Shown here one piece after another: positions 1-64,000 of a stretch of DNA of 64,000 bases. The stretch spans positions 2,176,001-2,240,000 of the forward strand of contig OX638351.1 of the NCBI GenBank assembly GCA_951813565.1, read 5' to 3'. Source of the stretch: an uncultured Poribacteria bacterium. GTDB lineage: Bacteria; Poribacteria; WGA-4E; WGA-3G. Made by a program: the position numbers and the translations under genes. The notes under the pieces are model-generated. The model was given only the letters and a program-made list of their open reading frames with translations, had not been told where the DNA came from and did not search any database. Every line of letters starts with the position of its first letter. Within the stretch, counting starts at the first letter, position 1.

Positions 1-2
1 TG

Positions 3-158
3 AGTCGATTTTACAAGGGCCTGATTGATGAAGTGAAGGTGTGGAATCGTCCCTTGACTGCCGATGAACTTGAGCAGTCAGGGCAGCAACCGGCTCCAGT
101 TGATGTCACCGGAAAGTTGACAACTACTTGGGGAACGATCAAGGCAACGCTCCAATAA
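3..158 (+). CDS. 3' end of LamG-like (jelly-roll) protein with C-terminal GKLTTTWGTIK motif (partial)
   Basis: Own translation: SRFYKGLIDEVKVWNRPLTADELEQSGQQPAPVDVTGKLTTTWGTIKATLQ*. The 'GLIDEVKVWNRPL' segment is the typical end of a LamG domain. Confidence 0.8.
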   Translation, partial: SRFYKGLIDEVKVWNRPLTADELEQSGQQPAPVDVTGKLTTTWGTIKATLQ

Positions 159-175
159 ACTACTTTCACTTTATC

Positions 176-201
176 GTAGGGCGGGGTCTCTGTGCCCCGC
201 C
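176..201 (+). repeat. GTAG-headed REP-like palindrome (representative of a family of >15 copies)
   Basis: GTAG followed by a GGCGGGG/CCCCGCC hairpin. Relatives at 1335-1357, 6813-6837, 16356-16413, 19744-19770, 33036-33060, 36727-36750, 45711-45765, 51171-51196, 57232-57256, 57304-57353, 58250-58274 and 63970-63996; reverse copies near 5452-5478, 10468-10494 and 18603-18626. Confidence 0.75.
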
Positions 202-361
202 TTGGTTGTCTGAAGCAAGATTTACAGGATTATCAGATTTCCATGATTGTAGGCAACTTGAACAAACAAAACAACCCTAACTGGACGGCAAGCATATATA
301 GACTTGGTTTGATTCCCTATACTTGTATTCTAATTTCAAACTCACACTAATTTGACATAAA

Positions 362-1270
362 TCAGCATCCGAGTAAATATTCTCGGCTATTTAATGCGTC
401 TGCTAACGAATGTATAGTCGGCGCATTTTCAAGTAACAAATCCCCAGTATAGTCTCCCGATTGCAAACGCTGTTTAATAGCCTTAAAATCCACATATCCT
501 TCGCTTATTTCTGATAACACTCTTGCCTCTGTTTTCTGTTTAAAATGTACTGACGTCAGGTCATCCATCTTGACGTTACCCCAAAATTCCTCCGGTGGAT
601 TTAAGGTCGTTCCATCAGCACGATAGGTATTCGTTTCGTCATAAGTGAGTTTTACACCACCTGCAACAGCCAACCTCAAGGTTAACGTTGCTGACTGCCG
701 CGCGTTCTCCACAGCAAAAATCATCGGATACTCCGGCAAAAGCGAGGCGTACCGCTGTAGATTGGAAATTGCTGCGTTTTCATCAATCTCACCTTCAGTA
801 TCCAGATCAACAAGACGCAACCTCGCTCGTGAAGGACACAGTAGATATGCCAATTTCTTCGCGCTAACAATCTTTTGTGTATCTGCCTTAATATCATTCG
901 GTTTTGATAGCCATGAGTGAGACATTGCGTAGCTTAGCGTCAATCCTGCTGCTTTTCGGGCAAAACCATCAATCTCTTTAAATAAGACAGAATGTTTTGT
1001 TTTATCTGAATCAAAACCCTCATTTGTAATAGTGCTATCCCACACAGCATCACAGATAGCCTTAAATTCTGCATCGGTATAATCAAGCATCGCTTCTTCA
1101 AGTTTTTGAATGAGGTCACCGAATTCGGAGTTGCGGAGATAATCGCCTTCGCGAACCTCCATATCTCTAAATCCGTTTCCACCGAATTCAACCATCAAAT
1201 CATCAAAACGCGCACCATTTTCTATCTCTTTAGCCCAGATATTGGTAACAATCCCAAGTCTTTCAAACAT
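362..1270 (-). CDS. Sugar-phosphate isomerase/epimerase-like TIM-barrel protein
   Basis: Motifs FAVEN, TYDETN, VHFK and LLEN are spaced like the AP-endonuclease-2/xylose-isomerase metal ligands. Start moved to MFERLG (1270) because the longer ORF runs through a REP. Confidence 0.6.
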   Translation of the reverse strand: MFERLGIVTNIWAKEIENGARFDDLMVEFGGNGFRDMEVREGDYLRNSEFGDLIQKLEEAMLDYTDAEFKAICDAVWDSTITNEGFDSDKTKHSVLFKEIDGFARKAAGLTLSYAMSHSWLSKPNDIKADTQKIVSAKKLAYLLCPSRARLRLVDLDTEGEIDENAAISNLQRYASLLPEYPMIFAVENARQSATLTLRLAVAGGVKLTYDETNTYRADGTTLNPPEEFWGNVKMDDLTSVHFKQKTEARVLSEISEGYVDFKAIKQRLQSGDYTGDLLLENAPTIHSLADALNSREYLLGC

Positions 1271-1480
1271 TTTGACATCCTCGTGCTGTTTAAGGTATGA
1301 TATATAATGAAATATAAAAATATATTTATACATGGTAGCAGGCACGCTCCGCGTGCCGTCCGCACATTCAGCATTGATTTGGTGCCTTGTAAGCGCGCTG
1401 AATGACATGTAAGGTTAATTGGAAAATCTACTATAAAAGAAATCCATAAATAGGTCCTAACACATTTTCAAGGAGACGTT

Positions 1481-2158
1481 ATGACACAAAATCCCAAATT
1501 CACCGATGAACTGAGGCAATCTGCCTCACCAATCTGGGAGGCAGATCTTAAACATCCATTCGTTCGCGGAATAGCGGATGGAACGCTACCAACAGAAAAG
1601 TTCAAGTTCTACCTAATTCAAGATTATCTGTTCCTATTGGACTATAGCCGCGTATTTGCTTATGGCGCTATCAAGGCGCACGATGAAGCGACAATGGCAC
1701 TCTTTGCCAAACTGCTCGATGAAACGCTAAACACCGAAATGGATTTGCATCGTGGCTATTGCGAAAAATTCGGTATCTCTCCTGCTGAAATGGAAACAGC
1801 ACCGGTAGCACCGACAACATACGCTTACACGCGGCACCTACTCCACGTTGCACAAATCGGCACGTTGGCAGATGTCATTGCAGGTGTGCTCCCGTGTCAA
1901 TGGGGTTACGCTGAAATCGGCACGTCACTTGCTAAACACGGGGGTTCACCCGAACCACTATACCAAGAATGGATAGATATGTACGCTTCCCCTGAATTCC
2001 TTGCTTTAGGTGAATGGCTGCGGAACCTGCTGAACGACATCACAACTGAAAGCAGTCCCGCTGAAAAAGAGAGACTTCAGCAAAATTTTTTGCTTAGCAG
2101 TCGTTATGAATATCTGTTTTGGGAAATGGCATGGACTGAACAGGCATGGCAGATTTAA
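1481..2158 (+). CDS. tenA: Thiaminase II (TenA)
   Basis: HPFV, YLIQDYLFL, PCQWGY (catalytic Cys), WIDMY and EYLFWEMA motifs; AAGGAG RBS. Confidence 0.92.
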   Translation: MTQNPKFTDELRQSASPIWEADLKHPFVRGIADGTLPTEKFKFYLIQDYLFLLDYSRVFAYGAIKAHDEATMALFAKLLDETLNTEMDLHRGYCEKFGISPAEMETAPVAPTTYAYTRHLLHVAQIGTLADVIAGVLPCQWGYAEIGTSLAKHGGSPEPLYQEWIDMYASPEFLALGEWLRNLLNDITTESSPAEKERLQQNFLLSSRYEYLFWEMAWTEQAWQI

Positions 2159-3945
2159 TCTGATTTCTCAATTGGCAGTGCAAAATGAAATACGGTGCCT
2201 TGTCCTAATTCGCTTTCCAGCCATATTCGTCCGTTGTGGCACAGCAGAATATGTTTTGTAATTGCTAATCCTAAACCGGTACCCCCCATTTTCCGCGCGC
2301 GTCCTTCATCAACACGGTAAAACCGTTCAAAAACGCGAGATTGAGACTCTAATGGGATACCGATGCCAGTGTCTTTTATATGGACAACAGTTTCATCGGC
2401 AGTATCTGGGTCTGTTTCAACCATTTCCGCTGACACGTCAATCACACCGCCATCAGGCGTATATTTAATAGCATTGTCAATGAGATTTACAAAAACCTGC
2501 ATGAAAAGTTGGCTATCCACGTTTACTTGAGGTAAATCTTCAGGTATTTGCCACTGCAAGGTTACTCCTGATTCTTCCAACACTGGTTCAAACACATCCA
2601 AAATCTGTTCATGGAAAGCATTTAGGTGGCACAGCGAACGTTTCAACTCAACATCTCCCGATTCAAGCCGTGCCAATTCCAGTAAATCGGAAACCAATCG
2701 TGAGAGGCGCGCTGAGTGATTTAGTATCTTAACAATAAACTCTTTGCGTTTTTTGTTTTTCGTAGAGCCGTTATTCAGTAGCGTTTCCGCGTATCCGTGA
2801 ATTGTGGTCAAAGGTGTCCGCAATTCATGTGAAACGTTGGCTACGAAATCCGCGCGAATCCGCTCCAATTGCCGCACATGGCTAACATCATGGATAACGA
2901 TGACATACTCACGCTCTGCAGCGACGGGGACAATAGTTACTTCCGCCTCAGATTCCTTCAGATTCACAAGACGAATTTCTGCAAAAGCAACAGCCTCTGT
3001 TTGTTCTGCTTCTCTGAGTAGCGCCTGCAGTTCAGGAATACGGTTAATTTCAATCAATGCTCTGCCGAGATACATTTCTGGAAGGTTCAACATAACAATC
3101 GCGGCTGGATTGGCGTAAGTAATCTCGGATGCGCCGTTTACCAGCAACACCCCCTCGCTCATGTTGTTCAGGATAGTTTCTAAACGTTGATTTTCTATGG
3201 AAATCCTGTCAATCTGCTCCTGAACCCTGTCTGTCATTAGGTTGAAATTCCGTGAGAGTTGTCCTAATTCATTGTCAGATTTAACCTCAACCCGTGAAGT
3301 ATTTTCTCCAGCAGCAATAGATTGTGTGATCTGCGTCAACCTATTAATCGGCTTAACAATCGCACCAGTGCTAAAAATCCCGAACAAAATTGCGAGAACT
3401 AATCCGGCTATAGTAGCATACAATAACATTCGCTGCTGGCTACCAATTGCCGTATTAATGGTTTCCTTTGGCAACGCGACACGGCAAAAACCTATTGATT
3501 TACCATTTCGTTCAACTGGAAACACAAGGTAACGGTACTCTGTCTGTGTTGTATCGCTAAAGCGGTCTTCACTACCAATCCCATTCTCAATAGCCTCCTG
3601 AACTTCTGGTCGAGAAAGGTGATTGTCCATCTCAATTAACAACTGATCATCTCGTTCCGTATCCCCCCAAACAACCCCATCCTCACCTATAAATGTCAAA
3701 CGTACCTTTCCCGTCTTACCAAGTCTATCAACAAGACCATCAATTATTTCATAAGTAAACTTTTCTGTTTCAGGGAGTTTCTCAATAAGAAATTCTCTCG
3801 TTAATGCCGCCTGAACTTCCAACTCATTGGTAATACGATCACTAAGCACGCCTTCAAGTGCCCTGCCAAGATAAAAGTCCATTGCAAGAAGTACTAAAAG
3901 GACAATGCCTATGTAACTAAGTATTAATTGTGTTCGGATACTCAT
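2155..3945 (-). CDS. PhoR-like membrane sensor histidine kinase (HAMP-PAS-HisKA-HATPase)
   Basis: MDNHLSRPE periplasmic motif, DFVANVSHELRTPLT H-box, NLIDNAIKY, DTGIGI, FERFYRVD, GTGLGL. The stop overlaps the tenA stop (TTAA). Confidence 0.88.
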   Translation of the reverse strand: MSIRTQLILSYIGIVLLVLLAMDFYLGRALEGVLSDRITNELEVQAALTREFLIEKLPETEKFTYEIIDGLVDRLGKTGKVRLTFIGEDGVVWGDTERDDQLLIEMDNHLSRPEVQEAIENGIGSEDRFSDTTQTEYRYLVFPVERNGKSIGFCRVALPKETINTAIGSQQRMLLYATIAGLVLAILFGIFSTGAIVKPINRLTQITQSIAAGENTSRVEVKSDNELGQLSRNFNLMTDRVQEQIDRISIENQRLETILNNMSEGVLLVNGASEITYANPAAIVMLNLPEMYLGRALIEINRIPELQALLREAEQTEAVAFAEIRLVNLKESEAEVTIVPVAAEREYVIVIHDVSHVRQLERIRADFVANVSHELRTPLTTIHGYAETLLNNGSTKNKKRKEFIVKILNHSARLSRLVSDLLELARLESGDVELKRSLCHLNAFHEQILDVFEPVLEESGVTLQWQIPEDLPQVNVDSQLFMQVFVNLIDNAIKYTPDGGVIDVSAEMVETDPDTADETVVHIKDTGIGIPLESQSRVFERFYRVDEGRARKMGGTGLGLAITKHILLCHNGRIWLESELGQGTVFHFALPIEKSD

Positions 3946-4019
3946 AAGTCTTTTCGTCTGCGCGTTATTGGGGTTCCGATTTAATGATAGCACATTTTTC
4001 AGGGAGTGTAAATATTTTG

Positions 4020-4320
4020 TCCATAGGTGTCAATTCAAGAATGTATCTTTTGTTGAAGAATTTGTAATCCCACATTGATGCCATATACCTTTCGCACCGC
4101 TGGTGCTTGGTTTCTTTTGGCACCTGTATTCTGGACACATTCCGCACCGGAATCAACGCAGCATGCGCGTATGGCATGCTGCGGGTGCTAAGATGCGATT
4201 TGCCAAAGCCTCGGAGAGGCGAAAGGTGTATCACAGCTGATGTCTGTGTTTACCAAGCCCCAGAGGGACGAAAGGTGTATCACATACACAAACGTTACTC
4301 ACTAAATTGACTCCTATGGA
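4020..4320. mobile_element. MITE-like non-autonomous element, family A
   Basis: 16-bp TIRs TCCATAGGTGTCAATT / AATTGACTCCTATGGA (1 mismatch). Contains REP-like hairpins and a 34-bp insert. A lone copy of the same end lies at 18755-18770. Confidence 0.6.
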
Positions 4321-4474
4321 GCAGTTAGGAAACCGGACCTACCTGTCGCGGCATTCAAACGTATCATGGTTTTTTAACTTAAATTAACATCTATTTTTAG
4401 AACTTATTGACATTTAAATTGGGCTTTGCTAAACTGCAACTATGCTACAATTCAGCGAAACATGAGAGGCAATA

Positions 4475-5374
4475 ATGAATATCCGATATGAAGGTATTTT
4501 TTCACCGACGGTTACACCACTTGATGAAAAAGAACGCGTTGATGAACTCGGATTCGTCAAACAACTTAACCGATTGATTGACAACGGTGTTCACGGCATT
4601 TATCTGCTGGGTTCTTCTGGTGAGTTTACGACGTTAACAAATGCGGAGCGTGAACGTGCGTTAGACATCGCCACCAAAACTATCGCCGGACGCGTGCCTA
4701 TTATCTGTTGTGTGATGGATACAAGCACTCAGCGTGTCATCCAAAACATTGAGACAGCACAACAGTTTGAGGTTGATGCAGTTGCAGCGACTCCCGGTTA
4801 TTATTATCCCTCCACTGATGACGCAGACATAATCCAATTCTATCAGGAAATCGCCGCGAGCACTGAATTACCTGTGTTAATTTACAATATTCCGTCAACT
4901 GCGAAAACCGCAATCAAACCGCATATTGTTGCGCAACTGGCAGATGATTGTGATAATATCGTTGGAATCAAAGATAGTTCGGGTGATTGGATAAACAGCC
5001 TCCATCTCTTGGCACTGCTTGGTGAACGTGACGATTTCTCCATCTTCATCGGTTCGCATTTTATTATTGGGGCAGCGTTGCTATTCGGTGCTGATGGCGG
5101 GGTCATTTCTATCGCAAACGTCGCACCGAAAGAATCTGTCGCGCTCTACAACGCCGCAAAAGCACGCGATATTGACGAGGTTGACCGACTCCAAAAGTGG
5201 ATGATCAAGCTCAGCAAACTTTATACTTATGGGCAAGGTGTAAGTGGTATGAAGGCGTGTTTAGAGATTTTGGGCGTTTGTAAGGCATATACAACAAGTC
5301 CGTTGCTGCCGCTTAGTGATGCTGAGAAAGCAGAACTCAAGGAATTACTCGCCGAGTTAGGTCTTTTATCCTAA
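4475..5374 (+). CDS. Dihydrodipicolinate synthase / N-acetylneuraminate lyase family protein
   Basis: GSSGE, IYNIP and GIKDSSG (Schiff-base Lys) motifs. Confidence 0.88.
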   Translation: MNIRYEGIFSPTVTPLDEKERVDELGFVKQLNRLIDNGVHGIYLLGSSGEFTTLTNAERERALDIATKTIAGRVPIICCVMDTSTQRVIQNIETAQQFEVDAVAATPGYYYPSTDDADIIQFYQEIAASTELPVLIYNIPSTAKTAIKPHIVAQLADDCDNIVGIKDSSGDWINSLHLLALLGERDDFSIFIGSHFIIGAALLFGADGGVISIANVAPKESVALYNAAKARDIDEVDRLQKWMIKLSKLYTYGQGVSGMKACLEILGVCKAYTTSPLLPLSDAEKAELKELLAELGLLS

Positions 5375-5526
5375 ACCATAGCAGATTTACAATTAACGAT
5401 ACACTATAGATTAGTGCACTTACAAAGCGTCCCTACCAATGAATGTAAGAGACGCAATGACTTGCGCGACTACAAACGCATCAACTCAAAAGAAAATGTC
5501 TGCTTGTTTTTATAATTCACCATATA

Positions 5527-6798
5527 ATGATTGAAATACAACCGATTCACAACCCACCTAACGCTACGATAGAGGTGCCCGGCTCAAAAAGCTTTACCAA
5601 CCGTGCGCTGTTAGTTGCTGCACTCGCACACGGAGATTCTACGTTAACCGGCGCGCTTTTCAGTGATGATACGCACTATATGTGCAACGCGCTCCGAAAA
5701 CTCGGTATCCACATTACGGAAAACAAGGAACAAGCTACCTTTGATGTCGCTGGAAATGGCGGAAATATCCCCGCTCAGGGTGCAGATCTCTATGTAGGCA
5801 ACTCAGGCACAACAACTCGTTCACTTATCAGTTTTGTCTCTCTCGGACACGGTAAATTTGTCATTGATGGTGATGAACCGATGCGGCACAGTCGCCCTAT
5901 GTCAGATTTACTTGATGCACTGACGCAGCTTGGTGTTTCTGCTCGCTCCCAATTTGAAAATGGACATCTCCCTGTTATTGTTCAAGCAGATGGACTTAAA
6001 GGCGGAAAAACGAGACTTGATACGAGCAAAAGTAGCCAGTTTCTAACATCGTTGATGCTCACCGCGCCGTGTGCTAAAAAAGGGATAGAGATTGAAGTCG
6101 TTGGTAATCTCAACACGTCTTATATTGACATAACGTTGGTGGTGATGAAGGCATTCGGTGCAAAGGTTATCCACAAAGAATATCAACGTTTCCACATTGC
6201 AGGCGGACAGCAGTATCAACCGCGTTCTTACCACATTGAGCCAGATGCCTCCAGTGCGTCCTACTTTTTCGCCGCAGCTGCGCTCACTGGTGGATGCGTT
6301 ACCGTGAAGCACTTATCCACAGGTTCTGCACAAGGCGATGTGCAATTTGTGTGTGTTTTGGAACAGATGGGATGTCAAATTACTGTTTCCGATGCCGGTA
6401 TTACTGTTCAGGGACCGCATCAGTTGAAGGGTATTGATGTAGATATGAAGACGATTTCGGATACTTCGCTGACCCTCGCTGCGATTGCCCCGTTTGCTGA
6501 TAGCACAGTCGCTATCCGAAATATTGAGCATACACGTTGGCAAGAAACCGACAGAATTCACGCGATGGTGACGGAACTCCGAAAATTAGGCGTGCATGTG
6601 GTTGAACACCGAGACGGACTTGAAATCTCACCTTCTCCGATTATGCCTGCAGCGATTGATACCTATAACGACCACCGCGTAGCGATGGCGTTTTCACTTA
6701 TCGGTTTAAAGGTGCCTGGCATTCGGATTAATGATCCTGATTGCGTTAGTAAGACGTTCCCTAACTTTTTTGAAGTGCTGCAAAAGTTATATTCCTGA
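5527..6798 (+). CDS. aroA: 3-phosphoshikimate 1-carboxyvinyltransferase (EPSP synthase)
   Basis: PGSKSFTNRAL, GNSGT, SSQFLT, EPDASSASYF, QETDRI, TYNDHRVAMAF and CVSKTFP motifs. Confidence 0.93.
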   Translation: MIEIQPIHNPPNATIEVPGSKSFTNRALLVAALAHGDSTLTGALFSDDTHYMCNALRKLGIHITENKEQATFDVAGNGGNIPAQGADLYVGNSGTTTRSLISFVSLGHGKFVIDGDEPMRHSRPMSDLLDALTQLGVSARSQFENGHLPVIVQADGLKGGKTRLDTSKSSQFLTSLMLTAPCAKKGIEIEVVGNLNTSYIDITLVVMKAFGAKVIHKEYQRFHIAGGQQYQPRSYHIEPDASSASYFFAAAALTGGCVTVKHLSTGSAQGDVQFVCVLEQMGCQITVSDAGITVQGPHQLKGIDVDMKTISDTSLTLAAIAPFADSTVAIRNIEHTRWQETDRIHAMVTELRKLGVHVVEHRDGLEISPSPIMPAAIDTYNDHRVAMAFSLIGLKVPGIRINDPDCVSKTFPNFFEVLQKLYS

Positions 6799-6813
6799 TC
6801 GCACCTCTTCCTG

Positions 6814-7421
6814 TAGGAGCGAGCTCCAGCTCACGACTTAAAAGTAGTAGGCAAAACTAAATAACCAGCATTTTCATAATTTCTTTGATAATTTTGCTGT
6901 AGTACACTATACTTACTTAATAATTTTAAGGACATTCCCTTGAGTTATAGACGCGGTTTGCAGGGATTCCAGCTTGAATAGAGAAGTAATACCATGGCAT
7001 TTAGCGATTTTAAAACAATCTCTGAAGTGCAAGAAAGGTTCAGAGTTACTTATGCGGAAGATGACTTCGTCAATGCTGAACCGGCAACCCCTTCGGTAGA
7101 GTTCTTGCGAGATTTTGAATTTACACGAGAACATATCAACGTTTTTGCGTCTGAAGCATCACGGTGTGAGACGATTATCTTTCCCGTTTTGAAGGAGAGT
7201 TATAAAGCTTATGCTGATCGATACGCACTCTGGATAAAGCAAACCATCACTTACGATGACATCTTGAACGGAACACCCGACTATTTTATCTCTACTAAAT
7301 CTGAATTAGGCAAAACCGTTGTTGGAAGTCCGTTGATACTGCTGGTTGAGGCGAAGAAAAACGACTTTGATCAGGGGTGGGGTCAATGTCTGGCGGAGTT
7401 AGTCGCCGCACAAAAAATAAA
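6814..7421 (+). repeat. 608-bp segmental duplication; inverted copy at 63243-63850
   Basis: Colinear without indels. I found four substitutions: ccc/cct, agt/aat, gac/gat and ggt/ggg. Confidence 0.92.
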
Positions 7422-7458
7422 CGCAATAAGTAGTTTTGGACTTGCAAAAAGCCCTTAA
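6994..7458 (+). pseudogene. PD-(D/E)xK-like hypothetical protein truncated by IS1595
   Basis: Nearly identical to 63053..63670 up to AQKIN, then reads into the IS terminal repeat. Confidence 0.85.
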
Positions 7459-8829
7459 GCGTTATGGAAATTTATACTTAATAGGGTATGAGAATTCGGA
7501 AAAGCACTAAACGGCGAAGACTAATTTCTAACTCTAATCTGCGAGAACTTCTGCCCCTCCAACTCACATCGGTATAAAAGTTGAGCGCGCTTGATAGATA
7601 CTTTGCAACGGTAGACAATTCTTCTAATCGTTTTGCCGTTGTGATATTAGTGTGGTCCAGCTTGTCAAGACCTTATTCTTTAAGTTCTTCTGCCATCGTT
7701 GAGTGAGTCTTCATCTCATACTCTCATTGACAAACTTATCAAAAATGCTCTCAATGCTCCTATAGTTGTATTTATAGCACGCCTCTGCGACATATAGGGG
7801 CGTGTATTCAGTCCAATAGTGGTGATGACTTCCATACCAAGCACGTTTGAGAAGTGACCAGAAGCCTTCAATCGTATTGGTATGGACATTACCGTCAACA
7901 AATTGTTCTTGATGATCAATGATATGGTGCTTCATCTCTTTACCGAGTGTGAGATAAGCCTTATACTCATCAGTCATCAACTGCGATTTATCTACTTTAA
8001 CAACTTCGCGAATAAAATTTAAGATAGTCCGTCCCGTCAAATCTTTTGCGAGTCTTGCCACAACTTTCCCACCGCGTTCAATCGCTCCGATGATAGCATC
8101 TTTATCAGTGCCACGCCCACGCTTAGCAGGATCCCTGTCCTCTTTTTTGTTCGCTTTGCGAGGTTTACCTCCGACATAAGTTTCGTCAGCCTCTATGATA
8201 CCTTGTAAGAGGATATTATCTTTAGCCATTTCAGCACGGATACATGTTCCCATACGCCACGCAGTCTTTTGATCCAAGTCCAAATCTCTTGCCAACTGAT
8301 GACTTGAAAGACTCTTTTTAGCATTCGTCATCAACGAGATAGCCAAAAACCACTTCTGAAGTGCTATCTTTGTCCCGTGAAACACCGTGCCACAAGTAAC
8401 CTTGAAAGTAGCAGTGCAATCGTGGCATTGCAAGCGTCCGATGCGTCCCAATTCCGTTTCTGTTCGTCTTGCAGCGTTTGGGCAATCACAATGTGGACAC
8501 TTCGGTTTACCCTTCCACCGAATACTCTCTAAATGTTCAATACAACTCTCTTGATCAGGGAATCGTTCCATCACTTTCAACAAATCCATCAGAAAACTCC
8601 TTTTTAGGAGTTGCTTTTTCTGACAGGTTTCTGATACAATAACTAGATAAGACAGAATGCCAGAAAAGCAACTCGCTTTTTTGTGTTCAATTAGGGGGTT
8701 AACAGCCCTCTAATTTCTTATCTAAATTGTATCATATTTTCACAATTAAAACAATCGAAAAATGTAGTCTACACAAGGATTTAGAGCGATTTTTAAAATT
8801 TTGTTGCAAGTCCAAAACTACTTATTGCG
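7422..8829 (-). mobile_element. IS1595-family insertion sequence
   Basis: Perfect 26-bp TIRs CGCAATAAGTAGTTTTGGACTTGCAA at 7422-7447 and 8804-8829, enclosing the transposase. No matching target duplication. Confidence 0.92.
7711..8589 (-). CDS. IS1595-family transposase
   Basis: Zn ribbon CPHC...CHDC, EADETYVGG, MTDEYKAY and HTNTIEGFWSLLKR. Confidence 0.93.
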   Translation of the reverse strand: MDLLKVMERFPDQESCIEHLESIRWKGKPKCPHCDCPNAARRTETELGRIGRLQCHDCTATFKVTCGTVFHGTKIALQKWFLAISLMTNAKKSLSSHQLARDLDLDQKTAWRMGTCIRAEMAKDNILLQGIIEADETYVGGKPRKANKKEDRDPAKRGRGTDKDAIIGAIERGGKVVARLAKDLTGRTILNFIREVVKVDKSQLMTDEYKAYLTLGKEMKHHIIDHQEQFVDGNVHTNTIEGFWSLLKRAWYGSHHHYWTEYTPLYVAEACYKYNYRSIESIFDKFVNESMR

Positions 8830-9101
8830 ATAAAAAATGAGTGAAAACGAGCAGATTACCGATTAGACTTATGCAATAGTGTCGTTTTCCCAAAATCCCT
8901 GTACTTCACTCCGCTAAGGCGTTGTTTGCCAAAATTCCTTGCCTCGGCAAACATACTTTTCATTTTTTTAAACCTCTTTGTCCCAAATCCCCCTCTTTAT
9001 AACATTCGGATTCATGCTATTGAATATAAGTTGGGTTAGGCAGCAAGCGAAACACAACGCTAAAACCTGATGTTATCCTTTTGCAAGCATTCAAAGTATA
9101 T

Positions 9102-10359
9102 ATGAAACTACGTGGTGCTATCATCACAGGTGTTGCGCATCTTGCGGAAAATAAACTTCGCGCTGGCTTATCTATTCTCGGTATTTTCATCGGGATTGCC
9201 AGTGTGCTTTGCATGATGGCAATCGGCGATGGAGCGAAACTTCTCATAGCCAGAGATATTGAAAAACTCGGTGGTGCAAATCAAGTTCAATTTTGGACAC
9301 GCACATCCATTTGGAAAAGTCGACGCCTCGTGCGACGCACTATCGAACGATATACCCTTGAAGATGCCCATGCTATTGAGACTGAATGCCCCAACGTTCT
9401 ATTTGCCTTACCGAAAAATGAAAGATTCCGTCCCCACCATGCTTCCAGCCGATATGGAAGCTATCCCGCCCCACATCTGGAAGGTGTCACTGCAGATTAC
9501 GCTCTCGGTATGCAATGGGAGGTGCAAGCCGGTAGATTCCTCTCTAAAAACGATATTGAAAACGCTGCACAAGTCTGCGTCTTAGGTGCCAACATTGCAA
9601 GTGAATTGTTTGGAGGAAACTCGCCGCTTGGACAAGAGGTGAAGGTTCGGTCTTCTTGGCGGTTACCCTCGGTAAGGTTGTGGGTTGTCGGTGTGATAAA
9701 AACAAAAGGCAGCAGCCTCAGTTCCTGGCGTTCTTTAGATGATACAATTTGCGTGCCGTCGACAACGGCTTTTTGGTGCCCGCTATATTGACAACCTCAT
9801 TGTCTTTTTTGAAAAAGACAATGATGTGTATTATATCATAGATTCTGTTAAGGATGTCCTTCGTAAAAGACACCGAGGAAAAGATGGTTTTATCGGTTAT
9901 TGGATACCGAAAGTTAACATCCAACGACTTGAGCATATTGAAAAGGTGATAAAAATTGCGTTAGGCGGAATTGCTGGCTTTTCGCTATTTGTTAGCGGCA
10001 TCAGTATTATGAATATGGGGCTTGTTTCTGTCGGTGAGAAGACCCGCGAGATAGGCTTGCGTAAATCGGTAGGTGCAAAACGACTTCATATCTTCTTACA
10101 ATTTTTAACAGAATCGATATGCCTCTGTTTCTGCGGTGCGGTTCTCGGCATTATAGGTGGGTGGTTTGCAGCACACGGCATGACAAGACTTGCCGTGCGA
10201 ATTCTGCCGATTGTACCGGAGTGGCCTGTTGTTCTCTCTTTACCTTGGATATTAATCTCCGTTATTTTCTCCATTTTCATGGGTGTTTGTTTTGGGATTT
10301 ACCCCGAAATACAAGCATCACGGATGTCGCCTATTGATGCCCTCAAAACAGACACGTAA
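9102..10359 (+). pseudogene. MacB/FtsX-type ABC transporter permease, frameshifted near 9760
   Basis: N-half (RAGLSILGIFIGIASV, GRFL) and C-half (GISIMN, EKTREIGLRKSVGA, QFLTES, PIDAL) lie in different frames with overlap. Confidence 0.85.
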
Positions 10360-10421
10360 GAAAAAACAATTAAAATCCTAACGTACTTAATCGTCATTTT
10401 TCCATATCAATTTTTTGTATA

Positions 10422-10536
10422 ATACCAATTCTATGAATTATTTTCTCTTTTGAAAAGAAATGTCCGAGGCGCAATGAATTGCGCGACTACAAACGGCCTA
10501 TTTCTTTAAAGAGAAGTTATTTTTTAGAAATGGTAT
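10422..10536. mobile_element. MITE-like element with IS630-like TACCA ends enclosing a REP
   Basis: About 37-bp imperfect inverted arms (ATACCAATTCTATGAATTATTTTCTCTTT.. / ..AAAGAGAAGTTATTTTTTAGAAATGGTAT) around GAGGCGCAATGAATTGCGCGACTAC. Confidence 0.55.
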
Positions 10537-10670
10537 AAATTACCTGTAGGTCGGATAGAACGGTAGCGAAACCCGATAAGTATACTAAATATGCCCATGA
10601 CATTTATTGGTTACCCAATCCTACGATGGGTGACAGGGTCATCCGATTTCATACAAATCTATAGATTGAT

Positions 10671-13580
10671 CTAATCCACTTTAACGGAAGCTAATGATTC
10701 ATCAATTTTTAGAGGTTTTTCCTCAAGCAAAATATGGAAAATCCCACGCTGTTTTGTAGCAATATAAAGTTTGCCACTACTCACCGCTACAGATAGCACT
10801 TTATCAGGGATACTTGAAGAGATCTGATCCCACTTATTATTAGAATCTAAGCGATAAATACCCATATCCCCAACACCATATAAACTTAATCCGTCCACAG
10901 CGAGTTTATCTATGACGATATGTCTTCCAACATTATCGGTGAGCATACGCCAATATTCGCCCGTTTGCGAACATAAGACACCTTTATCTGTTGCCACATA
11001 AACTTTCATATTCGCAAGGACGATATCCTTAATATGGGTGAAGGTTGAGGGTAGACTCAACGTTATATCCCTCCAACTTTCTCCGCCATTGATGGATTGG
11101 AATAGTTTCCCATCTCGTTTGCCAACATAGACGGTTTGTGACGAAGCAGCTATCTTGAACCCAATATCCATTTCATTATCAGGGTGGTTGTTTGTATCAA
11201 TCAAGCCGGTGTCCGTAAATACTAAACTGTCCGTATTCCATTTTAAAAGCCGTTTATCGTATGCTATGAAAAGTGTATTATTTTCAGTGAATTCTATATT
11301 CTGTTTGCCTCCAGAGAACAGCGTAGTGGACGATGATTTGACGTTTTTCCACAGTTCCCGAGATGAGACCCTTTGAATCATTGAAAACGTAGCTTCACCT
11401 ATGCGTAAACGGAAAATGTCTAAATCCTCACCTTGCGGTGAAATTAGATAAAGAGATTCGCCAACAGTCACAAACTTGGAATCAGTAAGATGATGTACAT
11501 AAGACCCTAACTGTCCAAGCTGTTCGGATATGAACTGCCCGTAATCAAAACGCACTGGCACCCATATTTTCTCGTTATTCATCGTTTCATAAATGTCGCT
11601 ACCTGTATATACATAGAGTCGATTGTTAAATACAATCAACTCTTGGACATCTGTTCCTACAATTCCATTCATGAAAGAGTGCCACGTTGTGCCACTATCA
11701 ACTGTGCGATGAATGCTGAACTTATCCAATTTGTAAAAAGTATTCTCATCTGTCGCTATAACTGTAGCATGTGCTGACGGTGTCGATGTTGCGTCAAATC
11801 CAAGGTTTGTCCACGTTTGTCCTGCATCTGTTGATTGGAAAGTTGGAATACCTAAAACGAATAACGTAGGACCTTTTGCTATAATACGAGTTGGGCTTGC
11901 AGGTGATGTGCCTATCATGAAATATTTATCTTTAGGCGTTATATCAGTCCATGTCCTGCCGAGATTCGTTGAGTGGGATATTTTACGAGTCCCTCTGTTC
12001 TTTGCATCGGAAAAGTCATTGATAAGAAAATCTTGCCCCGTTGCTACATAAAGGTTATTCTCATCAACTGCCAATGCATGGACTGTATTGGCAGTATCAT
12101 CCACCACAGATAATCGTTCCAAATCACCTAAAATCAAGCGATAAAGCCCTTGGTTTGTGCCAATAAACACAGCATCACCCATCGCGGCGATTGCTGTTAT
12201 CTTTTTATCTGTCAAGCTATCATTAAGTGGAGTCCACTTTCTACCAGCATCGGTAGACCGAAATACCCCTTTATCCTGTGTGGCAATATACATGACAAAA
12301 TTTGTGCGTGATTGTCGTTCGGATGTTTTGCCTCTTATGACCAAACCGATAGGTTCCCCAATTGGACGGGAAGAAAATACCTGCCATGAAATGCCATCAT
12401 CAGTTGACGTGTATATATTATCGCTACCAACAACATATAGCGTATCCTGATATTCAGCGATTGGCGCCCCGATGATACTTGTAGGTATGCTTGTGCTGAT
12501 TTTTCTCCATGATGTCGTGCCTTTGCTTAATCTGTAAACACCAGTCCATGAAAATGCGTAGAGATTACCATTTGAGGTAGCAAAGATATTATAGACAGGA
12601 TCTCCTTGCGGCCCATTTGTCTGTTCCCATCCCGATGATAAATACGTAACATTCTCGCGTGCATTATTTACTAAGACCGCTTCAGATACCTGTGATTTAT
12701 CACCATCAACATTACCATCATTAACACGCTTCCCTACTTGATTACGCAAGGCAGGTTTTGAGACAATATCAACGTGTATAGGAGATTCAACAATTTCAAT
12801 CGTTGGTTCTGATTGGGCATTAAAGTCATAAGGTTTTTGAATAAGACTCAGGCGTTGACTCATCACACCCAGCAATAATATAACTATAACCGCAGCAGTG
12901 CCAAGAGCCATCCATGGTAGTAATGGTTTTGCTACCTATGGTGTCGGTTTTATGTCTGAAATCTGCTTCATGATGCTCTCGGTTAGATCTGTAGATAGCT
13001 GTAAACCGCCAAATGCTTCAGAAATCAAGAGATGTTCTTCCGCTTCTAATCGGTTTCTTGCCCGATGCAGTCTACTTTTGATGGTGTTGGCGGATACACC
13101 TAAGAAATTACCTATATCCTTTACGGACATCTCACTGAGATAATAGAGGATAATGACAGTACGTTCACTCTCCGGCAATTTTTCCAATAGTTTCTTGACG
13201 ACTTCGCGGTAATGTTCTCTAATTTCTGTCATACGTTGTTCTGATTGGTATTGTGTATGATAGGTTCTATTTCTTTCTTCAATCGGGATATCTTCCAAGA
13301 ACGGCGTCGCGTCTTTATTTCTTTGTAGCCAATTGAAGCACAGTCGATTCACAATCACATAAACCCATCCATCAAACAGTTTTGGATTCTTTAGTTTGGA
13401 CAGGTTTTTGTATACCTGGATGAAGGTATCTTGTGTTATCTCTTCGGCGATATGGTAGTCTCCAATCTTCCGCCAAGCGAGGGCGTGGATTCTCTTCTGA
13501 TACTTATGTACTAATAGGCTAAATGCCTCCTCTTCACCAGTCAAAATCCTGTGTATCAGTTGGACAATGTTATTTTCCAT
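10671..13580 (-). pseudogene. ECF sigma factor - TM - BNR/beta-propeller fusion, split by one in-frame TAG (12936-12938)
   Basis: Sigma regions 2/4 (AEEITQDTF, TIKSRLHRARNRL) read ..KPTP*VAKPLLPWMALG.. in frame with the 746-aa ORF, which carries S.D.G.TW Asp-box repeats. Confidence 0.8.
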
Positions 13581-13633
13581 ATTGCTACCTCGTTATTATC
13601 CTCGGGCATGTAGGACCCGATACGGGAGTACTT

Positions 13634-14214
13634 TTACTCCATATCCTGCGGCTTATAATATTCTCGTTCAAACTCAAAAAAATCATCGGGAAAATCAACG
13701 AGTGGTGTTAGCTTATCACAAACGAGGAGAAAATATCATCTAACGGTCTGAATCGGTTTGACATCTCATCAAGAGGAACTCCTGGTGAGTCAACCAGCGT
13801 TAACTTATACTGGTATTGAGGCTTTTGGGATAAGTCACCTGCATTCAGAACTTTGAAGAGTGTTGTCGTCCGGTTAATATCCTTGTGTTTACGATACCGT
13901 TGAGCACTATATTCAAGATCCGCTTTGAGATATTCTTTTTCATAACGTTCTATGTCTACTTCAGAAATCGATCGACCAGAAGTAAAGCGCTGCAATTCCT
14001 TCTCCTTTTCCGTTTTGATCCATTCAGTGATCTCTTCCTCAGTCATTCGCGCTTCACTTTCTTTCAACGTTTTGGAATAAGCTTCACCGCTTTTGATTAT
14101 AAGCCGTGCCTTGTTCACACCGTTGATCAATTCTTCAACGGATATGTCCGCTAACGAGGATAAAGAAACGAAAAACAATAATGTTATAATAATTGTGATT
14201 GCGTTTCTATACAA
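13634..14214 (-). pseudogene. Degenerate paralog of 16418..17431 (frameshift plus internal deletion)
   Basis: N-terminus matches the paralog (DISVEELINGVNK, QYKLTLVD). After a 1-nt shift it reads LLVCDKLTPLVDFPDDFFEFEREYYKPQDME*, matching the paralog C-terminus with about 150 aa missing. Confidence 0.75.
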
Positions 14215-14282
14215 GGTTTATCTCCTATTCCAATTTTTTGTTGAGAGGATTTGCTCAAAATGTGATGCGTCCGGTTGATGCC

Positions 14283-16316
14283 TTAGTTCTCTAATATCTC
14301 TCCATGAATGTAGACGAAGTGGGTGGCTTTCTGACCTTTATGTTCATAATCTACCATAAGGTATTGATTAAATTTCCCAACAGGAAAGGTAGGCATAAAT
14401 TGTAGATTTGCATGCGGAATACCACTCTTTGTCTCCAATGTTGCCTTAATATGTTCTGAGTCGGTTCTCACCCCCAGTAGTTTCGTATTCTTTTGTAAGT
14501 GTATCGAAACCCGCTTGGTTATAGGTTGTTCGGGAAGCAACTTTTTTTGCCCGAACGCAACCAGTTCAGGTAACGTTTTGAGCGGTGTAAATGCTTGTCC
14601 TGTAAGTGTAAATGTCAGTGTGTTCTGTATCGGGTCATCCGTATGTAAGTATATGTATTCTTGCATCATTCCGTTTCCAGGATATATTTTCATGGTCGCT
14701 AAAACTGTACCTATTTCCCCAGGTAGAATTTCATTTTGTGACAGGACGGTTGCGGTGCATGCACACGTTTCTGTAATGTCAAGAATATTCAACGGTTTTT
14801 GACCGATGTTCTTGACAGCAAAAGTGTGTTGAACTTCACTGCCACCGAACGCTCTTCCGAAGTTGAAAACTGGTTCGTCTGCGTAGATTAGCGGCACCTG
14901 CATAGGTATCGCTTGTTGACCGTCTATCTTATCAAAGACAAGCAGTTCACCATTCCATATCTTTGAGATTTCCGCCCAAGTAAGATACGGATAATATTTG
15001 TAAAAAGGATCAACGACTTTCACACCGTCCCTATCTGCAGATTCAAAGATAAGAAAGTGATTGGTATCAACATGAGTTATAGCTGGCAACGACACCAAAT
15101 TTCGTTTCAGCGAATCCAGTGATGTCTCTACACTTGTTAGCGGTATACCTTTGGCAATAGCAGCCTTGCTCAATCCTTTCATCGTAGTGCCTTGTGCTGG
15201 ATCGAAATCTGACAGCCGCTTAAGTTCTTGAATATCCGTTTCAACCTTTAACAATTTACAATAGTGCGATAGACTGTTTAGACCGCTCAGCAGAAGCCTC
15301 TCAGAGGAAGGTGATGGTTGTCCGGTTCTTCGGGGTCTATATTGATTTCTATCTATTTTAAAGAAATCTTTCGGAAAATCTACATTAAATTCTGCAGAAG
15401 CGATCTTGTTGGTAACACGTTCACGTATTGATCCATCTTTTTCATAGTAGGTTTCTTCTATACGCATAGGATACCATATTTCATTGAATTTCTGAAAGTC
15501 TTTGTTCTCTACACGATAAGATATAGGGTCTTCATCAGTGGTACCGAAAGATTCAAACTTGCGTATACAATAGCGAAGGGATTTATCCACCCAAATTCTG
15601 TTTTTTTGCTCGTACACGTTCGTGAATTCCAAAACAATACATTCAGCGCCATCAATGTTTTCTTTTTTTACGAGTTGTGTATCACTTGGCACTTTATGAA
15701 ACGATCTTCCAAATAGCGAAAAAGGCGTATATCCATACCATACATTAGAATCCTCAATCTCGACTGAATTACTGGGAGATATCAGGTTTCCAACAGCTTG
15801 TCTTACTTGAGTTTGACGGTCATAAGCAAGGAGGATCGTTTCACTGGCATGGTGATTCTGTGCTACTTCACTATCCAAAGAATGTCCTGGTGACCTCTCG
15901 AATGTTAGTTTATATTGAAAAAGTTTAGGGAAGGAAGCGGAGTCTGGTTCGATAATCTGAAATAGCGTTGTTTTGTGTTCGACTTCTGTGTGCTTACGCT
16001 GCCAATTAGCGAAGTAATTCTGTTTCGGTATGAGATACTCTTTCTCAAACGTTTCCTTGTCAACGCCTTCATGTGGCACATAACTTTTTAGCTCATCTTC
16101 TATACTCTTTTTGATAGATTCGGCAATTTCTTCTTCCGTTTTCCGAGCAGCGTTTTCAGTCGATATTTCTGCTTGGACTTCGCCACTTTTGATGTCCCAG
16201 CGTGCCAAATTTACGCGCTGGATGAGTTCGTATGTGGGTATGTCTGCTGCGTGGCACAATGTGTTAATGGAAAGAAGCATATTAATGATGACACTGGCAA
16301 AAACATATCTATGCAT
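14283..16316 (-). CDS. Secreted protein: LolA-like/sorting domain + C39-peptidase-like domain + DUF1573 Ig-like domain
   Basis: Signal peptide; RIWVD..YP..FNVDFPKDFF; GTTMKGL..HVDTNHF..VDP..IWNG; FNFG..F.VKNIG..CACT..ILPGE.G. Confidence 0.65.
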   Translation of the reverse strand: MHRYVFASVIINMLLSINTLCHAADIPTYELIQRVNLARWDIKSGEVQAEISTENAARKTEEEIAESIKKSIEDELKSYVPHEGVDKETFEKEYLIPKQNYFANWQRKHTEVEHKTTLFQIIEPDSASFPKLFQYKLTFERSPGHSLDSEVAQNHHASETILLAYDRQTQVRQAVGNLISPSNSVEIEDSNVWYGYTPFSLFGRSFHKVPSDTQLVKKENIDGAECIVLEFTNVYEQKNRIWVDKSLRYCIRKFESFGTTDEDPISYRVENKDFQKFNEIWYPMRIEETYYEKDGSIRERVTNKIASAEFNVDFPKDFFKIDRNQYRPRRTGQPSPSSERLLLSGLNSLSHYCKLLKVETDIQELKRLSDFDPAQGTTMKGLSKAAIAKGIPLTSVETSLDSLKRNLVSLPAITHVDTNHFLIFESADRDGVKVVDPFYKYYPYLTWAEISKIWNGELLVFDKIDGQQAIPMQVPLIYADEPVFNFGRAFGGSEVQHTFAVKNIGQKPLNILDITETCACTATVLSQNEILPGEIGTVLATMKIYPGNGMMQEYIYLHTDDPIQNTLTFTLTGQAFTPLKTLPELVAFGQKKLLPEQPITKRVSIHLQKNTKLLGVRTDSEHIKATLETKSGIPHANLQFMPTFPVGKFNQYLMVDYEHKGQKATHFVYIHGEILEN

Positions 16317-16417
16317 TTGAATTCTCCTTAGTTTTGATTATGTTGTATACGTTCTGTAGGAGGGACTCCGATTCCCAAATACAATATCGTCGCGATTCGG
16401 AGATCGATCCTACGGGT

Positions 16418-17431
16418 TTATTGGCTAAATATAAAATCCAGCGGTTTATAGAAATCCCTATCAATATCAAAAAATTCTTCGGGAAAACTAACGTTGAAAT
16501 CTGCATCAATTACTTCAACCGTATAACGATTCCGCAACGACCCATCTTGAAAATAGGAAGTGCCTATATAGATTTCGGGATACCAAACTTTTCCATATTT
16601 TTTGTACGCTTTATAAACACTCCGCCAACTAACATTTTTAGTTTTTGGATGTAGAAGTTCATACTGACGGACAGCAAAATCCTTTTTAGGATCAATCCGC
16701 AATCGAACTTGACCTCTTGTGGAGTCATAGGTGATGATACGACAATCCACACCTTCTATCTTTTCTTCACCAATTTCTTTAGCGTCTGATGGAACACGAT
16801 CAGGTGATCTGCCAAACAGAGCAAATTTCCTATAACCGCCGTGATAATCGGAATCATAAAAACTTACCGAACCCCGAGCACTCCACGAATGGACAATGTT
16901 TCCTATATTTTGTTTCACCTGTGTACGCGTATCAAAAGCAAGTAGATAGATATTATCTGACGGCGTAAACAGTTCAGACATTCTGTCCATGGGATGCCCT
17001 GGTGTATCCACCAACGTTAACTTATATTGATTTTGTCTTGGGACTGTCTCATCATCTGGATTAAATATGCGGAAGATTGTTGTTGTAAGCTCTGTGTCTG
17101 TGTGTTCACGATAATGATTTGCCCTGGAGTTCAGATAAGGTATGAGCCATTCTGTTTCATACTGTTCTTCATCAACATCCTGATCAGATTCACGCGATTT
17201 GTATTCTAAATATCCCTTTTTCTTTTCCGCCTTCATCCATTCAGTGATCTCGTCTTCAGTTTTTTCAGCAGGATAGAGTGTTGTCGTTTTGGAATAGACT
17301 TCACCGCTCAGAATCTTTATCCGATGCTTGTTGATGCCGCGTATGAGTTCTTCTATTGAGATGTCTTCTGCATAGTTAAAGTTGTAGCAGCAGAATAAGA
17401 TTAGAAGAGTCGTAATTATCTTTCTATACAT
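16418..17431 (-). CDS. Secreted LolA-like/outer-membrane lipoprotein-sorting domain protein
   Basis: Signal peptide; paralog of the N-terminal half of 14283..16316. Confidence 0.55.
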   Translation of the reverse strand: MYRKIITTLLILFCCYNFNYAEDISIEELIRGINKHRIKILSGEVYSKTTTLYPAEKTEDEITEWMKAEKKKGYLEYKSRESDQDVDEEQYETEWLIPYLNSRANHYREHTDTELTTTIFRIFNPDDETVPRQNQYKLTLVDTPGHPMDRMSELFTPSDNIYLLAFDTRTQVKQNIGNIVHSWSARGSVSFYDSDYHGGYRKFALFGRSPDRVPSDAKEIGEEKIEGVDCRIITYDSTRGQVRLRIDPKKDFAVRQYELLHPKTKNVSWRSVYKAYKKYGKVWYPEIYIGTSYFQDGSLRNRYTVEVIDADFNVSFPEEFFDIDRDFYKPLDFIFSQ

Positions 17432-17494
17432 GTTAATTACCTCATCATTTTACTTTGCAATCTACATTTGTAGTTAGTCTTTTAGAGAGTGATT

Positions 17495-18280
17495 CTACTC
17501 AATACCCTTTGCACATCTGAAACCGATGTTGTAATATCTATATGAAGGTGGATGTGCTACGCGATGGGTAGAACGCAGATGCAATCGGATAGAATTCCAT
17601 CCACCGCCTCGAACAGCTTTTTTATCTTTATCATGTATATTATCCGCGCACCATTCAGCAACATTACCTGCCATATCCAGCACACCATAAGGGCTTGCAC
17701 CATCTGGATAACTCCCAACAGGAGACACCTTTTCGTGATGTGGAAAATAATTAAGTTTGGAAAAATCAAAATCGTTACCCCACGGATAGAGGCGTGCATC
17801 AGTACCTCTGGCAGCCTTCTCCCATTCTGCCTCGGTCGGTAGGCGTTTGCCTGCCCATACAGCATAAGCAGATGCCTCATACCAACTTACCCCAATAATG
17901 GGATGGTCGGGTTCTCGTGATACAGAATTTCTCTCAAAACCGAGTGGTTTGTCAATCCGATACTTTTTCTTTGATGGATAACTATAGCGAAATCGTTCCT
18001 TCTGAATGAAATCCCAACCTTCTTCTGTCCAGTACTCTTGTTTATTGTATCCATCTGCTAAGATAAATGCTTGAAATTCGGCGTTTGTAACTTCGTGTTT
18101 GTCAATGTAAAAAGCCTCTACATTTACTTTACGTGCGGGGCGTTGATCCTCAGGTGCGTTAGGATTGTCTGTGCCCATCGTAAACTCACCTGCGGATATC
18201 AGCACCATCTCTTCCGGTGGTTCGCTCATTGCAAGTCCTGGCGCTATGATTAGAAATAGTAAGAGGACAAATCTTTTCAT
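17495..18280 (-). CDS. FGE-sulfatase (SUMF1/EgtB/PvdO) domain secreted protein
   Basis: F.MG, EVTNAEF, PIIGVSWYEA, RLPTEAEWEKAARG, DMAGNVAEW, RGGGW, IGFRC. Lacks the FGE catalytic cysteine pair. Confidence 0.9.
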   Translation of the reverse strand: MKRFVLLLFLIIAPGLAMSEPPEEMVLISAGEFTMGTDNPNAPEDQRPARKVNVEAFYIDKHEVTNAEFQAFILADGYNKQEYWTEEGWDFIQKERFRYSYPSKKKYRIDKPLGFERNSVSREPDHPIIGVSWYEASAYAVWAGKRLPTEAEWEKAARGTDARLYPWGNDFDFSKLNYFPHHEKVSPVGSYPDGASPYGVLDMAGNVAEWCADNIHDKDKKAVRGGGWNSIRLHLRSTHRVAHPPSYRYYNIGFRCAKGIE

Positions 18281-18345
18281 TGTTTTGCTCCTTATATTTA
18301 ATAAATTAGTTCAGTAAGATAGAAACATTTTGTGCGTGTGATATT

Positions 18346-18380
18346 AAAGACACAGTTTTTGTTCTACAGGTTGCATAAAA
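18346..18380 (-). promoter_or_regulatory. Candidate ECF-sigma promoter
   Basis: TTTTATGCAACCT-N16-GTCTTT; same motif at 35251-35286. Confidence 0.5.
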
Positions 18381-18463
18381 GGGAAAAAATACGTGTTTTC
18401 TTGTCTCAATCTATCAAAATTTTTCATATTATTCACTCTATTCCAAATTATACTAAGGCTATT

Positions 18464-18673
18464 TATAGTAGATTTTAGAATTACTTGGACACTCTGCACC
18501 AGCGAGGTTAGAAAATCTCGCCTACCGGTGTGAATGTAAGAGGCGACAAATCATGCAGGATACCATAAGCATATTCTGCCACGCGCATTTGGCGTTGATT
18601 TGGCAATGAATTGAGCGACTACAAACGCGGCAAATACTAAGAAATGTTCACTTAATTTTATAATTCACTATAG
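18464..18673. mobile_element. MITE-like element (related copy at about 5376-5525)
   Basis: Imperfect TIRs TATAGTAGATTTTAGAATTA / TAATTTTATAATTCACTATA. Internal GAATGTAAGAG..GCAATGA.TTG.GCGACTACAAACGC is shared with 5441-5479. Confidence 0.5.
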
Positions 18674-18882
18674 TTTTCAATACACATTCCGCATCATCTT
18701 TGCTACTGTCTATACAAATCTGCAGATCAGTGCTTTCTTGCTATTTCACACGCTAAATTGACACCTATGGTGGGTTTCATGCTTCAACTCAACCTATAAT
18801 TAATTCAACAGAAACCATACACACTATTAAACCATATTTTCCTTGCACGCTTCATACAATATATGTTAGAATTAGGGTTATT

Positions 18883-19344
18883 GTGAAAGAAGATAAAAAA
18901 TCTCCGCAGAACGCAACGATTACTGTCAATCGGAAAGCACGCCATGACTATCATCTGCGTGATCGGTATGAGGCAGGCATCGTTTTGCAGGGGACTGAAG
19001 TAAAAGCAATTAGAAACGGACAGTTTAACCTAACCGATAGTTACGCGCAAATAACAGATGGAGAGGTGTTCCTCGTTGATGCATTTATCGGTTTATATGA
19101 TCAGGGAAATCGGATGAATCATGAACCGAAACGCACCCGTAAACTGTTGCTGCATCGTAGCGAAATAAAAAAACTGGAACGGTTAATTCAGTCAAAAGGA
19201 ATGACTCTAATTCCTACACGTGCCTACTTCAACGGCGGCAAGGTGAAATTAGAGTTAGCGGTCGCAGAAGGGAAGAGATTTTACGACAAGCGCGATAAAA
19301 TTGAGCGCGAACACGCGAACCGAGAAATACGAACATATTCATAA
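18883..19344 (+). CDS. smpB: SsrA-binding protein
   Basis: NRKARHDY, EAGIVLQGTEVKAIR, RKLLLH and GKRFYDKR motifs. Confidence 0.97.
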   Translation: MKEDKKSPQNATITVNRKARHDYHLRDRYEAGIVLQGTEVKAIRNGQFNLTDSYAQITDGEVFLVDAFIGLYDQGNRMNHEPKRTRKLLLHRSEIKKLERLIQSKGMTLIPTRAYFNGGKVKLELAVAEGKRFYDKRDKIEREHANREIRTYS

Positions 19345-19362
19345 CTCACAAAAGTAAATTTT

Positions 19363-19712
19363 GGGGGTGAACTTGGTTTCGACGGAGGTAATTGCGATAC
19401 AGGTTGCATGTCGAGGTCTCCGCAGGCCTCGTTAAATAGGCGGAACAATTATAATTGCTGATCAAGAATTAGCACTAGCTGCCTAAGCAGCTACGCTTGG
19501 CCGACCTGTTTCCCGTCAGGGAAGCTAAAGCGCCGCAATACGGGATAGCGGTTTGATTGTTCTCAAGGACCATTCCGTGAACCTAAATTTGAGATAGCCT
19601 CCATGAATCCCGCATAGGGGAGTCTGGACAGCGAAATTCAAAACCTGTGATAAGCATGTAGTAACCTCTATCAATATACTTTCGGACGCGGGTTCGATTC
19701 CCGCCACCTCCA
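19363..19712 (+). ncRNA. ssrA: tmRNA
   Basis: 5' GGGGGTG..GGTTTCGAC and 3' GACGCGGGTTCGATTCCCGCCACCTCCA with a G3-U acceptor pair. Tag ORF at 19457-19486 encodes ADQELALAA*. Adjacent to smpB. Confidence 0.96.
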
Positions 19713-19818
19713 TCACCAATTGACACAAATTTGCGTATCCCCAGTAGGCGAGGTTTCAAACCGCGCCTACCAAGAATCTTTATATATTTCTGACTTTACA
19801 ATGACGGGACGAAGCACG

Positions 19819-20199
19819 ATGGCTGATTTTGAAAATCTACCCATCCGCATTCAACGGATTGCCAAAGCAGAACTACAACCTGATGAACAGATATGTTTGT
19901 GTGTCCTCGGACGCTCCTCACTGCTGCGCCCAGATTTCGTTTTGATTACCACGTTACGGGTGCTTATCTTAAACGAAAGAAATATGGGGAGCCTCGCTAT
20001 CTCTTACGCGAATATCCGATGTAATGTGTTTTTTAGCGAAATTAGCAATGTGAAACTTGCCCGACTTTTGAAGCATCGGTTTCTTGGACAAGCACGACTT
20101 GAAATTGACGTCAAACGTAATAGTTTTTGGATTGATAACATGAGTTTGCGTGATGCACGGCGTGCCCATCAACTTATCGCCGAACAGATACAGAGGTAA
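19819..20199 (+). CDS. Hypothetical protein, bacterial PH-domain-like
   Basis: L.PDEQI..LITTLRVLI..FSEISNV pattern; abuts the next gene. Confidence 0.5.
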   Translation: MADFENLPIRIQRIAKAELQPDEQICLCVLGRSSLLRPDFVLITTLRVLILNERNMGSLAISYANIRCNVFFSEISNVKLARLLKHRFLGQARLEIDVKRNSFWIDNMSLRDARRAHQLIAEQIQR

Positions 20200-20201
20200 A
20201 T

Positions 20202-20987
20202 ATGGGTTTTTGGACTTACCTAACTGTAACATATAATGTATGGTTTACTGCACCACTTGCTGTCGTATTTCTGTTTGCAATTTTTCGGCTTATCCTTGGT
20301 GGTTTGGACTTTGGAGATGCCGATGTAGATGCTGACGTGGATGCGGATGTGGACTTTGATGTGGATGCGGACGTAGACTTTGACGTTGACGCCGATGTAG
20401 ACTTTGATGTTGACGCTGACGTGGATGTCGACGTTGATGCTGATGTAGACATGGACGTTGATGCTGACGTGGATGCCGATACTGATATAAGTGCAGATTC
20501 CGGTGTAAGCGGTAACACTTTTGTTGACGTATTGGGATTTCTGAACGTAGGGAGAGTCCCCTTTATGGTTGTGGTGATGACACTCTTTACCACGTGGGGT
20601 TTCACAGGCTTAATCGTCAATGAAATCTTGAATGTCAACGCTGCACCAAGCCCGTTCTTTTGGATATCTTGCTCAGCTGCGCTTGTCTGTAGTGTTTTAG
20701 GCACTCGCTATCTATCGCTTACACTCTCAAAGATTTTTCCTGAAAGTGATCCTCCTACAAAGGATCTTCACCTACTCGGGTTGCGAGGTAGAGTGCTTAG
20801 TGGTCAAATTACTACGACATTTGGCACCGCAAGGGTAGAAGTTCCGGATGGTCATACGTTAACGGTGAAGTGCCGTGTTAATCCAGATGAACCCAATCCA
20901 GTAAAGGGCGATATTGTAATTCTAATCAACTATGATCCTGAGAAACGCATATTTGATGTAAAACCTGTAGAAGCGGAATTGCACTAA
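20202..20987 (+). CDS. NfeD/YqiJ-like membrane protein with (D-x)n repeat
   Basis: LGFLNVGRVPF, TM helices and a C-terminal OB fold; directly upstream of flotillin. Confidence 0.8.
   Translation: MGFWTYLTVTYNVWFTAPLAVVFLFAIFRLILGGLDFGDADVDADVDADVDFDVDADVDFDVDADVDFDVDADVDVDVDADVDMDVDADVDADTDISADSGVSGNTFVDVLGFLNVGRVPFMVVVMTLFTTWGFTGLIVNEILNVNAAPSPFFWISCSAALVCSVLGTRYLSLTLSKIFPESDPPTKDLHLLGLRGRVLSGQITTTFGTARVEVPDGHTLTVKCRVNPDEPNPVKGDIVILINYDPEKRIFDVKPVEAELH
20316..20486 (+). repeat. Coding (Asp-x)28 repeat
   Basis: DADVDADVDADVDFDV...; synonymous codons vary between units. Confidence 0.9.
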
Positions 20988-21038
20988 ATGCCGATTCCTG
21001 TTCTTAACCTGATACCATCAGTAAAGGAGATATGAAAA

Positions 21039-22919
21039 ATGGGTGGACAACTGTTTGTACTCATTGTGGGCGGTCTGATTGCGTTGTTTGTTATTTTTGT
21101 ACTAATATACAAATCTTTCTACAAAAAAGCCCCTGCTGACGCAGCGTTAGTAATCTCAGGGGGAAACAAAAAACGGGTTGTGTTTGGCGGAACACTGGTT
21201 AATCCGATCACGAATGTGACGCAGCTAATTTCTTTGAATACGCTACAACTCCCTGTTGAGCGGGAAGGTCAAGCGGCTCTGATTACTAAGGATAGTTTAC
21301 GTGTTGACATACAGGCGGAGTTCTATGTAAAAATTGAACCGAATGAACAAGACGTGCTGAAAGCTGTAGCAAGTCTTGGTGATAAAACCTTAACACCCCA
21401 GGCTGTGAATGCATTGCTGGAAGGTAAACTTGTGGGTGTTCTCAGAAGTGTGGCTGCGACCATGGACTTGCAGGAACTTCACGAGAAACGCCAAGAATTT
21501 TCCGACCAGGTTCAGGAAGCATGTCTTGAGGATTTGGAGCAGAACGGTTTTAAACTTGAAACCGTTGCTGTTACTAACCTTGACCAAACACCGCTTGAAG
21601 CACTTGACGAAAACAACCGATTTGATGTCGTTGCTATTCAGACGATCAAGAAGGAAGTAGAAGAAAAACAGACTGATACTGCTAAAATTGAGCATGAAAA
21701 CAAAGTCAGACGTGAAGAAGATCGTCTACTTGCGGAACTTGAAATTAAGCAAAAGGAAGAGGAAACAGAAACAAAAGCGTTAGAGGTTGAGCAGCGACTT
21801 GAGTTTGCACAAGATGAGCAGCGCAAGGAAATTGCAACTAACAAGGCTGAACAGGAACGCGCGGTTGAGGCACATAAGTATGAACAGTTGCAAGCGGTTG
21901 AGGAAGCACGCATCAAACAGGAACAAGCTGTAAAGTCCGCTGAAATCATACAGACACAAAAAATTGAGATGGAACGCATTGAACAGGAACGCATGGTGCA
22001 AGAAAGTGAAATCTCACAAAAGCAGGCTGTCGAAATCGCCCGCGTGCAACAACAGCAATCGGTTGAAGAGGCAGAAATTCAGCGCAACCTCAATATTGAA
22101 AAAGCTAAGATCGACCAAGAGGCTACCGTCAAAGAAACTGACATTGAACGTAGAATTATTCTGTTAGACAAAGAACGTGCAGAAAAAGAAGCTGAGGCGG
22201 CAAACGCTATTCTGGTTTCAATTAAAGAAAAAGAACGCGAGGCTGCTCTTATTGAACTCTTGCAAGTTTCAGCTGAAAAAGCACGGGCTGAAGCCGCCGT
22301 TGAAACAGCTGAAGCAATTGAAAAGGCGGAACGTGAAAGTAAAATAGAACTGATTCGTGCCGAGCAAGAGGCGGACGAAGATAGAATTGCCAAGGAAAAG
22401 ACCGCTGACGCGGAAGTGTATACTATTGTTGAAACGGCAAAGGCAGAACTTGAAGCAGCGCAAGTCAAGGCTGAAGCAACAAAGATACTCTCCGAAGCAC
22501 TACTTGTTGAAGCCAGAGCCGAGGCAGATGGTGAAGAAGCATTAATTATCGCAAAAAATCAGGCTGAGCCACAAGTACTCGTCAGTGATGCTGTGCTTGC
22601 CCTTGTAGAAGCGCTGCCTCAAGTCACCAGTGAGTTGATGAAACCCGCGGAACGTATCGAAAGCATCCGTGTGCTTGACTTAGGCGGTAATGGCGGTGGT
22701 AATGGTAGTTCTGGTAGTATGAACCGCATTCTTGGGTCTATTGTCAACGCTGGTGCAGCAATGCCACTTCTCAAAGAACTTGTGAACTTTAGTGGTATTG
22801 ATACTGCAAAGATTGGACAGACAATTCAGGATTATGCTAAAGGATTAAACCGCACCGCTGTTTCTGAATCTGATTCAGAGTCTGATTCAGAAACCGAGTC
22901 CGATCCTGTTTCTGATTGA
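21039..22919 (+). CDS. Flotillin / SPFH-domain protein (YqiK-like)
   Basis: LITKDSLRVD..FYVK, LRSVAA.MDL.ELHEKR, LDQT, long AE-rich coiled coil, KPAERIESIR. Confidence 0.9.
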   Translation: MGGQLFVLIVGGLIALFVIFVLIYKSFYKKAPADAALVISGGNKKRVVFGGTLVNPITNVTQLISLNTLQLPVEREGQAALITKDSLRVDIQAEFYVKIEPNEQDVLKAVASLGDKTLTPQAVNALLEGKLVGVLRSVAATMDLQELHEKRQEFSDQVQEACLEDLEQNGFKLETVAVTNLDQTPLEALDENNRFDVVAIQTIKKEVEEKQTDTAKIEHENKVRREEDRLLAELEIKQKEEETETKALEVEQRLEFAQDEQRKEIATNKAEQERAVEAHKYEQLQAVEEARIKQEQAVKSAEIIQTQKIEMERIEQERMVQESEISQKQAVEIARVQQQQSVEEAEIQRNLNIEKAKIDQEATVKETDIERRIILLDKERAEKEAEAANAILVSIKEKEREAALIELLQVSAEKARAEAAVETAEAIEKAERESKIELIRAEQEADEDRIAKEKTADAEVYTIVETAKAELEAAQVKAEATKILSEALLVEARAEADGEEALIIAKNQAEPQVLVSDAVLALVEALPQVTSELMKPAERIESIRVLDLGGNGGGNGSSGSMNRILGSIVNAGAAMPLLKELVNFSGIDTAKIGQTIQDYAKGLNRTAVSESDSESDSETESDPVSD

Positions 22920-23039
22920 ATTAATATGGATAATTTACGCTAAACCTTATTGTCAATGTGATCTTCTAATATTTTTAGGGTATCTTCGATTTAGAATAAA
23001 ATCTATTTCAAAGATACCTTAACGCAAAGAGGAAGGACA

Positions 23040-23456
23040 CTGGTTGAAGTTAAAATTGATGATCTTCTTGTTGAATCGCGGAACGATAGTGAACCGGCAG
23101 TGATTTTGAAAGAAAAAACAGGGGATTCTAAACGAAAATTGTTGATACAGATAGGTGAAACTGCAGCGTTGGCAATCAAATCTGGATTGGCAAAAACGGA
23201 ACACCCTCGTCCCAGGACCCATGATCTATTCAAAAGCATCATTGACACACTTTCAACCAAAGTTGTGGCTATCTATATCAACGCTGTTGAAAAGCCAACC
23301 TTTTATGCGAAGATGAAACTCAAATCGGAGAGTCAAGAATTCGACATAGATTCGCGACCGAGTGATGCCCTTGCCATCGCAATCCGATATAACGCCCCAA
23401 TCTATGTGGAAGAAGATGTGATTGAAAAAAACGGATTCTTTGAAAAGGAGAAATAA
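23040..23456 (+). CDS. Bifunctional nuclease family (DUF151), probable CTG start
   Basis: RPRTHDL and DSRPSDALAIA motifs. The CTG aligns with the paralog's ATG. Confidence 0.8.
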   Translation: MVEVKIDDLLVESRNDSEPAVILKEKTGDSKRKLLIQIGETAALAIKSGLAKTEHPRPRTHDLFKSIIDTLSTKVVAIYINAVEKPTFYAKMKLKSESQEFDIDSRPSDALAIAIRYNAPIYVEEDVIEKNGFFEKEK

Positions 23457-23457
23457 C

Positions 23458-23952
23458 ATGGTCGAAGTTAAAATTGAATTTCTGACCGTTGATCGAAATA
23501 CTGGCGCACCGGTCGTCGTTTTAAAAGAAAAAGAAGGCGAATCTAAACGGATATTGTTGATATGGATAGGTGAATCGGAGGCGTGGGCAATAGAGAACCG
23601 ACTGAAAAAAATTGATCTGCCACGACCAATGACACACGACCTGCTCAAAAATGTCATTGATACAATCTCTGGCAAGATAAATTCTATCTGTATCAATGCC
23701 GTTGAAAAATCAACCTTCTTTGCACAAGTAAAACTTGAATTGGATGGGCAAGAATACGATATAGATTCGCGACCAAGCGACGCACTTGCCCTTGCAATCC
23801 GATGTGAAGTGCCGATCTATGTTGAGGAAAAAGTTATTGAAGAAAACGGTTTCCTTGAAGCAGAAGTGAAAAAAGAGAAACCGACACAACGCGACCCTAA
23901 AGATGTTTTGGAAAACCTGGATGAAGATATTGTAAAAAATTACACTGTTTGA
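23458..23952 (+). CDS. Bifunctional nuclease family (DUF151)
   Basis: IWIG..EA, RPMTHDL and DSRPSDALALA motifs; AAGGAG RBS before ATG 23458. Confidence 0.9.
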   Translation: MVEVKIEFLTVDRNTGAPVVVLKEKEGESKRILLIWIGESEAWAIENRLKKIDLPRPMTHDLLKNVIDTISGKINSICINAVEKSTFFAQVKLELDGQEYDIDSRPSDALALAIRCEVPIYVEEKVIEENGFLEAEVKKEKPTQRDPKDVLENLDEDIVKNYTV

Positions 23953-24043
23953 TCAGCGATCTGTGAATCCAGAAGATTATAGGACACAAACACTTCAAGA
24001 AGACTTTGTTCTGAACTTCATTACTGTAAAAACGCAGGTCACC

Positions 24044-24949
24044 ATGGGATACTCATTTAGCAAAGACTGTATCGTGCTCCATGATAGTTGCACAACAGCC
24101 TTGGATACCAGCAACTTTGTCTCAAAGATAGACCTATCCTTCCTTGATCCGCCTTTCAATCAAGACAAAGCATACAATCAATGGGATGATAACCTACCGC
24201 CTGAAGAATATTGGGAATGGATGCAAGAGGTATGTTCAAAAATCTACGCTTTAACTTCCGATGGTGGTGCTATCTATTTCATGCAACGCGAAAAAAATAC
24301 AGAATTCGTTTTGCAATGTTTACGTGATAGTGGTTGGACTTTTCAAAATCTGATTGTCTGGAAAAAGAAAACCTCAGCAGTTCCAGGAACAAAGCGATTT
24401 GGAAAGCACTATCAGATAATTGGATTTGCAACGAAAGGCAAAACGCCACGCGTTTTTAACCGCCTCCGTATTGATCCACCACTGCCAGCAGATTACAAGT
24501 ACACGCGTGAAAACGGTATATTCGTTACCGACGTGTGGGATGATATTCGCGAGTTAACATCAGGCTATTTTGCAGGCGATGAAGCGTTACGCGATGCGGA
24601 AGGGAATCGCTTACACAAACAGCAAACTCCCATTCAGCTCCTCCTACGAATTATCCTCTCTTCCACAAATCCTGGTGATGTCGTCCTTGACCCATTTGCT
24701 GGTTCTGGCACAACGTTGGTTGTATCAGAACAATTAGCACGAAAATCAATCGGTATTGAACTTGATGCCTTCAACGTAGAACTTATTCAAAACAGACTTG
24801 CAGAACAGCGAGAATCAGACGATGTTTCTCGCTGTTTAAAAGATTATGTATGCACTCCGAATCTTGAACTGATTTGGGGAAAGGAACAATTAGCACCACA
24901 TAATCCGGACTTTTCTAAGCAGATGAAACTTTTTGAATCAAAACAGTAA
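24044..24949 (+). CDS. DNA amino-methyltransferase, beta class (N6A/N4C)
   Basis: DPPF precedes DPFAGSGTT. Start uncertain (23963 or 24044). Confidence 0.88.
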   Translation: MGYSFSKDCIVLHDSCTTALDTSNFVSKIDLSFLDPPFNQDKAYNQWDDNLPPEEYWEWMQEVCSKIYALTSDGGAIYFMQREKNTEFVLQCLRDSGWTFQNLIVWKKKTSAVPGTKRFGKHYQIIGFATKGKTPRVFNRLRIDPPLPADYKYTRENGIFVTDVWDDIRELTSGYFAGDEALRDAEGNRLHKQQTPIQLLLRIILSSTNPGDVVLDPFAGSGTTLVVSEQLARKSIGIELDAFNVELIQNRLAEQRESDDVSRCLKDYVCTPNLELIWGKEQLAPHNPDFSKQMKLFESKQ

Positions 24950-25797
24950 TGGCTTATTCTATTTACCATTTCTTTGCTGACTTGTACAGAAAAAAAGTCG
25001 AATTCTACTCAGTAGAAAAACTTGATAGTTTCTCATTTGATACACAAATTCTCTCTTGTATCAATATAGGTCGTTTTCCAGATTTAGCCATAAAACTAAA
25101 TCACAACAATCACGAGTTTAGCGGTGGAGAGTTAATTGAACTCAAAGATAGCAGAAAATCATATTCGGTGGCTTCTTTTAATTCAACGATTCCAACAGGC
25201 GAAAAGGAAATTCAAAAGTTAACTACAGGCATCTCAAATACTATTAGAACACAGATGCAAGAAGCAGGTAATGATATACTCTCCTTGCCGATCCGACAAG
25301 TTTTCTATCTGATTCGCGGCAAGAAGGGGCAAAACATAAAAGTTTGCTTAACTCACGGCAAGTTTTTTGAGACCGTCCCTGTTTCAAGACTTATTTCGGA
25401 TTCATTTGGTCAAGCTCTGGAAGAACGCTTAGACGAACTCGGCGAATCTTTGTCGACACAAATGAAACAAAAATTATTAGGCTTGTTTAGTGAACAACAA
25501 GCCTTCAGTAGAGTGAGAAATGTAGACAATGCCTCAGTAAAACTCCGTTTTCGTATTATGACTGAAGTTAAAGCTGGGGCAAACATTTTGAATCCGAATC
25601 AGTACTCTCAAATTGAGGATGATACACTCAATTTTGCTGTGCCTTGTCATGATGAAACCGAACAAAATCAGCTACAGGGTAAAATGAGAATTGCCTTTGA
25701 GGAGATGGGATGTGTCAATTTATTTTCACAAATGGATGTTTTTAATCTCCAACACCATTTTAATGGGAATTTTCTCATTTTTCAGGCAAATCTATAG
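24949..25797 (+). CDS. Putative type II restriction endonuclease
   Basis: FPDL...IELKDS PD-(D/E)xK motif; TAATG coupling to the MTase; lies between two MTases. Confidence 0.6.
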   Translation: MAYSIYHFFADLYRKKVEFYSVEKLDSFSFDTQILSCINIGRFPDLAIKLNHNNHEFSGGELIELKDSRKSYSVASFNSTIPTGEKEIQKLTTGISNTIRTQMQEAGNDILSLPIRQVFYLIRGKKGQNIKVCLTHGKFFETVPVSRLISDSFGQALEERLDELGESLSTQMKQKLLGLFSEQQAFSRVRNVDNASVKLRFRIMTEVKAGANILNPNQYSQIEDDTLNFAVPCHDETEQNQLQGKMRIAFEEMGCVNLFSQMDVFNLQHHFNGNFLIFQANL

Positions 25798-25835
25798 TCA
25801 AATTATTTTCGTTAAGTACTTGCTACAATAGTGAC

Positions 25836-26993
25836 ATGACTTCAATACAATTGAGTTTTGATTTTTGTCAACCCAAGAGTTGTCTGCTTTACGTTCCTAC
25901 AGAAGTAGACGAATTTTGGACAGCAAAGCAACGTGCTGGTCACTCCATCCACGAAATTTCGTATCGTGCCTGCTACAAACCGCAATTACCCGCATATTTT
26001 GTTCAGAAGTTCTGTGAACCGGCATCTATCGTTTACGATCCGTTTATGGGACGCGGTACCACCTTGATAGAGGCGCAGCTTCACGGACATAAAGCCATTG
26101 GCAATGATATAAATCCTCTGTCAATAATCCTTACATCCCCCCGCCTCGACCCACCTACATTAGCAGATATAGAAAAGAGATTGTCTGAGATTGATCTGTC
26201 AAACGATGCTGAAATCGACCAAGACCTCTTAGTCTTTTTCCATGAAGATACACTCAGAGAGATTTACGGATGGCGAACCTATTTCCGACAAAAACAACTT
26301 GATAAAGTTGAGGCATGGTTACAAATGGTAGCATGTAGCCGTCTAACAGGACATTCTACAGGTTTCTTTTCTGTTTTCACCCTTCCGCCAAATCTTGCAG
26401 CTTCGGTCACTTCTCAGCAAAAAATCAACGAAAAACGAAATCAGACTCCAGAATACCGAAACACAAAGGAACTGATATTAAGAAAATCGAAGCAATTGTT
26501 GCGTCATAGCCTTCCCGATCACTTTTGGCAGGATGATGCTGTACTTCTTACCGAGTCCGCAGATAACACGCCCCAAATCGCGGACGAATCGGTTGACTTA
26601 GTTGTTACATCACCCCCTTTTCTTGACACTGTTGACTATGAGCAGGATAACTGGCTACGGATGTGGTTTTGTGACATAAAAGTTGAAGCGGGAAAAATCT
26701 GGCAATTAAAATCTCTGGAGGATTGGGTTGCACGTATGACAGATGTGTTTGTGGAACTGCACCGAATATTAAAACGTACTGGCAGAATCGCTTTTGAGGT
26801 AGGAGAGGTTCGCAAGGGTGCTGTTCTCTTAGAAAATGCCGTGGCAAAAGCATCTTTTGATGCCGGATTTCTACCAGAAAAGTTGATAATAAACGCACAG
26901 CACTTTACGAAAACGGCAAATTGCTGGGGTGTCTCTAATAATAATAAAGGCACAAATAGCAATCGTATTGTTATTTTGAAAAAGGATGGTTAA
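25836..26993 (+). CDS. DNA methyltransferase, alpha-order, probably N4-cytosine
   Basis: DPFMGRGTT near the N-terminus, TSPPF near the C-terminus. Confidence 0.85.
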   Translation: MTSIQLSFDFCQPKSCLLYVPTEVDEFWTAKQRAGHSIHEISYRACYKPQLPAYFVQKFCEPASIVYDPFMGRGTTLIEAQLHGHKAIGNDINPLSIILTSPRLDPPTLADIEKRLSEIDLSNDAEIDQDLLVFFHEDTLREIYGWRTYFRQKQLDKVEAWLQMVACSRLTGHSTGFFSVFTLPPNLAASVTSQQKINEKRNQTPEYRNTKELILRKSKQLLRHSLPDHFWQDDAVLLTESADNTPQIADESVDLVVTSPPFLDTVDYEQDNWLRMWFCDIKVEAGKIWQLKSLEDWVARMTDVFVELHRILKRTGRIAFEVGEVRKGAVLLENAVAKASFDAGFLPEKLIINAQHFTKTANCWGVSNNNKGTNSNRIVILKKDG

Positions 26994-27013
26994 CAAAGAA
27001 GGAGAATTACGTT

Positions 27014-28711
27014 TTGAAAAAATACCGGTATTGGACACAACTGCTCTGTATCATAGCAGGCTTGATTTTCATCAGTATTAACGGATTTTCAAAAGACATA
27101 GAGTTCGACGAACTACCTAAAGCTATACAGAAAATCGCTTTGCGTGAAATTGGAGACTTATCAATTGACGATGTTGACAGGGAAAAGGACGATGGAGAGA
27201 TTATCTATGATATAGAAGCGGAAGGAGATGGAATTAGAATTGAACTTGAGATTGCAGAAGATGGCACAATCAAGGAAAGAGATATTAACGAAGAAATTTC
27301 TTTTTCTGAACTCCCAATACCTGTCCAAGATACAGTTCGTCGCCACGTTGGAGCGTTGGAAATAGATGACGTGGAACGAAAAACGGAACTCGGTAAAGGT
27401 GTTTTTTACGATATTGAGGCTGATGATATGGGTGTTGAAATTGACCTGGAGATCGCCCATGACGGAACTTTGATAGATAAGGATATGAGTGATCCTATTG
27501 AGCTTAGAGTGGAGTTGGTAGCGAAATCTAAATTACCAACACTTGAAGATATATCGCCTTATAGAGAAGCACTTGTCTTTTATGAGTACAGGCTCAAGAA
27601 GCGACTTGATGGCGAATTCAAGGGCAAAAAACTGCGGGTTGCACATTGGGCAATTTACGATAATCAACCGCAGCCAATTGGCAAAGCTAAAATTGGATCA
27701 TCACAGGAATTAGAGCTCTATCCTTACCAACAGTTCAAAGAACTTGAAAGCCTCTATACCAGTGATACGCTTGAATTAGACCCTGACATACCACTCTATC
27801 ACGATATTGGACAGAAAATCCTTGAAGACCAGTCTATTGAAGACCGGTTTGACTACGACTCTATTCTCTCCGAAAAGATGCCGGTTTTCTGGCAACTAAA
27901 AGATCAACTTAAACTTGTTGCTCTGGGTGACTCAAGATGCGAATCAGGTATTCAAGCAGAACTGTTTTACGGTGCCGAAAATCGTAGAACTCCGGTAGCA
28001 TACAACCTCGCAATTTCAGGCGGTTCGCTGGAGTTTCAGACAACTTTTGTTGATGAATATCTTTTGAAAATGTCCAACTTGGAGTGGGTGGTTTATCAAC
28101 TGTCACCGCGTGTCGTTAACCGACACTTTGAGAGATCGTCCGAGAGGGAATTGTTGAAAAGCGACGGTTTTGAATTTGACCAGAAACATGCTAAGTCACT
28201 TTGGCGTAGATCCGAAACGGATGGCAAGAAAAAAACGGTAACCGAAATCTCGGCAACCCCTTATGCGGGAGCATATTGGTCTGAACGTCCATGGGGATGG
28301 AAATATAGAAATGATGTTTGGCAAAATCCTGAAACCGATGACTTCAAGAAGCGGTGGGAAATCTCTGAGAAACGGTGGGACCGTCTTGAAGCAATGATCG
28401 ATGCACTAAACGGACGGGATGTTAAGATATTGCTATATCTATCCCCTTTCCATCCAATTATGCAAGGCGAACCTGTTGTGGACGATGATGGTACTACGCA
28501 GAAAGGGTATCGGGAACTGATTGATCGGTTGCGAAAGATGGAGAAACAGTTTCCAAATCTTGTCTTCGTTGATTTAATTCAAGGTGGAAATCACGATTTT
28601 GCTCCAGAGATGTTCAAAGATCTTGACCACCTGAATGCGCGTGGGGCTACAAAGTTGACACAGGAGCTTGAAAAAGTTCGGCAACGCAACACAAAAAAAC
28701 GCCGTAAATGA
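27014..28711 (+). CDS. Secreted protein: two PepSY/BLIP-like repeats + linker domain + SGNH-like domain
   Basis: Signal peptide; two ELP..Q..YDIEA..LEIA.DGT repeats; LGDS and D.DH motifs. Confidence 0.6.
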   Translation: MKKYRYWTQLLCIIAGLIFISINGFSKDIEFDELPKAIQKIALREIGDLSIDDVDREKDDGEIIYDIEAEGDGIRIELEIAEDGTIKERDINEEISFSELPIPVQDTVRRHVGALEIDDVERKTELGKGVFYDIEADDMGVEIDLEIAHDGTLIDKDMSDPIELRVELVAKSKLPTLEDISPYREALVFYEYRLKKRLDGEFKGKKLRVAHWAIYDNQPQPIGKAKIGSSQELELYPYQQFKELESLYTSDTLELDPDIPLYHDIGQKILEDQSIEDRFDYDSILSEKMPVFWQLKDQLKLVALGDSRCESGIQAELFYGAENRRTPVAYNLAISGGSLEFQTTFVDEYLLKMSNLEWVVYQLSPRVVNRHFERSSERELLKSDGFEFDQKHAKSLWRRSETDGKKKTVTEISATPYAGAYWSERPWGWKYRNDVWQNPETDDFKKRWEISEKRWDRLEAMIDALNGRDVKILLYLSPFHPIMQGEPVVDDDGTTQKGYRELIDRLRKMEKQFPNLVFVDLIQGGNHDFAPEMFKDLDHLNARGATKLTQELEKVRQRNTKKRRK

Positions 28712-28735
28712 AGATAGACTAAAAAGGAATTTCGT

Positions 28736-30139
28736 ATGGTTTTCAGTTCGCATATCTTCGTCTATTACTTCCTCCCGATTGCGCTCCTAAGCTACTACCT
28801 ATTCCCTCGTCAAGCGAAGCATTTTGGACTAACACTCCTGAGTTACCTGTTTTACGGTTGGGCAAACCCTCCCTTTGCGTTACTGATGTTTGCCTCAACG
28901 GTAATTGACTATACGTGTGGGCACGTCATTTCAAGAAGTGAACATCACCGTAAGCGAAGACTCGCACTGACAATCTCCATCTGTTCCAATCTATCCCTTT
29001 TAGGGTTTTTCAAATACTTCAATTTCGGTATTTCAAACTTTAATGCTATTCTGGGATGGTTGGGGTTACCGATATGGGAAAGCGTGCTTCAGGTTGTACT
29101 CCCTCTCGGAATCAGCTTCTACACCTTCCAATCAATGAGTTACACGATAGATGTCTATCGTGGTGATGCTAAAGCGATTCGGAATTTTATTGATTTTGCT
29201 TGTTATGTGTCAATGTTTCCGCAACTCGTTGCGGGTCCAATAATTCGGTTTTCAGAGGTAGCCGATCAACTAAAGCAACGTAAGCACACGTTGCAAAAAT
29301 TCGCCCGTGGAATCGCTTTCTTCTCGTTAGGAATGGCAAAAAAGGTTTTATTAGCCAACCCCTGCGGCAAATGCGCTGACACAGTGTTTGACGCGGGTAT
29401 AGTCAGCACACTTGATGCTTGGTATGGCACAATCGCTTACGCCTTTCAAATCTATTTCGATTTCAGCGGTTATTCCGACATGGCAATCGGCTTGGGATTA
29501 ATGTTGGGATTTACGTTTCCCAAAAACTTTGATTCCCCTTATCATTCGGAATCTATTACGGAGTTTTGGCGCAAATGGCACATTTCGCTTTCCAGTTGGT
29601 TGCGTGACTATCTCTATATTCCACTTGGTGGAAACCGTCGGGGACAGACGCGAACTTATGTCAATTTAGCACTTGTGATGTTGCTTGGCGGTTTGTGGCA
29701 CGGCGCATCGTGGAATTTTATCATCTGGGGTGGAATTCATGGCGGTATGCTGGCACTTGAACGGAATCGAGGAAAAACAAGTTACTACAATTCTCTACCG
29801 AAACTATTACGAGTCACAGCAACGTTCCTACTTGTGCTAATCACATGGGTTTTCTTTCGGGCAGGTGGCTTGACACATGCCCTAACATACTTGCGATGTA
29901 TGTTTAGCAGTGCTAACGTCCAACCAGCCACCGATTTAATTGCAGGGATTCTGTATCAACCTTACTACTTGTTAACAATGGGTATTGCGGGAATTATCGT
30001 CTGGGGTTTTCCACAGACATGGGAGTGGACACAAAAATTGACACCTATCCGAATGGGTGTGTGTTTTCTGCTATTCTTACTCTCACTTGCTGTTTTGTCA
30101 ACACAGGCGTATAACCCATTTATCTATTTCATTTTTTAG
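28736..30139 (+). CDS. MBOAT O-acyltransferase, AlgI/DltB-like
   Basis: PLGISFYTFQSMSY, FPQLVAGPI, QIYFDFSGYSDMA, FWRKWHISLS.WLRDY and GLWHGA motifs. Confidence 0.93.
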   Translation: MVFSSHIFVYYFLPIALLSYYLFPRQAKHFGLTLLSYLFYGWANPPFALLMFASTVIDYTCGHVISRSEHHRKRRLALTISICSNLSLLGFFKYFNFGISNFNAILGWLGLPIWESVLQVVLPLGISFYTFQSMSYTIDVYRGDAKAIRNFIDFACYVSMFPQLVAGPIIRFSEVADQLKQRKHTLQKFARGIAFFSLGMAKKVLLANPCGKCADTVFDAGIVSTLDAWYGTIAYAFQIYFDFSGYSDMAIGLGLMLGFTFPKNFDSPYHSESITEFWRKWHISLSSWLRDYLYIPLGGNRRGQTRTYVNLALVMLLGGLWHGASWNFIIWGGIHGGMLALERNRGKTSYYNSLPKLLRVTATFLLVLITWVFFRAGGLTHALTYLRCMFSSANVQPATDLIAGILYQPYYLLTMGIAGIIVWGFPQTWEWTQKLTPIRMGVCFLLFLLSLAVLSTQAYNPFIYFIF

Positions 30140-30141
30140 AT

Positions 30142-31716
30142 ATGCAAAACTTAGCTGAACACCGCAGAGAAACAGCCGAAAAAGAACTCGGCAGCACATT
30201 TGTAAAACGAAACGTGTGCATAATCAGTCTTATCATTTTCAGCGTGGTACTCCTATCAGTGCCTATATGTCAGTTTATCTCAGAAATTCAACGTGGCAAG
30301 TCTCCTTATGTCTTTAGTGCTGTTGAACTGTTATCCGAACCTAAGCGCGAAGCCATTGAGAAGTTTGAGGACGCATTAGAAGAAAAATCCGTACTTACCA
30401 ATTGGTTGCTGCCGAATGTGCAAACAATTTTGACAGATTCGCTGCGCACAGGTAACGAACAGGCATATCTGGGGCGTGATGGGTGGTTGTTCTACCGTGC
30501 CGATATAGACTCGCTAATCATTGATAAAAGTCCTATCCTACACGAACCGCGTAGAGCAGTTTATTCTAATGATGCACTTAAAGCGATAATTGATTTCAAA
30601 CGGCAGTTAGCGGAGCGTAACATCACACTCATTGTTATGCCCACACCTGTTAAACCGACGATTCATCCAGAGAAGTTCTCAGTACGCCACCAAAATCCTA
30701 CCGCACCGGTACACAATCCAATCTATGCAAAATTTCTTGAGGCACTTACATCAAATGGTGTTTCAGTATATGATCCGTCCGGATTTCTCTTTGAAGCTGC
30801 CAAAGAAAATACGCAGTTTCTCAAAACAGATACACATTGGAAGCCAGAAGCAATGGAACGCGTTGCGAAAAATCTTGCGGCGTTCATAACAGAACGTGTT
30901 AAATTTGCCAATGCTCCAACTTCTGCCTATACCAAAACTGCAACCGAAATCACAAACTTAGGGGACATCGCAAAAATGCTAAACCTGCGGGAATTCCACA
31001 GCTTGTTTCCCCCGGAACACGTCACAACCTCTGCTATCCGTACCCAATCGGGAGAGCCATGGCAACCTGACCGTAATGCAGAAATTCTGTTTCTTGGAGA
31101 CAGTTTTAGCAATATATACTCACTTGCTGGCATGGGATGGGGAGAATCGGCAGGTTTTGTAGAGCATCTCAGCACAGAATTATCGCGACCGATTGATAAA
31201 ATCGTCATTAACGATGGCGGCGCGCTTGCTACCCGTCAAACGCTTGTGCAGGCGCCTAATCGTCTCGCTGGTAAACGTGTCTTCGTCTATCAATTCGCAA
31301 CGCGGGAACTCTTTTCTCGTAACTGGAAACAACTGCCGATTCCACCAATCCAGTCCACATCCGAAGATAAGGTAGCAAAACCAACGCCAATGGATAAAGA
31401 GATAACCATTACCGCTTCTATCAAAGACAAAACAGACCCACCTGCCCCCGGTAGTGTGCCATATTCTGAATGTATCATTGCGCTTCACCTTGAAAATACC
31501 AAAACACTTGAGCTGCCAGAAGAACTCGTTGTGTTCATGTGGGGCATGCGTGAAAACAGATGGACAGATGCCGCTACCTTTAAAATCGGACAGAATGTGA
31601 AATTGCGCCTCCGACCTTGGGATTCGGTTCAGGCAGACTACGGCAGCTACAACCGTATAGAATTGGAAAATGAAAATGTATGGTTATTAGATGTCTATTG
31701 GGGAGAAATACCGTGA
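30142..31716 (+). CDS. AlgJ/AlgX-like SGNH O-acetyltransferase with C-terminal extra domain
   Basis: GRDGWLFY, P.K.TI.PE, TDTHW and LGDSF motifs. Confidence 0.85.
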   Translation: MQNLAEHRRETAEKELGSTFVKRNVCIISLIIFSVVLLSVPICQFISEIQRGKSPYVFSAVELLSEPKREAIEKFEDALEEKSVLTNWLLPNVQTILTDSLRTGNEQAYLGRDGWLFYRADIDSLIIDKSPILHEPRRAVYSNDALKAIIDFKRQLAERNITLIVMPTPVKPTIHPEKFSVRHQNPTAPVHNPIYAKFLEALTSNGVSVYDPSGFLFEAAKENTQFLKTDTHWKPEAMERVAKNLAAFITERVKFANAPTSAYTKTATEITNLGDIAKMLNLREFHSLFPPEHVTTSAIRTQSGEPWQPDRNAEILFLGDSFSNIYSLAGMGWGESAGFVEHLSTELSRPIDKIVINDGGALATRQTLVQAPNRLAGKRVFVYQFATRELFSRNWKQLPIPPIQSTSEDKVAKPTPMDKEITITASIKDKTDPPAPGSVPYSECIIALHLENTKTLELPEELVVFMWGMRENRWTDAATFKIGQNVKLRLRPWDSVQADYGSYNRIELENENVWLLDVYWGEIP

Positions 31717-32780
31717 GGATTGTAAACACAAAGAATTTGCTATTGTTTATTCTATCCGTTTTTGTCTTAGTAGAAGGGATTTATAATCCTGATTTCACAT
31801 TTGCCGCACCGGACCTTCTTATTCAATCGCTGGCTGAAAAAGTTGCGGAGGCAGAAACACAAGAAACATCGGTTGTAAAAGGAAAAGAAGGATGGTTATT
31901 TTTTGCTCCTGAACTGCGTCATCTGAGCGTTGGACAATTTTGGGGAGATGCAGCGAAGAAGGTTAGTCGTGCATCAAACTCAGAGTTTGCCGACCCATTA
32001 CCTGCAATTCTTGACTTCAAAGCGCAATTGGACACAGCAGGTATTGAATTGATCTTCGTTCCTATACCCGCAAAAGCCACCATCTATCCTGAGATGGTTT
32101 CAGAACATGGGAAAATAAAACCACGTACTGACGAACAGCATCAAAAATTCTACGACATTCTGCAAAAACAGGGCGTGAATGTGCTGGACCTAACCGATCT
32201 TTTCATAAAAAATCGGTTTGCGGATGCCGGCTCGCTGTATTGTAAACAGGATACGCATTGGTCTGGGTATGCATGTGTTTTGGCTGCGGAAACAATCGCA
32301 GAAGCTATCGGCACGCCGCAGTGGATGGCTGAAATTCCAAAACGAAAAGCAAAACTTGAAACACGAACTGTTGAAATAACAGGGGATCTTTGGAAAGAAC
32401 TCGGTGATAAGGATTTACAGAAGGAACGATTACAACTCACCTACGTCAAAGAAGATATAGAATCATCTGCCAAAACACAACTATTCGGCACGTCGTGGCG
32501 AGAGAGTCCTATTGTTTTGTTAGGTGATAGCCATAATCTTGTTTTTCACGCAGGCAGTGGTATGCACGCTGAGGGTGCGGGATTACCAGACCATCTCGCG
32601 CATCAACTTGGCTTTTCTGTGGATGTGGTAGCGGTTCGCGGTTCGGGAGCGACACCATCAAGATTGAATCTGTTTCGTAGACGCGACAAAATGAGGGGGA
32701 AGCGAGTTGTTATCTGGTGTCTCAGTGTCCGTGAATTCACGGAGGGGCAAGGTTGGCGTAAGGTTCCAGTGTTAAAATAA
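31713..32780 (+). CDS. AlgJ/AlgX-like SGNH O-acetyltransferase
   Basis: GKEGWLFF, PAKATIYPE, QDTHW and LGDS motifs. GTG start overlaps the upstream TGA. Confidence 0.85.
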   Translation: MRIVNTKNLLLFILSVFVLVEGIYNPDFTFAAPDLLIQSLAEKVAEAETQETSVVKGKEGWLFFAPELRHLSVGQFWGDAAKKVSRASNSEFADPLPAILDFKAQLDTAGIELIFVPIPAKATIYPEMVSEHGKIKPRTDEQHQKFYDILQKQGVNVLDLTDLFIKNRFADAGSLYCKQDTHWSGYACVLAAETIAEAIGTPQWMAEIPKRKAKLETRTVEITGDLWKELGDKDLQKERLQLTYVKEDIESSAKTQLFGTSWRESPIVLLGDSHNLVFHAGSGMHAEGAGLPDHLAHQLGFSVDVVAVRGSGATPSRLNLFRRRDKMRGKRVVIWCLSVREFTEGQGWRKVPVLK

Positions 32781-33072
32781 CGTGAGTTCTGTGTAAGAAA
32801 TATAAATTTTTAATTCTTGAATTCTACTCTCGTAACCGTGTTTCTCCGAAAACGAACAGCCGCTCTTGTGGGAGGTGTTTTCAATCCTAATATATAGTAA
32901 AACCTATAATTAATGGGACACTTCTGTAGCGCAAACTTCTGTTGTCCGTTATGTTTCCGAAATAGGTTTATCAAAGTGTCCCAATAATTTGAAAGTTCAC
33001 TATATAGGTTGAGGCTTATAAAGTCTTCCATCCTGGTAGGTGCGTTTTGTAAACGCGCCGTTTATCGTGTCT

Positions 33073-34229
33073 TATACCAAATTAACGTGAGTCATATTGT
33101 GTTTTCCATTTTGCAAATCCACTGAAAACCGACATGTTCTTGCACCTTCTTTCTGTTTTTGGAGAACCACTGACACCTTTTCACAAGCACTTCTTCAAGG
33201 TCTGATAGCGTTCTAAAAACTTTATTGGCAACCACCTCTCGCAACAGAGGCCACAGCCGTTCGGCAGGTTGAAGTTCCGGTGTATACGGCGGTAAAAAAA
33301 ATAACTCAATACCTTGTGGGACATCTAAATCCTTACCCGTGTGAAAACCGGCACGATCTAATAAGAGGATTATCTCTTTTTTGCCTTCCGGGTTTACATC
33401 CCGAGCAAACTCTGCCAACGCAAGGTTCATCACTTCAACACTCACACTCGGCATCAGAAGCCAATAGGTCTCACCCGTCTGTGGACGGACAAATCCGAAA
33501 CCATAAAGCCATTTATATGACGGACACACCGAGGCTGTCGGTCTTTCACCTTGCTTCGCCCAGACACGCCGATGAACCGGCAATAATCCCACGCGTGCCT
33601 CGTCTTCTGCCCAGACTTCTACCGATTTCTCCGGGTGCTGACCTTCAAGCTCAGCTACCCGCTCCCTAAGTTTTTTTTTAATGCTTGCTGCTCATCTGGT
33701 GTTGCAGCTGACTGATGTTGAGGACGAGGTGTTTGTAAAGTATAACCGAGACGCTTGAGATATTTCCAACCTGACACATCACTGACAGGACGCTTGAGTG
33801 TCTCGGATATCCACGCAGCCACCTTCGGACCTGTCCACAGACCGCCATCAGCAGGAGGCGAAGAAAGTGCAGCTTCAAGGGCTGCTTGCTGTGTTTCATC
33901 CAAAATACGCTGGCGTCCATTGTTTTTGCGTTTGTCTCGCATAGCTGCTTCGCCTTCAGCGTTGTAGCGTTTGAGCAACTTCCGAACCCAGTCCGGCGTG
34001 CATCCTACAATCTCAGCAACTTCGCGAGGTGTTCGTGGATGTGTGGTATCAGCAAGAAGCCAAATAATATGCCAGTGCGTCCGTTCAATAGGACATTCAC
34101 ATTCAAGATACCTTTGTTTCAGAACTTCTACTGAAAAGTGAGGGGAAACCCCATGTTTTTTATTTTTCATCTGATCACAATAACACATCCAAAAAATAAA
34201 TGCAAGAACAATCATGTTAATATGTTATA
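33073..34229 (-). mobile_element. IS630-family insertion sequence
   Basis: TA-flanked imperfect TIRs TATACCAAATTAACGTGA / TATAACATATTAACATGA. The end is confirmed by the partial copy at 59476-59747. Confidence 0.88.
33092..34170 (-). CDS. IS630 transposase in two frames joined at an A9 slippery site (33671-33679)
   Basis: HTH ORF (WTGPK..RP.H). The -1 frame continues KLRERVAE..WAEDEARVG..LDRAGFH..PPYTPELQPAERLW. Confidence 0.85.
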
Positions 34230-35217
34230 AAAACGTATTCGCTATTTCCAAGGCTTCATCCCATGCCTCTGTAGGAAGTAGATGTTCAATGAGCATGTGT
34301 TGTATTTCATACGCAGGAATGTCTTGATCCATACCGAAGAAAAGGTACTTGCCTGTTTTTCCTGCTTCATTCGCTATCAGACGCATAGTTGGCGACGTTG
34401 TAATTAAGACGACACGAATTCGCTCGTCAGCAAGTAATTCGTGATAATCTAATGTGTAGTCCACATTGATATCAACAGCAAGTTTTTCTGCCAATTCCTC
34501 TCGCGAATCACTTACGCAGATAACCTCTAATCCTTCAACAGCATGTGCGTTGGTTGCGAGTCGTCTCCCCATTTCGTCACAACCGATAACGCCGATTCCG
34601 ATTGATTCCATCATTTTTTCCATTAAGTTCGTTGAAGGTTGAAAACTTCCTAAGGTTTCACGTACCATGTGATCCTCCTTCTGTAAACGTTGGCGGGCGC
34701 GATAGAGACGGCTTTTCACCGTGTTTAATGATACGCCCAAAAATTGGCTTATCTCTTTAACCGAACTTCCAGCGAGGTAATGGAGTGTAATCACGATCCG
34801 TTCACTTTCTGGCAATTTCTGGAGGAGACGTTTGACAAGATCAACCCGTTTTTCTGATGCACGTTCTTCACGTTGTTTTGCCGTATATTCGGAATAGAGG
34901 TGTTCCTCAAGTTCCACTGTTGGCACGGTTTCCAGCGATTGCATATGAGGCGATCTTTTTTCGAACCAAGTGTTGCAAAGGCGATTCGCTATCACATAGA
35001 GCCATCCTGCAAACAGATTTGGATTCTTCAACGTGCCAAGATTTTTGTAAGCTCTCAGGAAGGTATCTTGTGTTATCTCTTCAGCGACGTGGAAATCTCC
35101 GGTTTTTCGCCATGCAAGTGCGTGGACACGTTTTTGGTATTTCTGCACGAGAGCAGTAAAAGCGTCCTGATCACCAGATAACGTGCGTCTAATCAGTTCA
35201 AAGTCAGTGCTTTCCAT
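34225..35217 (-). CDS. ECF sigma factor fused to a degenerate Gfo/Idh/MocA NAD-binding-like domain
   Basis: Sigma regions 2/4, then IGVIGCDEMGRRLA..DYHELLADERI..VLITT. The stop codon lies within the IS630 end. Confidence 0.8.
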   Translation of the reverse strand: MESTDFELIRRTLSGDQDAFTALVQKYQKRVHALAWRKTGDFHVAEEITQDTFLRAYKNLGTLKNPNLFAGWLYVIANRLCNTWFEKRSPHMQSLETVPTVELEEHLYSEYTAKQREERASEKRVDLVKRLLQKLPESERIVITLHYLAGSSVKEISQFLGVSLNTVKSRLYRARQRLQKEDHMVRETLGSFQPSTNLMEKMMESIGIGVIGCDEMGRRLATNAHAVEGLEVICVSDSREELAEKLAVDINVDYTLDYHELLADERIRVVLITTSPTMRLIANEAGKTGKYLFFGMDQDIPAYEIQHMLIEHLLPTEAWDEALEIANTFL

Positions 35218-35250
35218 GTCTCTTCTCCAAAATTGGCTATCTCATAATGC

Positions 35251-35286
35251 AAAGACTCTGATTTTAGTTGCAAAGGTTGCATAAAA
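35251..35286 (-). promoter_or_regulatory. Candidate ECF-sigma (auto)promoter
   Basis: TTTTATGCAACCT-N17-GTCTTT, about 35 nt upstream of the sigma ATG. Confidence 0.5.
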
Positions 35287-35543
35287 TTAGCAGAAATGGA
35301 GGGAAATCTTAGTTTTATCTGAATTCGGCGTAATTTGTGTGTTTGTGTGAAGTGTAATTTGATGGGAAAAGTATAGCATGTTTGAGGTTAAAAATGAAGT
35401 TTTAGGATTATCTGAAAATCAAAACCGACAACCGATAATTCAAAGTCAACAACCAGTTCTGAAAATAGATTGACAAAATATAGATTAGATGGTACCATAG
35501 ATAAAATTGTAGGCATGCTTAGTGTGCCATAAAGGTGAACCCT

Positions 35544-36647
35544 ATGAAAATAACGAAATTAGAAACGTTTCTTGTGCAGCCGCGCTGGCTCTTTCTAAAA
35601 ATTCATACCGATGAAGGATTAGTCGGTCTCGGTGAACCGATATTAGAAGGACGCGCGAAAACTTGTGCACAGGCAGTTGATGAACTTGCGCCTTATCTGA
35701 TCGGTAAAGACCCAAGACGTGTTGTACATCATTGGCAGGCGATGTATCGCCACGCATTTTACCGTGGAGGCCCTATTCTTACGAGTGCGCTGAGTGGCGT
35801 TGAACAGGCATTATGGGATTTAGCAGGAAAATCGCTCGGTGTTCCAGTATATCAGCTTTTCGGCGGACCAACTCGCGATCATATAAGATTGTACAAAGGT
35901 GGTGGCGATCCAGAGGGAATTAAAGAATGGATTGACAAAGGGTTCACGGCATTTAAAACAGGTGTTGCAGGTGGCAGACCTGCCCGTATCATCGAAAACA
36001 AAGCTTTTATTGACAGAGCCGTCGAGCATTTTGCTGCACTGCGTGAAGCCGCAGGCACAGAGGTTGATTTAGCAATAGATTTTCACGGTGCGGTGAGTCC
36101 GCAGACAGCAAAGGTGTTAATTAAGGCGTTGGAACCGTATCAACCGATGTTTGTTGAAGAACCGATACAGTGTCAAAATGTGGACACACTTGCAGAAATT
36201 GCGCGCAGCACACATTTACCGATTGCAACAGGTGAGCGGATTTTCACCAAGTGGGGATTCCGTGAGATTTTAGAGAAACAGGCGGCATCCATTCTGCAAC
36301 CGGATTTGTGTCATGCAGGGGGTATCAATGAAGTGCGGATCATCGCGGGAATGGCAGAGGCATATTACGGTGGTATTGCACCACACAACCCACTCGGTCC
36401 TATTTCGTTAGCAGCGTGTATTCAGTTAGATGCTTCCATTCCGAACTTTGTGATGCAAGAACATACAACCCTCGGTGAAGGGTATCTTAAGAATCCATTT
36501 GTTTTCAAAGATGGGTTCGTTGAACTGCCGACGGGACCCGGTTTAGGGATTGAACTTGATGAAGACGCACTTGAAGATAAAATTGACCACGACTGGCTGA
36601 ATCCAATGTCATACCATCCTGATGATGGCTCTGTTGTGGATTGGTAA
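35544..36647 (+). CDS. dgoD: Galactonate dehydratase (enolase superfamily)
   Basis: PRWLFLKI.TDEG..G.GEP, FYRGGPILTSALSG, DFHG, EEP, TGER, QPD..HAGG and APHNPLGP motifs. Confidence 0.8.
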   Translation: MKITKLETFLVQPRWLFLKIHTDEGLVGLGEPILEGRAKTCAQAVDELAPYLIGKDPRRVVHHWQAMYRHAFYRGGPILTSALSGVEQALWDLAGKSLGVPVYQLFGGPTRDHIRLYKGGGDPEGIKEWIDKGFTAFKTGVAGGRPARIIENKAFIDRAVEHFAALREAAGTEVDLAIDFHGAVSPQTAKVLIKALEPYQPMFVEEPIQCQNVDTLAEIARSTHLPIATGERIFTKWGFREILEKQAASILQPDLCHAGGINEVRIIAGMAEAYYGGIAPHNPLGPISLAACIQLDASIPNFVMQEHTTLGEGYLKNPFVFKDGFVELPTGPGLGIELDEDALEDKIDHDWLNPMSYHPDDGSVVDW

Positions 36648-36768
36648 ATATATATCGGGTTTACAAAACCCTCCAACAAGAAAATATAACGGGCTTTCAA
36701 AACCCTCCAACAATTTGAAGTAAAGGTCGCGATTCGGAGATCGCTCCTACAATATGATTTAATAAAAT

Positions 36769-37569
36769 ATGAAATTTATAATGTTCACAAAACATCTGGA
36801 AGGTTTAGAAATTCCAGATATTATCACTGCATTAAAAGCAGTGGGCGTTGAAGGTGCTGACCTTTGTGTTCGTCCCGGTTATCCGGTAAATCCTGAAAAT
36901 GCGGAGAAAGAATTACCTGCAGCCGCGAAACAGTTTGCGGAAGCAGGTTTGTCTATTCCACTTGTTACTTCCCCTGGAGATTTTTTAGACCCCTCCACGG
37001 ATGAAACAGTCCGCGTTTTTGCTGCTGCAGGTGAAGCAAGTGTCGAAAATATCAAATTAGGATATTGGCATTGGCATGCAGAGGATGGTGGATATTGGGC
37101 TCAGGTTGATTTTATTCGCACTCAACTTGACGGGTTCGCAAAACTCTCAGAAAAATACGGACCTCGAACCTGTATTCATAATCATTCGGGAACCTCTATG
37201 GGGCTAAACTCATGCGCGGTGATGAACCTTGTAAAAGGGTTTGATCCCCAACATATCGGTGTTTTTGCTGACACGGGACACCTGTCTATTGTTGGTGAAC
37301 CGATTAACATGGCACTTGATATTGTCAGATCGCACCTTGCTGTGATTGCCTTCAAAGACCTCGCGCGTTCCCCCGGAATGCGAGGCGGAAAAGTCGTTCG
37401 CATGGGCAAAGGTTTTGTTGATTGGGAAACAACTCTTGACACATTAAAGACGATAGAATTTTCAGGACCTGTTAGTTTTCATAGTGAATACGGTGGTGAA
37501 CCCGTGGATAGTGTGGTTGATCTCGCTCGCGTAGATGTGCGATTCATTCGCGCTTTGATGGACAAATAA
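36769..37569 (+). CDS. Sugar-phosphate isomerase/epimerase family protein
   Basis: DLCVRPG, HNHSG, DTGH, FKD and HSEY motifs. Confidence 0.8.
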   Translation: MKFIMFTKHLEGLEIPDIITALKAVGVEGADLCVRPGYPVNPENAEKELPAAAKQFAEAGLSIPLVTSPGDFLDPSTDETVRVFAAAGEASVENIKLGYWHWHAEDGGYWAQVDFIRTQLDGFAKLSEKYGPRTCIHNHSGTSMGLNSCAVMNLVKGFDPQHIGVFADTGHLSIVGEPINMALDIVRSHLAVIAFKDLARSPGMRGGKVVRMGKGFVDWETTLDTLKTIEFSGPVSFHSEYGGEPVDSVVDLARVDVRFIRALMDK

Positions 37570-37578
37570 GGAGTTAGC

Positions 37579-38391
37579 ATGGGACAATTTCAGTTAGGGT
37601 TAAATACAAGCACGATTCGTCCTGCCGATTTGATGGATAAAATTCGGATTGCAGGGGAAACCGGTTATACGGCAATAGAGTTGTGGAATAACGATTTATC
37701 GGATTACGAAGAGCAGGGCGGTTCACTTGCTGATGTGAAAAGCGCACTTAACGATCATGGGCTTTCTGTGCCGACCGTCATTGCCTTGCACGGATGGCTC
37801 AACACTACAGGCACAGAACATCAAAAAGCAATTGAGGATGCCAAAAAACGGATGGCACAAGCCGCCGCTGTCGGTGCGACTTATATCATCTCGAGTCCAC
37901 CGCGTGAAGTAGCAGACTTGCAATTAGGCGGTGAGAATTATCGCGAACTGCTTGAACTCGGACGAGAATTTGGCGTAAAACCTGCTATGGAATTCCTCGG
38001 CTTCGTTAATGGTGTTAATCAGGTGAAACATGCGTGGGAAGTGATAGAAGTTGCTGATCATCCGGATAGCACGATTGTGCTTGACCCGTTCCATATCTAT
38101 CGTGGTGGCGGAGAAATAGAGGATATGGAAGGTATTCCCGGCGAAAAAATCGCTGTGTTTCACTTCAACGATGCGCCTGCTGAACCTGCGCGTGCAGAAC
38201 AAACAGATGCAGATAGAGTTTATCCGGGTGATGGTATCCTCGATCTAAAAAGGATGATCTCTATTTTGAAAGATGCAGATTATTCGGGTGTTATCTCGTT
38301 AGAACTGTTCAATCCGAGTTATTGGGAGGAAGACCCTGCAGAGGTTGCGCGGATTGGGTTGGAAAAGATGCGTGCTATCGTGGAATCATAA
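37579..38391 (+). CDS. Sugar-phosphate isomerase/epimerase (IolI-like) protein
   Basis: MEFLG, LDPFH, FHFND, DRVYPGDG and SLELFN motifs. Confidence 0.82.
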   Translation: MGQFQLGLNTSTIRPADLMDKIRIAGETGYTAIELWNNDLSDYEEQGGSLADVKSALNDHGLSVPTVIALHGWLNTTGTEHQKAIEDAKKRMAQAAAVGATYIISSPPREVADLQLGGENYRELLELGREFGVKPAMEFLGFVNGVNQVKHAWEVIEVADHPDSTIVLDPFHIYRGGGEIEDMEGIPGEKIAVFHFNDAPAEPARAEQTDADRVYPGDGILDLKRMISILKDADYSGVISLELFNPSYWEEDPAEVARIGLEKMRAIVES

Positions 38392-38462
38392 AAAGTGTTT
38401 CTGCGCTTTGTTCTCATGATAAAATAAAAAAGTGAATTTTTGGAAAATAAAGGAAACATTGA

Positions 38463-39611
38463 ATGAGTTATATTGATGGATTATTGTCATCGTTGACACG
38501 CGTGAAAGATGCGCGGTCTCTTCGCGCCTCCTCGTGGGATACCACCGGACGCAATAACGATGCATGGAATATTGCGCCCGGTGAAACTCGCGTGCTTGCC
38601 GACATCAAAGGACCGGGATGTATTAATCATATCTGGATGACACAACCAAACGGGTATCGGAACGTGCTAATTCGGATGTTTTGGGACGATGAAGAACACC
38701 CAAGTGTTTTGTGTCCATTGGGCGATTTTTTTGGACTTGGAAATGAAATCGTTAACTCTTACGATTCCATTCCGTTTTCAGCATCTACGCACAGCAACAA
38801 TCAATTTAATTCAGGGTGTGCGCTCAACTGTTATTTACAAATGCCTTTTAACCGTTCTGCTCGTGTTGAACTTGTCAACGAAGGTGACACATCACACCGC
38901 CAATATTTCTATATTGACTATGAACTATATCCATCGCCGCACGGTGAGGATATAGCCTATTTTCACGCGCAATTCCATCGCGAAAACCCGTGTGATGGAT
39001 GGGGACATGAAATCAAGGTCAACACAGCAGAAGCAAATATCATAAATGCTGAACGTCTCGCGTGGGATAACAATTATCTTATTTTATCCGCAGAAGGAAA
39101 AGGACACTATATCGGCTGTAACCTTTCTGTCAGCAACTTCCAAGGCACGTGGTGGGGTGAAGGCGATGATATGATTTGGATTGATGGCTACAAATGGCCG
39201 CCAGACTTACATGGCACAGGGTCAGAGGATTATCTCAATCAGGCGTGGGGTATGCAACAGAACGCATTCGCACATAACGGTTCATCTATTCACGAAAACA
39301 GGACCAACGGTTACCAGACATCCTATGTTTTTCATTTAGAAAACCCTATCCGTTTTGAGAAAGAGATTCGGGTAACAATTGAGCACGGACACGGCAACCA
39401 TCTCAGCAATGAGACATCCTCTGTCGCATATTGGTATCAGATAGAGCCGCATAAACCGTTTGGTGTGCTACCCGTTGGACAGCGCAAACCGGTGCTAAAA
39501 GATGAAGATGAGAATTGGATCATTGACGAAGCTAATCAAACACCGTCATCCGACCTTGTTCTCAACGATGAAATGGAACAGAAAAAACAGCAGTGGCAAG
39601 AAAAACAATAG
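38463..39611 (+). CDS. DUF2961 / GH172-like glycoside hydrolase
   Basis: GPGCINHIWMT, PLGDFFG, WWGEGDD, HGTGSEDY, EHGH and SVAYWYQ motifs. Confidence 0.85.
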   Translation: MSYIDGLLSSLTRVKDARSLRASSWDTTGRNNDAWNIAPGETRVLADIKGPGCINHIWMTQPNGYRNVLIRMFWDDEEHPSVLCPLGDFFGLGNEIVNSYDSIPFSASTHSNNQFNSGCALNCYLQMPFNRSARVELVNEGDTSHRQYFYIDYELYPSPHGEDIAYFHAQFHRENPCDGWGHEIKVNTAEANIINAERLAWDNNYLILSAEGKGHYIGCNLSVSNFQGTWWGEGDDMIWIDGYKWPPDLHGTGSEDYLNQAWGMQQNAFAHNGSSIHENRTNGYQTSYVFHLENPIRFEKEIRVTIEHGHGNHLSNETSSVAYWYQIEPHKPFGVLPVGQRKPVLKDEDENWIIDEANQTPSSDLVLNDEMEQKKQQWQEKQ

Positions 39612-39651
39612 ACACAAATTTCTGCCCTAAATTGACCAGAGGAGATATAAA

Positions 39652-42600
39652 ATGCTGACGTTTTTCCAACATTTTCTTATCGGAAAAATGGACGAAGAAA
39701 CACAAAATGACGAGGAGGCCGTTGATCAAGAACAACCGGAGTCAGAACATCAAAACGAAACTCCTGATCCTGATTCGCCTGAACCTGTTGACGAGAACGC
39801 TGAATCGGATACCTCTAATGATGCACAACTGGAATCTGATTCAGACGCACCGTCAGAAGATACAGAAACACCTCACCCCGAAGAAACACCAGAAACTGAT
39901 GAAGTATCAGAAGTTGAAGTAGTATCTGAGGTAGAAGAAACACATGAACCTCAAGGAACATCTGAAATTGAAGAAACTCCAGAAGTTGAGATGATGCCTG
40001 AAACTGAAGATATACCCGAGGCAGATCGGACATCCGAGTCTGAAGATACACCAGTGGAAGATTCACCACCTGAAGTTGAAGTGATGTCTGAGACCGAAGA
40101 TGAAACATCTGAAACTGAAGAAACATCCAAAACAGACGAGACACCTGAAACTGAAGAAACACCAGAGGAAGAAGCGTCACTTGAAGTTGATGAGACACCC
40201 GCTCCAAGCGAACCGCAAATCCCTTATTCTCTTGGTGAGAGCGAGGAATTGTTCGATTTCGTTGCGATGTTTGAGGAGAGCAAGTCCTCTGGTGCTGAAC
40301 ACATATCTGCTAACATGGCAGATTCAGCGGGTGGCGTTACCAAACCTGCCCTCTTTGAACACCCATCACCGACCGATTCTGCTCGAATTGTCTATGAATT
40401 AACCCTTCCTTCAGTTGAAGAAAACGAAAACCTCTGTTTATATTTTAGTATCGGTCTAAGAGATGGTGTTGTATTTGATGACCCGCAAAGGCAGCCCGGT
40501 GGTGTGAAATTTTCTGTTGAAATTGCTGGCGAACAATGTTTTGAAGCTGTTTCAACAGCGTGCCAATGGGCTGAAAACGGTGTAAATTTAACTCGCTATG
40601 CTGGCGAAAAGGTGGAACTTGTTTTTATCACGCAATGTAATGTTGAGGGGAATAGCAGTTTTGCATGGGCATTGTGGGGGCAACCGAAACTTCTCAAACT
40701 CACTCGGACAGGAGCTGCTTCAACGGAAGAAGGTGCTAAGAATCCACAAGGAGTGCCTTCAGAAATACAGTGTGGACTTGCGATTGCGAAATTGCCTGAA
40801 GATCGTACAGCGCTGTTTGAATTCAATCGTGATGGTTGGACACCTGCCCATGAAATTGCGGCTGAAATCTATAATCAATTAGACATTGAACCAATTGATT
40901 TGACCCTCTATGCAGCGCAACCGAAATTAGAAATCGTAAGTGTAGGCACAACAGCGGCAGTTGTTTGCACAGGTGAAGCGTTTGAAATCCAATGCACTAT
41001 TAAAAACGTTGGTGCTGGACCTGTCGGAAAGGATAGTGGCACGCGACTTAGTATCAGTGATATTAAGTTAAGGCGCGGCAGACCTTCACATAATGTGAAG
41101 ACACTTGCACCCGGTGAAACATCAACTTTTGTATGGTACGTACGTGGTGTTCCACGTCAAACTGACCTTAAATTTTCGGTTTTGCTTAAGTCTCGGGCCC
41201 TCAAACTTGAAGAACGGATGAGAGGCGTTGTTCAGATGCGTCCGGCACTGCCGAAACTTGAAACGCAAGTCATTCCGGAACTCCATACCTACATGGATGG
41301 CGAACATGTGGTGCTTGGTAATAAAAATCTCCGTATTGTGCTTGTTCATAGTGGAGAACAAGCACAACCGAAGAATCGAAAATCCAATAAGAAACCACAG
41401 GAAAAATTCTTGGAAGGTTTTGAATATTACGCGATTTTCGTATCGAAAGGAAGTACCTATCAGCAGGTAGCAACTTCCAAAATGATTGCTGAGGTAACTT
41501 ACCGCTCTAACGACACCGTCCACAACCTAAAATTTGTTCCAAATGATGTGCAGTTAGCTGGAAATAGCCTTGGAGAATCCATTGTCCGCTTGACAGGTGA
41601 ACATAAAGATTCGGATGGTGTCACGTGGACGATTCAGTTACAGTTGATCCTCACAGAAGATGCAAAACGCGTCAAAGCGATATATCGTTTAGCCGTTGAT
41701 GGGGAGCGTCAACTGCTTGCTTTCCGAGGCGCAGAAATTTACGCTGGACACAAGAGTAGTCGGGAAAAGAAAACTGCAGCCCTATTCCCCGGTTTGGAAT
41801 TTCTTGAAGATGATGAACCTTCTTCAAACGTCCGTGATGCTGCGCCTCCGCTCAATAACCGATTGGTCCCGCATCCCTATAAGATTACTGTTCCGGTAAT
41901 GGCAGTTGAGATGCAGAAATCGGTTGTCGGCATTACTTGGAATCCATTGCAAAGTTGGGATGGTGAGGCACAAAGTGTCTCTGCTGTGTTTGCTTCACCG
42001 AATTGGCATCATCAGGAGAGAAATCATCTGATGGGGCTTTTTGTTCCGACTGTGCCAGAGTGGGTGAAGGAAAATACGCTTGTTGCTGAAACTGCTTACC
42101 AACTAACGCCGAAACAGCCTATCACAATTGATTGTCAGATTATTGCTGATGGAAATGCCACTATCTTAGATGCAATTTCGCATTGGACATCCGCGTACGG
42201 TAAGCCTAAACCGCTTGAATCCCCTCGAAATGATGAAGAGGAGGTATTGCTCTCACGGCACGGTTTCATGCATACTATCTGGGATGAAGAGGCAAGACAA
42301 TCCAGACACTGTGTAGATTGGGCTTCTCATAACGAACCCGGATTTGCTACTTTACTTTGGTATGATTACCTTGTGACGAAATCTGAAGATGTTAAGGCAC
42401 GGATCAAGGAAATAGCAGAGAAAACAATTGCTGATGTTGGTGCTGATGGTTTGGCTGCACGAGGATCATGCCATATACTAAGCGGAGAGTTTCCCTTCTA
42501 TTATGGACATTTGGACGCTGCGTTAGGATACTATGAAGCTGAAGTGCAGCCCATAATTGAGTCTCAAACCGAAGATGGCAGCTGGGGTTTTCAACCGACA

Positions 42601-43608
42601 TCTGAGAAAACGGAGAACCTTGGGAAAGCTGGTGATGTCGTTCTTGGCACATGTGCAGCAAAGGCACTTAAACTTCTAAAACATGCCCGTATCACGGGTA
42701 ACGGCGCCTCACTTGAATCGGGTAAAAAAGCGCTTTCGTTCATGGATCGTTTTTCGGTGCCACGTGGTGCGCAGACGTGGGAATGTCCACTGTATGAACC
42801 TGATATTCTCGCTGCAGCACACGCAATCGGTGCCTATGTGGAAGCGCATGAAATCACCGGTAATAAATCATATTTGAAGCGAGCAGAATATTGGGCAGAG
42901 ACAGGGCTGCCGTTTCTTTATCATTGGCATCTTCCTGATCGCCCCGGCATGCTGTTCGCTTCCATACCGGTTTTCGGCACTACATTCTACACCCATTCTT
43001 GGCTCGGCGTGCCGGTGCAGTGGAACGGTTTGGTGTATGCCTATTATTTGCAGCGTCTAAACCAACATACACGAGATGAAAAATGGCGCAAGGTGGCTGA
43101 AGGTATAACGATAAGTGCCATGTATCAGCAGTGGACAGACGGTGAATTGAAAGGCACGTATCCTGATGGATTCTACGGTTTTTGCACTGAAGGCAAAGGC
43201 CCGCATCTTAATCCTGAAGATATTATGGTCAATGTTTATGCACTTCGTGGACTCGACCCCGGTGTTAAGACCGCAATCGCAGGTTCAATCCATTTGAGTT
43301 CTGGGGCAGTCCCCGAATCTCTAACTACATCCCGTAATGGTGAATTAAAGTGGACCCTTAACTATGCAGAAAATGAAATCAGCCATACAATGATTACCGG
43401 TTATAAACATATTCCATCTCTCATCCGTGCACAATCTGCAGAAGGTGATGGGGATAGAGATGATTCTGCATTTGACATACCTCAAGTTGATTCCCTTGAA
43501 GAGGTCACATCAGGATGGCGTTACCTACAAGAAAAAGACGCTATCCTGATAAAACAGATACACATTACTGCAGAGATGCAGTTTCAACTTATTAAAGAGG
43601 TTGAATAA
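39652..43608 (+). CDS. Large multidomain hypothetical protein (acidic disordered N-terminus, beta-sandwich/CARDB-like, alpha-toroid C-terminus)
   Basis: 1318-aa ORF; E/T/P-rich first ~190 aa; IKNVG..LAPGE; helical repeats (QTEDGSW, ITG..YL..A). Confidence 0.6.
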   Translation: MLTFFQHFLIGKMDEETQNDEEAVDQEQPESEHQNETPDPDSPEPVDENAESDTSNDAQLESDSDAPSEDTETPHPEETPETDEVSEVEVVSEVEETHEPQGTSEIEETPEVEMMPETEDIPEADRTSESEDTPVEDSPPEVEVMSETEDETSETEETSKTDETPETEETPEEEASLEVDETPAPSEPQIPYSLGESEELFDFVAMFEESKSSGAEHISANMADSAGGVTKPALFEHPSPTDSARIVYELTLPSVEENENLCLYFSIGLRDGVVFDDPQRQPGGVKFSVEIAGEQCFEAVSTACQWAENGVNLTRYAGEKVELVFITQCNVEGNSSFAWALWGQPKLLKLTRTGAASTEEGAKNPQGVPSEIQCGLAIAKLPEDRTALFEFNRDGWTPAHEIAAEIYNQLDIEPIDLTLYAAQPKLEIVSVGTTAAVVCTGEAFEIQCTIKNVGAGPVGKDSGTRLSISDIKLRRGRPSHNVKTLAPGETSTFVWYVRGVPRQTDLKFSVLLKSRALKLEERMRGVVQMRPALPKLETQVIPELHTYMDGEHVVLGNKNLRIVLVHSGEQAQPKNRKSNKKPQEKFLEGFEYYAIFVSKGSTYQQVATSKMIAEVTYRSNDTVHNLKFVPNDVQLAGNSLGESIVRLTGEHKDSDGVTWTIQLQLILTEDAKRVKAIYRLAVDGERQLLAFRGAEIYAGHKSSREKKTAALFPGLEFLEDDEPSSNVRDAAPPLNNRLVPHPYKITVPVMAVEMQKSVVGITWNPLQSWDGEAQSVSAVFASPNWHHQERNHLMGLFVPTVPEWVKENTLVAETAYQLTPKQPITIDCQIIADGNATILDAISHWTSAYGKPKPLESPRNDEEEVLLSRHGFMHTIWDEEARQSRHCVDWASHNEPGFATLLWYDYLVTKSEDVKARIKEIAEKTIADVGADGLAARGSCHILSGEFPFYYGHLDAALGYYEAEVQPIIESQTEDGSWGFQPTSEKTENLGKAGDVVLGTCAAKALKLLKHARITGNGASLESGKKALSFMDRFSVPRGAQTWECPLYEPDILAAAHAIGAYVEAHEITGNKSYLKRAEYWAETGLPFLYHWHLPDRPGMLFASIPVFGTTFYTHSWLGVPVQWNGLVYAYYLQRLNQHTRDEKWRKVAEGITISAMYQQWTDGELKGTYPDGFYGFCTEGKGPHLNPEDIMVNVYALRGLDPGVKTAIAGSIHLSSGAVPESLTTSRNGELKWTLNYAENEISHTMITGYKHIPSLIRAQSAEGDGDRDDSAFDIPQVDSLEEVTSGWRYLQEKDAILIKQIHITAEMQFQLIKEVE

Positions 43609-43748
43609 ATTACCTAAATTCTGTAAAGTGTCTAAAGTTGTATAGATTTTAGAATGGAAACGAAAGACATCGTTTTTAATGATCTGCAACCCTTTTCACA
43701 TTTACAAACTTTTTTTAGATGGGACTATGTGTCCCAATCGGAGGAAAC

Positions 43749-44090
43749 ATGAAAGCGCAAAGAATCGTATCAGCAACATTCTGTTTGGTGATGGTATCAC
43801 TATGTGTCTTCGCTATATTTACAACAACTGTTATAGCTCAAGATGATAGTGCTGCCGCAGAAGAAGCTCCACTTTTTGACTTGAAAGGTATCGCACGAGA
43901 TATTATTATAGTAGCGATCTTTAGCATTGCGGGATTAATCATTTTGATGATCGGGTATAAGGTGTTTGATATGGCAACGCCGTATGACCTCAACCGGCAG
44001 ATTGCTGAAGAGAACAACACCGCTGCAGGCATTGCGGTTGCAGGTGTTCTTGTCTCGCTCGGTATTATTGTTGCTGCTGCTATGGGGTAA
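43749..44090 (+). CDS. DUF350 membrane protein
   Basis: GYKVFD..TP.DL..QI.E.NNTAAGI; GGAGG RBS. Confidence 0.82.
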   Translation: MKAQRIVSATFCLVMVSLCVFAIFTTTVIAQDDSAAAEEAPLFDLKGIARDIIIVAIFSIAGLIILMIGYKVFDMATPYDLNRQIAEENNTAAGIAVAGVLVSLGIIVAAAMG

Positions 44091-44213
44091 CAGACCACTT
44101 AGTCTTATGTAGCGGGTAGACATGTTCTGCTCGCTACATGGACGGTGCAATGACAATCTTTGAGTTTATTTGAGAGTATGAATTTTAATCATGATTATTT
44201 CGTAAGGAGTACT

Positions 44214-44671
44214 ATGTTTAGAAAGATTTTTATTCTCGTTATGATAGTTAGCGCACCGGTGCTCAACTTAGCGTATGCGGATCCGGGAGAAACAGATGAA
44301 AGAGGCGGACATTATGACCGATTAACAGGAAAATATCACTATCATAACGCAAATCCACTTGATCAAACCACCCTTGAAATACAACAGATTGCACTTGCTG
44401 ATGCTAAACGTGATGCTATGCAAGCGGATATTTCTACTTGGTACGGTGCTGGCTTTTTATTGGTATATTTGGTATCGGTGCCGCATATGTTGTAACACCT
44501 ACTGTACCTCCACAAAATTTGCTTGGTAAATCTCCAACTTATATTATATTTTATACTGATGCGTATCAAGAAGAAGCAAAAAAACAGCGGGTTGAAGCCG
44601 CAGGTACTGGTTGTCTCGTTTGGGGCGGTGCTGTGGCGTTGTATTACCTATATACTACAGGGCAATTATAA
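44214..44671 (+). pseudogene. YHYH-motif secreted/membrane protein, frameshifted at the T-run near 44455
   Basis: PG.TD..GGH......YHYHN. The reading WYGAGF continues naturally in the other frame as IGIFGIGAAY. Confidence 0.65.
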
Positions 44672-44759
44672 TTCTTGACATAAAGCCCTACACAATTTTG
44701 TTTACCCGTTTAGTGGGAAGTAAATAAAAACAAAGGCAACTTCTATTGTAGGTAGCAAA

Positions 44760-45569
44760 ATGGAACAAACATCTTACTTGTCAGAACAAACTGTCAGTCC
44801 AGATCAAATTCAGGAATGGGTGGAGACCTTCCACCGTGACGGGTGTCTATTCCTTCAAAATGTGTTAACTCCTGACCACTGCGCGGAACTTCGGCAGGAT
44901 TTGGAGTGGTCACTTGAAAACAATCCAAATGGCTTGAACAGTGGAAATCACGAATCAACGATGCACTTGTGTCATCGCATGTTTGAGCACAGCAAGGCAA
45001 ACCTACGGTTATTTGACCTTGAACCTATTGTTTCCTTTGCTGAAGCACTTGTTGCTGGAAACTGCCATGTTATCCACAACAACTCCTTTCAAACACGTCC
45101 TGGTGGCGGAATCACCTCTTGGCACCAAGACGATGCCCCACATTACATTGTAACAGAGGGCGAACCGCCAAAAAACGTAAAACTTCCCGTGCTGCTTTTT
45201 ACCGCCAATTACTATCTCACCGATGTCACCGAGATTGAACATGGTGGAACGGAGGTTATTCCGGGGTCACATCTTTTCGGCGCATCACCTCCCAACCCGA
45301 TGAAGGGAACGGAGTGGGAAGAAAAGGTCCAATACAACCTCGGTAAAGCGGGAAGCGTGATTATGTTTAACAATCAGGTATGGCATCGGGGTGGTCCAAA
45401 TCAGACCCAACGCATCAGATACATTACGCAGGTAACTTACGCGCGCCGATTGGTTGGTCATAAATTCTATCCGTTTATGAATTATAATATGCCCGAATCA
45501 GTTTATCGGGACGCTAACCCGCGGCTACGTCGATTGTTAGGATTTCTCAATCATGGTGCTTACGGTTAA
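44760..45569 (+). CDS. Phytanoyl-CoA dioxygenase (PhyH) family Fe/2OG oxygenase
   Basis: WHQD, YLTD..GGT.VIPGSH, WHRG and R motifs. Confidence 0.88.
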   Translation: MEQTSYLSEQTVSPDQIQEWVETFHRDGCLFLQNVLTPDHCAELRQDLEWSLENNPNGLNSGNHESTMHLCHRMFEHSKANLRLFDLEPIVSFAEALVAGNCHVIHNNSFQTRPGGGITSWHQDDAPHYIVTEGEPPKNVKLPVLLFTANYYLTDVTEIEHGGTEVIPGSHLFGASPPNPMKGTEWEEKVQYNLGKAGSVIMFNNQVWHRGGPNQTQRIRYITQVTYARRLVGHKFYPFMNYNMPESVYRDANPRLRRLLGFLNHGAYG

Positions 45570-45616
45570 ACACACTTGTGTTGTATTTGCTTTTCATAGA
45601 TAGAATTTTGTCATTA

Positions 45617-45866
45617 TAACGACTTGTGCCAGTTAAGTGAAAGTTTTGTTGTTTTTCACAATTGTTCATATTTTGGAATCAACGCCAAATACGCTTTTGG
45701 CATTTGGCCGGAGCGATCTCCGAATCGCGACACGTTTGCAATCGGGAATCGGAGTTCCCTCCTACCTTGAGGACAGCAGCTATCGGAAAAGTTGCGGAAT
45801 GCAAACCCAAACAAGAGGAACATGTGAAATATAAATATACTAAATGTTAACTGGGACAACGCGTCA
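45617..45866. mobile_element. MITE-like element, family B
   Basis: Ends TAACGACTTGTGCCAGTTAA / TTAACTGGGACAACGCGTCA. Same end sequences as 60645-60977; another end at 45950-46015. Confidence 0.6.
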
Positions 45867-46027
45867 TTATAGCAAAAAAATGTTATAATATTAATGGAGA
45901 ATTCCTTACAGATTCTGCTTGCTTCATTATATCATAAAGGTTTCCTTAATAACGAGTTGTGCTAAATAACCTTTTGTATAACTTTATTTCACAAAAGAAA
46001 ATGTTCGTAAGTCATTATCATATATTT

Positions 46028-47750
46028 ATCCTACATTCCGCAGTTACGGATCTGGAAAATAAACTTTTTTGACTTCTATACCTAATATGTTGATAATTTG
46101 AGACTTTATCACTGTTATGTTCACGATAGTGCGTTGTATATGACCGTTTTGTTCTATCAATAGGACATCAATACCCTCAAACATTTGAAAGATGCGTCGG
46201 CGTGTTGGGTTCTGCGTTGACTTACCAACTTGGTTGGGTATCGTTTGTTCTTGTTTGACCAACTCGGTTTGAACCCATCGTTCCGCAAGCGCATAAACAA
46301 GCAGCGAAAGTCCCATCACCATCAGCAATGCCATGATGCGTTGGTTGTTTTTTAGATATAGACTGGCGGCAAAGAATAAAGGGTCTTTCAAAAAGCGAAA
46401 ACTGCGTTCTACAGAGATGTTCTGTGCTTTATACACATCAAGTAAAGTGGCATCGTCAAGTAAAGTTGTGTCTAACTCATTCGTGGCGAGCACAAATCTG
46501 CCTTTGCTGCGCTTGAGTTTTTCAATTGCTTCCACATTCGCAACGACTTTACCCTCAATCCGATAACGGAAGTGTGTCGGTTTATCCGTTTTGTTAGGTC
46601 GTCCCGGAGTTGTATAATGTGGAACAGAGATGATGGTGGCACAAGGTTGATGATACTTCCAAGATTTGGATATATCTGCCACAGCGGCTTCAGCAGCTGA
46701 ATAGGTGTCAAACGTTTTATGCTGCAATCGCTTGAAGGATGTCTCGGCAACCCCCTATGCTTTGGCAATCTTTTTTTCCAAAGTCGCCACTTCACGATGG
46801 GACGCTGCATCGGAATAAACAACTAACCACCTTTGAGGAACACCGCCATAGGTGCTATCAACCGAAAGATAACGATACCCATCAAGTAGTGCCGGCTGCA
46901 TCGCTTCAGTGGAGATAGTTTGATAGAGGGCTTTGACAGCTTTGATCGTCTCAGGCACACGCGTAATAAAACGCACATCACAGAGCGTCGTAATGTTATG
47001 GGCGGTATAGAGCGCACTATCCGCTACAAAATAAGGCGGTTCACTGCCACGCAGTTGCGCCAGATATGCGCGGATCGTGTCTGGGAAACTTGTTTTATCA
47101 GCCTTATTTCCATCAAGTGCTTTGAACCATACCGGGAACTGAGACCGATAAGAACAAATGAGTTGGACAACCACCTGTTTGAGGTCCCGACGCTGATCCC
47201 GACTATATCCGTGGGTGATGTGAATGGCGTGTTCATCGTCCGTTTCGGTATCATAGTCTCCATGCAAACTAAACGTGCTACTATCCAGATGGACAAAACG
47301 ATGGTCTATGTCAAATGTTGATAATGCCTTGGACGCAACTATCGCAAAAAGTTCGGTAACTCCGTTTTCATAAAGAGTATCTAAAGCACGCCCAAGACTA
47401 TCGTCCGAAAAATCGGCAGCACAGCGGTGAGACCGGACCAACAAGTCCACGGGTTTATTAGAAAAAAACTCAGGTGTCAAGTAGAGAGGGCGTGAGACAA
47501 AGCCTAAAGCATTCAAGATCATTGCGGACACAGCTTCACCCACTGAAACTTTCCGTTTCGTTAGACCAATAAAGGTATCAATCGTGTCAATCAAGTCAAT
47601 ACGATCACATACACCAGCAACAATGCCAAGATGATCTAAGCGTAGGGTTGTAAAAGTAGGTTCAGTTATGGTATCATCTCCTATTATTCAAGATACAACA
47701 GTATAACATAAATACTTAAAATCTGATTTAACAACTGCGGAATGTAGGAT
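46028..47750 (-). mobile_element. IS1634-family insertion sequence
   Basis: Perfect 18-bp TIRs ATCCTACATTCCGCAGTT at 46028-46045 and 47733-47750. Confidence 0.9.
46044..47669 (-). pseudogene. IS1634 transposase with in-frame TAG (46755-46757) and ATA at the expected start
   Basis: LDHLGIVAG, HLDSSTFS..G.Y, GYSRD.R.DLKQ, VADSALY, GRFVLATN and VERSFRFLK; both ORFs are in the same frame. Confidence 0.85.
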
Positions 47751-48210
47751 ATAAGGTAGGGTCATCCACCTATGGAGGAGGAAAAGTAAGACTTAAGGTA
47801 GTAAGCGTTTTCTGGCAAATCAACTTATACACAAAATATGAAGAGAAAAAAGAAAACACCTTTTTACGGGTGATAATTCATCAGACTTAGATGAGATTTC
47901 GGGGGCTATACATGCACTCAAATATCTAAAAGGACAAGTAGAAAATCTAAATATTGAGGGTCATTCGACGATTCCCATAATTCAAGGGGAGATCCGCAGA
48001 CTCAAGGAAACCCGCAGACTCAGACCACCCGCGAGTTTTTTAAACCATGTACTTTTGAAAATTGAATTTACTCTTGATCGCAAAATGTCAGATGGCACTC
48101 GTGGGAGTGGTATGAATCCAGACGCTATGCCAGGTAGAATAGAAGCGTGTGAGCGTATAGTGAATTTTGTACTGGAGTTAGATGCTGAAATCAAAAACGA
48201 GCACCCGTAA
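47751..48210 (+). pseudogene. Gene remnant abutting the IS1634 end
   Basis: One open frame runs from the IS end to about 47874, and a second ~120-codon frame to 48210 has no upstream start. Confidence 0.35.
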
Positions 48211-48221
48211 AGCCGAGATAT

Positions 48222-48776
48222 TTATAACAAATTCTTCCGCGAGTGAAACGTCTCCTCCCCAAACAGAGACATCTGCCCACCCGTCCTACGTTCAATAACC
48301 TGCTCCTGTGTTGCCTGCTCACTATTTTCGTCAATATGAATCACAGGCAAATCTTGATTGGTTAGGGTAGCACTAATCAGTTTAGTTCGGTGACAATGTT
48401 CCGGTTTTTCCTCAGCACACATAAGCGCAACGCGCTGCTGTTGTGAAAAAGCAGTGTGGAGACGTTCAATACCACTTTGATAGAATTCCGCATTCTTAAC
48501 TTTTTCGTAATCAACCATACCGTTCACATAGCACGATTCATCATCAGGTTTCCCACCGAGCAGATCACCCATATACACATAGCGAATACCGTGCTGTTCC
48601 AATTCATTTGCAAGCGGTTTTTTGGAAAACTCTGGTTTATAGCGTGAATACGGCACTGAGCGGACATCTATGAGATATGCAATTTTATATCGCTGTAGCA
48701 CCTCAATGAACTCTGCTATTGAACGGCTGCCATAACCTATCGTCCAGATTGGAATCGTGTCTGTTGTTATTTTCAT
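48222..48776 (-). CDS. DUF488 family protein
   Basis: TIGY, DVRS.P.SR, LGG and LMCAE..P..CHR motifs. Confidence 0.88.
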   Translation of the reverse strand: MKITTDTIPIWTIGYGSRSIAEFIEVLQRYKIAYLIDVRSVPYSRYKPEFSKKPLANELEQHGIRYVYMGDLLGGKPDDESCYVNGMVDYEKVKNAEFYQSGIERLHTAFSQQQRVALMCAEEKPEHCHRTKLISATLTNQDLPVIHIDENSEQATQEQVIERRTGGQMSLFGEETFHSRKNLL

Positions 48777-48929
48777 GAGAGTCAGATAATATCACATCCA
48801 TCGCTAAAAAACAACCAGATTTCTAATTCATCTTTAGGACTGACCAATGCCTATAGGCGTTTGGTGTTGATTCGGATTTATCCGATTGTTGAAACAGATT
48901 CAATATAAATTTGCCAATAGGTTTCCCTA

Positions 48930-48970
48930 ATCCGCGTAATCCGAGCAATCCGCGAAAATCCGCGATTCAG
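48930..48970 (+). repeat. AATCCG-type ~9-nt periodic repeat
   Basis: AATCCGCGT AATCCGAGC AATCCGCGAA AATCCGCG ATTCAG; a diverged reverse copy lies at about 208-248. Confidence 0.6.
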
Positions 48971-49077
48971 AAATTGACAAAATACGCTTGCTATCTTCGT
49001 CCGAAATCTGCTATATTTTTAAAGTTCACAGAAGTACCTTATGAGAACACACCATTTTCAAAAAGCGCGGATTTTAG

Positions 49078-51129
49078 ATGAAACACCCATTAGTTGTAAT
49101 CTTCCTCACTGTTTTAGTGATATACGTATTCATCTCCGAAGTGCCAGCACAAGACAGTGAAACTATTCCTGACAAACTTGTGCTGACATTAGACTTACTG
49201 AATTCTGGAATCGTAGTAGATTCTGGAACTGGACTTTATCCTTGGAAGTATCATCCGGGCGATAACCCAGAATGGGCAAATCCAACCTTTGATGATACCG
49301 AGTGGGAATCCATTGGTACATTAGGCACACTGGCACCTCAAAATGAACTACACGAAAGTGGGAAGAAGGGCATCGGTTGGTACAGACTACATGTATCCGT
49401 TTCTGATAAGCAGCTATGGAATGTTCCGTTGGCACTCCAGGTGATGTATCAAGCAGGGGCTTCTGAAATCTATCTTGACGGGGTGTTGATTTATGCCTTT
49501 GGTAAAGTGGGGACGCGGAAAGAGGAAGAGGAAGTTTATTGGGAGCGAAACCCACAGGTCATCTCGTTTTCCGGTGAAACTGATCATGTTATCGCAGTTC
49601 GGTATTCCAACTTCTCGTCTCCGTTTGGATTTTGGCTTGCCCTTGCACCACTGGATGAAAGTATTAAATCTCGTGTCACTATGGTTCGTCAAGGCACCAC
49701 TTTACAGATGGTATGGACAGCGATTACTGTTTTCCTCATGCTGCAGCATCTATTGCTGTTTTTCTTTTATCCCGGCGCAAGAGAAAACCTCTATTTCGCG
49801 ATATCAACTGGGAGCATCGGGGCATTTATTTTTCTCACCTTCCAATTTATTCTGTGGACGACAAGCAACACACAAATTCTGTTTTTACTTCGGCTACTTA
49901 TCTGCGTATATGTACTAATATTTGTGTCGGGAAAGTTATTCCTCTATACCCTTTTTTATCCAAAGCTGCCCAAACTCTCTTGGTTCTTTCTTACAGGATG
50001 GGTTGTTACCCTTTGTGTCAATCTATTTGATATTGATAAATACACGTTTGATATTACGAGTTCTTATTCGTCTAATTTCAGCGCAGGATTAGGAGGTAAC
50101 CTCTTACTTCTATTTACGATTTTAACGCTTTTAGAGATTGTTCGAGTTATTATTGTTGCCATCTTTAAGAAAAAAGATGGCGCGTGGATTTTTGGACTTG
50201 GTTCACTCTCGCCTTTTATCCTCCCATTCATATTCGGTTTTATCGTTTCACGAACAGGCTACGATATTACTTGGGAATTGGGAACACTCATAATATTCCT
50301 TGCGCCACTTTTTTCAATGTCGATTTATCTTGCTCGCAACTTTTCTCGAACGAGACGAAAACTTGAAACAGAGGAGCTTGAGCGACAACTCTTGGAAGTT
50401 GAAAACACGCGCAAAACAGAGGAATTGGAAGAAGCACGAAAACTCCAGATGTCAATGCTGCCGCAAGCTCCACCTGAACTTCCGAATCTTGATGTTGCTT
50501 TTGAGATGCGCCCCGCAACAGAGGTGGGCGGCGACTATTACGACTTCAATCTTACGGAGGAAGGTCGACTTACCATTGCAATCGGAGATGCTACAGGCCA
50601 CGGCATGAACGCAGGACTTGTCGTTTCTGCTGTCAAGAGCCTTTTCAAAACATCTGCACCAGGAGCAGGAAACTTAGATACACTTGAACGTATCTCACAA
50701 GGTGTTAAAAGTATGAACCTGAAAAGGTTATACATGGCAATGACGCTCGCTACGTTCAATGACAATATATTGACACTTGCAGCCGCAGGAATGCCACCGC
50801 CTCTCATCTATCGCTCAGACGAAAACATGGTAGAGGAGATACTACTTGAGGGGATGCCTTTGGGTGGGGTTATTGGTGCTGAGCGACAAGAAGCAACGTT
50901 TGAACTCCAGTCAAGGGATACTATCCTGCTTATGAGTGACGGTCTACCAGAAATGATGAATCCTAAAAACAAAATGTTGGATTATCCAAAAACGAAGGAA
51001 CTTTTTGCAGAAGTTGCGGACAAATCTCCAAAAGCAATTATCAATCATCTCTTTAAAGCGGGCACTTCGTGGGCAGACGGAGAACCACAGACAGATGATG
51101 TGACATTTGTTGTCATCAAAGTAAAATAA
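49078..51129 (+). CDS. SpoIIE/PP2C phosphatase with extracellular sugar-binding-like domain and multi-TM region
   Basis: WK..PGDN..WA..FDD..W, GWYR; 7-8 TM helices; EVGGDYYD, GDATGHG, SDG and DDVT motifs. Confidence 0.87.
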   Translation: MKHPLVVIFLTVLVIYVFISEVPAQDSETIPDKLVLTLDLLNSGIVVDSGTGLYPWKYHPGDNPEWANPTFDDTEWESIGTLGTLAPQNELHESGKKGIGWYRLHVSVSDKQLWNVPLALQVMYQAGASEIYLDGVLIYAFGKVGTRKEEEEVYWERNPQVISFSGETDHVIAVRYSNFSSPFGFWLALAPLDESIKSRVTMVRQGTTLQMVWTAITVFLMLQHLLLFFFYPGARENLYFAISTGSIGAFIFLTFQFILWTTSNTQILFLLRLLICVYVLIFVSGKLFLYTLFYPKLPKLSWFFLTGWVVTLCVNLFDIDKYTFDITSSYSSNFSAGLGGNLLLLFTILTLLEIVRVIIVAIFKKKDGAWIFGLGSLSPFILPFIFGFIVSRTGYDITWELGTLIIFLAPLFSMSIYLARNFSRTRRKLETEELERQLLEVENTRKTEELEEARKLQMSMLPQAPPELPNLDVAFEMRPATEVGGDYYDFNLTEEGRLTIAIGDATGHGMNAGLVVSAVKSLFKTSAPGAGNLDTLERISQGVKSMNLKRLYMAMTLATFNDNILTLAAAGMPPPLIYRSDENMVEEILLEGMPLGGVIGAERQEATFELQSRDTILLMSDGLPEMMNPKNKMLDYPKTKELFAEVADKSPKAIINHLFKAGTSWADGEPQTDDVTFVVIKVK

Positions 51130-51247
51130 TTGGGCGTATGCATAAAAACGGTGTCGGATTTCTACTTAAAAGTAGTAGGCACGCTCCGCGTGCCGTACAC
51201 AAATAAAGCACAATATATTACGCTATTATCCTTGCAGGAGTTCTGGC

Positions 51248-52456
51248 ATGACTACGATGATAACTTCATTTCTCAGCGAACAACAAATCGTAGACTACCA
51301 TGAAGATGGCTACCTGATTATTCGTAATGTCTTATCTGCAAAGGAAGCGGATGAACTTCGGCGCACTGTCGTACAACAAGTACAACGGGGAGCCTATCCA
51401 TCCACGCTTACATACCCTCAGCCAGCGAAATATACAGTTAGCGGTAACCGACTCGCTGATCCGGGACTCGCTGCGATTGCAGAACATCCTACGGTTATTG
51501 GGGCAGTAGAATCTGTGCTCGGTCAATCAGCATTTCTCACCGCTTATGTAGCATATCTACGAACGCCCGGAGATAAGGGTGCCGGTGCCCATTGTGACTA
51601 CAAAAGGTGGCGACCCGTCGGTTCATCAATGAACTGGGTATTTGCCATTATTCCACTGACTGATTTCAATACGGAATACGGGCCTTTTCTCGTATCCCCA
51701 AAATCACATAAATTGACGCAGATAATTGATCCAGACGCGCACATTTTAGATCTTACAAAACCCAATCCCGAAGAGTTGCTTCCGTTTATTGATCCTGAAC
51801 TCAAAGCAGGTGACTTACTCGTAGTCAATGAACATGTGTGGCATAAAGCACCTGCAGGCACTACAACTGAAGATCGGTGCGGTATCTTCAATAAATATTG
51901 TGCTGTAGACGCACCACCCGCAGCAGGGTATTATCCTTACAGTCCAGATGCATTGGACGCATTAAGCGACAATGGCAAACGCATCATTCCTGTCTGTTTT
52001 GACAAACCTATAACGACAACGCGTCTGCTCATTGAGTCTTTGTCAGGTCAAGAATCAAGATTTTTGCTGCACCACAACGTGGAGACTGGCACCTGGGAAC
52101 TACCGGGCGGCGAAGGATGGGAAGAAGAGAAATTGGTCGGTTGGGATGTCGGTTCACGAATCGGTTTGCTGCAAGAACTCACCCGAACGCAACTTGGATT
52201 AGAGGTGCCATGGATGTCCTATATTGAGGATATTGAAAATACAGATGGCGTCTGCCGCATCTACGGTTTTTCTGACAAACAACTGGAAACCGATGCACTG
52301 GCAAATGGCAACTACGATTGGTTTACAAAGTCCCAGCTGCAACATTACCTCAGTGAAAACGGCACTATCTGTCGCACAGTCGAAACTTGGCATCAATCCG
52401 GTATTATTCGCGGTAAAGGCAAAGCTTGCCATCAGAGTCGAGAGCAGTTTGCGTAG
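51248..52456 (+). CDS. PhyH-family oxygenase with C-terminal Nudix-like extension
   Basis: AHCD, WHK and DR motifs, then WELPGG..E....LGL. Confidence 0.75.
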   Translation: MTTMITSFLSEQQIVDYHEDGYLIIRNVLSAKEADELRRTVVQQVQRGAYPSTLTYPQPAKYTVSGNRLADPGLAAIAEHPTVIGAVESVLGQSAFLTAYVAYLRTPGDKGAGAHCDYKRWRPVGSSMNWVFAIIPLTDFNTEYGPFLVSPKSHKLTQIIDPDAHILDLTKPNPEELLPFIDPELKAGDLLVVNEHVWHKAPAGTTTEDRCGIFNKYCAVDAPPAAGYYPYSPDALDALSDNGKRIIPVCFDKPITTTRLLIESLSGQESRFLLHHNVETGTWELPGGEGWEEEKLVGWDVGSRIGLLQELTRTQLGLEVPWMSYIEDIENTDGVCRIYGFSDKQLETDALANGNYDWFTKSQLQHYLSENGTICRTVETWHQSGIIRGKGKACHQSREQFA

Positions 52457-52753
52457 GTTGACATGAAGACCATAGGAATCAGAACAAAACAACCAAATTT
52501 ATTGCTTGTTTCTCCAATCAAAAAATTCCTTGTTATTTATATATAGAATATGTTATATTAACTAAAACTGTGATTTTGCATGAATAGTGCATCAGTTCTG
52601 CTTTTTTTTCTAACTTTTTTGGGACAATTGTGTCTAATTCATAGAGGTATGATTGGAATTTTCTGCAAGAATATCTATATCAGGAAACTTGTGCGGTGCT
52701 TCGGGGTGACTATTCAGTAGATAGACAGGATTTGCCATAGACTAAGGTAAAAG

Positions 52754-53413
52754 ATGAAAGAGAGTTGGCAAAACCTCATTGATCTCGTTGTGAAGCCGAG
52801 TGCTACATTTGAACGTCTTAAATCCAATCCGAAGTGGGTCGTGGCATTTGTCCTGTTTTTTTTACTTTCTATTGGGTTGACTTGGGCAAATTCACCGTTT
52901 ATAGAACGACTCATGTCCCTATTGCAACCTGATGTTGCTGCAACAATTTCCTTCAAATCTTATGTGGTAAAAGGTTCTATTGTTGTGGTTTTCTGGTGCA
53001 TTATACTAAGTAGTGTATTCACTTTCGCGGCACGAGTTTTCAAAATAAACCCAGCATTAAAATTTAAACATATTTTTGCTGCTATTGTGCATACCTCGTT
53101 GATTGGAACCCTAATATATTTGGTCAATATAGGTTTGTTTCCACTTTTTAGGCAGCTTGAGGATATTAATAGACCAATCGATATGAAACTGATCCCAGGA
53201 TTACACATGTTAGCGGGATCAATGGAAAATGCACATATTCTAACGTTTCTGAGTCATATAAACCCCTTGAGTGTGTGGTATATCGCTATCTTGACAATCG
53301 CTGTTGCAATTCTCGCGGAAGTGAGTCGAGTTAAGGCGTGTTTTACAGCACTAACCATCTTTCTTATTAGAATTGGCACTGAGATTCTGTTTTTTAATCT
53401 AACTTTCTACTAA
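52754..53413 (+). CDS. Yip1-domain membrane protein
   Basis: KPSATFE.L...PKW, INPL.VW and several TM helices. Confidence 0.75.
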   Translation: MKESWQNLIDLVVKPSATFERLKSNPKWVVAFVLFFLLSIGLTWANSPFIERLMSLLQPDVAATISFKSYVVKGSIVVVFWCIILSSVFTFAARVFKINPALKFKHIFAAIVHTSLIGTLIYLVNIGLFPLFRQLEDINRPIDMKLIPGLHMLAGSMENAHILTFLSHINPLSVWYIAILTIAVAILAEVSRVKACFTALTIFLIRIGTEILFFNLTFY

Positions 53414-53568
53414 ACGTATTCAATATTACCGGAATAGTTATCAGTAAAGAGAATTTTGCGAGAATTAAAAGGCACTTTAACTAACACCGAGCACTGTCTT
53501 CAAATATAGGCGGACATCTGAAAGTTGAGCCAACCTATTTTTCGGCAGATAGGTGAAGGAGAAAATTA

Positions 53569-56500
53569 ATGAGCACCAGGGAAAATTATGCAGAATTACA
53601 GACAAGGATTTTAGACGCGCGGCGTGTGTGGAAACGCAGCCTCTTCTGGACAGGAGCTGCTATTGTACTGATAGGATTCTTAGCGATTCTGGTTGGAGAA
53701 TCAATCGTTGATTGGCTGATGCCGCTGCCAAGTGTCGTACGTATTGCACTGCTTGCGGGTATCGTCGGCGCAACACTCTATCTACTTTACAAATACCTTA
53801 TTCAACCGATGAGAGCCTCACTTACCCTCCGAGATGTTGCGCTCAATGTTGAAGAAAGCCATCCTAATCTTGAGGATAGGCTTGTTAGTGCTGTACAATT
53901 TGGTGACCGCGAATCTAATGACCCAGTTGAAGCACACATGCTTCAGCGGTTGCTTGAAGATACGACACAACGGATAAAAGGTATTGATTTCAAAGCAACC
54001 ATTGACCATAGCCGGACGCGGAAGTATGTTGGTATTGCAACTTTAGTTATTGCAGCGTGTGGTTTACTTACGCTTCTGTTTCCTACCGAAACACATACCA
54101 GCCTTATGCGGATATTTGCGCCGTGGGAAAAAACTGACCCGATTTTGACGACCAAGGTTAATGTTACACCTGGCGATGCTCGTATCCTAAGCGGAAAAAG
54201 TCTGCCTATTGAAGTTACCGTCACTGGCAAGGATGCGGAAAAAGTTGTCTTGACGTATTATAGCAAAGATATGCCGCCTACTGCAGAAAACGCAGGTAGC
54301 AAACAAGAAATTAATATGGTGCAGAATCCGGAGGATAAACGCGGATTTGCTTATGAGATTTTCAATGTTGACGCGGATATGGAATACTATGTTGTAGCCA
54401 ATGAAACGACATCTGAACGCTATACAGTAGAAGTTTTTGAAATGCCGCGGGTGGAAGAGATTTCCGTTGCCTATACCTATCCTGAATATACAAATCTCAA
54501 GCCGGTTGTCCAGCAAGGAAGTGGAGACATTCAAGCAGTTGTCGGCACGACCGCAGAACTCAGAATCACTGCTAATAAGGCTATCCAAACAGCAACACTT
54601 ACACACCAAAATTCAGAATCTGAAGATGTAACTGAAGCAGAGGTTGCAGCTGAAGCGGTTACTTTAAAATCCTCAGAAATGGTCATTGCGGACGGTAATA
54701 TACTCACGAAAACTTTAGAAGTTAGTGAAGATGGAAAATATACTGTTGAACTTCTTTGTATTGATGGGTTCAATAATGAAGTGCCGATTGAGTATACTAT
54801 CAAAGCAATGCCAGATAATGCCCCTGAAGTGGTTATCAAAGAACCCGGCCGTGACGTGAATGCAACAAAATTGGAAGAGGTGAAAATTGTCGCTGAGGCA
54901 ACAGACGACTATGGTGTTGAACAGTTTAACTTAATGTATCGTATCGGTGCTGGCGAATTGAAAGAACTTGCCTTAGAATCTATAAGCAAACCTGTAGCAG
55001 AAGGTGCTGATGTGAGATACAGTAAACACAACCGAGTTGGCACCTATACCTTTTATCTGGAGGAATTTGATGTAGAACCGGGTGAGGTCATCTCTTACTA
55101 TGCTCATGCTACTGACAATAACACACTTACAGGACCGGGTGAAGCAAGCAGTGAGATTTACTTCATAGAAGTAGCCCCCTTCAATCGAAGACTTGAAGAG
55201 GGAGGAGAATGCGAAGTCGGTACGCCGAATCCATTCCTTGCGTTAATCGCTTCCCAGAAGCAGGTTATCCGAGAAACGTGGAAGCACATTAACGCAGAAC
55301 CTTCAACACTTACAGAAGAATACACGTCTGTAGTTAAGAAAACTGGTGAGAAGCAAGGTGAGGTGAAGGATAGAACGCAGCGGGTAACAGACGAACTTAG
55401 CGCTGATATGCAAGAATTGCAGGTCGACCCAGAAATCATGATGAACCTTGAAGAGGCAATTGATAAAATGGACGAAGCAAAAGGCAAACTTGATGCTATT
55501 CAACCGCAAGTAGCAATCCCACCAGAACAAGCTGCGCTTGAACTGCTCATCAAAGTCAATCTCGAAATTCCCAAAGTGCTTAATCAAGCGAGGCAAAGTG
55601 AGCCGGGACTTGCTGAGAACTTTGAATTGGAATTAGAAGAGTTGCAAAACGAGCTTGAGCAGAATCAAGAAGAACTTGAACGCGAGCTGCAAGAACAGAC
55701 GCAGCAAATGTTAGATCAAGCACGCGAAATGCTGGCACAACAACAAGGCCTGAATCAACAAAGCCAGCAAATGAGCAAAGAAAATCAACCTTCTCCAAGT
55801 GACATGCAACAGAACAGTCAACAACAAGGGCAGCTATCACAGCAAGCGCAGCAGATGTCAGAACAACTCGGTCAAATGCAAGGTAATGCGCAAGGCACGC
55901 AAGAACAACGCTTAGGTCAAGCTGGGCAAGCCATGCAACAGGCAGGCGAACAGATGCAACAAGCTTCGCAAGGCATGCAACAGCAGCAACCCCAAATGAG
56001 TGCCGCTAAAGGTGAAAAGGCGGAAGAAAGGCTTGAACAAGCCATTGATCAACTTGAAAGAGCCTCCGCTGAATTCACAGATAATGCGTTAGAGCGCGCT
56101 TCCCAACAACTCCAACAGTTGACTGCGGAGCAATCTGATGTTCAACAGCAGACGCAGGAACTGCAGAAAAGATCAGAGCAATCTGGCATGCGTCCCGAAG
56201 ATTATCGCCAAGCCTCTGAACTCGCAAATCAGCAGCGTCAGCTTCAACAAGACTTAGAGTCGGTTGAAAACAATTTGAGTAATCTTCAGCAACAACTTAG
56301 TCAAGAAAATCCTGAGGCCTCCCAAAACGTCTCAGATGCCTCAAGAAGGCTCTCGGAAGAACAAACTGCGGAAGACATGGCAACAGCGCAGCGCGCATTG
56401 CAGTGGCGCAGTTTACAGTCCGCAGACCTGAATCAGCAAGAGGTAATAGAGACATTAGAGCAGGCACAAGCTGATCTTCAACAGGCAAGAGCCAATATGG

Positions 56501-57099
56501 CACAAACTGAAGAGGAACAACTTGAAGCTGCCCTGGAACAACTTCAAAGCTTTGAAGAACAGATGCAAGATATGCAGCGTGAAAGTCAAGCGATGGAGGG
56601 ACAGGAGCAGACAGAGGAACAACAACAGCGAGAGCAGCAACTCGCTGAACAACAACAGCAGCTTCTGGAACGGATGCAGCAGGCACAGCAGGCTATGGAA
56701 AATGCTCAGCAAGGACAACAACCCGGACAGGAAGGACAAGAGGGACAACAGCCTGGACAAGAGGGACAACAGCCTGGACAAGAGGGACAACAGCCTGGAC
56801 AACAAGGGCAAGGCGAAAATGAAAATGACTTGGCGCGCGGCGGTGCTGAATCCTATCAGGAAATTAAAGAGTTGTGGCTCGGTATGCTTGATGCTATGCA
56901 GACCCCTCCGGGCAATCGTTCGCGTCCCGCCCCGAAATATGAACTCGTTATCCGTGATCTGCAGAAACTGGAGTCTGCTATAGAAGAACGACTCAATATG
57001 CTTCAAGAGATAAAACAGTTGGCGCAGGTTGCGAAAGAGGATGTCCCGCCTGAATATCGTAGACTTGTTGATAACTATTACGAGTCTTTAGCGAAATAG
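53569..57099 (+). CDS. DUF4175-like large membrane-anchored coiled-coil protein
   Basis: P.LEDRLVSAV, YPEYT, D..PEV, ATDDYG, Q-rich helices and VPPEYR.LV.NYY.SL. Confidence 0.75.
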   Translation: MSTRENYAELQTRILDARRVWKRSLFWTGAAIVLIGFLAILVGESIVDWLMPLPSVVRIALLAGIVGATLYLLYKYLIQPMRASLTLRDVALNVEESHPNLEDRLVSAVQFGDRESNDPVEAHMLQRLLEDTTQRIKGIDFKATIDHSRTRKYVGIATLVIAACGLLTLLFPTETHTSLMRIFAPWEKTDPILTTKVNVTPGDARILSGKSLPIEVTVTGKDAEKVVLTYYSKDMPPTAENAGSKQEINMVQNPEDKRGFAYEIFNVDADMEYYVVANETTSERYTVEVFEMPRVEEISVAYTYPEYTNLKPVVQQGSGDIQAVVGTTAELRITANKAIQTATLTHQNSESEDVTEAEVAAEAVTLKSSEMVIADGNILTKTLEVSEDGKYTVELLCIDGFNNEVPIEYTIKAMPDNAPEVVIKEPGRDVNATKLEEVKIVAEATDDYGVEQFNLMYRIGAGELKELALESISKPVAEGADVRYSKHNRVGTYTFYLEEFDVEPGEVISYYAHATDNNTLTGPGEASSEIYFIEVAPFNRRLEEGGECEVGTPNPFLALIASQKQVIRETWKHINAEPSTLTEEYTSVVKKTGEKQGEVKDRTQRVTDELSADMQELQVDPEIMMNLEEAIDKMDEAKGKLDAIQPQVAIPPEQAALELLIKVNLEIPKVLNQARQSEPGLAENFELELEELQNELEQNQEELERELQEQTQQMLDQAREMLAQQQGLNQQSQQMSKENQPSPSDMQQNSQQQGQLSQQAQQMSEQLGQMQGNAQGTQEQRLGQAGQAMQQAGEQMQQASQGMQQQQPQMSAAKGEKAEERLEQAIDQLERASAEFTDNALERASQQLQQLTAEQSDVQQQTQELQKRSEQSGMRPEDYRQASELANQQRQLQQDLESVENNLSNLQQQLSQENPEASQNVSDASRRLSEEQTAEDMATAQRALQWRSLQSADLNQQEVIETLEQAQADLQQARANMAQTEEEQLEAALEQLQSFEEQMQDMQRESQAMEGQEQTEEQQQREQQLAEQQQQLLERMQQAQQAMENAQQGQQPGQEGQEGQQPGQEGQQPGQEGQQPGQQGQGENENDLARGGAESYQEIKELWLGMLDAMQTPPGNRSRPAPKYELVIRDLQKLESAIEERLNMLQEIKQLAQVAKEDVPPEYRRLVDNYYESLAK
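56737..56799 (+). repeat. Perfect 21-bp coding tandem repeat x3
   Basis: CAAGAGGGACAACAGCCTGGA (QEGQQPG). Confidence 0.92.
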
Positions 57100-57415
57100 G
57101 TAGGTTCTGACACGCTAACCATTCAATAGGGACAATGCGGGAAGAATCCGGTTGTCCCTACAATATTTTCTGGTAGGTCGGTTGCCTAACTGCACCACGT
57201 CATAAGCATCAACTTAGCGGACTCAACCCTGGTAGGTGCGGTTTCTAACCGCACCGGACTTACGCAAGTTTGCTCAAAGTAATCAGTAAAACATGACATA
57301 TTTGTAGGAGCGCTTTGTCCGCGCGATATATCGGCGTTGCAAACGCCTCCTACAAGAGTGTTTTCGGACAATACATAATTTTGGTAGACATAGTTATTGA
57401 TAATGGAGGAGGACT

Positions 57416-58231
57416 ATGGAACGACCTTTTATTGTTAAGCCCGGCGATAATATTAGTCTGGACGGGGTAGGAAACGGATGTACCCCCGAATATACAGGGG
57501 CTTATCGAAAAAAGGGTGAAACGAAAAAACCGTTGAAGAAACTACATAAACAGATGCTCAAACTTCAGGAGTTGCTTTACGCAGAGAGTCAACACGCGCT
57601 TCTGATTATCCTGCAAGGCATGGATACATGCGGCAAGGATGGTACTATCCGGAAGGTAATGGCTGGTATTAACGTACAGGGTTGTGATGTAGTTAATTTC
57701 AAAGTCCCTTCAGCAGATGAGGTTTCTCGCGATTTTTTATGGCGCGCCCACAAAGCCGTTCCACAGAAAGGAAAAATCGGAATTTTCAACCGTTCGCATT
57801 ATGAGGATGTACTTGTTGTTCGTGTGCATGATCTTGTGCCAAAATCGGTTTGGAAACAACGTTACCAGCAGATTAACGACTTTGAAAAAATGCTGGTTGA
57901 AAACGGCACGGTTGTCCTAAAATTTTTCCTACATATCTCAAAAGACGAACAGAAAGAACGTCTCGAATCCCGAATCAACGACCCGTCAAAGCATTGGAAA
58001 ATCACCGAAGCCGATATTCGCGAACGCGCTTATTGGGATGATTACATGCAGGCGTACGAAGCAGTCCTCCAAAAATGTAGTACCGATTGGGCACCGTGGT
58101 ATATTATACCTGCAAATAAAAAATGGTATCGGAATCTTGTTATCACGGAACGCATTGTTGAAACACTTGAGGGGTTAGACATGAAATTCCCCAAACCCAC
58201 TTCTGATGTGTCAATATTTTCTGTGGACTAA
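57416..58231 (+). CDS. ppk2: Polyphosphate kinase 2 family
   Basis: QGMDTCGKDGT Walker A, FNRSHYEDVL, KFFLHISK.EQ and APW..IPA..KWYR motifs. Confidence 0.92.
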   Translation: MERPFIVKPGDNISLDGVGNGCTPEYTGAYRKKGETKKPLKKLHKQMLKLQELLYAESQHALLIILQGMDTCGKDGTIRKVMAGINVQGCDVVNFKVPSADEVSRDFLWRAHKAVPQKGKIGIFNRSHYEDVLVVRVHDLVPKSVWKQRYQQINDFEKMLVENGTVVLKFFLHISKDEQKERLESRINDPSKHWKITEADIRERAYWDDYMQAYEAVLQKCSTDWAPWYIIPANKKWYRNLVITERIVETLEGLDMKFPKPTSDVSIFSVD

Positions 58232-58272
58232 TACCAATTAACCCGATTTGTAGCGCGAGGTCTCTGTGCCTC

Positions 58273-58313
58273 GCAATTAACTTTATCAGAAAACTTCTGA
58301 TAAAGTTAATTGC
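58273..58313. repeat. Perfect 19-bp AT-rich palindrome
   Basis: GCAATTAACTTTATCAGAA-AAC-TTCTGATAAAGTTAATTGC. Confidence 0.85.
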
Positions 58314-58337
58314 TATAACATAAATGGAAATCCTACT

Positions 58338-58634
58338 GTGAAATTCAATCTCTTGAGCGATAATAAAAAAATCGTAGACACAATAATGTTGGTAGGTTCA
58401 CTACTAATTTGCGTTGGAGTAATAATGCAGATTGCGAGTATTGCAGCAAATCATTCTTTATGGTTTTTAGGACTGGGGGCACTCGTAGCCTTCTGGAGTG
58501 CTTTTTCTCAAATATTCGTGAAAGCGAAGAAGTCTGATATCAATCCTCCAAAGGTTATCGCAAACATCTCATTTTTGATTTTGGTTGTTTTCTGGGGAAT
58601 ATTTTTAACGTGGATATATGCGATAACACAGTAG
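58338..58634 (+). CDS. Small 3-TM hypothetical protein
   Basis: Three hydrophobic helices; fills the intergenic gap. Confidence 0.5.
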   Translation: MKFNLLSDNKKIVDTIMLVGSLLICVGVIMQIASIAANHSLWFLGLGALVAFWSAFSQIFVKAKKSDINPPKVIANISFLILVVFWGIFLTWIYAITQ

Positions 58635-58687
58635 TTTTTACTGTTATGTTCATGTATTTTTGGTATTGAAGGAATAAGGGACATTTG

Positions 58688-59467
58688 ATGCTTTCAACCA
58701 AACAGTTAAAGCAATTTGAAGAAGAGGGATATCTGCTACTTTCAGGTTTGATTCCGAAAGACATTATCGTCCAAGCGGAACAAGCAATGTGGCATTCGAT
58801 GGGTATGGATGCGGATGATCATGACACATGGGAACACTTCCAACGACCATTTCTCACCGGTTTTTACATAGAAAACATGTCAAACGAAAAGCGCATTGAG
58901 CTTTTCGGCTTAACGCATCCAGATATATTGGCGTGTTGCACACCAGATTATCTTACCGTCCTTAATCAACTCGCTGAAAGATATCCGAAAATTCCACACT
59001 GTAAAAGCAAGCATCCAGATGGTATCTGGGCGATGAATCAATTCCCTATTTCTGCTGAGTGGAATGCACCTTCCCCTCACCTTGATGGATACTCAAGGGA
59101 TTTACGGTTAGATCCGGGGACTTTTCGAGCATCAAGTTTAACCTATCTTACCGATGCCAATTCCCATCAAGGAACAACAATGATATGGCCCGAAGGCCCA
59201 CAAAGAATTCGGGAGTTCCGTAAAAAGAATCCAAATTTTTCAAACAATGTCCGGTCTATGCTCACACAGTTACCAAAGATAGATTTAGGTGAACCGATGG
59301 AAGTTGTGGCTAAACAAGGTGATGTGTTGCTTTTTCATCACCTACTCCCGCATTCCAACACATTAAATGTTGGCACTTCCCCACGCTTCGCAATTCGGTT
59401 TATGTGTTTATGTTTTGATTGTCGCGCATGGCAGAAAAGAGGGGAGTGGAATATCTGGATGCCGTAG
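58688..59467 (+). CDS. PhyH-family Fe/2OG oxygenase
   Basis: F.EEGYL, PHLD, YLTD, GDV..FHH..PHS and PR motifs. Confidence 0.85.
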   Translation: MLSTKQLKQFEEEGYLLLSGLIPKDIIVQAEQAMWHSMGMDADDHDTWEHFQRPFLTGFYIENMSNEKRIELFGLTHPDILACCTPDYLTVLNQLAERYPKIPHCKSKHPDGIWAMNQFPISAEWNAPSPHLDGYSRDLRLDPGTFRASSLTYLTDANSHQGTTMIWPEGPQRIREFRKKNPNFSNNVRSMLTQLPKIDLGEPMEVVAKQGDVLLFHHLLPHSNTLNVGTSPRFAIRFMCLCFDCRAWQKRGEWNIWMP

Positions 59468-59475
59468 CGAATATT

Positions 59476-59747
59476 AGCGTTGTAGCGTTTGAGCAACTTC
59501 CGAACCCAGTCCGGCGTGCATCCTACAATCTCAGCAACTTCGCGAGGTGTTCGCGGATGTGTGGTATCAGCAAGAAGCCAAATAATATGCCAGTGCGTCC
59601 GTTCAATAGGACATTCACATTCAAGATACCTTTGTTTCAGAACTTCTACTGAAAAGTGAGGGGAAACCCCATGTTTTTTATTTTTCATCTGATCACAATA
59701 ACACATCCAAAAAATAAATGAAAGAACAATCATATTAATATGGTATA
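59476..59747 (-). mobile_element. Partial IS630 copy (one end plus transposase 5' part)
   Basis: Near-identical to 33958-34229. Confidence 0.9.
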
Positions 59748-59824
59748 ACTCATATACAACCGATCTAAGATTCTAATACCAAAAAGATCGCGAACCTTAT
59801 AAACTCGCGATTAAGGAGAAAATA

Positions 59825-60616
59825 ATGAACCAAAATCTATACTACACCAAGTTAAAATCAGCAAGGATGAATATTACGTATCTTATTATGCCGTTTATGT
59901 TAGTTTTTGCACTTACCTTTGCCCTCTTTTTAGTACAAACCGCAATCGCACAAGAAGTTTTAGTGCAAACTGGATTTGAGGAATTCACTTTCGGTGAACC
60001 CCCAACAGATTGGGAGGTCCGAGGTAATCAGATGCAAGTAACAGGCGACACAGTCAAAACCGGTGATAAATCGCTTGGTATTTTAGGTGGCGCGAATGAC
60101 GATAGGGTTGGAGTCGCCATTGAAACCGAAAATCCGATTATATCAGTTGAATTTTGGGTATATATTAAGGGCGCTGGGCGTTCCTTCAATCTCAAAGTCG
60201 TTTCTGCCGATGACATAGCACAAAACGATGGAGGGGTATATCTCAATTGGAATGCAAACGCGACACGTCTTTACAACGGTTCCGCTTGGGTAGCGGTAGA
60301 CGACTTCCCATTTGAAACTTGGAAATATGTCCGAGTTGTTGCCGATGTTGAAAATAGCGTATTTGACTATTACGTCGGAGATGACAGAGACCAAGCACTA
60401 ACTGCTGCACCCAAAACGGACCTTGCTTTTCGTAAACCCGCAACAAACCCTGTTGTCCAGTGGATTGTTTTTCACGTTTATTCCACAGTCGCACAAGGCT
60501 TCGTAGATGATTTATTTGTCTATGAAGGTGCTGAACCAGTGAACCCCGCACCCGTGAATCCAAAAGGAAAACTCACAACATTCTGGGGAGATGTCAAGAA
60601 ACACTCCTCGTTTTGA
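59825..60616 (+). CDS. Secreted jelly-roll-like protein with C-terminal GKLTTFWGDVK motif
   Basis: Signal peptide ending TAIAQ; paralog of 61020..61811. Confidence 0.75.
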   Translation: MNQNLYYTKLKSARMNITYLIMPFMLVFALTFALFLVQTAIAQEVLVQTGFEEFTFGEPPTDWEVRGNQMQVTGDTVKTGDKSLGILGGANDDRVGVAIETENPIISVEFWVYIKGAGRSFNLKVVSADDIAQNDGGVYLNWNANATRLYNGSAWVAVDDFPFETWKYVRVVADVENSVFDYYVGDDRDQALTAAPKTDLAFRKPATNPVVQWIVFHVYSTVAQGFVDDLFVYEGAEPVNPAPVNPKGKLTTFWGDVKKHSSF

Positions 60617-60644
60617 TGCGACAATTTCCTTTATGAATAGTAAT

Positions 60645-60977
60645 TTAACGAGTTGTGCTAAATAACTTTTTGCAACATATTATTTCACATAAGCAGAACG
60701 TTTGTCCGTGTTTCCTACTGGTTGATATGCTCTTCAGTCCCGACAAATGCCATAAGCGCATTTGGCGTTGATTTGGTAGGGACGATATGTTTATAGGAGT
60801 ACGGCAATGACGCCCTCTTTAGTCCCGACAAATGCCATACGGGGAATGCCAAAAGGCATTCATACCGTTGATTTGGCGCATTTGGCGTTGATTTGGTAGG
60901 GACGATATGTTTATATGACAACACCTAATATCTGTGAAAACAACAAAAACAATTAGTTAACTGGCACAAGTCGTTAA
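60645..60977. mobile_element. MITE-like element, family B, with duplicated REP plus 34-bp inserts
   Basis: Ends TTAACGAGTTGTGCTAAATAAC / GTTAACTGGCACAAGTCGTTAA; internal direct repeat at 60730-60796 / 60815-60915. Confidence 0.65.
60742..60775 (+). repeat. 34-bp hairpin micro-element (family: 4149-4182, 18545-18602, 45675-45708, 48842-48874, 60742-60775, 60827-60895, 60841-60875)
   Basis: GACAAATGCCATAAGCGCATTTGGCGTTGATTTG; see findings. Confidence 0.8.
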
Positions 60978-61019
60978 TTTATATAGTAGTTACACGTATA
61001 CGCTATCAAGGAGGAAATA

Positions 61020-61811
61020 ATGGATCAAAATCAATGCCGCATCAAATTAAAATCTGTAGCCACAAAAACTACTCAATTTTTGATGGGATTCATGTTCGCG
61101 ATCGTACTTGTCTTGAGTCTTGCTTTAGGTCAAACTGCCATAGCACAAAAAGTGCTTGTACAAACCGGATTTGAGAAATTCACAGTTGGTAAACCACCAA
61201 AAGATTGGGAGGTCCGAGGAGACGGTTTTGAGGTGACAAACGATACTGTCAAAACTGATAAAAAAGCGCTCGCTATTTTAGCGGGTGCCAATGATGATAG
61301 GGTTGGAATCGCTATAGAAACCGAAAATCCCATCATTTCTGTTGAATTTTGGGTTTACATTGAGGGAGGCGGACGTTCTTTCAATTTCAAAGTTGTATCT
61401 GCTGATAATATTGCACAAAACAATGGTGGCGTTTACCTCAATTGGAATGCCAACACTGTACGTCTTTTTGATGGTGCCGCATGGCAACTCATTGACGACT
61501 TTGATACGGATGAATGGAAATACGTTCGTATCATCGCAGATGTCAGCAAGAGTGAATTTGACTTTTATACCGGTAACGACAGAAACGAGGCGCTGAAAGC
61601 TAAAGCCAAGAAAGGGCTACCTTTTCGAGATGCTGCTGTAAATCCCGTCACTAAATGGGTTGTTTTTCATGTCTATTCTATCGCTGCCCCTGGTTATGTA
61701 GACGATTTACTCGTCTATGAAGGCGACGAACCAGTAAACCTTGCTGTTGATCCGCTCGGAAAACTCACAACTGTTTGGGGACATATCAAGAGAGATACTT
61801 TAGTTCAATAG
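61020..61811 (+). CDS. Secreted jelly-roll-like protein with C-terminal GKLTTVWGHIK motif
   Basis: GGAGG RBS; signal peptide; tandem paralog of 59825..60616. Confidence 0.75.
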   Translation: MDQNQCRIKLKSVATKTTQFLMGFMFAIVLVLSLALGQTAIAQKVLVQTGFEKFTVGKPPKDWEVRGDGFEVTNDTVKTDKKALAILAGANDDRVGIAIETENPIISVEFWVYIEGGGRSFNFKVVSADNIAQNNGGVYLNWNANTVRLFDGAAWQLIDDFDTDEWKYVRIIADVSKSEFDFYTGNDRNEALKAKAKKGLPFRDAAVNPVTKWVVFHVYSIAAPGYVDDLLVYEGDEPVNLAVDPLGKLTTVWGHIKRDTLVQ

Positions 61812-61876
61812 AGAGGTTACTTAACCTTTAGGTTTAGATAGAGGCTTTGTTGAAACGTGTTCAAAGGAGAATAATT

Positions 61877-62692
61877 ATGGACAACGGAACAGTCCATTTA
61901 ACACCAGCGCAACGCTTACACTTTGACATCTACGGTTTCGTACTACTTGAGAACGTTCTGACTACCGATGAAATCAAACGGATGAAAGATGCACTTTACA
62001 GAATTAAAGCTGATAAAAACCTTGATGGCACAAGAACTTACCTGAATTGGCGAGGCGAACACCACGCGCACATGGGAAATCTCGTAGAATACGATCCTGC
62101 GTTGTTGACTTATGCAGCGCATCCCAAACTTGTTCCGCTTGTTGAGGAAGTTGTCGGAGGGAAAGTTCGTCTTGAGGAAACAGAGGCTATCATCAATAAG
62201 CGAAGTGCTGATGCTGATTTAGATGAACTTCATAAACGTTGTTACAACCCAACCGGTTTTCATCGTGGCACGCAGCACGGTTGGGGCACCTATATGGAAC
62301 AAGATAAGTTTCACTGCATCTTTGTGAAGACGCTTGCATATCTAACTGATGTTGGTCCTGACGATGGAGGGACGTGTGTGATACCGGGTAGCCACCGCTT
62401 GACATGGAAACAGCATGAAATGATAGAAGCAGCTTTGTCTGATGACAAACTCATCCATCAAGTTGAAGCATCAGCAGGTTCTGTACTACTTTTCGCGGAG
62501 GCACTCATTCACAGCACCACTGCCATCCGTAGCAACAAAGAGCGTGTTATCCTTATCGCAGGTTATACCCCGCCGATGGTGCGCGAGTGGCCAGGCAATG
62601 AGGTTAGCCCAGAATTTGTTGAGACACTCCCTGAAGAAATCCGTCCACTTATTTCTGGTAGTGACAGTTGGCACTGGAAACGCCGATATTAG
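61877..62692 (+). CDS. PhyH-family Fe/2OG enzyme with HxG in place of HxD
   Basis: FDIYGF, FHRG, YLTDV..DGGT.VIPGSH, IHS and ER motifs; AAGGAG RBS before 61877. Confidence 0.82.
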   Translation: MDNGTVHLTPAQRLHFDIYGFVLLENVLTTDEIKRMKDALYRIKADKNLDGTRTYLNWRGEHHAHMGNLVEYDPALLTYAAHPKLVPLVEEVVGGKVRLEETEAIINKRSADADLDELHKRCYNPTGFHRGTQHGWGTYMEQDKFHCIFVKTLAYLTDVGPDDGGTCVIPGSHRLTWKQHEMIEAALSDDKLIHQVEASAGSVLLFAEALIHSTTAIRSNKERVILIAGYTPPMVREWPGNEVSPEFVETLPEEIRPLISGSDSWHWKRRY

Positions 62693-62733
62693 CCTATTCC
62701 TATAAAATGAACTGATTCCGCAGAGACCTATAT

Positions 62734-63003
62734 TCAACTATCAAACTTTGATCGTAACTGTTCAATTTCCAACAGTGCCTTGGCGAGTTCGGCTTCAACG
62801 CTTTGGGCATCAGTATTCTTAAACGGACCTTCTTTCCATTTTGCAGGTATCCGCCTATAAGTGGGAATTATCGGATTATACAGCCCACCCCACAGAAAGG
62901 TGTTAATTTCTATGGCCTTTAAGAGAGATTCCTTGTCTTCGGGATTAACAAGAAATGCTAATTTGATTGGTCGTAACCTAACTTTAACGGTTCCGCGTGT
63001 CAT
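62734..63003 (-). pseudogene. N-terminal fragment of a larger protein joined to an unrelated helical tail
   Basis: RPIKLAFLV..INTFLWGGLYNPIIP, then an abrupt EAELAKALLEIEQLR tail. Confidence 0.4.
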
Positions 63004-63052
63004 AAAAAATCCTATTTTTCAAGCAACTGATGCCAAGTTCTCATGCGCTTTT

Positions 63053-63670
63053 TCAGTTTATATCAGTTACAGATTTGAACACAGAATCAACTGCGCCAAA
63101 AAGCGTGGATAAATTAGCCAATGCAAAGTCTGTTCTGTTTTGCGTAAAGGTATCACCGATAAGTCGTCCAAACTGCCATAATGTTCCATCGGTGACAATA
63201 CCATAAACGGGTAGGGCTGCGCCATCGTTCATTTTTTTGGCATTTATTTTTTGTGCGGCGACTAACTCCGCCAGACATTGCCCCCACCCCTGATCAAAAT
63301 CGTTTTTCTTCGCCTCAACCAGCAGTATCAACGGATTTCCAACAACGGTTTTGCCTAATTCAGATTTAGTAGAGATAAAATAGTCGGGTGTTCCGTTCAA
63401 GATGTCATCGTAAGTGATGGTTTGCTTTATCCAGAGTGCGTATCGATCAGCATAAGCTTTATAACTCTCCTTCAAAACAGGAAAGATAATCGTCTCACAC
63501 CGTGATGCTTCAGACGCAAAAACGTTGATATGTTCTCGTGTAAATTCAAAATCTCGCAAGAACTCTACCGAAGGGGTTGCCGGTTCAGCATTGACGAAGT
63601 CATCTTCCGCATAAGTAACTCTGAACCTTTCTTGCACTTCAGAGATTGTTTTAAAATCGCTAAATGCCAT
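63053..63670 (-). CDS. PD-(D/E)xK / HsdR-N-like hypothetical protein
   Basis: GTPDY, VEAKK, GQCLAEL.AAQ and YGIVTDG..WQF motifs. Confidence 0.75.
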   Translation of the reverse strand: MAFSDFKTISEVQERFRVTYAEDDFVNAEPATPSVEFLRDFEFTREHINVFASEASRCETIIFPVLKESYKAYADRYALWIKQTITYDDILNGTPDYFISTKSELGKTVVGNPLILLVEAKKNDFDQGWGQCLAELVAAQKINAKKMNDGAALPVYGIVTDGTLWQFGRLIGDTFTQNRTDFALANLSTLFGAVDSVFKSVTDIN

Positions 63671-64000
63671 GGTATTACTTCTCTATTCAAGCTGGAATCC
63701 CTGCAAACCGCGTCTATAACTCAAGGGAATGTCCTTAAAATTATTAAGTAAGTATAGTGTACTACAGCAAAATTATCAAAGAAATTATGAAAATGCTGGT
63801 TATTTAGTTTTGCCTACTACTTTTAAGTCGTGAGCTGGAGCTCGCTCCTAATGAACTTTGACAATCAAAAGAGGTAATTTCATTTAACGTGAGTTCGATA
63901 AAAGAAATAAAATTTAGATGTTATGTTTCGCTTACGTCTATCTAATCCAGAAACCAAAACAAATACTTTGCTCCGTAGGAGCAATATGTTTATAGCAACC

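Follow-up and report, generated by a model that had tools for sequence, protein, structure and literature searches.

By what means REPs and similarly minute repeats of bacteria move is a question bearing directly on a hairpin sequence that recurs in a 64,000-nt stretch of DNA (contig OX638351.1, positions 2,176,001 to 2,240,000; hereafter, the window) from the genome of a sponge-symbiont Poribacteria bacterium. The sequence is a non-coding DNA unit of 34–36 nt, comprising a 25-nt bulged hairpin, the motif GTTGATT and two variable bases, and the data support its being a minimal element with discrete ends, which enters REPs and its own copies without target duplication. Since its ends are sharp, its copies number in the hundreds, empty alleles are at hand and the order of nested events can be read, this unit makes the question directly testable. 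All seven copies claimed in the first-pass annotation of the window read as quoted there, and six of them are the top six matches of the covariance model in the window (Table 1). Lengths of 34–36 nt were found in 545 of the 551 strict-pattern copies genome-wide. The stretch at 18545 is no simple copy; it is a 34-nt unit with a nested tail-less sister.

Table 1. Copies of the hairpin unit and related features in the window (^, point of entry).
Feature	Positions	Strand	Remarks
Tailed unit, 34 nt, perfect-stem variant, ends in CC	4149..4182	-	Replaces ~2 bases of a REP-like repeat
Tailed unit split by tail-less sister	18545..18602	+	Clean entry at GAGGC^GCAATG
CAT-led sister, 28 nt, without tail	18552..18579	+	Adds net +24 nt to the stem of its host unit
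Tailed unit, 34 nt	45675..45708	-	At 3' end of GTAGGAGCGA-type REP
Decayed copy, 33 nt	48842..48874	+	Covariance model E=0.016
Tailed unit, 34 nt	60742..60775	+	At AGTCCC^GTAGGG, host MITE site 1
Outer unit, 34 nt	60827..60895	+	Host MITE site 2; nested copy in loop
Inner unit, 35 nt, GGGGA-headed subfamily	60841..60875	+	At ATAC^GCGC in the outer loop
Host MITE, 331 nt, terminal inverted repeats	60646..60976		Passengers 60742, 60827 and 60841
Empty allele of the 18545 target	10466..10481	+	One of 125 in the genome
GTAG-type REP variant without insert	63970..63995	+	Not an exact empty allele of 60742

The 5.43-Mb genome harbors approximately 551–602 copies of the unit: the strict pattern gives 551 matches, whereas a 2-Mb order-3 Markov sequence gives one and about three would be expected genome-wide by chance, so that a chance origin is excluded. 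With the covariance model, the unit was found in 65 of 65 genomes of the same Poribacteria family. At the gathering score, Rfam returned only tmRNA from the window and left the unit unmatched; viral contigs gave 0 matches to one exact unit pattern, and no description of the unit was found in the literature searched (few subscription journals included). No coding partner sharing the ends of the unit was seen in this genome, and a search for an autonomous parent, i.e., an orphan head, an ORF and an orphan tail within 4 kb, yielded 17 pairs, none of them element-like by eye.

The foot of the hairpin is formed by TCAAC on one strand and by host sequence on the other, and the main subfamilies display a bulged C. 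The covariation claimed for the stem is real, though it is carried by three columns of the stem and a small number of subfamilies: 93% of the cells are paired, the two-sided changes number 43, and none of 500 shuffles reaches an equal value. The tail, believed to be invariant, is indeed constant in GTTGATT, partly as a product of the search pattern, but its last two bases vary and tail-less relatives exist. These include 95 units of 28 nt, in which a CAT leader is followed by the identical 25-nt bulged hairpin; at one end, this CAT-led sister lacks a preceding C on either strand. Perfect palindromes without a tail, built of two hairpin halves, exist as well. As the tail-less members share the bulged hairpin, the hairpin, and not the tail, represents the common module, and the data do not support the tail as the defining feature of the family.

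Among the 441 copies that do not come after the TTTG of another copy, at least 416 have a C directly before the unit; in the relatives, C stands before 118 of 146 copies and G before 20 more, mostly tandem ones. The upstream 4-mers vary (e.g., ACCC, TCCC, CCCC, ATAC and AGGC), and the recurrent targets are the CC^TAC ends of inverted REPs. Entry is clean at C^G sites only; where the site is C^T or C^A, the unit takes the place of 1–3 target bases and its two final tail bases are variable. The suggestion that every insertion is precise apart from a 1-nt ambiguity is not supported: of the 66 junction families for which an empty paralogue exists, only 32 are clean and 34 are not (for some of the latter, a wrong empty allele may have been chosen). 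In the window, four copies (18545, 60742, 60827 and 60841) are clean C^G insertions, but the one at 4149 is not: it is bordered by C and G, its nearest empty allele (2 copies) has AG in place of the unit plus one extra C, and the string left when its 34 nt are removed occurs nowhere in the genome. The empty site proposed at 10467 for the 18545 copy is genuine. The one proposed at 63970 for the 60742 copy is merely a related REP variant with 5 copies in the genome; the exact empty site occurs elsewhere, 19 times. For the 45675 copy, the genome holds no exact empty allele.

A REP foot lies within 30 nt of 280 of the 458 loci, compared with 30% of random intergenic points. Contiguous clusters run head-to-tail on a single strand throughout (0 of 480 mixed), and the inner tandem junctions end in TG without exception (87/87). 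With a genome-wide CG ratio of 1.03, there is no support for TG/CA endings having arisen by CpG decay. No single guide-pairing rule of the IS608/REP type could be fitted to both ends, because the right-hand bases vary.

The (0,0) boundary proved the best: for 229 of the 551 copies, the empty 20-mer that it defines has an exact match at another place in the genome. Removal of the inner copy rebuilds the outer one in 31 nested cases. The targets comprise other repeats, copies of the unit itself and one transposase gene, and many copies are passengers on larger repeats. The host MITE, present in 17 copies in the genome, carries 0/0, 0/34, 0/69, 34/34, 34/69, 34/129 or 34/153 nt at its two sites, and its near-identical copies supply exact empty alleles. 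An ISAs1 gene holds an in-frame 36-nt copy at TCC^GTTG; the site is visible in 12 of the 13 homologues fetched, and the insert is absent from 12 of these 12. Judging by these homologues, it is a species-specific insertion into a coding, non-REP site. No target duplication was seen at the empty alleles of the host MITE and ISAs1. Discrete ends, clean C^G insertion, stepwise nesting and the spread of ready-made composites on larger MITEs are hence documented, and the initial claim of a minimal unit inserting into REPs and into itself without duplication stands, with no coding partner in sight.

Comparison between strains gave no evidence of current activity: among the 53 loci placed in a conspecific strain, no solo copy was present in one and absent from the other at a 99%-identical locus. 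When four conspecific runs were set against a 13-kb stretch with 11 loci, the contigs ended at repeats; the same contigs display exact 35-nt and 68-nt skips, which may be paralogues since their sides are shorter than 30 nt. In the nearest relatives (~88% identity), the spacers were wholly rebuilt at both placeable window sites, 60742–60895 and 48842.

As to the mover, the junctions after C, often CC^TAC, together with the higher number of copies in RAYT-bearing genomes, favor a host RAYT (HUH) enzyme, which may cut and join the unit as single-stranded DNA in trans; this is the preferred reading of the sequences, held tentatively. Of the HUH/Y1 chemistry suggested in the first-pass annotation, RAYT fits both junctions and distribution, but an IS200/605-type TnpA is unlikely. 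Three RAYT genes exceed the NCBIfam cut-off in this genome, one of them with an internal TAG. The median number of copies is 26 in 25 RAYT-bearing genomes vs. 5 in 15 others (p = 4e-4), a difference in which kin are not independent and which is confounded by the general REP load (rho 0.53); it is weakened, too, by decayed copies in two of the three “zero” genomes. E. coli TnpA-REP cuts C|T-type sites, as at CC^TAC (PMC3333891), and a change of the guide shifts the cuts to CA or CC (PMC8266576); in the portions of the RAYT papers cited here, strands are cut and transferred in vitro, but no complete insertion of a defined unit is described.

If RAYT is the mover, the enzyme would read the bulged hairpin top common to the tailed and tail-less members, target and donor would be cut after C, and the unit would be attached by its first G (or C-G) to the 3' C of the target. 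At the right end, the joint would be exact if the next target base is G; otherwise, 1–3 target bases would be lost. On its left side, each new insertion would provide another C^G, and this would account for the head-to-tail arrays and the TG endings of all inner copies. Several observations count against this reading. The non-clean junction families have lost target bases, which would not be expected from pure HUH strand transfer, and the CAT-led sister has an end with no preceding C. No RAYT exceeds the cut-off in the genomes G055 (141 copies) and G014 (45 copies), and a GTRG guide is absent from the unit foot. The expected flanking of RAYT genes failed to appear: any copy was found at only 4 of 30 RAYT-flank loci, with flanking arrays on both sides at none, and the flanks seen hold ordinary GTAG/GTGG REP arrays.

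Template switching with no dedicated transposition is a less likely alternative. A REP nicked by RAYT or in the course of repair would expose a 3' CC end annealing to GG beside an existing copy; the polymerase would then copy the hairpin and the tail and return to the target through 1–2 nt of microhomology. Such a route accounts for the additional C that some copies have on the left, the 1–3 lost target bases with the final base often matching the target, and the tail-less perfect palindromes, as well as for tandem units differing by ±34–35 nt between conspecific sequences at 3 of 53 loci. However, it leaves unexplained why copying stops exactly two bases past GTTGATT in nearly all copies (545 of 551 measure 34–36 nt) and how the clean insertion at the coding, non-REP site of ISAs1 arose.

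Somewhat less probable still is another, unrecognised enzyme, possibly acting via RNA (e.g., the Cas1-adjoining reverse transcriptase or a nuclease that escaped annotation). On the tailed strand, G-T pairs outnumber A-C mismatches (31 vs. 11 in 83 distinct sequences), but this wobble bias equally fits single-stranded DNA. Where a locus is bordered by co-directional ORFs, the same strand is the sense one in 151 of 261 cases (p = 0.013). Two reverse transcriptase loci, one adjoining Cas1, are present in the genome, and G055 is copy-rich without a clear RAYT. Against this stand the target duplication that Cas1 integration would cause, three CRISPR repeats unlike the unit and the lack in this genome of an autonomous element with the unit's ends. 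A derivation of the unit from a CRISPR repeat was likewise rejected, none of the three arrays bearing the hairpin top or the tail by eye.

The least probable reading, a passive sub-module that arose in a few ancient insertions or rearrangements and spread by REP/MITE hitch-hiking and gene conversion, draws on the concentration of 333 of 392 loci in the 7 largest context clusters, whole unit-carrying MITEs present or absent between strains, identical host-plus-unit composites turning up again in distant relatives and more than 100 copies of one hairpin fixed within one REP family in G093, but it has to contend with 49 context clusters by single linkage (31 of them singletons, a few being false positives of the pattern), with the species-specific ISAs1 insertion and with all four filled/empty combinations at the two MITE sites, which MITE recombination could also yield.

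Several other candidate movers found no support. The genome's IS605 copies follow TTAG/TTAA, and the leading/lagging split (212 vs. 246, p = 0.12) shows no significant replichore bias of the kind expected of an IS200/605-type TnpA, although an irregular GC skew leaves the origin poorly defined. For IS110/IS1111, PF01548 is absent in this genome and PF02371 was found in 0 of 5 copy-rich genomes (this one and four relatives) with positive controls; the IS91/Y2 profile gave 0 of 5 genomes, but its control was silent as well, so this says nothing against an IS91/Y2 enzyme. There is only one tyrosine recombinase gene, and an integron-like G^TT crossover misfits the boundaries. Copy number shows no association with a second Y1 clade (L006 type; p = 0.32). 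The unit is not a TIR MITE: its ends are asymmetric, and no target duplication is seen at the empty alleles of the host MITE and ISAs1.

Should RAYT-type movement be true, the unit would rank among the smallest mobile DNAs of bacteria. A minimal test system would need no more than one protein of 160 aa, a REP target and a 35-mer oligonucleotide: movement by RAYT would show how small mobile DNA can be and provide a tiny duplication-free insertion substrate, and failure would indicate a new enzyme. A bolder and rather doubtful view is that of a new class of 28–36-nt single-hairpin mobile units, enzyme-read via one bulged stem top and living as parasites on REPs, on MITEs and on one another within a fixed hierarchy, where loop, tail and stem would each have a dedicated sub-family. 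These would be the smallest complete substrates for HUH insertion in vivo, or the substrate of an unrecognised mobilising enzyme.

Among known systems, the ends of IS200/IS605 and their non-autonomous derivatives resemble the unit in the lack of target duplication and in a right-end-like hairpin followed by an 8–9-nt tail; in contrast, the unit has one hairpin, no fixed target tetranucleotide and some target loss, and it differs from the ends of IS605/TnpB in this genome (15 right ends viewed, as well as left ends). REP-targeting insertion sequences (IS1397, IS110-family) also enter inside REP palindromes but, unlike the unit, they are full-size and encode a transposase. Such sequences are cited in the references of PMC3116915.

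The REP/BIME/REPIN elements with RAYT, as portrayed in PMC3333891, PMC8266576, PMC6006769, PMC3733652 and PMC3116915, share with the unit the bulged hairpin, intergenic position, copy numbers in the hundreds, junctions after C, amplification in tandem and occasional in-frame gene insertion. Unlike the REPs portrayed there, the unit has a fixed 3' tail instead of a GTAG/GTGG foot, is arranged head-to-tail and not in inverted pairs, does not flank RAYT genes and takes REPs as its targets.

The closest precedent by description is seemingly found in another phylum, in the small dispersed repeats (SDR) of Nostoc punctiforme, which are similarly very small, non-coding and apparently mobile. These were reportedly described in N. 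punctiforme and relatives by Elhai and co-workers in 2008, and their mobility is not known to have an established mechanism. In one account, SDR5 is described as a precise insertion within the HIP1 palindrome (PMC4390886).

The short unit found in the window, a bulged hairpin followed by a GTTGATT tail and two variable bases, has very probably inserted repeatedly. All seven stretches quoted by the first-pass annotation were recovered in the window sequence. A strict search pattern, running from a 5-nt head through ATGCC, the loop and a GCAT-like arm to GTTGATT plus two bases, retrieved 551 copies from the source, a 5.43-Mb single-contig genome, 545 of them 34–36 nt long; 2 Mb of sequence from an order-3 Markov model gave a single hit. 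Looser iterative pattern removal gave 602 copies at 480 loci, including a handful of false positives. Upon excision of the exact unit, the resulting 20-mer exists elsewhere in the genome for 229 of the 551 copies; a 1-nt slide was second best (203/551), and duplication-type cuts yielded 27 and 18.

Empty sites, claimed earlier, were found in host MITE copies and ISAs1 homologues without the unit, and the proposed insertion into itself was borne out by 31 outer copies restored on removal of the inner ones in the source genome. The copies at 60742 and 60827 reside inside a MITE (see the table) with two unit sites, for which its genomic copies show the states 0/0, 0/34, 0/69, 34/34, 34/69, 34/129, and 34/153 nt, i.e., a series that starts empty and gains one unit, then a second in the loop of the first, a third in the tail of the second, and finally one or two tail-less sisters (see below). 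No parent IS was found via the MITE ends; a relative of this MITE, itself a 217-nt block, is present or absent between conspecific sequences (L322). An in-frame 36-nt copy lies inside an ISAs1 transposase gene, its insert adjoining the conserved DALLTQ motif, and the filled site occurs in three copies in the source genome. The site was visible in 12 of the 13 fetched homologues; the unit was absent from all 12, five of which carry the exact TCC^GTTG empty allele (^, insertion point).

Features of the window and of the source genome (G000)
Feature	Location	Strand	Remarks
MITE, 331 nt	window 60646-60976		terminal inverted repeats; 17 copies in G000
ISAs1 transposase gene	G000:C1:3912539-3913390 (L094/L263)		unit-derived 12-residue in-frame insert
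IS1595-family transposase	window 7711-8589	-	one of ~16 copies
273-nt repeat	window 59476-59749		at least six copies elsewhere in G000, 99-100% identity
smpB, then tmRNA directly after	window 18883-19715		
Two adjacent 263-aa ORFs	window 59825-60616 and 61020-61811		flank the 331-nt MITE on either side; no Pfam match; conserved in relatives
Reverse transcriptase adjoining Cas1 and a CRISPR array	G000:C1:3989138-3996431		54 repeats

The unit is real and lineage-restricted. The scan of relatives proposed earlier, run with a covariance model of 83 copies, detected it in 65 of 65 genomes of the Poribacteria family; outside the family, 11 of 35 genomes gave 1–2 weak matches each (best E 2.6e-5). 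The exact pattern was present in 36 of 39 same-genus genomes and in none of 16 genomes from other families. Among the matches listed for the species-representative collection (at least 114 stretches), 79 of 80 were titled Candidatus Poribacteria and one uncultured bacterium; viral contigs gave zero matches to one unit pattern. The genome G001 harbors at least 61 near-identical ISAs1 copies; there, the unit is almost lost and GTAGGAGCGA-type REPs are few.

The unit folds into a stem of 10–11 pairs that carries a bulged C and is capped by a 4–5-nt loop; the tail that follows is unpaired, and the C immediately 5' of the unit pairs with the first G of the tail. The covariation noted earlier was upheld in 52 distinct sequences (93% of cells paired, 43 cells with two-sided change, three columns), none of 500 shuffles equalling the observed score and slid registers giving at most 10. 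Since the upper stem was set by the search pattern and the stem variants represent a few subfamilies, this reflects few compensatory events, not many. On the tailed strand, 31 G-T pairs stand against 11 A-C mismatches, suggesting that it is the one that folds.

The fixed tail did not hold as the defining feature: in the source genome, 382 copies of the identical 25-nt hairpin carry the tail, 95 are CAT-led and tail-less, and 21 occur in other contexts (1 match in the reversed genome); therefore, the common module is the bulged hairpin top. The CAT-led sister lies mostly within stems of tailed units, adding net 24 nt (e.g., 18552-18579), and also inside other repeats in the genomes G053 and G001. 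In G093, from another genus of the family, more than 100 bare hairpins are fixed in the loop of one REP family (L411-L430). Perfect tail-less palindromes of the source genome (e.g., near 974411 and 1023880) comprise two left unit halves with flanks, as if two opposite copies had recombined via the hairpin.

The claim of insertion at C^G with no duplication beyond a 1-nt ambiguity stood in part. Among the 441 copies without another copy immediately upstream (source genome), at least 416 are preceded by C. Of 246 junction families, 180 lack an empty paralogue; among the 66 testable ones, 32 show clean insertion, one base is replaced in 8, and a net loss of 1, 2, and 4 nt is seen in 20, 5, and 1, respectively, although the empty alleles at non-clean junctions were taken from paralogues and some may be wrong. 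The pattern that recurs among non-clean junctions, at the targets CC^TAC, CC^TAT, CC^AAC, and CC^GTT, is an extra C 5' of the unit and the absence of 1–3 target bases, the final tail base often being identical to the target base; the window copy at 4149 is of this type. Inner tandem junctions end in TG in 87 of 87 cases (two exceptions in relatives), an ending shared by 22 of the 32 clean families.

Many copies ride on larger repeats as passengers. Unit contexts form 49 clusters, seven holding 333 of 392 loci, and the independent insertions number in the tens. Of 89 sufficiently long metagenome loci, selected for carrying a copy, 53 could be placed on the source genome, 45 being of equal length; three differ by one tandem unit, one by 20 nt, two by whole MITEs, and two by nested units (91–95% identical, probably paralogues). 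None of the 53 has a solo unit absent from the source genome. Larger MITEs with TACCA-type ends have inserted into unit loops of the source genome (e.g., near 4547251).

A RAYT (REP-associated HUH nuclease) acting in trans is the candidate enzyme, proposed tentatively at somewhat under even chances. According to an excerpt of PMC3333891, E. coli TnpA-REP cleaves between C and T (e.g., GACC/TACA, GGCC/TACA) and, in part of PMC8266576, an altered guide shifts cleavage to CA or CC, the stem bulge being required; these rules agree with the left-edge C and the CC^TAC targets. Y1 matches number ten in the source genome: five are TnpA of the IS605 type, two belong to a second clade, and three are RAYTs that exceed the NCBIfam cut-off, one of these RAYTs being interrupted by an internal stop. 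It also has 51 TnpB matches, mostly of one 375-aa family, TnpB/IS605 copies being inserted after TTAG/TTAA. Median unit copy number is 26 in genomes with RAYT vs. 5 without (p=4e-4, kin not being independent), and REP load, a confounder of this link, covaries (rho 0.53). G055 (141 copies) and G014 (45 copies) have no RAYT above the cut-off, and among the RAYT-flank loci listed, 4 of 30 hold a copy. Unit orientation in the source genome splits 212 vs. 246 with respect to the replichores (p=0.12), the origin being poorly defined. Spread by nick-primed template switching is less likely than RAYT action. Mobilization by another enzyme appears slightly less probable still. Neither IS110 nor an autonomous parent was found in the source genome, and none of its three CRISPR repeats resembles the unit (two further arrays hold 48 and 26 repeats). 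Purely passive spread is improbable.

As the annotation anticipated, the literature searched describes no such family; the unit is unnamed in passages of PMC3184786, PMC3733652, and PMC6006769 and has no Rfam family, tmRNA being the sole Rfam match of the window. Derivation from IS605 or IS110 and a TIR MITE identity were rejected. Membership in the REP system failed: REPs possess a GTRG foot, form inverted doublets and flank a RAYT gene, whereas the unit does none of these. Nearest in kind, by the descriptions of citing papers (PMC3116915, PMC4390886, PMC2884548 reference list), are the SDR repeats of Nostoc. Overall, the unit behaves like a parasite of the REP system, surprising in its size and nested insertion order.
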